This document shows, piece after piece, positions 1 through 64,000 of a stretch of DNA of 64,000 nt. The position numbers and the translations under genes were made by a program. The notes under the pieces are model-generated. The model saw nothing but the letters and a program-made list of their open reading frames with translations. It had not been told where the DNA came from and searched no databases. Origin of the DNA: Gekko japonicus (lineage: Eukaryota); the NCBI RefSeq assembly GCF_001447785.1, contig NW_015170393.1, positions 1 to 64,000 of the forward strand, read 5' to 3'. The first letter of the stretch is position 1; the number at the start of each line of letters is the position of its first letter.

Positions 1-466
1 GGACCGAAGTGCTCGCGGGGGAACATATCCAATTCCAGCATCCATAGCCTACGTAGTAAGGTACCATGGCTAAAAGTTCCAGCCCAGGCTATGCATATAG
101 AAGATTTTAAAGTTAAATCCTTGGAATTCCCAGTTAGAAGGGCTAATGATAGCAGAGCGGGGGAGGATTTCTCTCTAGCCCCTTGAACTGTCACTGATAG
201 ACTGGATGGACCAGTGTGGTTAGTAGTTAGAGTGCTAGATTATGATCTTGGAGACTCAAGAGACCCTTCCCTTTCATGGAAACTTGCTTGGTGAGCTTGG
301 ATCAGTCACCCAGTCTCAGCCTACATCACAGTCTACAACCTACATCACAGGATTGTTGTGAAGAGAACATGGAAGAGGGGAAAACAGCAGAAGCTGCTTT
401 TGACCACCATTGAGGGAAAGGCAAGATAATACCGATGTGGCTTGATTAATTAAATGATTTGACTCA

Positions 467-910
467 GGGTCAGACTACACATTACGTTTTTTGGTCAGTT
501 GGGTATTCTTTTCCCTGACCTAACTTGCCTTCCTTACAGTCTAAGGACAGCTGCAGGGAGGGTATTTTAATGATCAGAAGAACTCTTTTGGGCTGGGAAT
601 TGCAGCGAGGTGGGAGGAGGGGGTCCCGCCTTCCCTCACCCCATTTTCAGAAGCCGAAACAGTTGCCAACAAGGAATTATTTAGATGCCAAGAAGGTTGG
701 ATAAATATCTCCCTGCTGGGGGGGGGGGCCTTTGCAACCCCTGAAAACAGGAACGGAACCTCCTCCTCAAACCACATTGCTGTTCCCAGCCAAAAAAAAA
801 GTGCTCCTTCTGTCCATTAAAATGACATCCCTGCAGCTGTTGTACGACTGTAAGGAAAGCAAGTTAGACCCAACCCAACCTGCTAAGGAATGTAATGTGT
901 AGTTCGGACC
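467..910. mobile_element. Foldback PIF/Harbinger-like MITE
   Basis: Termini GGTCAGACTACACATTAC and GTAATGTGTAGTTCGGACC, 3-bp TSD TCA, and long internal inverted arms (about 523-630 vs 750-865). Confidence 0.75.
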
Positions 911-982
911 TCAGTGCAAAGTAGTTTTGTGTAATCACCAAGGCCTGATGACTGAAAGTTGTTGACCTCCGCTGTTGAAAAG

Positions 983-1182
983 GCTGTGGCTCGGTGGTAG
1001 AGCATCTACTTGGCATGCAGAAGGGCCAAGGTTCTATCCCTGGCATTCCCAGTTATAGGAGCAGGAGGAAGGTCATGTGAAAGAACTCTGCCTGAAATGC
1101 TGGAGACCCACTGCCAGTCTGAGAAGACAACACTGACCTTGTTGGACCATGGGTATGATGCATCCTGATGCAGCTTCATGCA
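983..1182 (+). mobile_element. tRNA-derived SINE with CR1-like tail. Related copies at about 14199-14665, 36826-36985, 39222-39340, 40170-40247, 55690-55880, 62220-62285
   Basis: A box (TGGCTCGGTGGTAGAGC) and degenerate B box (GGTTCTATCCC), followed by a shared body. Confidence 0.75.
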
Positions 1183-1289
1183 ACCCTGCAATCTCAGTAT
1201 AATATGAACTAATCTTCGGCAGTGTGAGTCTGGAGGTTTTCAGTCCAGGAGATCTGAGATCTAGATCCACTTTTTAAGTTATCCCATCT

Positions 1290-1524
1290 CCTGAAAGAAC
1301 TGGTTTTGTGGTTGCCAGCCTCCAGGTGGGGCCCGGAGATCTCGCACTTTTACAACTGATCTCCAGCTGACAGAGATCAGCTCCCCTGGGGCAAATGGCT
1401 GCTTTGAAGGGTGGACTCTATAGGATTGTACCATGCTGAGGTGCCTTCTCTTCCCAAACCCTGCCCTCTCCTGGATCCACCCCTATAGTCTCCAGGTATT
1501 GTCCAACCCAGACCTGGCAACCCT
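1290..1524. mobile_element. Non-autonomous DNA element with (A)GGGTTGCCA...TGGCAACCCT ends. Copies at 33411-33588, about 48840-48903, 49215-49420
   Basis: Terminal inverted repeats and a shared internal sequence among copies. Confidence 0.65.
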
Positions 1525-1626
1525 AACAAAAAAATTTAATCCCCCTCCCCCATTGTTCATATCAAGAGAAGGCCACTGGCTTTGAACTGTTCATTTGATT
1601 CCATTAAGTGTTGTGTTTGTCATGGT

Positions 1627-1976
1627 GGAGCTGCGGTGGCTCAAGTGGTTAAGACGCTGAACTGCAGGCTGTGGAAGGTCAGTAGTTCAGCAGTTCGAGA
1701 CCCGAATGCGCTGCATGATGCAGTGAGCTCCCGTCTCTAGTTCCAGCTCCTGCCAACCTAGCAGTTCGAAAGCAAGACATTGCAAGTAGATAAATAGGGA
1801 CCACTTTGGTGGGAAAGGAACAGCGTTCAGTGCGTCTTGGTGTTTAGTCATGCCGGCCACATGACCATGGAAATGTCTTCGGACAGCGCTGGCTCTTCGG
1901 CTTTGAAACGGAGATGAGCACCGCAACCCTAGAGTCGGACTCGACTGGCTTTCGAGCAAGGGAGACCTTTACCTTT
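1627..1976 (+). mobile_element. Sauria SINE, full length
   Basis: tRNA-like head, BovB-related 3' end (GAGTCGGACTCGACT), (ACCTTT)n tail, TSD TTTGTCATGGT. Confidence 0.92.
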
Positions 1977-2786
1977 TTTGTCATGGTACCACAGTGCCAC
2001 CTGCAGCATGGCACACAAGCAACAGCCCCTCCCCCAGTAAAAAATAACCCAAAGCCACTTCTTGTTTATCAGCCTCAAGGTCACAGCTGCAGCAATAGAA
2101 ATTTAATTTAAGCCAACAGTGTAATAATGAAACTTCCTGTGGTTTTCACAGAATGACCAAGGGAGGAAACAGGGTCTTCTCCTTCTGTGATGCATAGAAC
2201 TTTACTGCCACCATGTGGTGGACAGCACATGTAATCCTTCTTGCTTCTTTCCTTTCTCTCATATTTTTTTCCCAATGCCCATTTAAAATATTTTTTTTCT
2301 TTGCAAAGGCAGCTGTTGGGACTGCATTTTCTAGGAGAAGAATGTTGGGGGGGGGCTGGAAACTTGAAAAGTCCAAAAGGGCTTCCCCAGGAATCATGGA
2401 TCCTGGAGTTAAACCAACTATGTGGAATGGGAGCTGCACTAAGGGGTGGTATTGGACAAGGCTGAGTGGAAAAGCTGGCTGGATCCAACCCTGTGTTTGG
2501 TTAATGTGGCATCTTTTTAGTTGGGAATTCTGCATCTTAGTTTGGCCTGCCAGGGAATGGAGCTTGGGGTGGATTGTTATTAGCACAAAAAAAAACAAAA
2601 AACAAAAAAACCCAGTCAATAGGAGAAAGAATTAAGAACATACCAAACCCCTTCCCAATGTTGGTCTTACATATTAGTGAGGCCTGGATATCTCCCAAAT
2701 TACAGCTGTTCTCCAGACTGCAGATATCAGTTCACCTGGAGAGAAAAAATGGGTGCTTTGGAAGGTGAAATCTATGGCATTACACC

Positions 2787-3068
2787 CTAGTTTGGTGTCG
2801 TGGTTAAATGCACGGACTCTAATCTGGGAGAATCAATTTTGATTCCCCACTCCTCCACTTGCACTTGCTGGATGCCCTTGGGCAAGCCATAGTTCTGGCA
2901 CAGCTGTTCTTGAAAAAGAGCAGTTTCTGTCAGAGCTCTTTCAGCCTCACCTACCTCACAGGGTGTCTGTTGTGGGGAGGGGAAGGGAAAGGAGTTTGTA
3001 AGCCACTCGGAGACACCTTTGGGTAGTGAAGGGTGGAGTATAAATCCAATCTCGTCTTCTCTTCTTCT
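2787..3068 (+). mobile_element. Squam3-like (Ther1/MIR-related) SINE. Other copies at about 211-425, 14293-14565(-), 18670-18880(-), 31400-31600, 37232-37477, 43050-43260(-), 54200-54360, 60945-61195(-), 62745-62855
   Basis: tRNA-like head (GGTGTAGTGGTTAA...GATTCCCCACTCCTCCAC), core CTCAGCCTCACCTACCTCACAGGGTG and (CTT)n tail. Confidence 0.8.
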
Positions 3069-3913
3069 ACTGAGATTCCTCTACTTCCCAAAACCTACCC
3101 TCCTAAGGCCACCCCTCAAACCTTCAAGAATTCCCCAAGCATGAGCTGGAACCCTGGTATCATCACCTCTGTGCAAGTGTAGCATAACTTAGTGCATATT
3201 TTAGCCTATTGACTACATTTCCCCAAGAACTACTGCCACCATGATGTCCTGTATTCTAAATTTCACCCACCACTGTACTTGTGTTCCCCACGTAATGAAG
3301 CCCTTATCCTCTCCTGAAAAGCTTAAAAAATGTGAGAGAAAATGACCAGTGTTGAATCAATTAGTAAATACTGAGAAATGTTTTCCCATTGCAATTTATA
3401 TGAATGGAAGTCACACTAATACTCTACAAGATTGATTTGTGAGATCCCCAGAAGGCAATCCACAAATGCTAAACAGGAAAGGCCTAAATTCACTCCAGCT
3501 ATGACAGAAAATGAAAGCAATACCTCTGGGAGTTTCTCACAGTTGTAGAGACCACATCTAAAAAATGGAGTCTAGTGTTGCTCATTTTACTAAGCCGTTG
3601 GTGCCATCTACTGGCCAATGTGCACTAGAGCATCCCCCATCTGATTTCTTTCCATTTTACTGGCATCTTATCATATGGCAAGTTCACTGCCAGACTCTTA
3701 ATCTACTACATTTTAAAAGTAGGGCAACCTTAATTTAAAAAAAAAAATCTGAGCTACTAATAAATCTGATTTTCCTGTCTTTCTCTAAAATTATACAAAG
3801 GCACAGGACGGTGAAAGGTGATTGTTGTTGTTTCTCAAGTTAACAGTTTCCTCTGGGTAAGATTCATTCCAGGTTTGATCAGCAGGGGTCTCCACAGACC
3901 TTAAAGCACCTAG

Positions 3914-4229
3914 TAAAGGTTCCCTTGCTCGAAAGCCAGTGGAATCCGACTCTAGGGTTGCGGTGCTCATCTCCGTTTCAAATCTGAAGAGCCAGCGCTG
4001 TCCGAAGACATTTCCGTGGTCATGTGGCCGGCATGACTAAACACCAACACGCACGGAACGCTGTTACCTTCCCACTGAAGTGGTACCTATTTATCTACTT
4101 GCAATTTCTTGGAACTAGAGATGGGAGCTCACTCCATCATGCGGCACACTCGGGTCTCGAACTGCTGAACTACTGACCTTCCACAGCCTGCAGTTCAGCA
4201 TCTTAACCACTTGAGCCACCGCAGCTCCT
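3914..4229 (-). mobile_element. Sauria SINE with an internal deletion
   Basis: Reverse-complement match to 1627-1976. TSD TTAAAGCACCTAG at 3901-3913 and 4230-4242. Confidence 0.92.
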
Positions 4230-4444
4230 TTAAAGCACCTAGGGATCTCCAAACTCAGGCATCGTTCTTATGTGATGCTTGCCAGGTACAAAATATCATT
4301 CTTGAGTCTTGTGGGCATGGATTGCAGAAGTTCATGTGTCTCAGAGCCACAGATCCTGAATCCAGTGATCTTGAATCTCTGACTGATCCTTCCATTTCCA
4401 GTATGGGCCTTATATGCCAGTAACAGTAGTCAAAGCTCCCTTTG

Positions 4445-4852
4445 TCTGGAGCTTTGACTCTTCAAAGTTTTTATCTGGCCTGAAAAATATCCAGCTGTCC
4501 TCAACCAACCTGGTGGAACTCTCTACCAAATGACATCTGTGCCCTGTGGGACCTAGACCAGTTCTGCAGGGCCTGTAAGATAGAAATGTTCTGCCAGGCC
4601 TCTGGTTGAGGAAAGCAACAGGTTTTCATCTAGCCTGGCTCTCCTCTTTCTACCCCCCCCCCCCTCCATGGGGTAAAGATATATATTGTCTCATCTATGG
4701 TGCCATCTGTAAGTTATTACTGTTTTACTGTTTATTGTTTTAATTGTTTTTAAACTTGACTTGTGATGTATTGTGTGGACATGTTGTTCTCTGGCCTGAG
4801 CCCTATTCACAGGGGAGGGTGGTCTAAAAGTCAAATTTATACATAAACATAA
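4445..4852 (+). mobile_element. L2 LINE 3' fragment. Others at about 26163-26490(-), 39465-39990(-), 45520-45640
   Basis: L2-type 3' end (stem-loop GAGCCC...GGGAGGGTGG followed by an AAAT-like tail) shared among copies. Confidence 0.65.
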
Positions 4853-5391
4853 ATATACCCTGAAAACCTTTTCGGTGTCTAAAGTGGTACTGAACACGAA
4901 TCTAGATCTTTTTCTGCAGACCAACACAGATATCCTTCCTACAGTTCTGTGAGGCTACATGAAAAAAGCGTCTGTGTGGATTTTGACCTTGACGACGCAG
5001 CCACAAAAGAGCATCAAGTGATCCTCCAATGAGGGACAGATGTCAGCTACCAATTCTCTCCTTGAAATTTTTTTTTTGGTGTTGTTGCTATTTTAACAAT
5101 GGAGGTGGCAGGGTTGGGGCTGGGACCCAGGTGCGCTTATATCAGTGTAATGATAAGTCTTGCTTACACAGTCCTCTTTTCCCCCATAATCAAATATTTT
5201 GGAGCTATTCAGACAAGCAATAAAACATTCATTTCTAAGGATCAAAACTTGAAAGCAGGCTATTTGAATAAACGTCCCAAACACCTATGATTTATTCATG
5301 GTTGATGTTTACCAGTAAGTCTCTGAGCAAATGAAACAATAGTATCCTCTTTTTCATCATTTACCTGTAAATGTCAATTCATAAGAACATA

Positions 5392-6663
5392 TTGTATAGA
5401 TGGTACATGACCCCAAAAAAGATAGCAAATATTAATAATAGGTCCCGGTCACACGGGCAGGAAACTGCGGGGGGGAAGTGTGGCAGTTTGCCCCGGGGCA
5501 AACTAAGGCGCGGTTACCTGATCAGACCTCCCGTGGAGGTACTGTGGAGGTTCCGTGGGAAAGGAGAGGTGCCGATCGCAGAACAATCCCGCGCGCAAAA
5601 ACGAAGTGCGCGGTGCGGCAAACTGGAAGGGTTTTTTTTGTTTCCACCATGATTGCGCATGCTCCGTTGTGTGCTTTTGCGCATCCACAAAGACTAGAAG
5701 AAAAAAAAAACTTTTTCGCCAGGGAACATGGGCGGGCGCCGGATGCCACCGGAAACGCGATCAGACGCCCGCCCTTGCCCCGCGGTTTCCGGAAACTAGT
5801 ACCTCGGAGGTACTAGTTTTTTGCCGCGTGGTTTCGGCAGGAAGCCTCGTTTGAGCCACGGGAGTGCTACACTTCCCAGATGTGCCGGTGAGATCGCGCC
5901 CCGAAAACCCGCATGTCTTCCGTCTGACTCGCATGGCTAATGTTCCGTGTGACCGCAGCCTTAGTATGTCTAACAAATGTTGGAAATGTAAAAATCATGA
6001 AGGCTCTTTTTATCATATGTGGTGGACTTGTGATAAAGCAGCGAGTTATTGGACACAGGTCCACGCTGAGATACAGAAAATTCTGAAATCAACATTTAAG
6101 AAAGAACCAGAAATTTTACTTCTGGGTCTGAAAATGGAAGAAGTCAATGTGACAAAAAAGACATTGTTATGGTACTTACTGACAACTGCAAGGATGACCT
6201 ATGCTCAATTTTGGAATCAGGATAGAGTGCCAGAGACTTGGGACTTGCTAAAAAAGGTATTATTCATGGCAGAAATGGACAAACTGATAAGGAAATTAAA
6301 TAATAAAGAAGATGAAGAATTCTACGATTGGAAAGACTTTAAAGAGTATATTGAACAAAGATGGGATGCTAAAAATACCTTAATAGGGTTTGAGAGTTAT
6401 TAGAGTGGAATTTAGCAAACTGTATATTTGAAATGTATATGATAAAATGTTACCTAAGGGGAAGTAAGGAAAAAGGGAATTTACAAAGAGGGAAAGATGG
6501 GGTAACAAAGGGAAATCGCACTGTGGGAAGCCATGCAGAGGGGGAGGGAAGGAGTAAAATTAGAAAATGGATATATTTCAAATGTTGTTGATAAAAAAAA
6601 ATTTTTTTGTTAAAATTGTTATATCCTTTAAATAAATAGTTTACATAAAAAAATAAAAAAATA
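5392..6663 (+). mobile_element. 5'-truncated L1 (ORF2 C-terminus, 3'UTR and polyA), interrupted by a MITE
   Basis: YRWYMTPKK...[MITE]...NKCWKCKNHEGSFYHMWWTC (CCHC zinc knuckle), A-rich tail, TSD CATAAGAACATA at 5380-5391 and 6664-6675. Confidence 0.85.
5441..5960. mobile_element. PIF/Harbinger-like MITE, GGCCCCGGTCACAC family, copy A
   Basis: TIRs GGTCCCGGTCACACGG and CCGTGTGACCGCAGCC; CpG-rich; flanks ATA/TTA. Confidence 0.8.
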
Positions 6664-6973
6664 CATAAGAACATAAGAGACGCCAATGTTGGATCAGGCC
6701 AAAGGCCCATCCAGCCCAACACTCTGTATCACACAGTGGCCAGAAATACCAGTGCCATCAGGAGGTCCACCAGTGGGGCCAGGACACTAGAAGCCCTCCC
6801 ACTGTTGACCCCCCAAGCACCAAGAAGACAGAGCATCACTTGCCCCAGAGTCCCTCTCTATACCTTGTGGCTAATAGCCACTGATGGACCTCTGCTCCAT
6901 ATGCTTATCTAGTTCCCTTTTGAAGCCGTCCATGCTTGTAGCCGCCACCACTTCCTGTGGCAGTGAATTCCAT
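6664..6973 (-). mobile_element. CR1 LINE 3' end. Copies at 10877-11200(-), 24465-24705(-), 30015-30183(-), 38101-38415(-), 44710-44872(+), and a different CR1 subfamily at 36544-36810(-)
   Basis: 8-bp terminal microsatellite (TTCTTATG)n or (ATTCTATG)n with a conserved 3'UTR. Confidence 0.85.
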
Positions 6974-7441
6974 GTATTTTTTTTAAAAAAATGTTCATAT
7001 GAAAAGCTGATCAAGAGAAGTACAGGCTCATTGGCAACATTTAACAAGTCAAGTTCGTCACAAAAACAAATATTTTTAAAGAATAATCATTCACAATTAG
7101 CCATGTGCAGAATACCTATCTCCGTATTCAGTCATATGAATTATCATACATTGCTTTGTGTTTCTTTGAGCTGCACTTCTGGGGGATCCCAAGGTACCAC
7201 CTGGCAGTTGGCATCCCTACTACTTGGCCCAGTCCTGCTTTCCAAAATAGAGTTGGTATTGTAGGAGAAGAAAGTCAACATACTTTGTAACAGACAATTG
7301 TGAACAAAAGCCACAAAATGATTGGAGGGACAGGGAGGCAAGCCTGGGACTTCTTTCTTTGAGCATCCTGTCTCTTGTACAAATAATTCGCTGGTTCTGT
7401 GATCTGAGCTCACAGAAAGACAAAAGGGTGTCATTCCTTAC

Positions 7442-7890
7442 TTGGGAACCTCAAACAAGTCTGGCGAATGGTTTTTCCTGAAGTCCAGGTCGCTAAAAGG
7501 TAAATGTAAAGGTTCCCTTGCTCGAAAGCCAGTCGAGTCCGACTCTAGGGTAGCAGTGCTCATCTCCGTTTCAAAGCCGAAGAGCCAGTGCTGTCCGAAG
7601 ACGTTTCCGTGGTCATGTGGCCAGCATGACTAAACACCAAGGTGCACGGAACGCTGTTACCTTCCCACCGAAGTGGTACCTATTTATCTACTTGAAATTT
7701 CTTGCTTTCAAACTGCTAGGTTGGCAGGATCACTAAACGCATAACCAATCTGAGAAACAATCCCACCAAGGAGGAAGACCCCTGGTTGGTAGGACTCATG
7801 CAGGCCAGGGAGGGCATCGCCCAGAGGGCACTTGTCTGCTTTGCTTGCTGTGGCAGTCAGTAGAAGTGGCAAGATCATGAACGCCACCAT
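7442..7890 (-). pseudogene. Vomeronasal type-2 receptor (V2R, class C GPCR) exon 1, disrupted by a Sauria SINE
   Basis: ATG at 7890 in good Kozak context (AAGATGG). Translation MVAFMILPLLLTATASKADKCPLGDALPGLHESYQPGVFLLGGIVSQIGYAFSD-[SINE 7498-7727]-LDFRKNHSPDLFEVP, then a phase-2 donor AA|GTAAGG at 7441. Signal peptide, conserved Cys and YQPG(D)xxxGGI are typical of squamate V2R N-termini. Confidence 0.82.
7498..7727 (-). mobile_element. 5'-truncated Sauria SINE inserted in V2R exon 1
   Basis: Matches the 3' part of the Sauria SINE. Diverged TSD GGTCGCTAAA / GATCACTAAA. Confidence 0.88.
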
Positions 7891-8396
7891 CTTACGGCAA
7901 AATTTCTCTATGGATGCCGGTCCTCCTGGTCTCATCCTCAGTGCAACACAAAAAGTACCTCGCATTGCCAGTGCCCTTTTTACATAGAAACACATCCACC
8001 TTCCTTGCAGCATCAGCTGGATAACAAAGGCCAGCTGAGTGCCAACTGAGCTTGCGAAAGCTCTGATTTCTCTTCCACCTTATCAAAGCAGCTTTGGAGA
8101 GTTCAGACTGACAGAGCCTGTGCCTCTCCTGAGCCTCTTCCCCAAGCTGTAAATGGTGCGGGAGTTTTTTTAATCATCACTGTCTTCCTGGATTACTGAT
8201 CATTTCCTAGCTTTTGTAGAAAATCCTGACCATGAACAAATGACAGTGATTTGGATAATTTCAGGGGCAATAATTGCCGCAATAAGCTTTGAAGCCTGAG
8301 AGGTGCCACAAATTCAAAGTTAGCATGGTTTAATTGATTGTTCCCGATGTGGCCACAAGTTTCTTGTATTTCCTCAGCAGGACCTCTGGTTACCAC

Positions 8397-8602
8397 CAAT
8401 GTTCCCTCTAAGCTGTGGAGTCTTGTGAGCAAAAATTCTACTTTGTGAGCTACTGGCACTAAAGTTGTGAGCAAGCGACTTGGCTGCTGCATAACTTAGT
8501 TGGCTCTGGAGCCATCCTTCCTGAGTTAAGACAAAAATGTGTGCACTGGAGGCTAAAAAACTGTGAGCTAGCTCACACTAACTCAGCTTAGAGGGAACAC
8601 TG
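8397..8602. mobile_element. hAT-superfamily MITE. Copies at 47484-47690 and partial at 46033-46089
   Basis: TIRs CA(A/G)TGTTCCCTCTAAGCTG and CAGCTTAGAGGGAACACTG, perfect 8-bp TSD GTTACCAC. Confidence 0.9.
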
Positions 8603-8999
8603 GTTACCACCTCTGATTTGGGAAATACCTGGAAGATTTCATGGGGGGGGGGGTCCCTGGGGAGGGGANNNNNNNNNNNNNAGGGAAAGATCAGGGATGT
8701 GAGGCCATAAAGTCCACCCTGCAAAGATGCTGTTTACTCCAGTGGAACAGTCTGGAGAACAGCTGCCAGTTAGGGACAATTTCACCCCACATGTGGATCT
8801 TGTCAACCCCAATGGAACAACAGGTAGGTGATTGAGATGTCTTCTGAGTTGACTCACAAGTCGCACCACCATTCCTTTTAAATGGCTTTTGCAAGCCACA
8901 CAGCATCATGAACCTCACGAACCCGAACTAGTTCATGAACTGAGGGAGGTTTATCCTGGTTTGTGGTTCATTTTTTCGTGGAACCCCATGAACCACAAA

Positions 9000-10265
9000 T
9001 CTTCAAAAACCTCAATTGTCCTGATTCCTTTGGGGGACCCTGGAAACCTAGGAATATAAGGGGTAAAACAATCATACAGGTCAAGAGTTTTAAATACCTG
9101 GGAGTGAATTTTCATCACAATCTTAGTTGGGCAACACACAGAACAGAGGCAATTAAAATGGCGAATTGCTGTGTGCTTGCACTTACGCGGTTTTATTATA
9201 CTAAGGGCAATCAGTACGTGCCAGCAGCTATTAAAGTGTTTGTACACCAAACTATTGCTAAGCTCCTCTATGGTATCCCTATTTGGATTACAGCCTTTAA
9301 CAAGGCAGTTGAACAACTGCAATCCAAATTTTTGAGGAAAATTCTGGGGTTGCCTTTGTCTCCTACGCTGCCATTTGTTTGCAGCTCAATCAGAGAAGGT
9401 TGGAGACAAAGGCTTGGATCATCACCTTTAGATTCTGGTTGTGTTTGCATTTTAGATGCACTCATAATAGCCTTGTTGCCTATATGTTGAAAGATTCCCA
9501 TCCCTCTGCCTGGCTCTCGGCTATTGAAAAGAAAATTAATTCTATTGGTTTTAATCTGAATGATTTTGTCACTTTAACAGAGCCGGAGGTTTTTATTCTG
9601 CTTAAGCAGAGACTTATTGATATAGAACTGCAAGAGCTCAGAGCTCTTGCTTCTGGTAGGTGCTCCTCAGTTAGATGGGCCTATCCACTCTCTGGTGCTC
9701 CACCACAATATTTTTTCTCTCTGATATCACCGCAATCGTGCACAGCTTATATTCTAGCACGGTTCAATGTTCTCCCCCCTGCTATTCTTGAGGGGAGATA
9801 TAAGAAAATCCCTTATGCAATTAGATATGCGGATGCAATAAGAGTGAAATAGAAACAGTTGAGCATGTACTTTTATGTTGTAATTTGCTAAATGACATTT
9901 GAGCAAAATTTCTGGAAGTCCCCCTTAGCAAGGTAGTATGCCAACCGGACAGAAGCAAGCTACACTACCTCCTTACTTCTCGAGATTCAGAGATTATTGA
10001 ATTGACTGCCAAGTTCTTTTATGGTCTTATAAAACGGAAAAATGTCCCTGATCATTCTAATTGAGTTCAATGAGTTTGTACAATTTAATTCAAGGTTTTG
10101 TGATTGGGCAAAATTTTATCTTGCTATAATTTAAGCTCATATAAATAGACATACCTTTGTAATGCTTTTAGAAGTTATTCATTTTTCATAAATTTTATAG
10201 GATTGTTTTACCCTAATGGCAACTGTCTAATATTTTATGCCAATAAAAGGTATTTGTTTGTTTGT
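9000..10265 (+). mobile_element. Non-LTR retrotransposon 3' fragment (end of RT plus C-terminal Zn-finger; RTE-X-like), frameshifted
   Basis: FKYLGV RT motif, ARFNVLP..ILEGRY.KIPY..R and ETVEHVLLCC, AATAAA and a (TTTG)n tail. Clade assignment is tentative. Confidence 0.75.
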
Positions 10266-11683
10266 GATTCGTGCCCATCCCCAATTTCGAGATATCCATG
10301 GTGAGCAAACACCACCCAAACAGTTAAGCCCCCAAACTATCTTTTACAGATGTTCCATTTTTGTGTGCGTACTATCAGAGGAGCTCCATTCCTCGGCAGC
10401 TTAAAACAGAACAGCAGACTGTTTTTAAAGTTAGTTGACACTTTTACATAATCCATTCATATGTATGTTCCAGAATAAGAAAATGAAGGGAGTCTTGAAA
10501 GATTCTCTAAAATGCATCTTAAATACCTTTATCAAAATGAAAGCAGTATAAAAACAGACATATGTTTCATTTAAGCTCATACATTGATTGGGATATGTAC
10601 TTTTAAATCAATTTTGAAGCAGTGTTGATTTTTCCAGATCGGTTCCCTGATTTGTCTCAAAACAGCAAATTAGGTTTAGACTCTTGCAGACAGTTGTGTG
10701 GAGGAGACATCTCATGAATTTTACCTGTTTACTTCACCCAATATTTCCTGAGCAATCACTCAAAACCAGCTCTATGCTCATGTTGCATATCATTTACTCA
10801 TTCATTCATCCATCCAAAACATTTCCATGCTGCCTTTCCACCTGATCAGGGTCCCCAGGGCAACAAACACAGGGACATAAGAGAAGCCAATGTTAGATCA
10901 GGCCAATGGCCCATCTAGTCCAACACTCTGTCACACAGTGGCCAAAAACACCAGGTGCCATCTGGAGGTCCAGCAGTGGGGCCAGGACACCAGAAGCCCT
11001 CCCACTGTTGCCTCCCCCCCCAAGCACCAAGAATACAGTGCATCATTTGCCCCAGACTGAGAGCTCCTATCTGTACCTTGTGGCTAATAGCCACTGATGG
11101 ATTTCTGCTCCATATACTTATCTAATTCCCTCTTAAAGCCGTCCATGCTTGTAGTCGCCACCCCCTCCTGTGGCAGTAAATTCTATGTGTTAGTCACTCT
11201 TTGTTATTCACATGAAGCAAATCAAAACATTTGAACAATTAAAAATATATTTAAAACTATCACATACTTAATAAAAACATGTAAACAAGCAACACCAGAA
11301 CCAGGAAGGATGGTCAGTAACCATTACTGGAGGTACACAAAACCTCATCAGTTTATGGCAGAGGGATCCACAGCCTCTGGAATCACAGAATTTGCTTCTC
11401 CCTGACACAAAACCAACTCATAATCACTCAGAAGATCTAAAGGTCCACCCTAACAGCAAGCCTGAATTCAGTCAGATATTTCTTTCCCATGCAGAGAGAG
11501 AGAGAAAATGCATACCTATTTTATGAAGAGGTTAACGGGTTTAAATTTTGACATTCTGACCTAGTTTAATTCCTGGGTTTAGGATTCAGGAAATAACATC
11601 TGAGCTTGATTGCTCAGACTGCCAGCTTTTGTCAGCATATAATTGCTCTGTGACCTTTTCCAACCCAAACCAGCAGCTGGACA

Positions 11684-12628
11684 TTAGGAAAACTCAAGAG
11701 ATTTCTTTTGTATGAATTTCTGCAATGCTTCTTTGACTTCATTGTTCCGGATGGTGTATATGAAAGGGTTGAGCACTGGGGTGACCACCGTGTTGAGCAT
11801 GGAGACAGCTTTGTTGAGGCTGAAAGACGAGTGCATGGCACTAGGTCTTAAGTAGATGAAAAGCACTGCCCCGTACAAGATGCTGACCACAGTCAGATGA
11901 GAGGCACAGGTGGAGAAGGCCCTCCGCCGGCCACTGCTAGAAGGGATGCGGAGAATGGTGGAGATGATGAAGATGTAAGACACCACGGTCAAAAGCAGAG
12001 AGGTCAATATCACCGCCACGGCAATGAAGAAGCCAATGGCTTCGATCAGATGTGTGTCGCCCCCTGCAATCTTCAACATCGGTCCTATGTCACAGTAGAA
12101 ATGGTTGACAACGTTGGAGCCACAGTAGGGGAGCCTCACCACTAATATCGTCTGCAAAAGGATGGTGAAAAAGCCCCCAAACCAGGTGGCCAGGGCAAGC
12201 TGAAGGCAGACGCTGGAGGTCATGATGCTGGAATATCTCAGTGGCTGACAGATTGCGACATACCTGTCGAAGGACATGACAGTCAGGATGTAAAACTCTG
12301 TGATGCCAAAGAGGAAGTGGAAGTAGGACTGTGCCATGCAGCAGTAGAAGCAGATGGTAGTCTTCTCTGAGACAAGGTTGGCCAGCATCTTGGGGACAAC
12401 AGCAGTGGTATACCACATCTCAAGGAAAGAGAGGTTGCTAAGGAAGAAATACATTGGCTTCTGGAGTCGGTGATCAACTCTCACCAGGACAATGATGAGA
12501 CCATTCCCTGCAATTGACAGCACATAGAGTAGGAGGACAATGGCAAATAAAAGTATATTTATTCCCCACACATGAGGGAATCCCAGAAGTATGAATTCTT
12601 TTGCCCTTGAACAATTAGTCAAATCCAT
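11684..12628 (-). CDS. Olfactory receptor, family 6, OR6X1-like (paralogue 1), intact 314 aa
   Basis: Single-exon 7TM ORF with OR motifs GN (TM1), LQKPMYFFLSNLS, MSFDRYVAICQPLRY, HFYCD, AFSTCASHL, PVLNPFIYTIRN and an N-glycosylation sequon NCS. ICFYCC, FHFLFG and YGAVLFIYLRPS..HSSF match OR6X1 as I recall it. Confidence 0.96.
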   Translation of the reverse strand: MDLTNCSRAKEFILLGFPHVWGINILLFAIVLLLYVLSIAGNGLIIVLVRVDHRLQKPMYFFLSNLSFLEMWYTTAVVPKMLANLVSEKTTICFYCCMAQSYFHFLFGITEFYILTVMSFDRYVAICQPLRYSSIMTSSVCLQLALATWFGGFFTILLQTILVVRLPYCGSNVVNHFYCDIGPMLKIAGGDTHLIEAIGFFIAVAVILTSLLLTVVSYIFIISTILRIPSSSGRRRAFSTCASHLTVVSILYGAVLFIYLRPSAMHSSFSLNKAVSMLNTVVTPVLNPFIYTIRNNEVKEALQKFIQKKSLEFS

Positions 12629-14724
12629 AACTTAGAAACTGCCAGATTTGGGGTGGGTGGGTCAGAGGTTCACTTGCACAGATACTTATCTTATATGACA
12701 CTGTTGATGGATGATGCATTTATTCAGTTCTGTATTCTTCCCTATAAAAAGGTGTGTGGTGGGGGACTTCTTATAACATTTGTATCTCCACTCTGCAGAG
12801 AGGAAAACCAGTGGGGGGACGATTTCTGGAATTCAGACGGTTCCATAGACAAAATGTGAACGGTGTCATTTTCCAAGACATTGGCTGTGATTCTACACAC
12901 TCGTACATGGGAGTAAGTCCTGTTGAAGGCAGCATTAATTATTTCTTAGTAGACTTGCTCAGAATCACTCTGTTTTTGCATTTACAGATGATGGTGGGAT
13001 CATAAACATTATATCAGCCTCTATGTAGCTGAGTTTAATCAATCCAATTCATTTATTACCATCCAAGTTCAGTCAACTCATAGCTGAATATAAATGCATG
13101 CTTTCATTGGCTGCACAGGACAAAAGAATATAGGACAATGGATGAAAACACAGATGTAAGCAATGAGAAAATCAGAGAAAGCAGGAGAGAGATGACTGGT
13201 GACAAGATGAAGAAGGAAAAGGGGGGATGTATAGAAACTGAGAAGTATGTTATTTGCACCCTTAAAAATTCATACATACAACAGACAATATAAACCCTAA
13301 CAAATGAGTAAATGAATAGAGTGGGATGGCAGGACAAAAGAAACTGCCAAGTAAAATAAAAATAATAATAAGCTTTAAAAACAATGGACAGTACAATGTA
13401 TGTTATAATCTTCATCTACTTTCATATTTAGACAGGCGGGGAGACAGATATTTCTAAAAACAACACCACAGAGGTGCTGCTTTCACTTCTAGGCACCTGT
13501 TCCGAGGGGGGGGGGGTTGATGTGAAACAGGACAACAGGATTGATATTCCTTCCTATGAAATGTTCATTTCTGAAGAGAGAGAAAAAGATTTTATGCTTC
13601 AAGTGCCAAAATGGTATGAGCTTTCAAAGACCCCTCATGTTCTAATTGATAGAACACCTAGAAATATCTAATTGATATTTTCTTCCTCAGTCCTGGAACC
13701 ATCATTCTGGTTGGGAAACTTCCCATTTCTCCATGAAAATCCAACAGCTTTCTCTCTCCTTTCTCATCAATATCTCACCAGTCCCACTTCTTATAAATAG
13801 ATCTTCTTCTTCCTTTAACTACCCAAATAAATTATAAATTATAATAACGTTCATTCATCCAGCCAAACGTAGCTTAGAAATTTGCACTCCTCTTTCCTGC
13901 AAAGAAGGTCTTCCAGAATCAAGTGGAGATGTGCAACATATTAGAGAATGGGTTTATCTGCCTTGATTATTCTTTTGCCTGCACTATTTAAAGTCACTGT
14001 TCCAAATTATGAAGCATAAATTGAGAAGGCATCAAGATAACTTCGACAGAACTAGAGAGATCTTCTCCCCAAGGATTTCCCATTTGCAACATCCCCAAGC
14101 TATGTCAAGAAACAGGCTATTTTTAATCAGGCTAATTCAAAAGTTTGCATTTTCATTGGGGGGGTGTTCATGGGATTTGATGGAGATTGTGACAGAGGGA
14201 GGGGCTGTGGCTCAGTGGTAGAGCATGCAGAAAATCCCAGGTTCAATCCCTGGCATCTCCAGTTAATAGATCTGACAGTAGGTTATGTGAAAGAAGAAGA
14301 GATTGGATTTATGCCCTGCCCTTCACTACCCAAAGGTGTCTCAGAGCGGCTTACAAACTCCTTTCCCTTCCCCTCCCCACAACAGACACCCTGTGAGGTA
14401 GGTGGGGCTGAGAGAGCTCTGACAGAAACAGCTCTTTTTCAAGAACAGCTCTTATCAGAACTACGGCTTGCCCAAGGTCATCCAGCCAGGTGCAAGTAGA
14501 AGAGTGGGGAATCAAACCCGGTTCTCCCAGATTACAGTCCGCGCACTTAACCATGACACCAAACAGGCTCTACTGGAGTTCCAGGAAAGCCACTGCCAGT
14601 CTGAGTAGACAATACTGACCTTGATGGGCCAAGGGTCTGATTCAGTATAAGGCAGTTTCATGCAAGGTTCTTTTGCTGCTGTGATCAAAACCCGGGCTGC
14701 CTGCAGCTCCTTCCTGCTGGACTG

Positions 14725-15990
14725 CATTTTGTCCTTACCATACAGACCAGAAGGTGGCAGGCTTCCAGCTATGTAGTCAGAGGCTGTTTTGGTTTGCTTA
14801 ACTCAGCCCTGCAAGGGCTCCCTGCAAAAAAGTAAAAAATAAAAATGGCAAAGGGTATTTTCTTCCCATGTAAACCAGGCTCATCCACACTAGGACAATA
14901 GTCCAATGGGAATTGGTCGAAGTTCCTATTGCGCACTCACAGTCCTTAAGAATCCATTGCCCAAGCATGCCAATCTTCCTCCTCTATATCTATGAGTAAC
15001 ATTTTTCTGGCATCAAAAGTAGCAGAACTGCTCCACCCACCAATAACCCAGGAATTTTTATCAGTCAAGGGTGGTATTTCCAAATTGTTCCCTCTCCCAT
15101 GGTTCCTTGCAAGGAATGTAGAATGTAAATTACAGATGGGTTTCTCTACCAAGTGATTTATTTTTCCTGTGCCTTCCTTGTTATTCCCTGGGTCATGCAT
15201 TCCTTTCTGTGAACGAGATCGCAAGCTTATCGGCAAGATTAGCAGGTGGTGGATGGGAGCGCTTAGCTTTGACTATAATGAGCTTGACCGTGTGAAGCAT
15301 CCTTGTTTACCTTCACACGGAGCCGTTTCTTCTCAGGCTTTTGGGCGCGCAGCTGAGTCTCTACCCGCCTGGCGGAAACCATGTACATTGGTTAAGGCCC
15401 GATTCGAATGCCTTGCTTGCCCTGACCCAGGTATTCTAACAGTGCGTTTGTTCCTGTTCTAACACATGGCTTTGAATAAATACTACTTTCTTTGAAACGT
15501 GTACGGACTTCATTGCTTTGGGAAGGGAGACTGGACACCTGCTTGACTTCATTTTGTCCTTACCATACAGACCAGAAGGTGGCAGGCTTCCATCTATGTA
15601 GTCAGAGGCTGTTTTGGTTTGCTTAACTCAGCCCTGCAACGGCTCCCTGCAAAAAAGTAAAAAATAAAAATGGCAAAGGGTATTTTCTTCCCATGTAAAC
15701 CAGGCTCATCCACACTAGGACAATAGTCCAATGGGAATTGGTCGAAGTTCCTATTGCGCACTCACAGTCCTTAAGAATCCATTGCCCAAGCATGCCAATC
15801 TTCCTCCTCTATATCTATGAGTAACATTTTTCTGGCATCAAAAGTAGCAGAACTGCTCCACCCACCAATAACCCAGGAATTTTTATCAGTCAAGGGTGGT
15901 ATTTCCAAATTGTTCCCTCTCCCATGGTTCCTTGCAAGGAATGTAGAATGTAAATTACAGATGGGTTTCTCTACCAAGTGATTTATTTTC
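14725..15990 (+). repeat. ~440-bp direct duplication (14725-15166 and 15550-15990) flanking an LTR-like segment
   Basis: Near-identical copies, with 2 substitutions and a 1-nt T-run difference seen. Confidence 0.92.
15167..15551 (+). mobile_element. LTR-like segment (probable solo or partial LTR)
   Basis: CpG-rich, TATAA at about 15274, AATAAA at 15475, ends ...GACTTCA. No short TSD found. Confidence 0.55.
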
Positions 15991-16061
15991 ATGTACACGT
16001 TATTCTCGAAGGAAGTCACTGACTGACGACACGCCCAAAAGGCAATGGTCACCACTTGTTA

Positions 16062-16255
16062 TGGTGGGAAGGGGTGTCGAATTGCAGTTGACTTATGACA
16101 ATCCTGTAGGGTTTTCAAGACAAGAGATGAACAGAGGTGGGTTGCCATAACCCTGGAATTCCTTGGTGGTCTCCCATCCAAGTAGAACCAGGGCCCACCG
16201 TCCTTAGGTTCTGAAATTTGGTGCCATTGGGTTAGCCTGGGCCATCTGGGTCACC
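16062..16255 (-). mobile_element. 5S rRNA-derived SINE (SINE3-type) with RTE-like tail. Copies at 24711-24948, 28475-28672, 31615-31855, 34497-34710, 39345-40155, 40548-41172, 49660-49810, 50855-50995
   Basis: The minus strand matches the 5S internal control region (GGAAGCTAAGCAGGGTCGG..CTGGTTAGTACTTGGATGGGAGACC), followed by a non-5S body. Confidence 0.8.
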
Positions 16256-17169
16256 ACTTGCTATCTCTCCCTATTGCCTCAGACCCCAAGGCACCCTCTT
16301 TTCCCTCACTATGGACCTCTACTGGGTCTCTCAGTACTGCTATCAGAGAGTTGTTCAGAATGACTATTTTCACTCTTTAGAAGCCCTACATATCCCTGGA
16401 CTCAGAGGGCTGCCTAATGGACATCGCTGCATTTGTGATGTTTTCCTCACATTTATTATTTATTTATTTATTTCATCACATTTCTATACCGCTCCTTCCC
16501 GGAGGCTCGGAGCGGTGTACACATATACATTAATCATCTAACTAGGGCCACATATATTTTCAGGGGAGATGGGTGCCTTACCAGGCACCTAAGCAGCGTA
16601 GGTTTTTTTGTCTGTGACGGGTCTCGCTGAAACCAGATGGCAGTGTTGTTCGGCGTAGGTCTTTTTCTTTGGCTCGGCTCCCCTGGGGCGGTCCTCTCTG
16701 GTGCGCGGCTGCCCAATGAGTTCCACTGGTCTCTGTTCCGCAAGGCTCCGACCGCACTTACGTCACCACGCCTCTGTGTTGCCTGGGCCACGCTTCCATG
16801 AGTCGCCTGCCGTCTGCCGCCGAACCGCCTGATCCGTCGCCATGTTCTTACTGCCAGCTCGCCGCTTGTTGTTCGCTGCATCGCCCAGCCGCCACTGCTG
16901 CCCTCCAATATTGGAGGTAGGGTGCCCCCCACTCCTAAGGAGTGGGTACCCATTTGTCTACTTGCCATTAGGGCTTTCGAGCTGCTGGGTGGGTGGGAGC
17001 TAAGACATGGGCCGGGAGCTCACATTGGGTGGCCCTGCCCACTTCACCTCCTGCCTCAGGGGAATGGGGCTTAGGGTTGTAAGGTCTTACTAGTGTCCCA
17101 GTGGGGGCTCCAGCTTCGCTGCTGGGGTCTTCTGGTCAACATAGAATTTTTACCCAAATGCTAGAGTGT

Positions 17170-17492
17170 CCCCTGCATGACATTGGGTCTGTGTGTGACT
17201 GCAATAAAAAAGGCCAATGCTAAGCTATGCTATGCTGGGGATTATTAGGAAGGGTATTGAAAACAGTTCAGCCAATATCATAATGCCCCTATATAAATCG
17301 ATGGTGCGACCTCGTTTGGAATACTGTGTGCAGTTCTGGTCACCACACCTTAATAAGGATATTATAGCTTTGGAAAAAGTGCAGAAAAGGGCAACTCGAA
17401 TGATAAAAGGGTTGAAACACTTTCCCTATGAGGAAAGGTTAAAGCACTTAGGGCTCTTTAGCTTGGAGAAACAATGACTGAGGGGTGACATG
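17170..17492 (+). mobile_element. CR1 LINE ORF2 fragment ending at an assembly gap
   Basis: PLYKSMVRPRLEYCVQFWSPHL..DI..LEKVQKRATRMIKGL...YEERLKHLGLFSLEK is typical of the CR1 RT C-terminus. Confidence 0.92.
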
Positions 17493-19614
17493 NNNNNNNN
17501 NNNNNNNNNNNNNNNNNNNNNNNNNNNNNNNNNNNNNNNNNNNNNNNNNNNNNNNNNNNNNNNNNNNNNNNNNNNNNNNNNNNNNNNNNNNNNNNNNNNN
17601 NNNNNNNNNNNNNNNNNNNNNNNNNNNNNNNNNNNNNNNNNNNNNNNNNNNNNNNNNNNNAGTCAATCCCTTAGTTTCTGTGCAGAGGAGATAGATAACG
17701 TCTTGTTTGCTGCGTACCAGTTAGAAGAAGGGGTTTTGATCATGCAGAGAGAAGAAAGCAAGTGAGGGTAAGGCATTCCTCTAAAATATGGCGTGTCCTC
17801 TTACTGTGATCTTGCCTCTTTGCACGACTCCTTTGCACGACTTCGCAGCCTGAGTCTCTAGACCAAATTTTGATAAAAGGACAATCGGTAGCAAAGTTGG
17901 ATCAAGACGAATATGATAATCCAAATGGGCACTTGGAGAGATATTGGGGAGTCCTTGAAAGAAGTAGCTGAAAGTTTATTGTACAGGAAAAAATGTTACT
18001 GAACTGTGACTTGAATATATTAAAATAATTTCAGAGGGAAGCCTTGTTGGTCCGTAACACAGCAGCAAGATTCAAGTCCAGTATAACCTTAGAGACCAAC
18101 AAAATTTTCAGGGTATCAGCTTTTGAGAGTCAAAGCTCCAAGGAGATTTGACACGCAAAAGCGTATCGTTCAAAAATCTTGTTGATCTCTAAGGTCCTAC
18201 TGGAATCGAATCTACCGGATAAATTTTTTTTTTTAAATATCAGTTCAGAATTGCACTCAATTTAAATTTTCATTCCAGGCTGCTTTGGAAGGTACTCTCA
18301 GACACAACATGTGGATTTATTTTTGAACTTCCATAATCTCCTGTTGGTAAATGAATCTAAAGTCACTTTCAGCCATGGTTATTTCCTTAGACATAATGTC
18401 AATCATCTTGTCTTGATGTACGCTGCTTCCCCAGTTCAGATGCCTAGAACTGAAATTCCCATATCAAAGTGGGTGGACACTTCTTTTAATGTTCCAGTTT
18501 TCTTCCTTTTACCTTATCCATTAGTACTGACTGAGAAGGAAGAAAAGATGATGCCAAAAAACCTGAACTTTCCCCAACTTATCTATCTACTTACCTATCC
18601 TCATACAGCTTTCCTGCCTGTTGCTTTCTATTTTGATACACCATATTTAACATATTAATTAATTTGATTCATTTATACCACACCTCTTCCCTCAATACTG
18701 ACCCAAGGTGGCTCGTATCATTCTAGTCTCCTCTATTTTTCTTCACAATAACCCTTTGAGTTAGGTTAGACTGAGAGAATGTGACTGTCCCAGGGTCACC
18801 CAGAGAGCTAACATGGTCTGAGTGAGGATTCGAACCTGCCTGTCCCAGATGTCTCTTATCCACCACACCACACTGGTTCTCAATCCCTTCTGTCAAAACA
18901 GTTTCCCTTGTCCATCCAAATTCTGTCCTTCCAGTAGACCATTCCTGTCCTTCTCTTTCCATCCACTCATCTGTGTCTCTGTTCACCTCCAGGAAATGTG
19001 TCAGCCAAGGTACAGCTATCTTATTCATCCACATTAACTCTTCATTCTTCTTTAAGGTTAATTCATTTCTCTCTCCCTTTCATTCATTCCATTCCTCTCT
19101 CAGATCACACAGTGCTTTTCTCTCTCTCTGTCTGTCTTAATTGTCTACATGCATGCTTGTAGTTCTAGAATGAAGCTGGACAACCACATGTGGAATTGCA
19201 TCAGTCTCCAATTGATGTGGAGTGGCATCAGTCTCCAAGCACAGATTGGTGTGCATTGGTGTATGTGCGCATAGACAGTTCCTGAAATTACATAGACCTT
19301 AATTTTTTTGTTCAGTGATTACAATCACAGTTCCAAGTTCCAGCCTTGGAATTCTTGAGTGAGTGGTCTTCAGAAATTAATTTCCCCTCCCTCACAGGGG
19401 AGACAAATTGTATGCTACATGTTGTAAAATCACTTCCAACTCACACAGACCCTATGCATTAATGACCTCCAAAATGTCCTATCATTAGCGACCTTGCTCA
19501 ACTCTCTCAAGCTGAAGGAGGCAAATTGCATAAGGATGGTTTCCTTTCTGCTCTGTAATTTTAGGCTACAGTAGAATATACACCTAGATTAATAGTTTAT
19601 CCATATCTTTTTTT

Positions 19615-21310
19615 ACAATAACTTTTTATTGATTTTCTACAAGACTATAACAATGTAAAAAAATTAACATGTGAGAGCATATAGACAGATTTAAGTACAA
19701 TGTCAGCTTAACAATGTTAATTGGAATTTCCAAAATAAAAATATAATTATCTTGTGCATTTGCATATTAGTAAAACAATCTTTAATCAATTCGTTCAAAC
19801 CCCTCACCATAAAGTGATTGTAATCTGTTTGAGATGTAACAATAAATGTTTATAACTATTACAATTGTTATCCTGTCTCTTACCACAATTGCAGAGCATC
19901 AATCTCTTTGGGAGTGTCCTCAAATTGTTTTAGATATTCTAAGATAGGTAACCAAGTGGTGATAAAGGAGGAAGGAGCCTGAAATCTATCAAATCTTGCA
20001 AGGTTATCCGAGAGTTTCGCCATAATATATAACCCCCACAACTTTCTATGCCACTGTGAAAGTGTGGATGTCATTGTCATTTTCCAGTGGAAGGCAATGA
20101 CCGATTTTGCTGCAAAAAGCAATATGGAGACCCGTTCCACCACTGAAGGAGCAGAGCCATGAACTACCCAACTGTTCAAAAACAAATGTTCTGGGATAGG
20201 CAAAATATCTATGATATGGAAAGATTTTATCTGTTTCAGAATCAACTCCCAGAAAGGTAATATTTTGGGGCATGTTACCCTTTTGTCATGTGAGCCAGTT
20301 TATTGGGGGTGAGGTACCAATGAGCTAGTATCTTAAACGCTTGGAGCTTCATCGTGGTGACCTCCGTTTTAAACGGTGGGGAGGACCAAATTTTATGCCA
20401 AACTTCTTCTGATAGCTCTGTATTACATTCTTTGTGCCATAGAGATTGATAGGAGAGTTGAACTATGTTATCTAATGAGTTCAATATCGTGTATATTTTA
20501 GAAACCAACCCTTTCACCGTTACCTTCGCTATTCTAATTACAGCCTCAAGTACTGTGGGAGATTGTTTCATTACTTGATCTAATTTGAGGTGAGTATATA
20601 AGTTGGATATTTGGAAGTACTGGAACCACCAATGAGCTAGTATCTTAAACACTTGGAGCTTCATCGTGGTGACCTCCGTTTTAAACGGTGGGGAGGACCA
20701 AATTTTATTCCAAACTTCTTCTGATAGCTCTGTATTACATTCTTTGTGCCATAGAGATTGATAGGAGAGTTGAACTATGTTATCTAATGAGTTCAATATC
20801 GTGTATATTTTAGAAACCAACCCTTTCACCGTTACCTTCGCTATTCTAATTACAGCCTCAAGTACTGTGGGAGATTGTTTCATTACTTGATCTAATTTGA
20901 GGTGAGTATATAAGTTGGATATTTGGAAGTACTGGAACCATGGTATGACATGTTTTATTTTAGCTTCCAGGTAGTTTTTTGACAGAAGGTTGTGTTTATG
21001 TGTAAGGTCCTGTAAAGTAGTGATATTAGCCTCCTTCCATTTAATAAAATCTGGATTACTGAGTCCTGGAAGGAACCACGTTTGATTCAGGAAAGATTGA
21101 TGTCTTGATATTGGAGGTAAAGGTTTTGACCTCAGTCGGTCCCAAGTATTTAGAATTGTTAAAACTACCGGGTTTGTTTTAATCATCTTTGGCCTATAAG
21201 ATGGCTTTTGCCATATACATTTTTGTATTTCGAAGGGAGTTGCATAGTTGTTTGCTAACTGTTTCTGGTCTGAGTTAGGGTCGGCATTCAGCAATTTGAT
21301 CGTGTGAGTT
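19615..21310 (-). mobile_element. 5'-truncated L1 with an internal 312-bp tandem duplication
   Basis: L1 ORF2-like translation (HWYLTPNKLAHM...), 3'UTR with AATAAA/polyA, TSD CCATATCTTTTTTT at 19601-19614 and 21311-21324. Confidence 0.85.
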
Positions 21311-21352
21311 CCATATCTTTTTTTTTTCTTACAGCGCTATAGAAATAGAGTT

Positions 21353-22291
21353 ATGGATTCAGTCAATTGTTCAAGGGTGGAAAATTTCATACTTCTTGGT
21401 TTCCCGCATGTTTGGGGAATCAATGTCAGTTTCTTTGTGGTCGTCCTCATGCTATACATGTTGTCCATCACAGGGAATGGTCTCATTGTACTCATTGTGA
21501 GAATCAACAACCACCTCCAGAAACCAATGTATTTCTTCCTTAGCAACCTCTCTTTCCTTGAGATGTGGTACACCACCACTGTTGTCCCCAAAATGTTGGC
21601 CAATCTCCTCTTCTCAAAGACTACCATCTGCTTCTACTGCTGCATGGCACAGCTTTACTTCCACTTCTTCTTTGGCGTGACAGAGTTTTTCATCCTGACT
21701 GTCATGTCTTTTGATAGGTACTTGGCAATCTGCAATCCACTGAGATATACCACCATCATGACCTCTGGTGTTTGCCTACAGCTTTCCCTGGCTGCCTGGT
21801 CTGGGGGCTTTTTCTCCATCCTTTTTCAAATAATAATGGTTCTAAAGCTCCCCTTCTGCAGTTCCAATATTGTCAACCATTTTTACTGTGACATAGGACC
21901 ACTGTTGACTGTTTCAGGTGGGGACACACATTTGATCGAAGCCTTTAATTTTCTGATTGCTGTGGCTGTAATTGTGACATCTCTACTTCTGACAGTCATC
22001 TCTTACATCTTCATCATCTCCACCATTCTCCGCATCCCTTCAACTAGTGGGCAGAAGAAGGCCTTCTCCACCTGTGTCTCTCACCTGACTGTGGTTAGCA
22101 TCTTGTATGGGGCAGTCCTTTTTGTCTACTTAAGACCCAGTGCTTCAAAGTCAACTTTCAGCCACAACAAAGACATCTCTGTGCTCAACATTGTGGTCAC
22201 CCCAGTGCTCAACCCTTTCATATACACCATCAGGAACAATGAAGTCAAAGCAGCTTTGTGGAAACTCTTCCAAAGGAAGGCCTTGGCTTAG
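21353..22291 (+). CDS. Olfactory receptor, family 6, OR6X1-like (paralogue 2), intact 312 aa
   Basis: Same OR motifs and closely similar to 11684-12628. Pyrimidine tract plus CTTACAG acceptor (AG at 21333-21334) just upstream of the ATG. Confidence 0.96.
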   Translation: MDSVNCSRVENFILLGFPHVWGINVSFFVVVLMLYMLSITGNGLIVLIVRINNHLQKPMYFFLSNLSFLEMWYTTTVVPKMLANLLFSKTTICFYCCMAQLYFHFFFGVTEFFILTVMSFDRYLAICNPLRYTTIMTSGVCLQLSLAAWSGGFFSILFQIIMVLKLPFCSSNIVNHFYCDIGPLLTVSGGDTHLIEAFNFLIAVAVIVTSLLLTVISYIFIISTILRIPSTSGQKKAFSTCVSHLTVVSILYGAVLFVYLRPSASKSTFSHNKDISVLNIVVTPVLNPFIYTIRNNEVKAALWKLFQRKALA

Positions 22292-22544
22292 GGAAATGAA
22301 TGATCATTGGTTTACACTGCCAGCATTTGCCGAGCCGCATCATATTGGCCCAGTCTGATATCTCAAACTATAAAACTGCCACACTTTCCCCAGCTTTAAA
22401 TTCAGTACAAGTCCTTATTCAGAATTGCAGGATTCAAAACCACATTCCTATTGATAAGGGTGTATAGGCCAATCTATTCACCTGCGTATACAAAAGAAAA
22501 CAGTTCTTATTGCATTCAGAGGTTTTTTTATTTAATTTTTTTTG

Positions 22545-23010
22545 CATCCCCAGAGGGATATTTTTTTTATAAGACTACAAAACTACAAAGAAAATATAAG
22601 GGAGGGGGCTAACATCTAAGGATAAAGGATAGATAACCACACTACACTAAAAACCCAAGAGGAGGAGATCATATACATGTTAATTTAAATGTTAGTAATA
22701 AAAGTGTTAATATAACAATATACTTGTAGAGTTCTTGTTTATCTCGGCTTCAATGTTAGTATGTTAGTTGTGTGTGAGGACTTTCTGAGCATCTTTGTGT
22801 TAGTTGCTTCAAAAGGCAATTTTCAGAGTCTTTCTGCCTTTACTTTGGTTTTCTATCTCTAAAATCATATATAATTTTTGTTAAAAAAAACCCTTTTTTG
22901 ATAGTGTTCCTATTTATTGAGATTGTGGGCACATTATGGTTTTTTTGGAATCTTGTAATTACAACCATTTTTTTCACATTTTTGTAATTCTCAAATTATA
23001 TTTTGCACCT
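22545..23010 (-). mobile_element. Degraded L1-like 3' end
   Basis: T-run followed by sequence with L1 3'UTR/ORF2-end composition; weak support. Confidence 0.45.
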
Positions 23011-23202
23011 TCAATATTCCTCCTATAACCTTGCTAGAATTACTGTCAGAACTCTGGTGCTCAGTACCCCCTTTTTTCTGTTATTCAGAGGTTTCCTATA
23101 CACACACACACACACCGGTAATTCAGGCCTCCTCACATCGCCATAGATGATGGTCTCTTTTTGCCTATTTCTCATTGCCAAAGATGAGGGGGTACTTCAG
23201 AT

Positions 23203-23576
23203 TGTCAGAGTCCTGCAGCAATCAGTTCTCAACAACATTCCTTCAGAAGGTTCAAGTTTATTGAGTACAGTAAAGGCAGGTCATCTGTGCATACATTCTG
23301 TGTCAGAACTGATTGCAAGCACGCAAAATGGGGACTTATATGCAATTCAAAGGGGACTCCCTGATGGGTCTGACCCAATCAGGGAATAAGCTAAAGCCCA
23401 CCTAAGCTAATGGGTTTGCATTCCCAGCGAAAGCAGCAGCAAGGTATCAAGGTCACTGGCCTAAGCTAGCAGATAAGACGAGACAGGAAGAAACAAAAGT
23501 TAAGATTACATTACAGCAACAGACCATCTATCAGCTTCCCCCCCTTCCACCAGCTATGACAGCGGGCTAGCTGACA
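23203..23576 (-). mobile_element. Solo LTR (374 bp)
   Basis: TGTCAG...CTGACA termini, perfect 5-bp TSD CAGAT, and minus-strand CCAAT-box, ATATAA and AATAAA in U3-R-U5 order. Confidence 0.85.
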
Positions 23577-26500
23577 CAGATAGGTCTGGCCAAGTCAGTT
23601 CATGGTCAGAACCCATAAAGTGCTGCCAGCAGAAACAGTGCAGGTTTCGTTCTGCATGAAGTCAAATGAAAAGCACACAAATACAAATACAATACCTTTA
23701 TTGGCATAAGAGATAAAATATAATGTGCACACTGAGGATAACCAACCTACTTCTCCATCTAAAGGGAATGGAAGCCTTAAGGGCTTGGAAGCATAATATA
23801 TGAGTGTTATATATTGGAAGCGTAATGTATTAGTGTGCATATCATGAGGGAAAGGGGCCAGCAATACAGCAGTGCTGACATTTGACCCAGGGTGGGTATG
23901 CTGACCTCTGTGCAGACAGAAAGGAGGCCATTAGTCAGGGTCATCTGTGCTGAAAAGAGGAGTGAAGGATTAATCCTTGTTAACCTATCTTGTTAACACA
24001 TCCCTAGTTCAACCCATCATTTTGAGTCTTGTTCATTTCCAAAGTGCTGGTAAGTAATCGTTACAACTCAAAACCATGTACTAAGTTCCCATGGTTCCAT
24101 CTGCTATTTTTTTCCCCCTGCGTTCTGCACCCACATCTGCACACCTGAAGCTACTAGAACAGATTCAAATAGTCATTATTTGTTTTGGTTTCTCAGTTTC
24201 ATGTTTCATGCATTGAGACCGNNNNNNNNNNNNNNNNNNNNNNNNNNNNNNNNNNNNNNNNNNNNNNNNNNNNNNNNNNNNNNNNNNNNNNNNNNGGTCG
24301 GTCATATCTAATAATCCAATTTTTACAACTTCCCTTGGGGAACAGAACATTCATTTTTCCCTACTATTGTGCTCTATCCAAACCATGGGGCTCTGTCCAT
24401 GAAGGGCACCTTTAAATCCAATCTTATGGATTGCATTCAACGCTTTGAGGAATACATGGTGAAAATAAGAACATAAGAACATAAGAGATGCCAATGTTGG
24501 ATCAGGCCAAAGGCCCATCCAGTCCAACACTGTATCACACAGTGGCCAGAAATACCAGTGCCATCAGGAGGTCCACCAGTGAGGCCAGGACATTAGACGC
24601 CCTCCCACTGTTGACCCCCCCCAAGCACCAATATTACAGAGCATCACTTGCCCCAGAGTCCCTATCTATACCTTGTGGCTAATAGCCACTGATGGACCTC
24701 TGCTCACCTCTGGTGGCAATCGAAGTACTGTCAACTCGCACCTAACATACGATGACCTTAACCCTAACTCTAACCCTGTAGTGTTTTCAGCTCAAGAGAT
24801 GAGCAGTGGTGGTTTGCCATTACCTACCTCTGCATAGCAATCCTGGAGTTCCTTGGTGGTCTCCCATCCAAGTACTAATCAGGGACGACCCCGCTTAGCT
24901 TCCAATATCTGATGAGGCTGAGCTATCCAGAACCATCCGGGTCAGGGTGCTGAGGAACACATATGAAAGTGCAACACTGTAAAACACTGAACATTATCAT
25001 CCCATTGCTATTTATCCTACAAATCTGAAGTCCTTTTGTCAGTCTGGTTTACCCTATGCAACAAAACAATATTTACTGTGTACGCTTGAGCAATAGATAA
25101 CCGGCTTTATCTCCAAGACCCAAATTCAGATCACACAACCATGTGTTTCCCTAATGGTCTGCATCGCTAGATAAGGAGAACAGAAATTGGATACCTGAGG
25201 GTCTCACAGCTTGACATGCCAGCGCATTGTTGGTTTACCTCCTTTACACTAGCATGCCTCAGGGTTTGGGGTCTTGAAAAATGGTTCTGGGGGAGAGATT
25301 AGCTTCTCCTCCCCACCTGCCATGGTCCTGAGAATGACTGAGCCCCACACCTTTTTTAAAGCAAGATCATTCCTGTGGTAAAATGGCTGTGGCATTCTTG
25401 GTTTGCCCTTGAGGGTGCCATTTTGTCTACTTGTACCTTAGTTGCCATGCTAAGTAGTCTACAGACTAGCCTCAGGACTGTGTTGTCAAAGCCTTCAGTG
25501 CCAGCTTTCCCTAGCTTGAGATATTGCCAAAAAAACAATGGTGGAGAGCGTTCACAGTGGAGAGCATTCTTCTATTGTGGTCCACTTTATAAAAATGGCT
25601 GCTAAGAGGACAGCGGTTCAGCCAATCCTGTTTCACATAGTGGCTAACCAGATAAGTCCTAGAAGGGCTTCAAGAATGGCCAAAGGCCTTCCTCCACCGT
25701 TTCCTCCCGGTACTAGCTAACTGCCTGAGAGAATGGAGCTCCCATTTAGTGACCATGGCTAACAGTTCCTTGAGGATTGGTCTTCCATGAACTTGTCTAA
25801 TCTATCTTTAAAGCCATCTGAGGTAGTCACCCCCATATTGCGGCAGAGAATGCCACACTGATTGACTGTGTATGCTGGAATGTTACTTAAAGATGAAAAC
25901 TCGCAGGTTTCAGCTCTTAGTGCAAAGTTTTGTGCAGCAGCTTACGACATCTGTCAGAAAGTTTTGCATACTGAAGAATTCTAACAATAATTGTACTTAT
26001 TCACTTCTTTAATTATTGTTTAGCCACTGTAACTTATTTAATTATCGTTTACCCACTGTGTCATACCTATATTTTATTGTAATCTGTGTGAACTGTGACT
26101 TGTGCTGGTCTATGACCGTTTTAAAAAAGATTAGATACAGATTGAATCAATGGTGGTGGTGGAAATTTATTTATTTAATTCAATTTCTATCCCACCCTCC
26201 CTGCAAGTGGGCTCAGGGCGGATCACAAGGTCACACAAGTCATGACAATAACAAATATAAATTAAACAATTTAAAACAGTGATCAGACAATAGAAAGAAC
26301 AGTGCCTCAACAGCAAAGTTCAGTTTTGGCTGGTCGGGAGCGTTTTCAGCAGGGGAGGCCAGAGATAGATTTGGATGTCCGCCGCCTCAACCCGAAAGCC
26401 CAGCGGAACAGCTCCATTTTGTAGGCCCTGCAGAACTGCAACAGATCCCGCAGGACCTTGATCTCAAGTGGGAGCTTGTTCCATCAGGAAAGTGCAACTA

Positions 26501-26589
26501 ATCTATTTCCCATCAACTGAATCCTCCTGAATCTATTTCCCATCAACTTCATTAAATGTCCCCATTGGGTTGGATCCAACGGCCTTTTC

Positions 26590-28080
26590 TGGGGGCAGGC
26601 CCATAGCCTGTGTGGGGCCCACGGGGCCCGGCCTTCCTGCTGGTTTTATGGGGCCCCTCCCCTGCTCCCCCTCCCCCCTGCCCATTGCTGCCGCTGCCCT
26701 CCAAAATCAGCGCTGCCGCTGCCTCCTTCTCTGGCATCCCGGACCCACAGGTACTACGCTGTTCCTCAGCTAGCGCAGCCGCAGGCTAATTAGCGGCTGG
26801 TTGCCTTTTAACCCCTTCCTTGCCGTTCATGTACTGGGCGGTGCGCACACCTCGCTGGCTCCAGATCAAAGAGTTAACAAGGCTTTGCTAAATGACGGTG
26901 CTACAGTGGCAGGGGGGATGCGGCAGCTGCCTTGGCTTGGCCAGACGTCACGGGCAGGCACCGAGGTGCCCGCTTAGGTGCCTTCCCCTGTCGTCCCCAC
27001 GCTCCTGTGAATGCCGTCTCTCTCCCCCTTCGCTCCCATTTTGTTCTGCCCCCGTAAAGCAAAATCAAGATGAATTAGCTTCCTGGGAGGGGGAAAGAGC
27101 GAAAGAGAGAAGATCGCCTCCTGTAAAATAATTGCCTAATTTGTACCCATTACTTCAACCTCACTAAAGATGTAACAACCTGGCTAACTTCATTCCTTGG
27201 AGATTTACTGAGGTATCATAATCCTTACAGAGGTTGAGTTTCCTTGAAGGAAAATAATTGATTTAATTTGTAAAGAAGAAGAAAGGAGCAGCGTGGGGGG
27301 GGGGCGATACTGTCGATGGTAGGACCCGGCCTTGCTTTCACTGAGCTTCCTGGGAGGTGAGAGGCTCGCGGGTTAGGCTGAGGCGCGGCCGGCCCTCCTC
27401 GGGTTTTCACGGTGAGAGACGAACGGGGCTGGGCGAGCCACCGCCTGCTTCTGAGCAGCAGCCCTCGACTTCCTCGGTGATCCCCCATGATCCAAATGCC
27501 AGCCGTGGCTGCCCCCGCTTAGCTTCCAAGATCTGAAGCCACTGGGTCGGACAGGCTCGCCAAGAAGGGACAGGGAAAGCTTGGTGGATTTCTTCACGTT
27601 GTCATGACTTCGTCATGGCTGTTAAAGGCAGCATCTGGCTATGACCCGGGGCTCTTTTCTCTGCCTCTCCGCACCCTGGGCTGCCTCCCCTCCCCCGCTG
27701 CTTCTCTCCCTCTCCCCCACTCCCCCCGTACCTCCAGGGCCTGAGGAGGTGAACCTTCCCCCCCCCGCTTAGAGGGCACACTGCGCTCTGATCCGAAATC
27801 TGGGACTTCCAGCGGGGGGGAAAAAAGGCTTCATGGATTCCAGGTGCTGGGGAAGGAGGCTGGCTTGGAAGGCATCCCAATCCCCCTGTAGTCCTCCCTG
27901 GGTTTCTTTCCTCCCAGGGGGAAAAGAAAGAGCGAAGCAGCCGCAAAGGAGGGGGGAGCTTGGAGAGAGAGAGAGAAGGGGGGAGGGCATTACATCACTT
28001 CCGGGTGATGTGTGAGCAGCGCGCGCACACACAAACACACTCCGCCCCCCCACTTTTCCCAGGGGCCCCCCACTAGGAAG
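26590..28080. promoter_or_regulatory. CpG island with a promoter/enhancer-like motif cluster
   Basis: High GC and CpG, not recognisably a TE. GC box (CCGCCC, about 28042), ETS site ACTTCCGG (about 27997), CRE-like GACGTCA (about 26944), TCF site AGATCAAAG (about 26863), and several TAATT and TCC(C/T)NGGG(A/G) motifs. Confidence 0.6.
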
Positions 28081-28824
28081 GCTTTAGCTATGGCCCTGTC
28101 TGGGGATGAAAAAAGGGATGGAAGTGCCCTCTTTGACCATCCCAAAAAGTTATACTGAGAATCATAGAACCTGCATGGACAAAATACATGCAGAATGTGG
28201 GCTGTAGTAAGGAAGGAAATTTGGTGAGACCAAGAGAAAAACTGGCTGGATCGAACCCAGTGTCTACTATTAAGGGAGAGAAATATTTCTATGAATCCCC
28301 TATTAAAAATTTATTTGATAACGAATGCTCTAATTAATTTGTCATCGTGATAAATTTTGATGGACCCCCCACAAACATTTCCCTCAAAAATCAACAACAG
28401 AACCTTAATTTTTAGCTTCTGAAGCATAAATACGGTAACAGCCATGGGAAGTATCCTATATGTTTGTGCATATTGGTGGCGGTGGAAAGTGCTCTCAAGT
28501 CACAACTAACATACGGTGACCCTGTAGGATTTTCAAGGCAACAAACGTCCAACAAACTGTCAACCCTGGATTTCTTTGAAGGTCTCCAGTCCATGTCCTA
28601 ACCAGGGTGAACCCTGCTTAGCTTCAGAAATCTGACAAGATTAGGTAGCCTGGGCCGTGGTCCAGGTCAGGTCACATTCTGCATATTACATGACTCTTAC
28701 TTGTTGAACATGGAGATGATTGTCATAATCTGTTTTTTATGTAGGAGATTGACCCAAGTCTTCTTAATAATTATATGCTGGACCTTTCTGGCTGTATTTT
28801 TACCAGTGGTCTAATGTAATGTTA

Positions 28825-29174
28825 AAGGTAAAGGTGGCTCAAGTGGTTAAGACACTGAACTGCAGGCTGTGGAAGGTCAGTAGTTCAGCAGTTCAAGACC
28901 CGGGTGCCGCATGACGGAGTGAGCTCCCGTCTCTAGTTCCAGCTCCTGCCAACCTAGCAGTTCAAAAGCAAGAAATTGCAAGTAGATAAGTAGGTACCAC
29001 TTCGGTGGGAAGGTAACAGCGTTACATGTGCCTTGGTGTTTAGTCATGCCGGCCACATGACCACGGAAACGTCTTCGGACAGCGCTGGCTCTTCGGCTTT
29101 GAAACAGAGATGAGCACCGCAACCCTAGAGTAGGACTCGACTGGCTTTCGAGCAAGGGAACCTTTACTTTACTT
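28825..29174 (+). mobile_element. Sauria SINE with an inverted tail fragment at its 5' end
   Basis: Matches the other copies. TSD TAATGT(A/G)ATGTTA. Confidence 0.9.
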
Positions 29175-30436
29175 TAATGTGATGTTACATGTAATCTGTC
29201 AGTAGAACCTTTTCACCACAATGGGATGTTCATTCTGACCCTATAATCAATCCAATACATTTTTTACTATCACAAGCATTTTCTGACCATGAAGAGGTAT
29301 GTGTATGTGTGTGTGTTTTTTAAAGTCCCTTGGTCTCAGCTTCTCCACCAGGTGTGATTCTTAACCTTTCTGAAGCAAAACCAAACTCCTGCTGTTCATT
29401 TTCTGTGTGTGTGCAGCCATCAATCATATTTCTGCTTTCTCATCTCCTCAATATAGTAACTAGGACTTCTTCTTTTTCTCAACAGAGCTCCCAAAAGCAT
29501 TCAGTGGTGACTATTGAAAGACCCAGGTGTTAAAATTCTGAGAAATACCCAGATGAATGTATCTCAGAATTGGCAGTTTGATAGAAATGATCAACAGCCA
29601 TCCAGCAATGTGCCAATGAGGAGTTTATTTGGGGGAATTGTTTAAACCATGGTGTGAAAAGGTGATGATTGAACTTCAAAAGAGCTTTGCCAAAAAACTG
29701 AGTGTTTCAAGTTTCACAATGACTAACATGTTTTCTGGTCACAATGAATGAGAACGAGTTTTGTTCTGTTTGCACCTTTAACTCAGAAGTAGAAAACCAA
29801 GTTGGTAATTGTGTTTTATCCCTCCAGAGACATCATTAAACTTCACCTTTTTTAAGAATAATGAATGTTTGCCTCAAAGAAGTTGGTAAAGGGCAAATAA
29901 TATTTGAGAATTAAATATGAGGATGGTATTTGTAGTTTAAACTCTCCTTGCTTTCCCAGCTCTCTGAACAACACAGATCTATCAGTAGATAAGAGCAAGA
30001 GTCCAGTAGCACCTTAAGAACATAAGAGCATAAGAGAAGCCAATGTTGGATCAGGCCAATGGCCCATCCAGTCCAACACTCTGTCACACAGTGGCCAAAA
30101 ATACCAGGTGCCATCAGGACATCCACCAGTGGGTCCAGGACACTAGAAGCCCTCCCACTGTTGACCCCCCCCAAGCACCAAGCATATGTGGCAGGGTATG
30201 AGCTTTCACGAGTCACTGCTTACTTCTTCAGTGACTCACAAAAGCTCCTCCCCTGCCACATATTTTGTTAGTCTTTAAGATGCTTCTGGACTCTTGCTCC
30301 TTTCTACTTCTATAGACAGACTAACATGGCCACCCATCTTGACAGGTCAACCAGTTGACCATCTTTATCTCATCACAATGTCTCCTTCTGACAATCATGC
30401 TTCTACCCATTCTTCCACTGTGTTTTGTAATATACT

Positions 30437-30882
30437 GGCCCCGGTCACACTAGGGGGAAAGGCACGGCTAAAGTGTGGCTTTTTTGAGCCGCATCAAAAG
30501 AGAAGCGTGGCAGCGGGATCAGACAGATCCCCCCCACCCGCCGCGCAGGTCCTCCCCGGCATGATCAGATGCCGGGAGGAAGCCACAGACCGGAGAGCGA
30601 GGCAAGCCCGCTGCACATGCGTGTGCATGCGCAGTTTGGCAGGACCTCGCATGCTACGGGAGAGACAGGTGTGCCGGCGATCAGATGGCCGTCCCTGCAG
30701 CGGATTTTCCGGTAAGTACTAGTGTTTTCTAGGGTTTTTTAAAAATCCGCATCTTCGGCCGGAAGAGACAGATCGGGGACGGGTGCGCGCTGCTTCCCAA
30801 ATGTTGTGGTGCGATCGCGCCCACTTGATGCACCCCCAATCCGTCCCTCTTGTGGATCAAAGCCTCCCATGTGACCGGGGCC
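30437..30882. mobile_element. PIF/Harbinger-like MITE, copy B
   Basis: TIRs GGCCCCGGTCACA and TGTGACCGGGGCC. Confidence 0.8.
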
Positions 30883-31863
30883 TCTATTACCCATCTCAAA
30901 AACATGGCAGGATATAAATAAAGAGATGCAATGAGAAAATCCAATAAAATCTCTTATTATTATTCTCCTTCTTCCATCCACAATCCATCTCTATAAGAAC
31001 ATATGGATAGCTGTTTGAAGACAGAACCAAGAATCGTTGGCCTACCATCCTCATTCCACAATAGCCAGCCAGGTGCTTCCAGGAAAATCCACAAGTGAAG
31101 ACAGCATTCTTCTCCCCATTGTTTGACCCCAGCACCTGGAATTCAGTAGCCTGCTGCCTCTGAATATGGAGGTTCCAGGTAGCTATCAGGGTTAACAGCC
31201 TCTGATAAGACTTCTGAACATCTCTAAATTCAGTGAAGTCTGACTTAAAACAATATAAGCCACATCTTGTGGAAATGAATCCTATACATTAATTGTGCAC
31301 TGTGTAAATAAGTACTTTTTTTGAGTCTGTCCTGAATCTATGGTCCTTCAACTTCAGTGACCTCCAGTTCTGGTATTATTGGAGAGGGAGAAAAAAGGGA
31401 TCAGTGTTGCATCATGGTTATTAAAGTGACAGATGAGCTAGGACTGGGGAGCCCTAGATTCCAATCCCCATTTTTCTTGGAAATTATTGGGTGACTTTGG
31501 GCCAGTCTTTTTCTCTCAGCCCAGCACTTCTTGCAAGATTGTTGTGATAATACAAAGGAGGAAGGGAGAACAATGTACACCATCCTGAGCTCCCTGGAAG
31601 ACTGAATCAATAATGTGCCATCAAGTAGCAACTGATTTATGGCAAACCCACCCTCAGGGTGTTCAGGGCAGAGGTGGTGTTACATTGCCTTCCTCTGCAT
31701 TGTAACCCCAGTCTTGGTGACCCCATAAGGGTTTCAAGGCAAGAGACAAACAGAGGTAGTTTGCCTTTACCTGCTTCTGTGTGGGAGCCCTGGACTTCCT
31801 TGGTGATCTCCCATCCAAGTACTAATGTGGGCCAATCCTGCTTAGCTACCCAGCTCTAACAAT

Positions 31864-32229
31864 GGCCTCGGTCACATTGGCCGGATATCACAGGGGGGAG
31901 GCGTGGCTAACTGCCCCGGCACAGTTTAATGTGCAATTATGCAATCAGACGTGCCGGCAGCACACCACGGGTCCTTCCCTCGGCACCGGCGGGTAAACGA
32001 GGGACCGGAGTGGAATGCCGCAGGCTGGCGCGATCACACCACGGGTGTCTGGAAGCAGCCCGTGGCAAACATTTACTAGTACCTTGGAGGTACTAGTTTT
32101 TTAACTCGCATTGTCAGTGGTAAGCCATGGGTGCGCTCCACTTCCCAGATGTTGGGGTGTGATCGCACCCAGATAATCCACCCACCATCCGTGCCTCTCC
32201 CACGGCAACTTTGCCGTGTGACCGGGGCC
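31864..32229. mobile_element. PIF/Harbinger-like MITE, copy C
   Basis: TIRs GGCCTCGGTCACA and TGTGACCGGGGCC; internal ACTAGTACCT..AGGTACTAGT palindrome. Confidence 0.8.
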
Positions 32230-32638
32230 TCAGTCTAGGATGGTTCCCTGGAGGAAGGAGGATAAAAAGTACTGAATTTTTCTGCAGCTATCATGATTGA
32301 TTATATATACCACTTATAATTTCCTTCATTAGTAATCTTCTCATACCGTTTCCACCCATCTCTCCACCCCTCCATTTCTTCAGCCCACTGCTACGTTCCT
32401 CCACTTCCTTTCGGCTCCCTGACTCTAAATCAGCCTCCTCAGCACTTCTTTCCTTCCATGCCTATACCATATATTTCAGAAACTTGTTTAATAACGAAAT
32501 TTCTCAGTGCTCCCTTTGTAACTGAACCACTTTCCCTTCAATTGTCTGCCCTTTCCTTTAAGTCTTCATCTCTCCTACATACTCTCTCAACATGTTCTTG
32601 TTTCCCATTTGACTATGCTCCCTTTCTTCAGTTGTTTT

Positions 32639-32764
32639 GCAGAAGGCCCAAATTTATTTATTTATTTATTTAATTTCATTTATACCCCGCCCTGAGCCCG
32701 CATGCGGGGAGGGCGGGGTATAAATGAAATTAAATAAATAAATAAATAAATTTGGGCCTTCTGC
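32639..32764. repeat. Perfect inverted repeat (55-bp arms) built from an L2 3' tail
   Basis: GCAGAAGGCCCAAATTTATTTATT...TATACCCCGCCCT and its exact reverse complement. Confidence 0.95.
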
Positions 32765-33039
32765 CCTATCCATGTTAGTTTCTTTACATATTCCAAGTCT
32801 GCATCCAACCCAACAAAGCTATAGTGTGAGGCTTTATTTCTTGATAATTTTCACTTCCTCCCAGAAGAAGGACTGTAAATGTTCCAATACTTTTGTTCCC
32901 TTAAGAACTTGGAATGGGACTGAACCAGTTCATCCCCCCCTCAAAAAAACCCATTAGCTGTTCTTCATAGGGGAGGGTATTCAATATTCAGGGTGCAACC
33001 ACTGGAAAGGCTCCAACCTTCTTGCCAATTAAACCTCTT

Positions 33040-33360
33040 CCAGTATGGACCATCAAAAGACAAACAATTGGGTTCTAGATCAAATCAAGCATGAATTCTC
33101 TCTAGAAGCTAAAATGGCTAAATCTGGGGTATTCAAATTTGGCCATACCACGGGGAGAAAAGTGGAAAATGCAATAATGCTAGAAAAAGTTGAAAGGAGT
33201 AGCAAAAGAGGAGAGCCCAACATGAGAAGGATTGGTTCAATAACTGCAGCCATGCCTTCGGTCTGCAAGACCTGAGCAGAGCTATGAATATAAAAATGTT
33301 CCGGACGTCACTAATCCATGGGGTTGCCATAAACCAGAAGCAACTTGAAAGCACATAACA
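33040..33360 (+). mobile_element. Degraded RTE/BovB 3' fragment. Another at about 52780-52930
   Basis: Translation ..SLEAKMAK..FGH...IMLEKVE....RG.P.MR resembles the BovB ORF end; CCATGGGGTTGCC tail motif. Confidence 0.7.
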
Positions 33361-33569
33361 CCCAGAGTGTCACACAAAACAGGGCCTTCACAGTTGGCTA
33401 TGTTTGTATTAGGGTTGCCAGCTCAGAGTTGGAAATTACCAGGAGATTTTGGGGGTGGAGCCTGAGGGGGCAGGGTTTGGGGCCTGATGCTCTAGAAGCC
33501 ATTTTCTCCATGTGAACTGATCTCTGTCCCCTGGAGATCAGTTGTAAGAGCAGGAAACCCCCAGCCACC

Positions 33570-34250
33570 ACCTGGAGGTTGGCAACCCAAGTTTGTATTA
33601 CAGAAGGTGGCCTTTCAGAATGCCCTGTCCCTTTGGTAGAGACCAGGCCAGAAGAAGAATGCCCTGTCCCTTTAGTAGAGACCAGGCCAGAAGAAGAATG
33701 CCCTGTCCCTTTAGTAGAGACCAGGCCAGAAGAAGAATGCCCTGTCCCTTTGGTAGAGACCAGGCCAGAAGAAGAATGCCCTGTCCCTTTAGTAGAGACC
33801 AGGCCAGAAGAAGAATGCCCTGTCCCTTTAGTAGAGACCAGGCCAGAAGAAGAATGCCCTGTCCCTTTAGTAGAGACCAGGCCAGAAGAAGAATGCCCTG
33901 TCCCTTTAGTAGAGACCAGGCCAGAAGAAGAATGCCCTGTCCCTTTAGTAGAGACCAGGCCAGAAGAAGAATGCCCTGTCCCCTGGAGGTTGGCAACCCA
34001 AGTTTGTATTACAGAAGGTGGCCTTTCAGAATGCCCTGTCCCTTTGGTAGAGACCAGGCCAGAAGAAGAATGCCCTGTCCCTTTGGTAGAGACCAGGCCA
34101 GAAGAAGAATGCCCTGTCCCTTTAGTAGAGACCAGGCCAGAAGAAGAATGCCCTGTCCCTTTAGTAGAGACCAGGCCAGAAGAAGAATGCCCTGTCCCTT
34201 TAGTAGAGACCAGGCCAGAAGAAGAATGCCCTGTCCCTTTAGTAGAGACT
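33570..34250 (+). repeat. 39-bp minisatellite in two blocks (about 9 and about 5.7 units), with a duplicated ~48-bp leader
   Basis: Unit GAATGCCCTGTCCCTTT(A/G)GTAGAGACCAGGCCAGAAGAA. Leader CCTGGAGGTTGGCAACCCAAGTTTGTATTACAGAAGGTGGCCTTTCA at about 33571 and 33982. Confidence 0.95.
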
Positions 34251-35241
34251 CAACATGTAGATATGGGCAGACACAATTTTTCATGGCATGGAGGTGAAGA
34301 AGGGACAACTCGAGGGACTTGTTTAAAAACTGGCAACCTTAATGGCTGGTCCTATTTGCAGCCTTAAATGTCAAAAGGGGCACTCTAAATAGTGCCTGGA
34401 AACAAATTGGCAATCCAATTGAATTAGGGTTGATATGGATGGTCCCAGGGATTAGCCCCTTTCAATAATTGGTGGACCATATTTTGAACAAATGTTGATG
34501 GTGGAAATTGCAATTAAGTCACAGCTAACTCACTCAGCCTCTTAGGGTATCCAAGGCAAGAGACAAACAGAGGTGGTTTGTCCTTTCCTGCCTGTGCATA
34601 GTGACACTGGACTTCCTTGGTGGTCTCCCATCCAAATATTAACCAGGGGCAACCCTGCTTAGCTTCTGAGATCTGACATGATTGGGCTATCCTGGGCCAA
34701 GCAGGTCAGAGAGAATAGATGTTAACTTTTGTAACACTATCAAAAGCAACACAGTTTTAACATAGGACTGTCACCCCATTTATTGATTTAACACCTTTTT
34801 TTTCAAGACAATTAGTGTTTTGACCTTTTTTCCTTCTTTTGCCAGCCTCAGAGATCAGTGCACTCAATAGCTTGCAAGAGGAAGTCAACATAAAAGTCAC
34901 CCCTGCACACATGACTCTCTTTGGTTTCCTGTGTCAAAAACATCTGGTGGTCAGGACAACCCGTGAAAGCAGAGACCAAGAAATGAAAAGACAATTTTTA
35001 GCAGTTCTTTGCAAATTAGTTTGAAAAGAAAGAAAAAAATAGAGCAATTATGTGGGGAAGAATTTTTTAAATGTTTGTTTAGCTGTGTTATCTAGAGGCC
35101 GCCATTTTGTAATCAGGTTACTTGTGCTAAGGGTTAAGTGGATTAGGTTCCATTTTTGTGTCCAGGTCATTTGTTCACCAAAGTTTCAGAGAGAAGGGTG
35201 GGCTGCAAATAAAGTAGACAAGTGGTGATGATGACGATGAC

Positions 35242-35325
<84 letters not shown>
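35242..35325. repeat. (GATA)n microsatellite
   Basis: About 21 perfect AGAT units. Confidence 0.97.
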
Positions 35326-35326
<1 letters not shown>

Positions 35327-35327
35327 T

Positions 35328-36200
35328 GCGGGGGCAGTCTCGCCCCAGTGTCTGCCTGTGTGTTTGTCCTGGGGGCACCGCACTTTGGAGCAACTGGCAC
35401 CAGAACCATGCTTTGGACCAGCACACAGAATGTGTCCCCTCAAAGGGGAGGGTCCGCTGAAGACCTGGGTGTATGAAGTGTGGGGGTCCAAACCTTATTT
35501 TGGGTGCAGGGGCACTTCCTTTTTCAAATCTCCTTTGGAATACAGGCCTCAGGGAAGCCCTGCGAATAGAAGCTCATGGCATCAAAACCGGTGTTTGGAC
35601 CGGGCATCACTGTATGTCACCTCGCAGGGCACAGTCTCAAGAGGATGGCAATGTGTCATTTGGGGTGTTCCAAATATTGGGGGGGGCAGTCTGGCCCCAG
35701 TGTCTGCCTGTGTGTTTGTCCTGGGGGCACCGCACTTTGGAGCAACTGGCACTGGAACCGCGCTTTGGACCAGCACACAGAATGTGTCCCCTCGAAGGGA
35801 AGGGTTAGCTGAAGATGGGGGTATATGAAGTGTGGGGGTCCAAACCTTATCTTGGGTGCAGGGGGCACTTCCTTATTCAAATCTCCTTTGAAATACAGGC
35901 CTCGGGGAAGTCCTGCAAACAGAAGCTCGTGGCATCAGAACCGGTATTTGGAACGGGCATCACTTTATGTCACCTTGCAGGGCACAGTCTACAGAGAGTG
36001 AGGATGTGTCATTTGGGGTGGTCCAAATATTTTTTGGGGCCCTTTGGCCGCAGTGTCTTCCTGTGTGTTTGTCCTGGGGGCACCACACTTTGGAGCAACT
36101 GGCACCGGAACTGCGCTTTGGACCAGCACACAGAATGTGTCCCCTCGAAGGGGAGGGTCTGCTGAAGGTGGGCGTGTATGAAGTGTGGGGGTCCAAACCT
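35328..36200 (+). repeat. ~352-bp tandem (satellite-like) repeat, about 2.5 units
   Basis: CC(C/G)CAGTGTCT.CCTGTGTGTTTGTCCTGGGGGCACC recurs at 35343, 35695 and 36048. Confidence 0.92.
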
Positions 36201-36461
36201 GTGCATGCACAGTTCGGCAGGACCTCGCATGCTGCAGGAGAGATGGGCGCGCCGGCGATCAGACCGGCCGTCCCTGCAGCGGATTTTCAGGTAGGTAGTA
36301 GTGTTTTCTAGGTTTTTTTAAAATCCGCATCTTCGGCCGGAAGAGACAGATCGGGGACAGGTGCGCACCACTTCCCAGATGTTGTGGTGTGATCGTGCCC
36401 GCTTGCTGCACCCCCGATCTGTCCCTCTCACGAATCAAAGCCTCCCCTTGTGACCGGGGCC
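36201..36461. mobile_element. Right half of a PIF/Harbinger-like MITE (copy D, closest to copy B)
   Basis: Aligns to 30623-30882 and ends TGTGACCGGGGCC. Confidence 0.82.
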
Positions 36462-38628
36462 ATTAGATGATCAGATGAGCCATTTTGTGGTGTGAAAAAC
36501 CTCCCCCTGAAGTGGGAGAAAATCTGCTTGGCAGATCCCAGGTTCATAGAATAGAATCATACAATCATAACAGTTGGAAGGGACCTCCAGGGTCATCTAG
36601 TCCAACCCCCTGCACAATGCAGGAAATTCACAAATACCTCCCCCTCCACACATACCCAGTGACCCCCTGCTCCATGCCCAGAAGATGGCAAAAAAAAAAA
36701 ACACCCTCCAGGATCCCTGGCTAAACTGGCCTGGACACAATTGCTGGCCTGGACAAAATTGCTTCCTGACCTCAAAGGGGCAATCGGCATTTTCCTGGGC
36801 GTGTAAGAAAGGGCCACGAGAACTAAGCAGGTTCAACCCCTGGCATTTCCAGTTAAAAGATCAGGTCATAAGTGATGCGAAAGGCCTCTGCCTGACAACT
36901 GGGAGAGCTACTGCCAGTCCGAGTAGAATGTACTGACCTTGATGAACCAGTGGTCTGATTCAGTACGAAGCAGCTGCATGTGTGTTCATGTATGTCTTTT
37001 CTGATTTGGCCATCTTAGGTACATTAGTTGTGTTGAAGCACCCACAAAGTTTGGGCATGGGACCTCTGTCCTCCTTTGGGGCCACACCCAAAACAGCTAC
37101 CTTGTACACTGCATCTTGATGAACTTTTTGGAGAACTTATTTATTTATTTATTAAAACATTTACACCCCATCTTTCCTTGTGGTTCAGAATGGGTTACAA
37201 AAATTGTTTATAAAAATTATATTTGTGGTGGGAGCCAGCGTGCTGTAGTGGTTAATAGTAGTGAACTCTAATCTGGAGAACTGGGTTTGATTCCCCACTC
37301 CTCCTCCACATGAAGCCTGCAGGGTGACCTTGGGCCAGTCACAGTTTCTCTCAGAACTCTCTCAGCCCCACCTGCCTCACAAGGTGACTACTGTGGGGAG
37401 AGGAAGAGAAAGAGACTGTAAGCTGTCACGAGACTCCTTATGGTTGAGAAAAGTGGAGTATAAAAACCAACTCTTCTAGAAATTACACTTAAAACCAGAA
37501 TAAAATAACAAACCTCAAATCTCGCCATCCCTCTTCCATTAAAGGATGCCAACTATTCCTATGTATTCAATTAAATATCATTTTAATCCATTGAAGGGAA
37601 ATATTGAAAAAGAACCAAAATGTTAGGAAATCAGACGAGAGGATGTGAAAAGTCACAAGAAGCATCGAGAGAAAAGAAAAATAAAGCATGCGCAAAACCG
37701 ATTGTGGGGGTATTCTGTGCTTCCTAAAAAAATGTATTTCACACTAATCTCAAAGCCTTGTTGACTTGAGTGTTTGCTTTTTCTTTTCAAAATGCTTCGT
37801 AAACAGCAACAGGATGTAAAGGTCTACTTTTCGAGACGTCACTTCAGGGATCTCGGCTTATTTTAGAACCCTGTGGTTACCCCTGTGAAATGGCCAGCTG
37901 CCGCTCTGCATCATCATTTGAATGTGGAGTGTCAGCATCGAGGCAGCTGAAACCAAAAGTCTTTGGTGCATGGCTGAGCAGGATGCTGTGAATCTTGAGC
38001 AAAGCAACAGTTCCTGAACAGGATCCTGCAGGGCATCGTGCTTGTTTTAGGCTGGATGCGTGTGTTGACTTGAATTAGAATAAGGATGGCCCATGGGTAA
38101 ATAAGAACATAACATAAGAACATAAGAGACGCCAATGCTGGATCAGGCCAGTGGCCCATCTAGTCCAACATTCTGTCACACAGCGGCCAAAAATACCAGG
38201 TGCCATCAGGAGGTCCAGCAGTGGGGCCAGGACACTAGAAGCCCTCCCACTGTTGCCCCCCCCCCTGCAAGCACCAAGAATACAGAGCGTCACTTGCCCT
38301 AAACTGAGAGTTCCTATCTATACCTTGTGGCTAATAGCCACTGATGGACCTCTGCTCCATATGCTTACCTAATTCCCTCTTGAAACTGTCCTTGCTTGTA
38401 GCTGCCACCACCTCCTGTCTCCACATAGAAGGGAGACATTGCATCCAGATGATAGGAACTTCACTGTTAAATCTGTGAGCTCTATTTCTGACCTCTATGC
38501 GTTTTGAAAGGACAGATGGATCCTGGGGCTGGGCCAAAAAACTACAGTCTGACATTGTCTGTCTACATAACCATCAACTTAGACGAATCCATGAATGGTC
38601 TGTAGAACCAGAGGGCTGGAAGAACTAA

Positions 38629-39147
38629 GGCCCCGGTCACACGGGCCAGATATCACGGGGGGAGAGGCGTGGCTAATTGCCCCAAAGGAAACTAATGTGC
38701 GGCCACCCGAGCACACGTCCTGGTTGAGGTCCTGTGGTTAGGGGAGAGATGCCGACCAGACGGGTATCCTGCAGTGCGGCACAGAAGCCGTGCCGCGCGA
38801 TCGCACTAGCAATCGCTCTTTGTGCGCATGCGCTGTTGGGAGCTCTTGCGCAACCTGCAGAGACTTTGGAGACAAAAAGACAGCCTTGTGTTTGACGAAC
38901 AGCGGCGGGTGCCGGATGCCACGTAAGTCCACCGGAAACGTGATCAGATGCCCGCCCTTGCCCCGCGGTTTCCGGAAACTAGTACCTCGGAGTTACTAGT
39001 TTTTTTTTTACTCCACATCTTCAGCGGGAAGCCTCGGGTTAGCCACAGGAGCTCTACGCTTCCCAGATGTTGTGGTGTGATCATGCCCGGAAAATCTGCC
39101 TACCATCCATATCGTCAGCGCAGCAAATGCTCCTTGTGACCGCAGCC
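38629..39147. mobile_element. PIF/Harbinger-like MITE, copy E
   Basis: TIRs plus a perfect TAA TSD, as expected for PIF/Harbinger. Confidence 0.87.
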
Positions 39148-40651
39148 TAAAAATGTTAGATCCGTCCCAAGATGGGGCCCTGAACTAAGAACCAGTGTTA
39201 TGTATATAATAAAATACAGGTCACATATGAAATTGCCTTACACCAAATCAGATCATTGGTCCATCAAGGTCAGTATTGTCTACTCAGACTGGGAGTGTTT
39301 CTCCAGGGTCTCCAGTAGCGTTCTTCCATATCACCTACTGTGTCTGTAAAGTGTGGCCAAGTCACTACTGACTCATGGTGACCCCTCACCAGGTTTTCAA
39401 GGCAAGAGATGAACAAAGGTGGGTTGCCATTGCTGGCCTCTGCATAGTAATCCTAGCCTTCCTTATTTATATATTTATTTATTTTTCCAATTTATACCCT
39501 GCCCTTCCCGCCAAGGCAAACACAGGGCAGCTTACATAAACGTAACTACATAAATAACAATTAAATTACCATAAATACATCTAAAAACAATTCATTATAG
39601 AACAGTGCAGTATCATAAAGTGCTGTTTTAATTTCACAGCAATGGCGTTACCATATGAGTGCATTCAGTAGATTATCTAGATGTTCAGCTCACTGATCTT
39701 TCCCAGGTATAATCGGCAGGCACAGGCTGTCAATAGCAAGCCAAGGGCCAGGGCTCTATAAATTTCAGTTGTTGTTGATCATGGTGGCGGCTCTTTAACT
39801 GAAGGCCTGGTGGGAGAGCTCCATCTTACAGGTCCTGCAGGGCCCTGATCTCTTCTGGGAGCTCATTCTACCAGTATACAGCTGCCACCGAAAAAGCCCT
39901 GGCCCTGGTTGCAGCCAGCCTGGCATCCTTGGGAGCAGGGAGGGTCAGTTGGTTTTGTGATCCTAACCGTAGTGCTCTCTGGGGTACATATTTGTACCTT
40001 CCTTGGTGATCTCTCACCCAACATATTGTATGATCTCCCACCCAACTACATATTTGCACCTTCCTTGGTGATCTCCCACCCAACTACTAACCACGGCTGA
40101 TCCTGCTTAGCTTCCAAGCTCCAATGAGATTAGAACAGCCTTGCTCATCCAGGTCATCTACTCCCTGGTCTTTTAAACTGGAGACACCAGGGATTAAACC
40201 TGGGGCCTTCTGCATGCCAATCATATGATCTTCCATGGAGCCACAGTCATTGGGATCCCAACCATTCCATCATGCTTCACCATATTCCAGACAAGACCCA
40301 GCCACTTTTGGTCAGTAAAAGAGCTTGTTCTGGGCTGCTAGAAAGCCTCCACCATGTAATCTAGGCGGAGCCAGTGGGGTGCAGCGGTTAGCATGTCAGA
40401 GTAAGGAGACCCAAGTAGAGGTCCCCCCCTCTTGTTGTAAAGCAGACCATGGGCAAATAATTCTACCTCCACCGGACCTATTTCACGGGGTTGTTGCGAG
40501 GATAAAGCAGAGAAGGGACAAGACGGGTATACCACCCTGAACTTGGTTGTGTTGGGAAGGGCTGTCAAGTCACAGCCAACTTATGGTAACCCCTAAGGTT
40601 TTCAAAGGAAGAGATGGGCAGAGGGGATTTGTCATTGCCTACCTATGCATA

Positions 40652-41050
40652 AGGAAGGCCGAGCACCAAAGAATAGATTCTTTTGAACTATGGTGCTGGG
40701 GAAGACTCTTGAGAGTCCCTTGGACTGCAAGAAGATCAAATCAGTCAACCCTATAAGAAATCAACCCTGACTGTTCCCTGGAAGGCCAGATAATTAAACT
40801 GAAGCTCAAATACTTTGGCCACCAAATGAGAAGGGAGCACTCACTGGAGGAGACCCTGATGCTGGGAAAGATTGAAGGTCAAAGAAGACGAGGACGGCAA
40901 AGGATGAGATGGTTAGACAGTGTCATCGATGCAACGAACATGAAATTGAGCAAACTTTAGAGGACAGCGAAAGACAGGAAGGCCTGGCGGGATCTGGTCC
41001 ATGGGGTCGCAAAGAGTCGGACTCGACTGTGTGACTGAACAACAACAACA
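40652..41050 (+). mobile_element. RTE-BovB LINE 3' fragment inserted in a 5S-derived SINE
   Basis: FELWCW.RLLRVPWTARRSNQS translation, GGGGTCGCAAAGAGTCGGACTCGACTG, (CAA)n tail, TSD ACCTATGCATA. Confidence 0.95.
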
Positions 41051-41549
41051 ACCTATGCATAGCAACTCTCAGCTTCCTTGATGGTCTCCTATCCAAGTAG
41101 TAACCAGGGCTGATCCTGTTTAGCTCCTGAGATCTGATGAGTTCAGGCTAGCTTGAGCAACCAGGTCAGGGCCCCCTGAACTTGGGGTAGGATAAAATTG
41201 CAGTCAAGAAGTTGATACACCACTAGAATTCAATTGCGATATTGACACTTTGCATGGTATGGGTTTCTGGGCACCATTGTAAGAGGGACTGGGTATCACG
41301 TGTCTGACCATAAGACATTAAAATCATTGTGTATTCTGGCTATATATGTATAGGTTGAAGTACTTAGGTACCCTATTTCAGCTTTCTATCTAGTGTCAAA
41401 ATACTGTTGTCATTTCTGAATGACCACCACTGGCTGACATTAACCACTTGTCCATGTTTATTTGTTTGAGACTTTGGGGTTTTTTTTCTACACTGGTGAA
41501 CCTTTTTTTTCAATACAATTGGTTTTCGATACATGTATCACTTCCTAGC

Positions 41550-42080
41550 TCCATAATCACAAATGCATTTCCCCCCTTGGGACCTGCGGGGGGACTTGTT
41601 CCCTGTTGCTATGATTTCAAACAATGACTCATCTGTGCTTAATTAGTTTCCCCCCTCCACAGCCAACTCATTATTGACTTTTCCTAAGGTACCAAAAAGT
41701 TTATTGTCACATCATCAAAACTTTTCAGCACCAATTAACTCCCAAGTCTATCAATTAAGTATGCAGGTCGCTTCCCCTTTTGAGCTGAATGCCCCGAAAG
41801 GGCCAAAGGTCTTCCTGGGTTAATTAAAAGTGTTCTGCACCTTATGTAATTCTCAAGGGATGCAAGCAGAGGGGGAAATGCACTAACTTCTTCTTTTGCT
41901 GTAAGATTTAGTTCTTTCTTTCCATTTAATGTTTCAGCTTGAGAGGGGGGGGTGATGGACAACAAAGTTCAAAGGCCAAATCTTGGGTGGATCATGATTA
42001 AATTGCTTAAAGAAAACCCAATATATTTTATTTCTTCAAGTTACCTGTGTTTTGCAATAATTAAAGCAATATAATCATCA
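41550..42080. promoter_or_regulatory. Candidate OR enhancer (homeodomain plus O/E motif cluster)
   Basis: Repeat-free block with TTAATTAG, CAATTAA x2, TTAATTAA, TAATTAA and O/E-like CCCCTTGGGA and TCTCAAGGGA. Confidence 0.45.
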
Positions 42081-42215
42081 CACAACTCAAAAACTATGTT
42101 TTGGACCCCCCCAAAAAAAAAAACCTTCTGAAAAGGAGATTTAGTACATCAGCCAAAACAAACAGTCAAAGTCTCATGAACGCAAAAGGTGGCGCTATCC
42201 ATTCATCTTTATTAT

Positions 42216-42286
42216 TTCCCACAAGCTGTACAGAAACAGAACAAAGAATGTTAACTCATGTTCTGTTTCTGTACAGCTTGTGGGAA
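42216..42286. other. Perfect 28-bp stem, 15-nt loop hairpin
   Basis: TTCCCACAAGCTGTACAGAAACAGAACA-loop-TGTTCTGTTTCTGTACAGCTTGTGGGAA. Confidence 0.9.
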
Positions 42287-43657
42287 TAGACATTTGCCTC
42301 CATGTTCTGGTTGGGGCTTCCTGACTGGTCACAGTGGGGAACCAGATACTGAGTTTGCTGGATCTTTTCATCTGGCAAGGCTCTTACTTCAGCTTCCAAC
42401 TGTATGAGAAGAAAGTTCACATAATAGGGGGAGTGGTTTCCAGGGGTGTAGCCAGGAATTTCTGGGTGGTGGGGCAGGGGAGCAGTGATGGTGGCAGGCT
42501 GCCTTGACTACTCACCTCCACCCAGGGTTATGGCCATGGGGGAGTGTGTGCGGCTGTTCAGTGGGAAGGTGCCTCTCCTCCTTCCCTGCCTCTGGCCTGC
42601 TGGCTGCCCTTTGGATGTGCACCTCCAGCCATGTGCCTCTCCTCCCCCCTTCCTCTCCCCCCTTCTCCAGATGTGCACCTCTCTTCCCTGCCTCCAGCCC
42701 ACCAGCTGCCCTTTAGACAGCATGTCCGGCCCCGTGGGGGGCCATTCCCACTGTGGCATGGAAGATGGGCAGGTGGACAGCAAGGGATGGGTGAGGTGAA
42801 TTGTGGGGTCTGTAAGGCACTGGAACAGTTGGCGATGGTGGGGCATGGCTAACAAGTGAGGGGGCACGGCCCCAAATTTCCCGGCCATAGCTATGTGCCT
42901 GGTGGTTTCATTTTTTTCCATTTGCAAGCAGACTCATAGAAGACAGTTCCATCAATGGCTACTATCCATGACACAGGGGATTCCAACATTCAGAGGCAGG
43001 AAGCCTTTGAATGCCAGACCTAGGAAACCTTGGTCCCTATTGACTTATTCCCTTCTTTTATGTGCCACCTTTCCCCGAAAGGGGAAACCAGAGCAGCTTA
43101 CAACTTTCACGTTTCCTCCATTTTATCCTTACACCAACCCTGTGAGGCAGGTTAGGCAGTGAGTGTGTGACTTATCCAGGGTCACCCAGCAAGCTACCAT
43201 GGCACAGTGGGCATTTGAACCTGAGTCTCCCACGTCCCAGTCCAATACTTTAACCACACTGTATCGTAACACTTGTGCCCTGTTTATGAGACCTTCGGGG
43301 TAATTGGATGGTTGCTGTGCAAAACAGGATGCTGGATTACATGGACCAGTAGGTCTGACCTCAAAGGGCACTTCTTATATTCTTAGATTTTTTTTTTTAA
43401 AGGAAGAAGTTGTGAACATCTCATGCAGGTTCTCATGGTGTACTCCAGGCCCAGGATGATCATTTCAACTTCTGTTTGTGCTGACTAGGCCTCAGTTATC
43501 AGAACCAGTGAAATGGTCAAAGATTCTGTTGTTCCTGAGGAATGGATCTCATGTATTTAAGCATGTCCCCAATTTTCTGGTGTTTCTTGCTGTGAATTCC
43601 TAATGTCTGGGGGATGCCTTTAAAACATTTTATTGGGGTGACGTATTATCTCCCCTA

Positions 43658-44007
43658 GGAGCTGCGGTGGCTCAAGTGGTTAAGATGCTGAACTGCAGGC
43701 TGTGGAAGGTCGGTAGTTCAGCAGTTCGAGACCCGAGTGTGCCGCATGACGGAGTGAGCTCCCGTCTCTAGTTCCAGCTCCTCCCAACCTAGCAGTTCAA
43801 AAGCAAGAAATTGCAAGTAGATAAATAGGGACCACTTCGGTGGGAAGGGAACAGCGTTCCGTGCGCCTTGGTGTTTAGTCATGCCGGCCGCATGACCACG
43901 GAAACGTCTTTGGACAGCGCTGGCTCTTCGGCTTTGAAACGGAGATGAGCACCGCAACCCTAGAGTCGGACTCGACTGGCTTTCGAGCAAGGGAGACCTT
44001 TACCTTT
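43658..44007 (+). mobile_element. Sauria SINE, full length
   Basis: Matches the other copies. TSD TATTATCTCCCCT. Confidence 0.93.
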
Positions 44008-44114
44008 TATTATCTCCCCTGTCCCTTCCCACAACAACAACTGCCCATCCAGATAGCAGACATTACTGAACTTGTTTGAATGGAGGTCTAGCTTCAGAGG
44101 TTGGGCACCTTCAG

Positions 44115-44373
44115 GAAATTGCGAAGGACTCCGCAACTTGGAGTGACCATCACTGCTCTCGATCCCAATGTGAAGAGGCAAAAGAAAGGGCCAGGATGTG
44201 ATTTCGCTAACCAAGCATCCTGTATTTTAATTCTTCCATCCCTGAAATTGCGAAGGACTCAGCACCTTGGAGTGACCATCACTGCTCCCCATCCCAATGT
44301 GAAGAGGCAAAAGAAAAGGGCCAGGATGTGATTTTCGCTAACCAAGCATCCTGTATTTTAATTCCTCCATCCC
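44115..44373 (+). repeat. ~129-bp tandem duplication
   Basis: GAAATTGCGAAGGACTC...CCATCCC occurs twice, with a few substitutions and indels. Confidence 0.9.
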
Positions 44374-45360
44374 CTCTATCAGCAGGGGCACCTGGGAGGA
44401 GGAACAAGAACAGCTGTAGTTGNNNNNNNNNNNNNNNNNNNNNNNNNNNNNNNNNNNNNNNNNNNNNNNNNNNNNNNNNNNNNNNNNNNNNNNNNNNNNN
44501 NNNNNNNNNNNNNNNNNNNNNNNNNNNNNNNNNNNNNNNNNNNNNNNNNNNNNNNNNNNNNNNNNNNNNNNNNNNNNNNNNNGCCTCTGACAGTAGCGGC
44601 AGGGGGGGTTCTTACTTGGGGGGGGGCTAGAAAGGATTTTGTAGAGAGCACCACAACTGTCAAGGCCCCTTAAGGGCTGGAAAACACCTCATCTGTGGAA
44701 GAGAAAGAGGGTCAACAGTGGGAGGGCTTCTAATGTCCTGGCCCCACTGGTGGACCTCCTGATGGCACTGGTATTTGTGGCCACTGTGTGACACAGAATG
44801 TTGGACTGGATGGGCCTTTGGCCTGATCCAACATTGGCGTCTCTTATGTTCTTATCTTCTTATGTTCTTATGATCTGGGAACTGGTTCCACTATTGCTTG
44901 TCAGAGTTATCTCCCATGACCCTGAGGCCCTAGAATGAAAGACCTCAGAGGACCTTAGCAATCTCAAACATATAGGGCCAGTCTATAAAACAGAAGTCCC
45001 TTTGTCTCTGATCCAAGCCTACAAGATCATTACAGATGAGAGGTCCATGGAGATATAGCCCTGCTGCAGTAAAATGACATCAGTGAAGTAACATCAGTCC
45101 TCTCTAGGAATCACAGGGGAAACCTGGAAGTGATGCCAGTCTTCTCTAGGAATTTCTAGTTTTACAAAAGAGTTTCCAGCAATTCCTAGAGTAGCATGAC
45201 ATCACTCCGTTTCCCATGCCAACATCCACCCACCCATAGCCAAGTTCCCCTGGTCTACCACTGGTAGCCAAGCCACGCCTGGTAACGCTATCTGCAACTC
45301 TTTCTACTCCAAACTCCACATATGTTCAGATGCATCACCGGCATGGAACTTGTAAATATA

Positions 45361-47830
45361 TACCCTAACATATATCCAGGGCATTCCATTTTCTTGTCGT
45401 GTATTTTGTATTTGTGTGTGTGTGCCCACGCATGCATTCCTGGAAGTCATGACGACCTCTGGCGTTCCCTAGTGGTGGGGCAGGGAGGACTTTCAGAGAA
45501 GTGAATTGATATAACCTGCCTCTGCCTCCTGGCCCTGGTATTCTTTGGATGTCCCCCATCCAAGTTACTCTGTGATCCACCCTGAGCCCACTTACGGGGA
45601 GGGTGGAATATAAATTTAAATAAATAAATAAATAAAAATACTAATGAGATCAGGCTTGCCTGGGCTATCCAGGTAAGCACCAGGACATTCAATTTCCCAA
45701 GCTCTACACTAGATATACAGATCAGAACCTGAATGTGTTTGGGTCTGTTCCATGCACAACAACATACTTGAATGGCTGTAGGAATAAGCTTTGCAGACAG
45801 TAAACAAGACCCCAATCACTGACAGTAAACAAGACCCCAATACCTGACAGTAAACAGAGCCCACTTACGGGGAGGGTGGAATATAAATTGAAATAAATAA
45901 ATAAATAAAAATACTGATGAGATCAGGCTTGCCTGGGCTATCCAGGTAAGCGCCAGGACATTCAATTTCCCAGGCTCTACACTAGATATACANNNNNNNN
46001 NNNNNNNNNNNNNNNNNNNNNNNNNNNNNNNNTAGCTCACAAAGTAGAACTTTTGCTCACAAGACTCCACAGCTTAGAGGGAGCATCGACCATCACCCCC
46101 CTTCACATCTTTATCTGTAGTTGAATGAGTAGGGGAAAGGAGAGTAAGAAAAGGACTTAAGATTTGTAGGATTGGTAGTGATGGGATTTTAATGTTCAGT
46201 GTTTTATTATTATGTATTTGTTCCTCANNNNNNNNNNNNNNNNNNNNNNNNNNNNNNNNNNNNNNNNNNNNNNNNNNNNNNNNNNNNNNNNNNNNNNNNN
46301 NNNNNNNNNNNNNNNNNNNNNNNNNNNNNNNNNNNNNNNNNNNNNNNNNNNNNNNNNNNNNNNNNNNNNNNNNNNNNNNNNNNNNNNNNNNNNNNNNNNN
46401 NNNNNNNNNNNNNNNNNNNNNNNNNNNNNNNNNNNNNNNNNNNNNNNNNNNNNNNNNNNNNNNNNNNNNNNNNNNNNNNNNNNNNNNNNNNNNNNNNNNN
46501 NNNNNNNNNNNNNNNNNNNNNNNNNNNNNNNNNNNNNNNNNNNNNNNNNNNNNNNNNNNNNNNNNNNNNNNNNNNNNNNNNNNNNNNNNNNNNNNNNNNN
46601 NNNNNNNNNNNNNNNNNNNNNNNNNNNNNNNNNNNNNNNNNNNNNNNNNNNNNNNNNNNNNNNNNNNNNNNNNNNNNNNNNNNNNNNNNNNNNNNNNNNN
46701 NNNNNNNNNNNNNNNNNNNNNNNNNNNNNNNNNNNNNNNNNNNNNNNNNNNNNNNNNNNNNNNNNNNNNNNNNNNNNNNNNNNNNNNNNNNNNNNNNNNN
46801 NNNNNNNNNNNNNNNNNNNNNNNNNNNNNNNNNNNNNNNNNNNNNNNNNNNNNNNNNNNNNNNNNNNNNNNNNNNNNNNNNNNNNNNNNNNNNNNNNNNN
46901 NNNNNNNNNNNNNNNNNNNNNNNNNNNNNNNNNNNNNNNNNNNNNNNNNNNNNNNNNNNNNNNNNNAAAGTATTTGAGCTTCAGTTTCATTATCTGGCCT
47001 TCCAGGGAACAGTCAGGGTTGATTTCTTTTAGGATTGAATGTGTACCCTAACATATATCCAGAGCATTCCATTTTCTTGTCTTTTATTTTGTATTTGTAC
47101 CCACGCATGCATTCCTGGAAGTCATGATGACCTCTGGTGATCCCTCGTGGGGCATGGGGGACTTTCAGAAAAGTGGATTGATATAACCGGCCTCTGCCTC
47201 CTGGCCCTGGTATTCTNNNNNNNNNNNNNNNNNNNNNNNNNNNNNNNNNNNNNNNNNNNNNNNNNNNNNNNNNNNNNNNNNAAATAAATAAATAAATAAA
47301 AATACTGATGAGATCAGGCTTGCCTGGGCTATCCAGGTAAGCGCCAGGACATTCAATTTCCCAGGCTCTACACTAGATATACAGATCAGAACCTGAATGT
47401 GTTTGGGTCTGTTCCATGCACAACAACGTACTTGAATGGGTGTAGGAATAAGCGGTGCAGACAGTAAACAAGACCCCAATCATCGGTGTTCCCTCTAAGC
47501 TGAATTAGCGTGAGCTAGCTCACAGTTTTTTCGCCTCCGGCTCACACATTTTTTGTCTTAGCTCAGGAAGGATGCCTCCAGAGCAAACTCATTTATGCAG
47601 TAGCCAAACCGCTCGCTCACAACTTTAATGCCGGTAGCTCACAAAGTAGAACTTTTGCTCACAGGACTCCACAGCTTAGAGGGAGCGTTGACCATCACCC
47701 CCCTTCACATGTTTATCTGTAGTTGAATGAGTAGGGGAAAGGAGAGTAAGAAAAGGACTTCAGGTTTGTAGGATTGGTAGTGATGGGATTTTAATGTTCA
47801 GTGTTTTATTATTATGTATTTGTTCCTCAA
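45361..47830 (+). repeat. Local segmental duplication spanning gaps (45361-45817 ~ 47044-47480; 46033-46227 ~ 47634-47829; 45857-45992 ~ 45583-45718)
   Basis: Direct sequence matches with some divergence; may be partly an assembly artefact. Confidence 0.8.
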
Positions 47831-49985
47831 ACTTGGAATCCAACTGTGGCATCAGATTTAAAGGTGCCCTGAATAAATCTATCCCCATGGTTTGAATGTA
47901 ACTCATTCATAGGGAAAAAACCCCCCAAAGAATGATCTGTTCCCCAAGGGAAGTTGTAAGAACTGGATTATTAGGTGTGACCTATCCCATGGACATGACA
48001 CAACAAGTGGCTCTTTCAGATACAGTGGGGAAAGGACCTTGTCTTTAAACTGGAGGTTTCAATCTCAGTGTCAAGACACATGAAACCGAGAACCAGAATG
48101 AATGATGACTGAATCAGTTCCAGTAGTGTCAGGTGTGTGAATGCGGGTCCAGAAGACAGAAAAAAATAGCAGATGGAATCATGGGAACTTAGCACATGAA
48201 GAAACAAAACCCAAACTGATGGGTTAAACTAGGGCTTCATTAATGGCTGATCCAGTAATAAATTAATCCTTAACTCCTCTTTTCAGTGCAGTGAACCCTA
48301 GCTAATAGCATCCTTCCTGTCTGTACAGGGCTGATCATCCCAATCCTGACTCAGATTTCAGGACTGCTGTATTACTCGCCCCTTTCCCACATGATATGCA
48401 CAATAATATATGTGCCAAGTGTGGCTTTACCTTATCCTCCGCTTTGAACTTCCAATGATACTTCAAGCCCCAAGGGTTATCCTCACTGTTCCTGCTAGAT
48501 GGAGAAGTTGGCTTGGTTACCCTTGGTATGCTTGCCATTTGACCTTATGTTGTTGGCCAAAACCTGCACTGCTTCTTCCAGTAGTACTAGATGGGGACCT
48601 AACCAGGACCTAACATGGCCAGGCCTATTTGAAATACCCTTATCTCCAGCTATGAGAACTATGAGGAACAGGCAAAGGGAAGCCACTGCCTATGACAATC
48701 TGAGTTGACCACAATTCCTTCTTTGGTCCCGAAGTCACCTGTGAATCCCTCATTTCCAGCTTTGTGGAGATGGGGCTGAAACAATGGCAAGCATCTGTTT
48801 CAGAGGTTCCAAAGTTGCATGACAGGGAACTGCTCTCTATCATCTGGAGATCACTTGAAATTCCAGAAGATCTCCAGGCTTTACATGGAAGTTGGCAATT
48901 CTAGAAAGGGAAAACGATGTCCCTTGCATTGCTTTAAAAAAAGTAGTATCTTGGTCTCAAATACAGGGTTATGGATATAGGCAGTGTGGCTCAGAATATT
49001 ACGATCTTTGTTGCCTCAGGCCCAATCTCCCAATCTGCTCTAGGAAAAGGATCTCATCCCGAGTTCTTTAGTTTCAATCTCTACCCACTGCACCCTTAAC
49101 CACAAGGTTAGGCCCTGATGTAGCTAAACTCCCACTGTGCCTGTTTGAGAAGATGGAAGTTTGCCCTTACTCCTGGCCAGGAAAATCTTCTTCCTTGTCC
49201 CTAGGAGGAGGACCTAGGGTTACTAACCTCCAGGTAGGGCTTGAAGATCTCCCAGAATAACTGATCTCTGGATTACAGGGATCAGTTCCCATGGAGAAAA
49301 GGGGTGGGGGGCTGTAAGGACAGTATACCGCACTGAGGTGCCTCCTCTTCTCAAACCCTGCCCTTGCCAGACTCCAACCCCCAAACTCTAGGTATTTCCC
49401 AAAGGTGAATTGATGAACCTAGGAGGACCTGATATTCTTAGCTCATGAAGACTCCAAGCCTTGCTGACTAACCTTCTCCCAGGCTTTCTACCCTATTTCA
49501 TCTAATTAGCCCTCCTCTCTCCAGTTCTCTCTGCTTCCACCTTCTAACCTCCTCCTCCTTGCCCCAGCTACTTCCTGACTCTCTTACCTACTCCAGAGCA
49601 GGACTTTACTCCTAATTAGCTCTTGACTCCCAAGTGGGCAAGTATGTATAGGTATGCATGTGCCATTCAAGCCACAGCTGACTTATGATGACCTCAGCAA
49701 GAAGCAGTGGTGGTTTCTCATTGCCTTCCTCTGCAGTCTTCCTTGGTGGCCTCTTCCAGATATTGACCCAGCTTCCAAAATCTGATGAGATTGAGCTATA
49801 CAATACCATTCCACACCCCCAAGTAGGCTACTACCAGTTGTGAGTAGCTCTTCCTGTTCCTGACCTCTGGGGCCCTGACTCCACTCTCCTTCCTCTTTGC
49901 TTCTGAGCTGCCACTGAAGGGATTCCTTTCCCCCCCGTCCTACCCCCACACAGACAACTTTGGGGGTGTTCTATGGTATGACACC

Positions 49986-50294
49986 TGTAATGTACCGATC
50001 TCCGACCGTGTGTGACACAAAGGCTCCATGCGGTCAGGCTAAACCTCTGAGCTTCGCCCCGAGAAACAATGGACTAGAGGATCCTAGCCCATACCAATTG
50101 GAGGGCTAGGCTCCCAGCTGAGAGCCCATGAAACTCTCGGCCACTGTAAATAGCCAATGACTCGAGTGGGGTGTGTTTTGGGTGTGGAGTTTGCAGGGGA
50201 TATAAACCGGCCTGCGGGCCGGTTTAAGTCATCTTGTTCTTGAGAAAATAAAGGCTTAGAGCTGAAATCATGAAGTATGTCTAAGGACTTTTCA
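49986..50294 (+). mobile_element. Solo LTR (309 bp)
   Basis: TG...CA termini, perfect 5-bp TSD ACACC, and CCAAT (about 50154), GATATAAA (about 50199), AATAAA (about 50247) in order. Confidence 0.87.
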
Positions 50295-51036
50295 ACACCC
50301 ATGAGCAAAACCACCACTCTTCAATGTAGTCTGACTCCCCATTCTCACTCCTGTTCCGTTGAATGTATTTGAAACCAAATGATGGGTTTCAAATGAAATC
50401 GATTTTGGTTCATTTTTGCAACTGAGGGAACTATTTCCTATTTGCAAAATGGATGAAGTGAGGTCGTTTTTGCCACTGTCACCTACCCAGAGATTTATTT
50501 TTATTGGTGGAAACTGTTATCCCATACTTTAAAGAAAATATCCCGGTTCTTCAGTCCTACAGGAAAAAATAAGTTTATCTTTGAAGTTTGGCAATATTAA
50601 GAGAGTATTGATCAGTTAAACAAATATCCTAAAGCACATGAATTCAGGTGTCTACAAAAGCTCCCAGAACAAGAATCTTGATACAAGAGAAAACCAAAAT
50701 GAAATAGGAAATGTCCTGTACATAGAGAAAAGACAACCCTTCTCAATAGCAAAGCCTGAATTATATAACTGAAAACATCAAGGAGTTGTGTATTTGAACT
50801 TAGGAAAACTATGGATGCTTTGTAGGTTCAGATACTCATCTGTGTACACATATAAATGCTGTCAGATCAAGGCAAGTGATCAAACAGAGATGGTTTCCCA
50901 TTGCTCTCCTCTGCAGAGTTTTTCTTAGTAGTCTCCCATGCAAGTACTGGCCCTGCTTAGCTTCCGAGCTCTGATGAGATTGGACTATACCATAACAATC
51001 CTCATCCCAGAAACTCTAGATCAAGATAATATGTCT

Positions 51037-51981
51037 TTACAGTTCTCTCTGTCCTTTTCTTCTTAAGACTTTCTGTAATGCTTCTTTAACTTCCATGTTC
51101 CTGATGGTGTATATGAAAGGGTTCAGCATTGGAATGACCACAGTGTTCAGCAAAGAGACAGCTTTGTTGAGGCTGAAAGAGGAGTGTGCAATGCTAGGTC
51201 TTAAATAAATGAACAGGACAGCTCCATAGTATATGCTGACCACAGTCAGGTGAGAGGTACAGGTGGAGAAGGCCTTCTTCTGACCACTGGTGGAGGGGAT
51301 ACGGAGAATTGTGGAGATGATGAAGATATAAGAGATCACTGTCAGAAGCAGAGAGGTCAGTATCACAGCCACAGCCACCAGGAAATTCAAAACCTCAATC
51401 AGCTGTGTTTCTCCACCTGCAATTTTCAACAGTGGTCCTACATCACAGTAGAAATGGTTGATGGTGTCAGAGTCACAAAAGGGAAGTGTTGCCACCATTA
51501 TCACTTGGGAAATTATAGAGAAAAATCCTCCTGTCCAGGAGGCCACTGCAAGCTGAAGGCAGAGACTGGAATTCATGATGGTTGTATATCGCAGGGGCTG
51601 GCAGATGGCTAAGTACCTGTCGAAGGATATGACAGTCAGGATGAAAAATTCGGTCACACCGAAGAAGAAGAAATTGAACATTTGCACCATGCAGCAGTAG
51701 AAGCAGATGGTGGACTTATCCAAAAGAAGATTGACTAACATCTTGGGGACAATAGCCGTGGTGTGTCCCATCCCAAGGCAAGAGAGGTTGCTAAGGAAGA
51801 AATACATTGGCTTCTGGAGCTGGTGATCAGCTCTCACTATCACAATGATGAGACCATTTCCTGTAATCGTAAAAATGTAGAATACAAGGATAAACACAAA
51901 CAAAACAATATTAATTCCACCAATGTGTGGAAATCCAAGAAGAACGAACTCTTCCACCCTTGAACAGTTGCTCAGAGCCAT
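51037..51981 (-). CDS. Olfactory receptor, family 6, OR6X1-like (paralogue 3), open 314 aa with some motif decay
   Basis: OR motifs present (PMYFFLSNLS, SFDRYLAICQPLRY, KAFSTCTSHL, PMLNPFIYTIRN). TM2 reads LSCLGMGH against LSFLEMWY in the paralogues. Confidence 0.93.
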   Translation of the reverse strand: MALSNCSRVEEFVLLGFPHIGGINIVLFVFILVFYIFTITGNGLIIVIVRADHQLQKPMYFFLSNLSCLGMGHTTAIVPKMLVNLLLDKSTICFYCCMVQMFNFFFFGVTEFFILTVISFDRYLAICQPLRYTTIMNSSLCLQLAVASWTGGFFSIISQVIMVATLPFCDSDTINHFYCDVGPLLKIAGGETQLIEVLNFLVAVAVILTSLLLTVISYIFIISTILRIPSTSGQKKAFSTCTSHLTVVSIYYGAVLFIYLRPSIAHSSFSLNKAVSLLNTVVIPMLNPFIYTIRNMEVKEALQKVLRRKGQREL

Positions 51982-53708
51982 AACTTGGTTCTCACGTCCA
52001 TAAGAGAAATAATGGGAGAATGTCTTTCCTCAAATACATTCAGAAGTTCTATGTATATTCAAAGTTAATAGCAGAAAACAAATTATTATTGTTTATCCCC
52101 CCCACACACACAATATTTCCTTTGTTGCATAGATGGGCTAAAAGAAGATAACGAAAATCATCTCCTGGAGATAACCGGCTTGGCAGATCTGGCTTTAGAT
52201 ATGGTCTGTAACTGAGATGCGGTGTATTCATACAATTCTATGATTATGGATTCTCTCATGACAGTATTCAAGACATCTTTGCATATATGAATGGAGCACA
52301 TTAATTTGGGGGAACCAAGCTGAAAGAGTAGAATATTTGATAGATGGATGAGAAAGAGAGAAGGGATGGTGGTGTGAGAATGGAGAAGAAGAGAAAAAAA
52401 GTTTACTCCTAGAAAAGACAACAGGATGGTTGTAGGTAGATACAGACTAATATAGGGAGGCAGAGGTTGTATGGGTGTGACATGACAAACAGGACTCGCT
52501 GGTTAGTTACAAGAACAGAAATAAAATGAGTGTGGAGAACTGAAAAGGTGTACGTGATGTACGGATAGAGAAAGGTAATGAAAGGCGGACAAGGAATCAT
52601 CAACAGATAGCATGCCAAACAGAATATTTTTCTTGGTGTTATCTTTCCTTATTTCTTCATCAGTTGCCATGAGTAGGGGGGGGGGGAGAAGAAACTATCA
52701 GTGCACTGAATGAAACAATGCTACTCTTTTTTGAAAAATAATACACAATCATGAGAAGTAAAGACTCTCTGTAGAAGACAATAATGCTAGGAGAAGCTGA
52801 AGGCAGGAGGAAAAGAGGAAGAATATTGATTCTTGACCCAATCAAGGGAGCCTTGGCCTTCGGTTTGCAGGACCCGAGCATGACTGTTAATGCCAGGACA
52901 TTTTGGAGGTCATTGATAGGACTGTCATGTCAGAAGTGGTTCAGTGGAATCTCACAGACAGTAAAAAAAGATATACCTTTTCAGCATCCATAAAGGCTTT
53001 GAAAATAAACATTGTATAGATAAGCAGACAGAGGTGGACAATCCAAGACAAAGACAGATAGACAACATCCACCAGTGGTTCTTCAAATAATAGGACAACA
53101 TAGACAGATAGGCAAAGGAAAGGATCAGGTAACTGACTGCTCAAAATAACACTAGGCACCTGCTGCACCACTTCAATGTGAAAAGAGTCAAGAGGGCTCA
53201 CAGATATCTTCATGAGTTCATCGCTGAAACCATCTGTGTCCTTCAGCTTTCCAGGAAAGATGTGACTCTTCAAATAGTTGCTCTCTTCCTGGTGGATGGA
53301 GCCATCACAGTATGCCCAAAATGCAAGGTTCAGCCCAGGACTGGAAAGCTAAACTCATCTTTAAATAGATGTAAACTCAAATTCTGAAGTAGTATGTTAC
53401 TGCATAACCAAAGCCTACGTGTTTTTCAAAGTATCCTGTAAATCGACCCAACTTTTTTCTGCTTAACCAGTTTGTGTGCCTCTTTCTCTCCCTCTCAGTA
53501 TCCCGCAGTGGGCAGAGATTCCTACTGTCTGGTCCTACAAAGAATGGCTGGCAAAATAAAATAAATATTTGCAGCACCCCAGGGAGAGGTATTCTCTGCA
53601 GTTTTCCTTTATCTGCATTGCTTGGGCCTCTCTACTAATGATTTCATTTTTCAGAAATGCCCTGGAGGTTGGGCCAGCTACCTTCTAATTGATTAGTTTC
53701 TGTGTCTA

Positions 53709-54035
53709 TTGGACTGCAAGGAGATCAAATCAGTCAATCCTAAAAGAAATCAACCCTGACTGTTCCCTGGAAGGCCAGATCCTAAAGTTGAAGCTCAAAT
53801 ACTTTGGCCTCCAAATGAGAAGGGAGCACTCACTAGAGAAGACCCTAATGCTGGGAAAGATTGAAGGTCAAATAAGAAGGGGATGGCAAAGGATGAGATG
53901 GTTAGACAGTGTCATCGATGCGACGAACATAAAATTGAGCAAGCTTCAGAGGACAGCGGAAGACAGGAGGGCCTGGCGTGATCTGGTCCATGGGGTCGCA
54001 AAGAGTCAGACTCGACTGTGCGACTGAACAACAAA
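53709..54035 (+). mobile_element. RTE-BovB LINE 3' fragment. A short reverse fragment lies at 46967-47040
   Basis: WTARRSNQSILKEINPDCSLEG..LKLKLKYFG...LEKTLMLGKIEG..RRG.QRMRWLD...W..LVHGVAKS.TRL, with a CAA tail. Confidence 0.95.
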
Positions 54036-56445
54036 AATCACATACATCTGAATAACTGAGCTCTGACTTAGGAAAGCTAATGCTAGAATAGATGTTGCTA
54101 GTCTTTAAGGAGCCAGTAGGCTTTGGTTTTATTTTTTTGCAAATAGACCAGGACAACTTGACCTCTGGGGTTAATCTCCCTATCTAGTGGTGACTAGAAA
54201 GCCAGTGTGGTAGAGTGTTGGACAAGGAACAGGGAGTCTCAGGTTCAATTCCTCACAATGCCATGGGAGCTTGTTGGGTGACCTCAGCCAAACCATCTTG
54301 ATGGGGTTGTTGTGATGATAAAATGGAGGAATTATGTCAGCTGCTTTGGGGGAAGGGGGGGAGTAAATAAACAGAGGTATGTGCTCCTCAGTCCTGCAAC
54401 AATTAAGTTGTAAAATGAAATGACAATGAATAGCATATTGGTGAAAAGTGTTCTCCAAATTTGATTTCATTTTTCAGAAATGCCCTGGAAGTTGGCTCAT
54501 CTACCATCTAATGCAGCCATCATTGTGTCAAACATGCGGCCCAGAGGCCATATCAGCCCCCCAGAGAGCTTCCATCATGCCCACAGTGGAACTGGCCATC
54601 TCCTACTTCCAGGTCTGCTGCTGCTGCATCATAGCTTGCTTTTCCAGACTCTCTTAAAGCACTCAGCCATTTCATGTGTTAACCTGGGTCCTAGACTCAG
54701 AACTCTGAGCATGAGGTTTCTGTGGTGAATGTCAAAAGGTGGGGAATGATTCCCTGATTAATGTCAGGAAGGAACATTAAATGTTTGAATGTTTGATTGG
54801 TTCATCTTGGTATCCTGAGGGATGGAGCAGGAAGGACAGTTGTGGAGGCAAAGTATTTCCTCATAGACATAGGTATCACACAAAAGGGCTAGGTCCAGTT
54901 CTGGAGACAGAAGGGCTATTTGCCAGGTGGCTACTGAATAGCTTTTAGAAATGCAGATACTGTAGCTGCTGGAACTCAGCATGGTTTCATATGCATACCT
55001 TGCTGGGTGGAGGGGGAAGACTGGAGATTGCTTTGAGGGCTACCTTGTGCAACCTGAAATTGAAACCCTTTTGCACAGCTGTGGCTAGCTCTATGTTTCA
55101 GGCCAAGAGTGCCTTTCTTGGTCTGAGTTTGTGGGTCTCTAGTTCAGGTCAGAAGAGGAGTACCCCATTATTTAGGGGTGCCCATGGAAAGGCAGCACCT
55201 CTGGGCTATAGTTGGTCCAGGGCAATGGAATGGCCCCTATATTACTGAATTAGATGGCCCACTGGTCTGTTCCAGCAAGGCTCTTTGTATGTTCTTATGA
55301 TGGGTCAGGGTCTTGGGAGGGGCAATCCTGTGTTATCCAAACAGACAGAAGATGTAATCCTTGATTCACATCAGTTTAATTTATAGTTAGATCGAATTTT
55401 TCATTAGGTTTACAGACTGTCCCCCAACAAACACAGTGGAGAGCTTCATTAGATGGACATGTCAACTGGGAGTGAGCATCATTTTCTTCAAAGTGTTGCA
55501 GCTCCCCCTTGTGGTTATGTGCTGAAATTACTGAGGAGACAAATGAAGCTAACACCGAGTGAGGGCAATGCTGATGTGAATCCGGACTGATGGGCCAGAA
55601 AAGCAGATACTTTGATTTCTTGACAAAAAGTAATTCCTATAAAGGAAGTTAAACTGAGAGTAAGTGGAAGACCCACCACGGGGCAGGACCATGGCTGTGT
55701 GAGAAAACGCCAGCCTTGCATGCAGAAGGTCCCGTGGCAACTCCAGTTAAAAGGGATCATGCAGTGGGTGATACAAAAAACTTCTGCTTGAGACCCTGGA
55801 GAGCTGCTGTCAGTCTTAGTAGACAGTGCTGACTTAGATAGACCACTGTTCTGACTCTATATATGGAAGCTTCATGTGTGTTTAAAGAGCTTTGTGACAG
55901 GGTTCTGATTTGAACTCAGGTCTCCCAAGCTCGAGTCCAACACTCTAACCAGTATAGTACATTGGCTCCCAAGAGCCTGAATAGGGAAACCTGGGATGCC
56001 TCTATTGTGTGATCCTTTCCCCTCAGATAGGGGAAGGTTCCTGTCCCCTTCTCTACCTTGCCATGTAAGTGCTGCAATGACATTGTCCTTCAGCCTGATC
56101 TACCAAACTTGGGTTTCGTGATGATTTTTAAAAGGGCAATCCCATGCACAGGCAATGTAAAGAAATAGTGGGATCTAACTTGCTTATTTGATAGGCGGTG
56201 GTTCTTTCGTTTCTATATGAATTTTTAAACCACAGACTACAGTCGGTCATACCTTGATCTCTGCTGCCACCAAGTGGCCACTTCTTTCTTCTAGGGCAAA
56301 GTTTGACTCAGCACAAGCAGCTATGCCAGTCTTTTCTTTTGTTTTCCTGCTTCTGCCAAAGCTCTAGTGCAAGTTGAAAATCTGCTCTGGATCCAACCCA
56401 TTGGCTACAACCCATTTTGATTTTTTTTAAAAAAAATTTTTATTT

Positions 56446-56559
56446 TGGGTCTCTACACGCACACTTAGGAATTTTTATTATGATTTATTTTTGCAGGAGG
56501 GAGATATCTGCCTCCTGCAAAAATAATAATTAATAAAAATACTAAGTCTATACAGGCCC
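56446..56559. mobile_element. Short palindromic MITE-like remnant
   Basis: Near-perfect palindrome centred on GATATC (TATTTTTGCAGGAGG...CCTCCTGCAAAAATA), extending imperfectly to GGGTCT.../...AGGCCC. Confidence 0.6.
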
Positions 56560-56790
56560 AGAAAAGACCAGGAGAACAGCTGGAAATTCTAGCAGAGAGT
56601 TGAAAGTTAAGGCTGTTCAGGTGGTTAGCTTACATATCTACAACAAACTGTGTTACGTCATGATCCTAAACAGACTGGCACTTTTCTAAGCCCACTGAAG
56701 TCAGTAGGCTTAGAAGGGTGTAACTCTCTTGAGGACTGCAGTTAGTGTAACACTGTCAGCCTTTAAGAATTAGATGCCCCTAATACTTAT

Positions 56791-57138
56791 TGAGCTGTGG
56801 TGGCTCAAGTGGTTAAGACGCTGAACTGCAGGCTGTGGAAGGTCAGTTGTTCAGCAGTTCGAGACCCAAGTGCCGCATGACGGAGTGAACTCCTGTCTCT
56901 AGTTCCAGCTCCTGCCAACCTAGCCATTCGAAAGCAAGAAATTGCAAGTAGATAAATAGGTACCACTTTGGTGGGAAGGTAACAGCGTTCCGTGTGCCTT
57001 GGTGTTTAGTCATGCGGGCCACATGACCACGGAAACGTCTTCGGACAGCGCTGGCTCTTTGGCTTTGAAACGGAGATGAGCACCGCAACCCTAGAGTCGG
57101 ACTCGACTGGCTTTCGAGCAAGGGAACCTTTACCTTTT
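56791..57138 (+). mobile_element. Sauria SINE, full length
   Basis: Matches the other copies. TSD TAATACTTAT. Confidence 0.93.
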
Positions 57139-57826
57139 TAATACTTATCAAAATTTGGGGTACATATGGGAAAGTCCTGCTTCTATGAAATGTCTGTCCA
57201 AATATTCATGTAAGTTGACACAGTTCAATAAAATATATAAATGAAACATAGTATGGTGAGCAAGTCATGAAGTATTGTTCTGGATGTCTCTGGCCAGGCC
57301 TAGTTTAAGTATAAATGTGCGACTTAAAAAGCCCTAGGCATCTAGGTAGCTTTCCTATACTGGATAATTTCAATGCTGGCTAAAATGATGACGTTTTAGG
57401 TTTGTTACAGGTACAGTGCACAAGTGAATACTGCTACAGAATCATGGCTTCTGTTTTAAGCTTTTATTAAAGCACAGCTATTCAGCAATCGTAACATTGG
57501 CTAAATCAACAGAAAATTACACTACACATCACTGTTACATAGATAACTGAAGGAGAGCAATTGCATGAGTCCATAAAAGTCTCTTACCCCAAAGGTGTCA
57601 CAAGCAAGGAGCCCTGTCTGGGAAGAAGCAGCTCTTGGTCAATGTCCCATATTTAATTTTTTTAAAAATAATCTCTTAACAATAACTAACTGTCCCATTT
57701 GATAAGGGCACTTGGCTAACTGACTATGTCATAATTTCAAACACCATAGAAGATCTATCATTGGAATGTCTTCTTAAAATATACAAAAACTGGTAGCTCA
57801 TTCTTGCTACTCGTTATCTTAACAGA

Positions 57827-58339
57827 GGCTGTGGTCACACAGAGCATTTGCCGTGCTGACGATACAGATGGTAGGTGGATTTTCTGGGCGCGATCACATT
57901 GCAACATCTGGGAAGCGTAGAGCTCCCGTGGCTAACCCGAGGCTTCCCGCCGAAGATGTGGAGTAAAAAACTAGTACATCCGAGGTACTAGTTTCCGGAA
58001 ACCGCAGGGCAAGGGCGGGCATCTGTTTGCATTTCTGGTGGGCTTACGTGGCATCCGGCGCCCGCCGCTGTTCATCGCACACAAGGGGGAGGTTGTCTCC
58101 CAAGTCTCCACAGGTTGCGCAACAGCGCCCAACAGCGCATGCGCACAAAGAGCGATTGCTAGTGCGATTGCACAGTGTGACTTCTGTGCCACGCTGCAGG
58201 ATACCCGTCTGGTCGGCATCTCCCCCCTAACCACGGGACCTCGACCGGGATGTGTGCTCAGGCAGCCGTGCGTTAGTTTCCTCTGGGGCAATTAGCCACA
58301 CCTCCCCCCCCGCAATATCCAGCCCGTGTGACCGGGGCC
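57827..58339. mobile_element. PIF/Harbinger-like MITE, copy F (inverted relative to copy E)
   Basis: Reverse-complement near-copy of 38629-39147. Confidence 0.85.
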
Positions 58340-58591
58340 AGGGTCTATTTTAAAAAATACTGTTTACACGTTTCTCATACATATGAATACCTTTTGGCCC
58401 TCAACCAATACACACCATCTTTGAACCATATCTTCATTTCTGTGAAGTTGAATAACCATAGTCAGATATTTCTTCACACAGGCCTCAAAATAAATGGTTT
58501 TAATATGGTTTAGGCACCTTCTAATCTACACAAGGCCATATAATTGTATTTCTTGTTCCTTCTCCAATGCTATTCTACTCTGGGTCTTTTA

Positions 58592-58681
58592 GAGAGCAAC
58601 CCTAAGCAGGTCTACTCAGCATTCTACTACAGTCTATTCAATGGGGCTTACTCTCAGGAAAGTGTCCTTAGGATTTCACTG
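58592..58681. mobile_element. Short old palindromic MITE (CAATCCTAAG...TTAGGATTG type). Relatives at about 12885-12970, 56660-56740, 62135-62180, 63050-63130
   Basis: Inverted ends and a shared TTCAATGGG/GAAGTCAATG core. Confidence 0.55.
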
Positions 58682-58906
58682 TAAATTCTCTTTTGGGGCA
58701 TGTTTAGCTGGGAGGCCAGGATAGCTCTGTTTCTGTGTACAGAAACACCTACTATGGTTTTATCTGGCCAGTCTAACAACTGTTCTACTATATTCCTGGC
58801 CATACATATCCATAATACTTATCCATACTACATATTGCATACTAAGTCTTTTCAATCCTACTTATTTAGGTTTCTGGAACAGTAAGTCTGAAGAAGTGAT
58901 ATAGGT

Positions 58907-59896
58907 CTATCTTAGCCTGTGTTCTTCCTTGGATTCTCCTTTCCATCTCCATGAGACACTCTGCATTTTACAAGATACCATTTTACAGACAAAAGCATCT
59001 TTTAAAGCATTTTGGACCTGTTTATTCCTCAGACTGTAAACAAATGGGGTCATGAGGGGACATACAACATTATTGAGAACGGCCACCGCTTTGTTGAAGT
59101 TTTGCCCATCATATTGCACTGGATTGACATACATAGATATGCAGCTGCCATAGGTGATAGAGACTACAATGATGTGAGCAGCACAGGTGGAAAAGGTCTT
59201 CTGCCTACCTGCAGCAGTTGGTATGCGGAGAACGGTGAAGATAATCTTCGCATAAGAAACAATGGTGATCGCTAAAGTTCCCAGTAGAGAAAACACAGCA
59301 GCAAGGAAGCTGATGAGCTCCAGGATCTTTGTATCTCCACAGAGGAGTTTGCGTAAAGGACTATTGTCACAGAAGAAATGGTTAATGACATTTGAGCCAC
59401 AAAAGGGAAACTGAACGAAGTGCATGGTTTGACCAAAAATCAGGATGAAGCCCCCTATCCAAGATAACAGCACCAGTAGCATGCAGAAATGGTCATTCAT
59501 GATGGTGGTGTACCACAGAGGGTGGCAGATGGCTACGTATCTATCAAAGGACATCACTGTCAGCAGGAAGAAATCCGTGGTGCCCAAAAAGAAATACAGA
59601 AAGAACTGGCTTATACAGCCGACAAAAGAGATTGTCTTCCTGCCAGATGCCAGGTTGATTAAGACTTTTGGGATGACAGCAGTAGTATACCCAATTTCCA
59701 AGATAGCATAATTTCGGAGGAAGAAATACATGGGGGTTTGGAGATTGATATCTGTCAGAGTGATGACAATAATGAGCAGGTTTCCTGTTATGATCATGAA
59801 GTACATGATGAAGAAAAGTGTGAAGAGAAAGATCTCTAGTTTGCGGTTCTCAGTGAATCCGAGTAGTAAGAACTCCTTGATCTTGGTCTGGTTCAT
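58907..59896 (-). CDS. Olfactory receptor, family 6, OR6E1/Olfr49-like, 329 aa
   Basis: LQTPMYFFLRNYAILEI, FLYFFLGTT, MSFDRYVAIC, INHFFCDNSP, SLLGTLAIT and HIIVVSITYGSC resemble mouse Olfr49 (Or6e1) as recalled. Strong upstream acceptor TTTTCCATTTTTTCCAG on the minus strand at about 59926-59942. Confidence 0.93.
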   Translation of the reverse strand: MNQTKIKEFLLLGFTENRKLEIFLFTLFFIMYFMIITGNLLIIVITLTDINLQTPMYFFLRNYAILEIGYTTAVIPKVLINLASGRKTISFVGCISQFFLYFFLGTTDFFLLTVMSFDRYVAICHPLWYTTIMNDHFCMLLVLLSWIGGFILIFGQTMHFVQFPFCGSNVINHFFCDNSPLRKLLCGDTKILELISFLAAVFSLLGTLAITIVSYAKIIFTVLRIPTAAGRQKTFSTCAAHIIVVSITYGSCISMYVNPVQYDGQNFNKAVAVLNNVVCPLMTPFVYSLRNKQVQNALKDAFVCKMVSCKMQSVSWRWKGESKEEHRLR

Positions 59897-60539
59897 CCTA
59901 AAGATATATCTTGATTAGCAATAAACTGGAAAAAATGGAAAATGTCAGACCTTCAGAGCCATAACAGTAGTACCTCTGGACCAGACAAATGAACCATCTT
60001 GATCAACAATCAAATTTTCAGCAATATGTTTCTGGGAATAATATGAAGAGGACATCCAGTGTCTACATCATAATCCCCTAACCATCAGTGCTCATGGGTC
60101 AGAGACATAATGCACTGGATATGGCGGTCCCAATTGGGTACCAGAGCACATATCTTTTGGTAGACTTATCCTCCAAAAAAATCACCTAATTCTCTTTTCA
60201 AGCTGTATCTTATAGGTGCAAATTCTGTAAGTTAATAATGTTTGGTGTGAAGCAGGGCTATCTGTGGCTCTACCGGCAAACATATGGAACCCAGTAGGTC
60301 TCCTTTAAAAAGACAATCAAACCTTCAATTTACACTATATTGTAAGGGTAGATGGGGTATTAGAATAACCACTATGTGAAGGAAATGGCAGGCACATGCC
60401 ACTGAAAGATTTTTAGAGATGTTTTACAGAAAAAAAGTTGTAACAGAGGTGAACAGCTGCCAATTTATCCAACTGCACACCATGCACAGCTTTATGCCAG
60501 CACACTAAACCAATTTTGCATCAAGATCCTGAGTATAAT

Positions 60540-60815
60540 TAGGGATGGGCACGAACCAGCTCGTGAACTAAAGTTCGTCATGGATTTTGTTTGGTTTGCG
60601 AAGCCATGTTGGTGAACCGAATAGCTGCCATGAACATTCATGAATTTTGATGCAGTTTGTGGTGGTTCGTGAAAAGCAGGAAGTGGGGGTTTAAATGCCT
60701 CTTTCGTTGAAAAAAGCTGAGTACCCAAATATGAAGAGCAGCTTGCTTTTGTGTCCCTGAATTCACCACACTTCCTTTTCCAGTGTTGTGAGAGTGCAAG
60801 GAGATACTGGTTCAA
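60540..60815. mobile_element. DNA-transposon-like fragment with terminus AGGGATGGGCACGAAC; related pieces at 8905-9000 and 10266-10282
   Basis: Shared terminus and repeated CGAAC/GTTCG subterminal motifs. Confidence 0.55.
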
Positions 60816-63277
60816 TCAATTTTCTCATAACCATTCACAATTCTATAAAACTTTCCCATTCTTCTGCTCCATTTATTTCTAACCTAAAGCTGCCAAACCC
60901 TTTAGCCTTCAATCCATAATCTTACTACAATACATAATAGCATCAGAAGGAGAAGGAGGAGGAGATTGGATTTATACCCTGCCCTTCACTACCTGAAGGA
61001 GTCTCAGAGTGGCTTACATTCCCCTTTCCCTTCCCCTCCCCATAACAGACACCCTGTGAGGTAGGTGGAGCTGAGAGAGCTCTTTCAAGAACTACTCTTG
61101 AAAGAACCAGCAGCTGCATGTGGAGAAGTGGGGGAATCAAACCGGGTTCTCCCAGATTAGATTCCATGCTCCTAATCACTACACCAAACTGGCTCAGATT
61201 TCTGAGCAAGGTTTCTCAGTTGTTAGTTGAATTAACTACACCACAAAAAACATCAGGATGTAAAATGATAAATAAATGGATGTCTGTACATACAAAATAG
61301 AATCTTTAATGATCTCTATGTTAGACATTGACTTTGGTTCACTGTACTTTTTCCTATCCTACATAGTCTTATCACATGAATTTTGATTGATTTCACTGTG
61401 TTTATATAGCTTTCAATTTGATTTTAGACCTTCTGTTCGTTTGTTCTTTCTTTCTTTCTTCTACCAATTCATTGTATTTTTAGTTAATTTTTAAAAAACT
61501 TTACTTGGAAATGAATTCTGATAGGGTTCACCTGGTTACACCTTAGTAAGTAGAAATGAGTTAAGATGCAGTTTGATTCAGAAAGTAATCACATTAAATC
61601 AAGACAGCAGCTCTCTGGAGAGGAAACAGATACACCGTATAAATAAACAAAGTACAGAGCAAGAAGAATATACATTTTTGATCACCCTTTTTGTCCACCC
61701 TTGGGACCCTTCTCCTGACAAAGTTCATGTTTCATAAGCATTATTTTATCAAAAGCACACCTGGTGTCATACTGAGTAGCTCAGATGGCAACTGCCCTTG
61801 CCTTCATCCATATTGAGGGCCTCCGTATTTCAAATATTCTCAAGAAATCAAAAGCTGTCCTGCTTTTTCCCCCCTGAAAAGAATACCAATCGACGTACAT
61901 ACAGGTATACCAGCTGCCATAGATGTTTGGTGTGAAATAATACAAGGCTTTTAAGCAGTTGACCAAATAGCTGCATAATGCCTTGCAAAATCCTTATATA
62001 AATAACTACCTAAAAGGCATTTTCCCCTATCATTTCCCCCGAAAAAAATTGAGATCTAGCTACATGAAAGGCTGTAACTTTATGATACAGACAATACATT
62101 GCATGTTAGTTTTCAGTTGTTACATTTTTGTTATCATCCTAAGCAGAGTTACACCTTCTAAGTCCCCTGAAGTCAATGCATTGTTTATTTAGTATTTGAA
62201 ATCACATGTTACCCAATCCTTTTAACTGGAGATGCTGGGGATTGAACCAGGGACCTTCTGCATGTCAAATAGATGCTCAGCCACTCCCTAAGCCCTGCTT
62301 CTCTTGCTACATTCCAATGTTCTGTTCTTGCCTGAGGGATTCAATAATCTTTTGTCCATGTCACATAAAGAATGCTATGAAAACCTCATACATTTTTTTT
62401 GCAAAGCTACCCTGATGTGTTACATCCAAAAAGAAGCCCCATATTAAAATGTCCACAGATTAGATTTCATTGCCAACTCTTGTTCTGTTACAAAATACTG
62501 CGTATTATGTGGACAATGTGGATTCAGAAGAAAAATCTCAGTTTAGCATACGTAAAAATAGACACAATGCACAATGCTGGGTGGATAAAAAAAGGATACT
62601 GGATAATCTATTTAAAACAAAATAAATCAATTTCCAGAAAATTGGATTTTTTAAGGAGCTGCTGGCCCTTGCTAGGCAGCGAAGGCAGTGACCCATTTCA
62701 GAGGTAACTAGCTTTCAGTTCAAACACTTACATTCCGTGGGTCCAATTTCGTGTAGTGGTTAAGAGCAGTGGGCGCTAATCTGGAGATTGGGTTCAATGT
62801 CCCACTCCTCCACATAAAGCCAGCTGGGTGACTTTGAGTCAGTCACAGTTCTGTTGGATCTCCTGGCTATACTACACCCACTACTATACAGCAATGATTA
62901 TTACTTACCTTCCCTGTATTCCCTCCTTTCCATTTAATAATATTGGGAATCCCTTCCACCCTTAGGGATATATAGGATGATGTATGTCTCATCAGATCGT
63001 CATGGTTAATGACTCCTTTTGGGGTTCACATGCTCATGGGAGAATAAAAATGTCCTCCTAAGTGGAGTCACACCATTCAAAGCCAGTTATTTTCAATATA
63101 CTTAAATGGGTGTGAATCTGCTTAGGATGGCCCTGTAAATGTGCTGATTAATGACTCACTGACTTCTCATCTTCTACACAGTAGCTATACTAATAAGTTG
63201 CGGGATCCATATGAACGCACACATGAAGCTGGCTTATACTGAATCCGGGGGGTGGGGGGATCAGACCATTGGTCCAT

Positions 63278-64000
63278 TGTAAGCCCACACGCCTGCTACG
63301 GTGTTTTTATGAACTGAGTTACTGTACCTGATGAAGTGTGCCATCGCTGTACCTGATGAAGTGTGCCAATGACAGACTGTGCCAGAAACTGACATGCTGT
63401 GAGCGCCCAAAAGGGATACTTACCAAAGACTGTGTTCCTGTAATGGTGGTTTTTCCTGAGGTGTTCCCATGTCCAGCAAACGCCATTTCGTTCTAAGCAC
63501 ATGGCCACAGCAAGCAGCAGACTCCATTTCGTTCCAAGGACATGGTCACAGAAAGCAGCAAACGCCATTTCAGAACAACCGCATGGTGACTTACCTCCCG
63601 GGGCCCCCCTCCCCCTCGCACCAACGGACAGCACGTGCTCACAAAGACCCTATTCAACCTGGCTGTATGGACATGAGTCATCCATCTACATACGAATACC
63701 CCTAGCCCAGGTGTCTTGACTGAGTTAGTCACTCGATCTCAAATTGCCCTCCAGTTTCCAAGCCCTCCCAGAGAAATACAGTAGCCAATCCCAGACCCTT
63801 TGGCTATGACAGAACACAGCATCACAGGGGAGATCCTCAGGGCCCAGCTCCTCCTCTGACCCTCTCTGATATAATCAGGAACGCACCCACAGCGAGCTCT
63901 CTTAGACTCTGCCTCTTTGCCCCCATCACACCCCATCGACGTCCTCTACAAACCCTGCTTTTCCTCTTAAGCCCAGCTTTCTATCCCAGATCCTACCTAT
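63278..64000 (+). mobile_element. Long LTR (ERV-like U3), running off the window end
   Basis: Starts with TGTAAG inside a SINE. Tandem U3 repeats (CTGTACCTGATGAAGTGTGCCA x2; CAGCA.AC.CCATTTC x3), CCAAT at about 63785, GATATAAT at about 63868. Confidence 0.7.

What the first reader, a model, noticed from the sequence alone, without database searches (positions are those of the whole stretch)
11684..51981. OR6X1-like clade lacks the conserved third ECL2 cysteine and has an N-terminal Cys: possible rewired disulfides
Seen: where ORs normally read LLKLSCxDT, all three paralogues have Gly (LKIAGGDT, LTVSGGDT, LKIAGGET). They keep the first ECL2 Cys (LPYCG, LPFCS, LPFCD) and HFYCD, and all carry an N-terminal NCS plus ICFYCC before TM3. 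The neighbouring OR6E1-like gene keeps LLCGDT. Established: ORs typically have a TM3-ECL2 disulfide (~C97-C179) and an intra-ECL2 disulfide (~C169-C189). Inference: loss of one partner in three diverged, intact paralogues argues against random decay. The orphaned C169 may pair with the N-terminal Cys or an ICFYCC Cys, giving a different lid over the odorant pocket.
Basis: partly seen in the sequence, partly recalled or inferred. Interest (0 to 1): 0.7.

Follow-up and report, generated by a model that had tools for sequence, protein, structure and literature searches.

The report
Lizard-snake smell receptors swap disulfide partner
A family of smell receptors shared by geckos, other lizards and snakes has lost one conserved cysteine and gained another at the protein's front end, which likely restores the missing bond in the way already shown for the human receptor OR51E2, so this is a new reptile example of a known trick.

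Summary
Observation confirmed. The three intact OR6X1-like genes have Gly at the third ECL2 cysteine (189, BW45.60), plus Cys6 and Cys93/96/97. This is one ancestral event, not three: a squamate clade in which 91 of 91 proteins lack Cys189 and 90 carry Cys6, whereas 69 of 69 other OR6X1-type proteins keep Cys189 and 3 have Cys6. The ICFYCC cysteines are older and not coupled to the loss. A second, separate reptile clade (OR10-like, no ICxxCC) shows the same swap. The mechanism is published: Muto et al. 2026 (PMC13486327) show an N-terminal Cys pairing with Cys45.40 in OR51E2, and their engineered rescue OR51E1 E8C+C191Y has exactly this register. Best reading: Cys6-Cys169 likely replaces Cys169-Cys189 as a folding and trafficking staple. 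No S-S distance was measured and expression is untested. A changed odorant 'lid' is unsupported. New here: the two reptile clades (not found in 6 targeted paper searches), an alligator gene with both cysteines, and a possible Cys93-Cys96 bond. The scan's earlier notes hold no report on these genes. New member of a known kind.

The parts
11684..12628 (-). OR6X1-like gene 1, intact single ORF, 314 aa
   Evidence: Pfam 7tm_4 E 4e-54; 93% identical to a Heteronotia protein and 83% to a Python protein
12611..12613 (-). gene 1 Cys6 (TGT), middle of the N-C-S sequon; inferred partner of Cys169
   Evidence: Cys in 90 of 91 clade members
12338..12352 (-). gene 1 Cys93-x-x-Cys96-Cys97; Cys97 = BW3.25; Cys93/Cys96 a possible extra CxxC bond
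   Evidence: DSSP strand 91-93, helix from 94
12122..12124 (-). gene 1 Cys169 (BW45.40), orphaned by loss of Cys189
   Evidence: 91 of 91 in clade
12092..12094 (-). gene 1 Cys179 (BW45.50), canonical partner of Cys97
   Evidence: aligns with HFFCD of consOR6
12062..12064 (-). gene 1 Gly189 (BW45.60), Cys in ordinary ORs
21353..22291 (+). OR6X1-like gene 2, intact, 312 aa; Cys6 21368-21370, Cys169 21857-21859, Gly189 21917-21919
51037..51981 (-). OR6X1-like gene 3, intact, 314 aa; Cys6 51964-51966, Cys169 51475-51477, Gly189 51415-51417
   Evidence: groups with proteins of four other geckos
58907..59896 (-). neighbouring OR (329 aa) outside the clade; three ECL2 cysteines, no N-terminal Cys (internal control)

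Best explanation
The three genes belong to a squamate-wide OR6X1-like clade that lost Cys189 and carries Cys6, and Cys6 likely forms a disulfide with the orphaned Cys169 in place of the usual Cys169-Cys189 bond. Shown: the sequence pattern, its single origin, its coupling and purifying selection. Inferred: the bond itself; that it ties the glycosylated N-terminus onto ECL2; that its job is correct folding and surface delivery, as tested for OR51E2. Cys97-Cys179 would stay canonical. Cys93 and Cys96 are an older feature of the whole OR6X1 group and more likely pair with each other or stay free than bond Cys169.
For: (1) Clade: 91 of 91 lack Cys189 (Gly 89, Ser 2), 90 of 91 have Cys6, 91 of 91 keep Cys169; outside it 69 of 69 keep Cys189 and 3 of 69 have Cys6. 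One clade, support 100/100 on 16 of the 91 rows. (2) Cys6 outlasts its sequon: 7 of 91 lost Ser/Thr7 but all 7 keep Cys6. (3) Separate case: OR10-like clade of L092, 108 of 108 rows lack Cys45.60, 100 have an N-terminal Cys, none has Cys93 or Cys96. (4) Own genome 4 of 4 against 1 of 122; counted as 2 events, Fisher p = 3.9e-4, relatedness among the 122 ignored. (5) PMC13486327: C4-C168 bond in the OR51E2 structure 8F76, loss of surface expression in C4S and C168S, rescue by Y188C; OR51E1 C191Y rescued by E8C, which lies 6 residues before the conserved Phe in the middle of an N-x-S sequon, the register of Cys6; human OR4D10 has N-C-T at the same register and lacks Cys45.60. (6) The model (pLDDT 92.6, residues 1-10 at 69) aligns from residue 5 to OR51E2 residue 4 (Z 34.5, rmsd 2.4, 301 aligned). 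(7) dN/dS 0.245, 0.216, 0.200 (NG86).
Against: The 90 of 91 count is one evolutionary event, not 90. One clade member (P0007, Elgaria) lacks both Cys6 and Cys189 but keeps Cys93/96. In the second clade 3 rows with a full N-terminus lack the Cys (P0175, P0176, P0215) and one with it lost Cys169 (P0251). Cys6 also occurs with Cys189 intact in P0025, P0159 and P0095. Muto et al. report that AlphaFold gave models both with and without the bond and that biochemical mapping is still lacking.
Confidence: 0.85

Rival explanations
1. Cys169 pairs with Cys93 or Cys96 of ICFYCC; Cys6 is incidental or bonds the remaining one.
For: Cys93 and Cys96 are present in 89 and 90 of 91 clade members; P0007 keeps them while lacking Cys6 and Cys189. 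They sit at the extracellular end of TM3.
Against: Both are present in 65 of 69 relatives where Cys169 already has Cys189; P0040 lost both yet keeps Cys6/Gly189; the second clade makes the swap with neither, 0 of 108.
Confidence: 0.07
2. No replacement bond: Cys169 and Cys6 are free, the second ECL2 disulfide was simply dispensable, and Cys6 hitch-hiked with the clade's founder.
For: One founding event could fix two unrelated changes; four other positions (8, 57, 187, 190) are also diagnostic for the clade. Cys189 is absent from about 5% of human and mouse ORs (PMC9442423). P0007 has neither cysteine.
Against: The sequon's middle residue is highly variable elsewhere (17 residue types, no Cys, in 119 ORs) yet Cys in 90 of 91 here; Cys169 kept in 91 of 91; the pairing recurs in a separate clade and in mammals.
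Confidence: 0.07
3. The genes are decaying pseudogenes.
For: Gene 3 departs from its paralogues at some usually conserved sites. Expression is untested.
Against: Three full ORFs, dN/dS 0.20-0.25, 82-93% identity of gene 1 to the nine best lizard and python hits, 49 snake proteins in one subclade.
Confidence: 0.01

Closest known systems
Human OR51E2 (PDB 8F76; Muto et al. 2026, PMC13486327)
   Same: Cys45.60 absent, Cys45.40 kept, N-terminal Cys beside the glycosylation Asn; C4-C168 bond seen in the structure and needed for surface expression.
   Different: Distant receptor (29% identity); its Cys lies one residue earlier (before the Asn, not after); single gene rather than an expanded clade; no CxxCC before TM3 was reported for it. 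Independent origin is inferred.
Human OR4D10 and OR10A7; engineered OR51E1 E8C+C191Y (same paper)
   Same: OR4D10 has N-C-T at the same register and no Cys45.60; bond predicted by AlphaFold2. The OR51E1 double mutant recreates this register and restored functional expression.
   Different: The three mouse Or4d10 rows keep Cys45.60 and lack the Cys, so that swap is lineage-limited; here it is fixed from geckos to snakes. The OR4D10 and OR10A7 bonds are predictions only.
Mammalian OR6X1 and consOR6 (PDB 9LDV)
   Same: Same receptor group; 58% identity to consOR6; mammalian OR6X1 proteins share C-x-x-C-C before TM3.
   Different: They keep Cys45.60 and, but for guinea pig P0095, lack the N-terminal Cys; consOR6 has ISFNGC without the extra cysteines.
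Mouse Or8w1 / human OR5W2 (third disulfide, N-terminal Cys to Cys45.38)
   Same: N-C-S at the same register; a parallel for alligator P0025/P0159, which have Cys6, an extra ECL2 Cys170 and Cys189.
   Different: They keep all three ECL2 cysteines and add a fourth; the squamate clade has only two.

Membership tests
Vertebrate olfactory receptors, OR6X1-like | 7tm_4 domain in one intact ORF with OR motifs | tested here: met
Vertebrate olfactory receptors, OR6X1-like | groups with proteins named OR6X1 / 6X1-like | tested here: met
   a paralogous sub-clade beside the mammalian OR6X1 branch, not its one-to-one orthologue
ORs with compensating N-terminal-Cys45.40 disulfide (Muto et al. 2026) | Cys45.60 absent, Cys45.40, Cys45.50 and Cys3.25 kept | tested here: met
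   91 of 91
ORs with compensating N-terminal-Cys45.40 disulfide (Muto et al. 2026) | N-terminal Cys within the window that permits the bond (OR51E2 positions 2-7) | tested here: met
   Cys6 = OR51E2 position 5 = OR51E1 E8 = OR4D10 C6 by spacing to the conserved Phe and by structural alignment
ORs with compensating N-terminal-Cys45.40 disulfide (Muto et al. 2026) | sulfur atoms within bonding distance in a model or structure | not testable with these tools
   Structure prediction returns no coordinates
ORs with compensating N-terminal-Cys45.40 disulfide (Muto et al. 2026) | loss of surface expression on mutating either Cys, rescue by restoring Cys45.60 | not testable with these tools
   bench test
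CxxC disulfide at a helix start (thioredoxin-like geometry; recalled, from no call) | first Cys just before the helix, second in its first turn | tested here: met
   DSSP strand 91-93, helix 94-127 in both models
CxxC disulfide at a helix start (thioredoxin-like geometry; recalled, from no call) | the two cysteines are gained and lost together | tested here: inconclusive
   of 160: both 154, neither 3, Cys96 only 3, Cys93 only 0

The most novel reading that the evidence does not exclude
Squamate OR6X1-like receptors carry a three-bond extracellular cage found in no solved OR: Cys6-Cys169, Cys97-Cys179 and a Cys93-x-x-Cys96 bond capping TM3 that is shared by the whole OR6X1 group, humans included. 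The swap came by a stepping stone still visible in alligators (N-terminal Cys gained first, Cys189 lost later), and both swapped clades are large in snakes because the N-terminal staple makes sturdier, more mutation-tolerant receptors.
Probability: 0.15. Interest if true: 0.6.

Novelty: new member of a known kind. Interest (0 to 1): 0.36.

Why it matters
The published case rests on scattered mammalian receptors and AlphaFold models. Two old reptile clades with about 90 and 100 sampled proteins give evolutionary support for the rule 'lose Cys45.60, gain an N-terminal Cys', at two registers (6 and 4 residues before the conserved Phe) that both fall in the window found by mutagenesis. One is the natural copy of an engineered rescue mutant. 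If the bond aids surface expression, these would be good candidates for a first reptile OR structure and for ligand screens. The conserved Cys93-x-x-Cys96 of OR6X1 is a small, testable loose end that reaches a human receptor.

Tried and rejected
Cys-Cys distances: two AlphaFold jobs return confidence and secondary structure only; the first left the N-terminus unresolved. Expression: no RNA holder listed (four rows share about 0.2 of the words, kind guessed); this is no evidence either way and expression stays untested. Order of events: the four alligator genes group together (97/88) beside the squamate clade (100/96), and the AU test does not reject joining only the Cys6-bearing pair to it (p 0.107), so shared versus separate gain of Cys6 is open; the test with tuatara P0042 did not finish. 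Rejected: Cys6 as a mere filler of the sequon; ICFYCC as compensator; pseudogene decay (YN00 failed for one of the three pairs). Rows dropped: 18 of 164 proteins over 380 aa (fused models, none with a Gly189 or CxxCC motif in the screen) and 2 identical to window genes; 11 of 118 over 400 aa. One of the 69 outside rows duplicates L004. One search mislocated the N-terminal column; one search corrected it. Paper searches for a reptile report or a CxxC report: searches found none by their listings; one search was uninformative; subscription journals are not covered. Earlier scan notes: none on these genes.

Full report
Observation. The window holds four intact olfactory receptor frames. Three, at 11684-12628 (-), 21353-22291 (+) and 51037-51981 (-), are 71-76% identical to the first and each has Cys6 (in N-C-S), Cys93, Cys96, Cys97, Cys169, Cys179 and Gly189. 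Alignment to consOR6, consOR5 and consOR2 puts Gly189 on the Cys of L-x-L-[AS]-C-x-D-T. The fourth OR (58907-59896) keeps that Cys. The nearest named proteins are gecko 'olfactory receptor 6X1-like'.

Background in this genome. Of the 126 best-scoring ORs (of 1158 candidates, so biased towards this family), 122 keep Cys189. The four without it are the three window genes and L092 (G000:C14073:96816-97727); all four have an N-terminal Cys, against 1 of the 122 (L044) (five rows lack a start Met or a full N-terminus). The middle residue of the sequon is never Cys in 119 other ORs.

One event, squamate-wide. A tree of 167 rows built without the N-terminus and without the cysteine columns under test places the window genes in one clade of 91 proteins from geckos, skinks, lacertids, an amphisbaenian, a tegu, an anguid, a cordylid and snakes; 49 are a snake subclade. 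A slower tree on 37 rows gives the clade 100/100. In it position 189 is Gly (89) or Ser (2), Cys6 is present in 90, and Cys97, 169 and 179 in 91. Among the other 69 OR6X1-type rows (mammals, alligators, tuatara, a turtle, a caecilian, other squamate paralogues) Cys189 is present in 69 and Cys6 in 3. Seven clade members lost Ser/Thr7 but kept Cys6; six of them have another sequon upstream. Pairwise dN/dS among the window genes is 0.245, 0.216 and 0.200.

Which cysteine is the partner. Cys93 and Cys96 are both present in 65 of the 69 rows that keep Cys189, so they predate the loss; P0040 lost both and keeps Cys6/Gly189. Following L092 gave a second clade, named OR10A4/10AG1/10P1/10A7-like, in lizards, snakes, turtles and alligators: 108 of 108 rows lack Cys45.60, 100 have a Cys four residues before the conserved Phe/Ile, and none has Cys93 or Cys96. 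Of the other 8, four have no full N-terminus, one is a misaligned mammalian model, three are full-length exceptions. There the N-terminal Cys is the evident candidate. Human OR10A7 also has Thr at 45.60, so this clade may not be independent of that published case; I did not test it. Against the reading: P0007 has neither Cys6 nor Cys189.

What is known. PMC13486327 (Muto et al., J Biol Chem 2026; I read parts 1-5 of 7: abstract, results, discussion, start of methods; searched its six supplementary files for OR6X1 and file 4 for six named rows; the figures and the rest of the supplements were not read) reports the C4-C168 bond in OR51E2 (8F76), loss of surface expression and response in C4S and C168S, rescue by Y188C without change in agonist selectivity, tolerance of the Cys at positions 2-7 but not 8, rescue of OR51E1 C191Y by N5C or E8C, and predicted bonds in OR4D10, OR10A7 and 8 mouse ORs. 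It does not mention reptiles, squamates, lizards or OR6X. By spacing to the conserved Phe, Cys6 equals OR51E1 E8, OR4D10 C6 and OR51E2 position 5; the second clade's Cys equals OR51E2 position 7 (my reading). PMC9442423 (passages only) gives 95.0% conservation for C189 in 1521 human and mouse ORs. PMC12294341 (passages only) added nothing. Other papers were seen only as search listings.

Structure. With a more diverse alignment of 149 rows the model reached 92.6 overall, 69 for residues 1-10 and 84 for 11-20, and aligned over residues 5-305 with OR51E2 residues 4-305 (Z 34.5, rmsd 2.4). This shows that the modelled N-terminus follows the same path; it gives no sulfur distance. Both models end a strand at 93 and start TM3 at 94, which puts Cys93 and Cys96 where a helix-capping CxxC bond would fit (geometry recalled from thioredoxin, no call). 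Co-occurrence is suggestive only: both 154, neither 3, Cys96 alone 3, Cys93 alone 0 of 160; in the own genome 15, 109, 2 and 0 of 126.

History. The closest outside relatives are alligator genes. P0025 and P0159 have N-C-T at the same register together with Cys169, an extra Cys170 and Cys189; their neighbours P0029, P0160 and P0161 have N-G-T and Cys189; tuatara P0042 has Cys189 and no Cys6. This fits gain of Cys6 before loss of Cys189, but also a separate alligator gain paired with Cys170, as in mouse Or8w1. The AU test does not decide (p 0.107).

Verdict. New are the two reptile clades, the exact match to an engineered rescue, and two open leads (Cys93-Cys96; the alligator state). No report of them turned up, within an open-access library. 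Interest 0.36.

Noticed in passing
L092 = G000:C14073:96816-97727: Second reptile OR clade (OR10-like) lacking Cys45.60 with an N-x-[ST]-C cysteine; 100 of 108 rows; turtles, alligators, lizards, many snake paralogues.
   Followed up: yes
window 12341-12352 (-) and equivalents: Cys93-x-x-Cys96 before Cys97 in 154 of 160 OR6X1-type proteins, mammals and a caecilian included; possible extra disulfide at the start of TM3.
   Followed up: partly
P0025, P0159 (alligators): Carry Cys6, Cys169, Cys170 and Cys189 together: either an intermediate state or a separate third bond.
   Followed up: partly
window 20275-21336 (-), repeat 20316-20940: 353-codon open frame just upstream of gene 2 with a 312-bp near-perfect tandem duplication; no Pfam match; looks like the end of a LINE ORF2 (recalled, not tested).
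   Followed up: partly
window 33617-34249: 39-bp minisatellite (9.4 and 5.7 copies, 99% match) that leaves long open frames on both strands.
   Followed up: no
window 35330-36200: 353-bp tandem repeat, 2.5 copies, beside an AGAT microsatellite.
   Followed up: no
L076 = G000:C10116:424300-425380: OR with a fourth ECL2-region cysteine (CLHFC) but no N-terminal Cys.
   Followed up: no
P0038 (Mauremys, fused model): One of its two OR halves has Phe at 45.60 with no N-terminal Cys seen in its first 16 residues.
   Followed up: no
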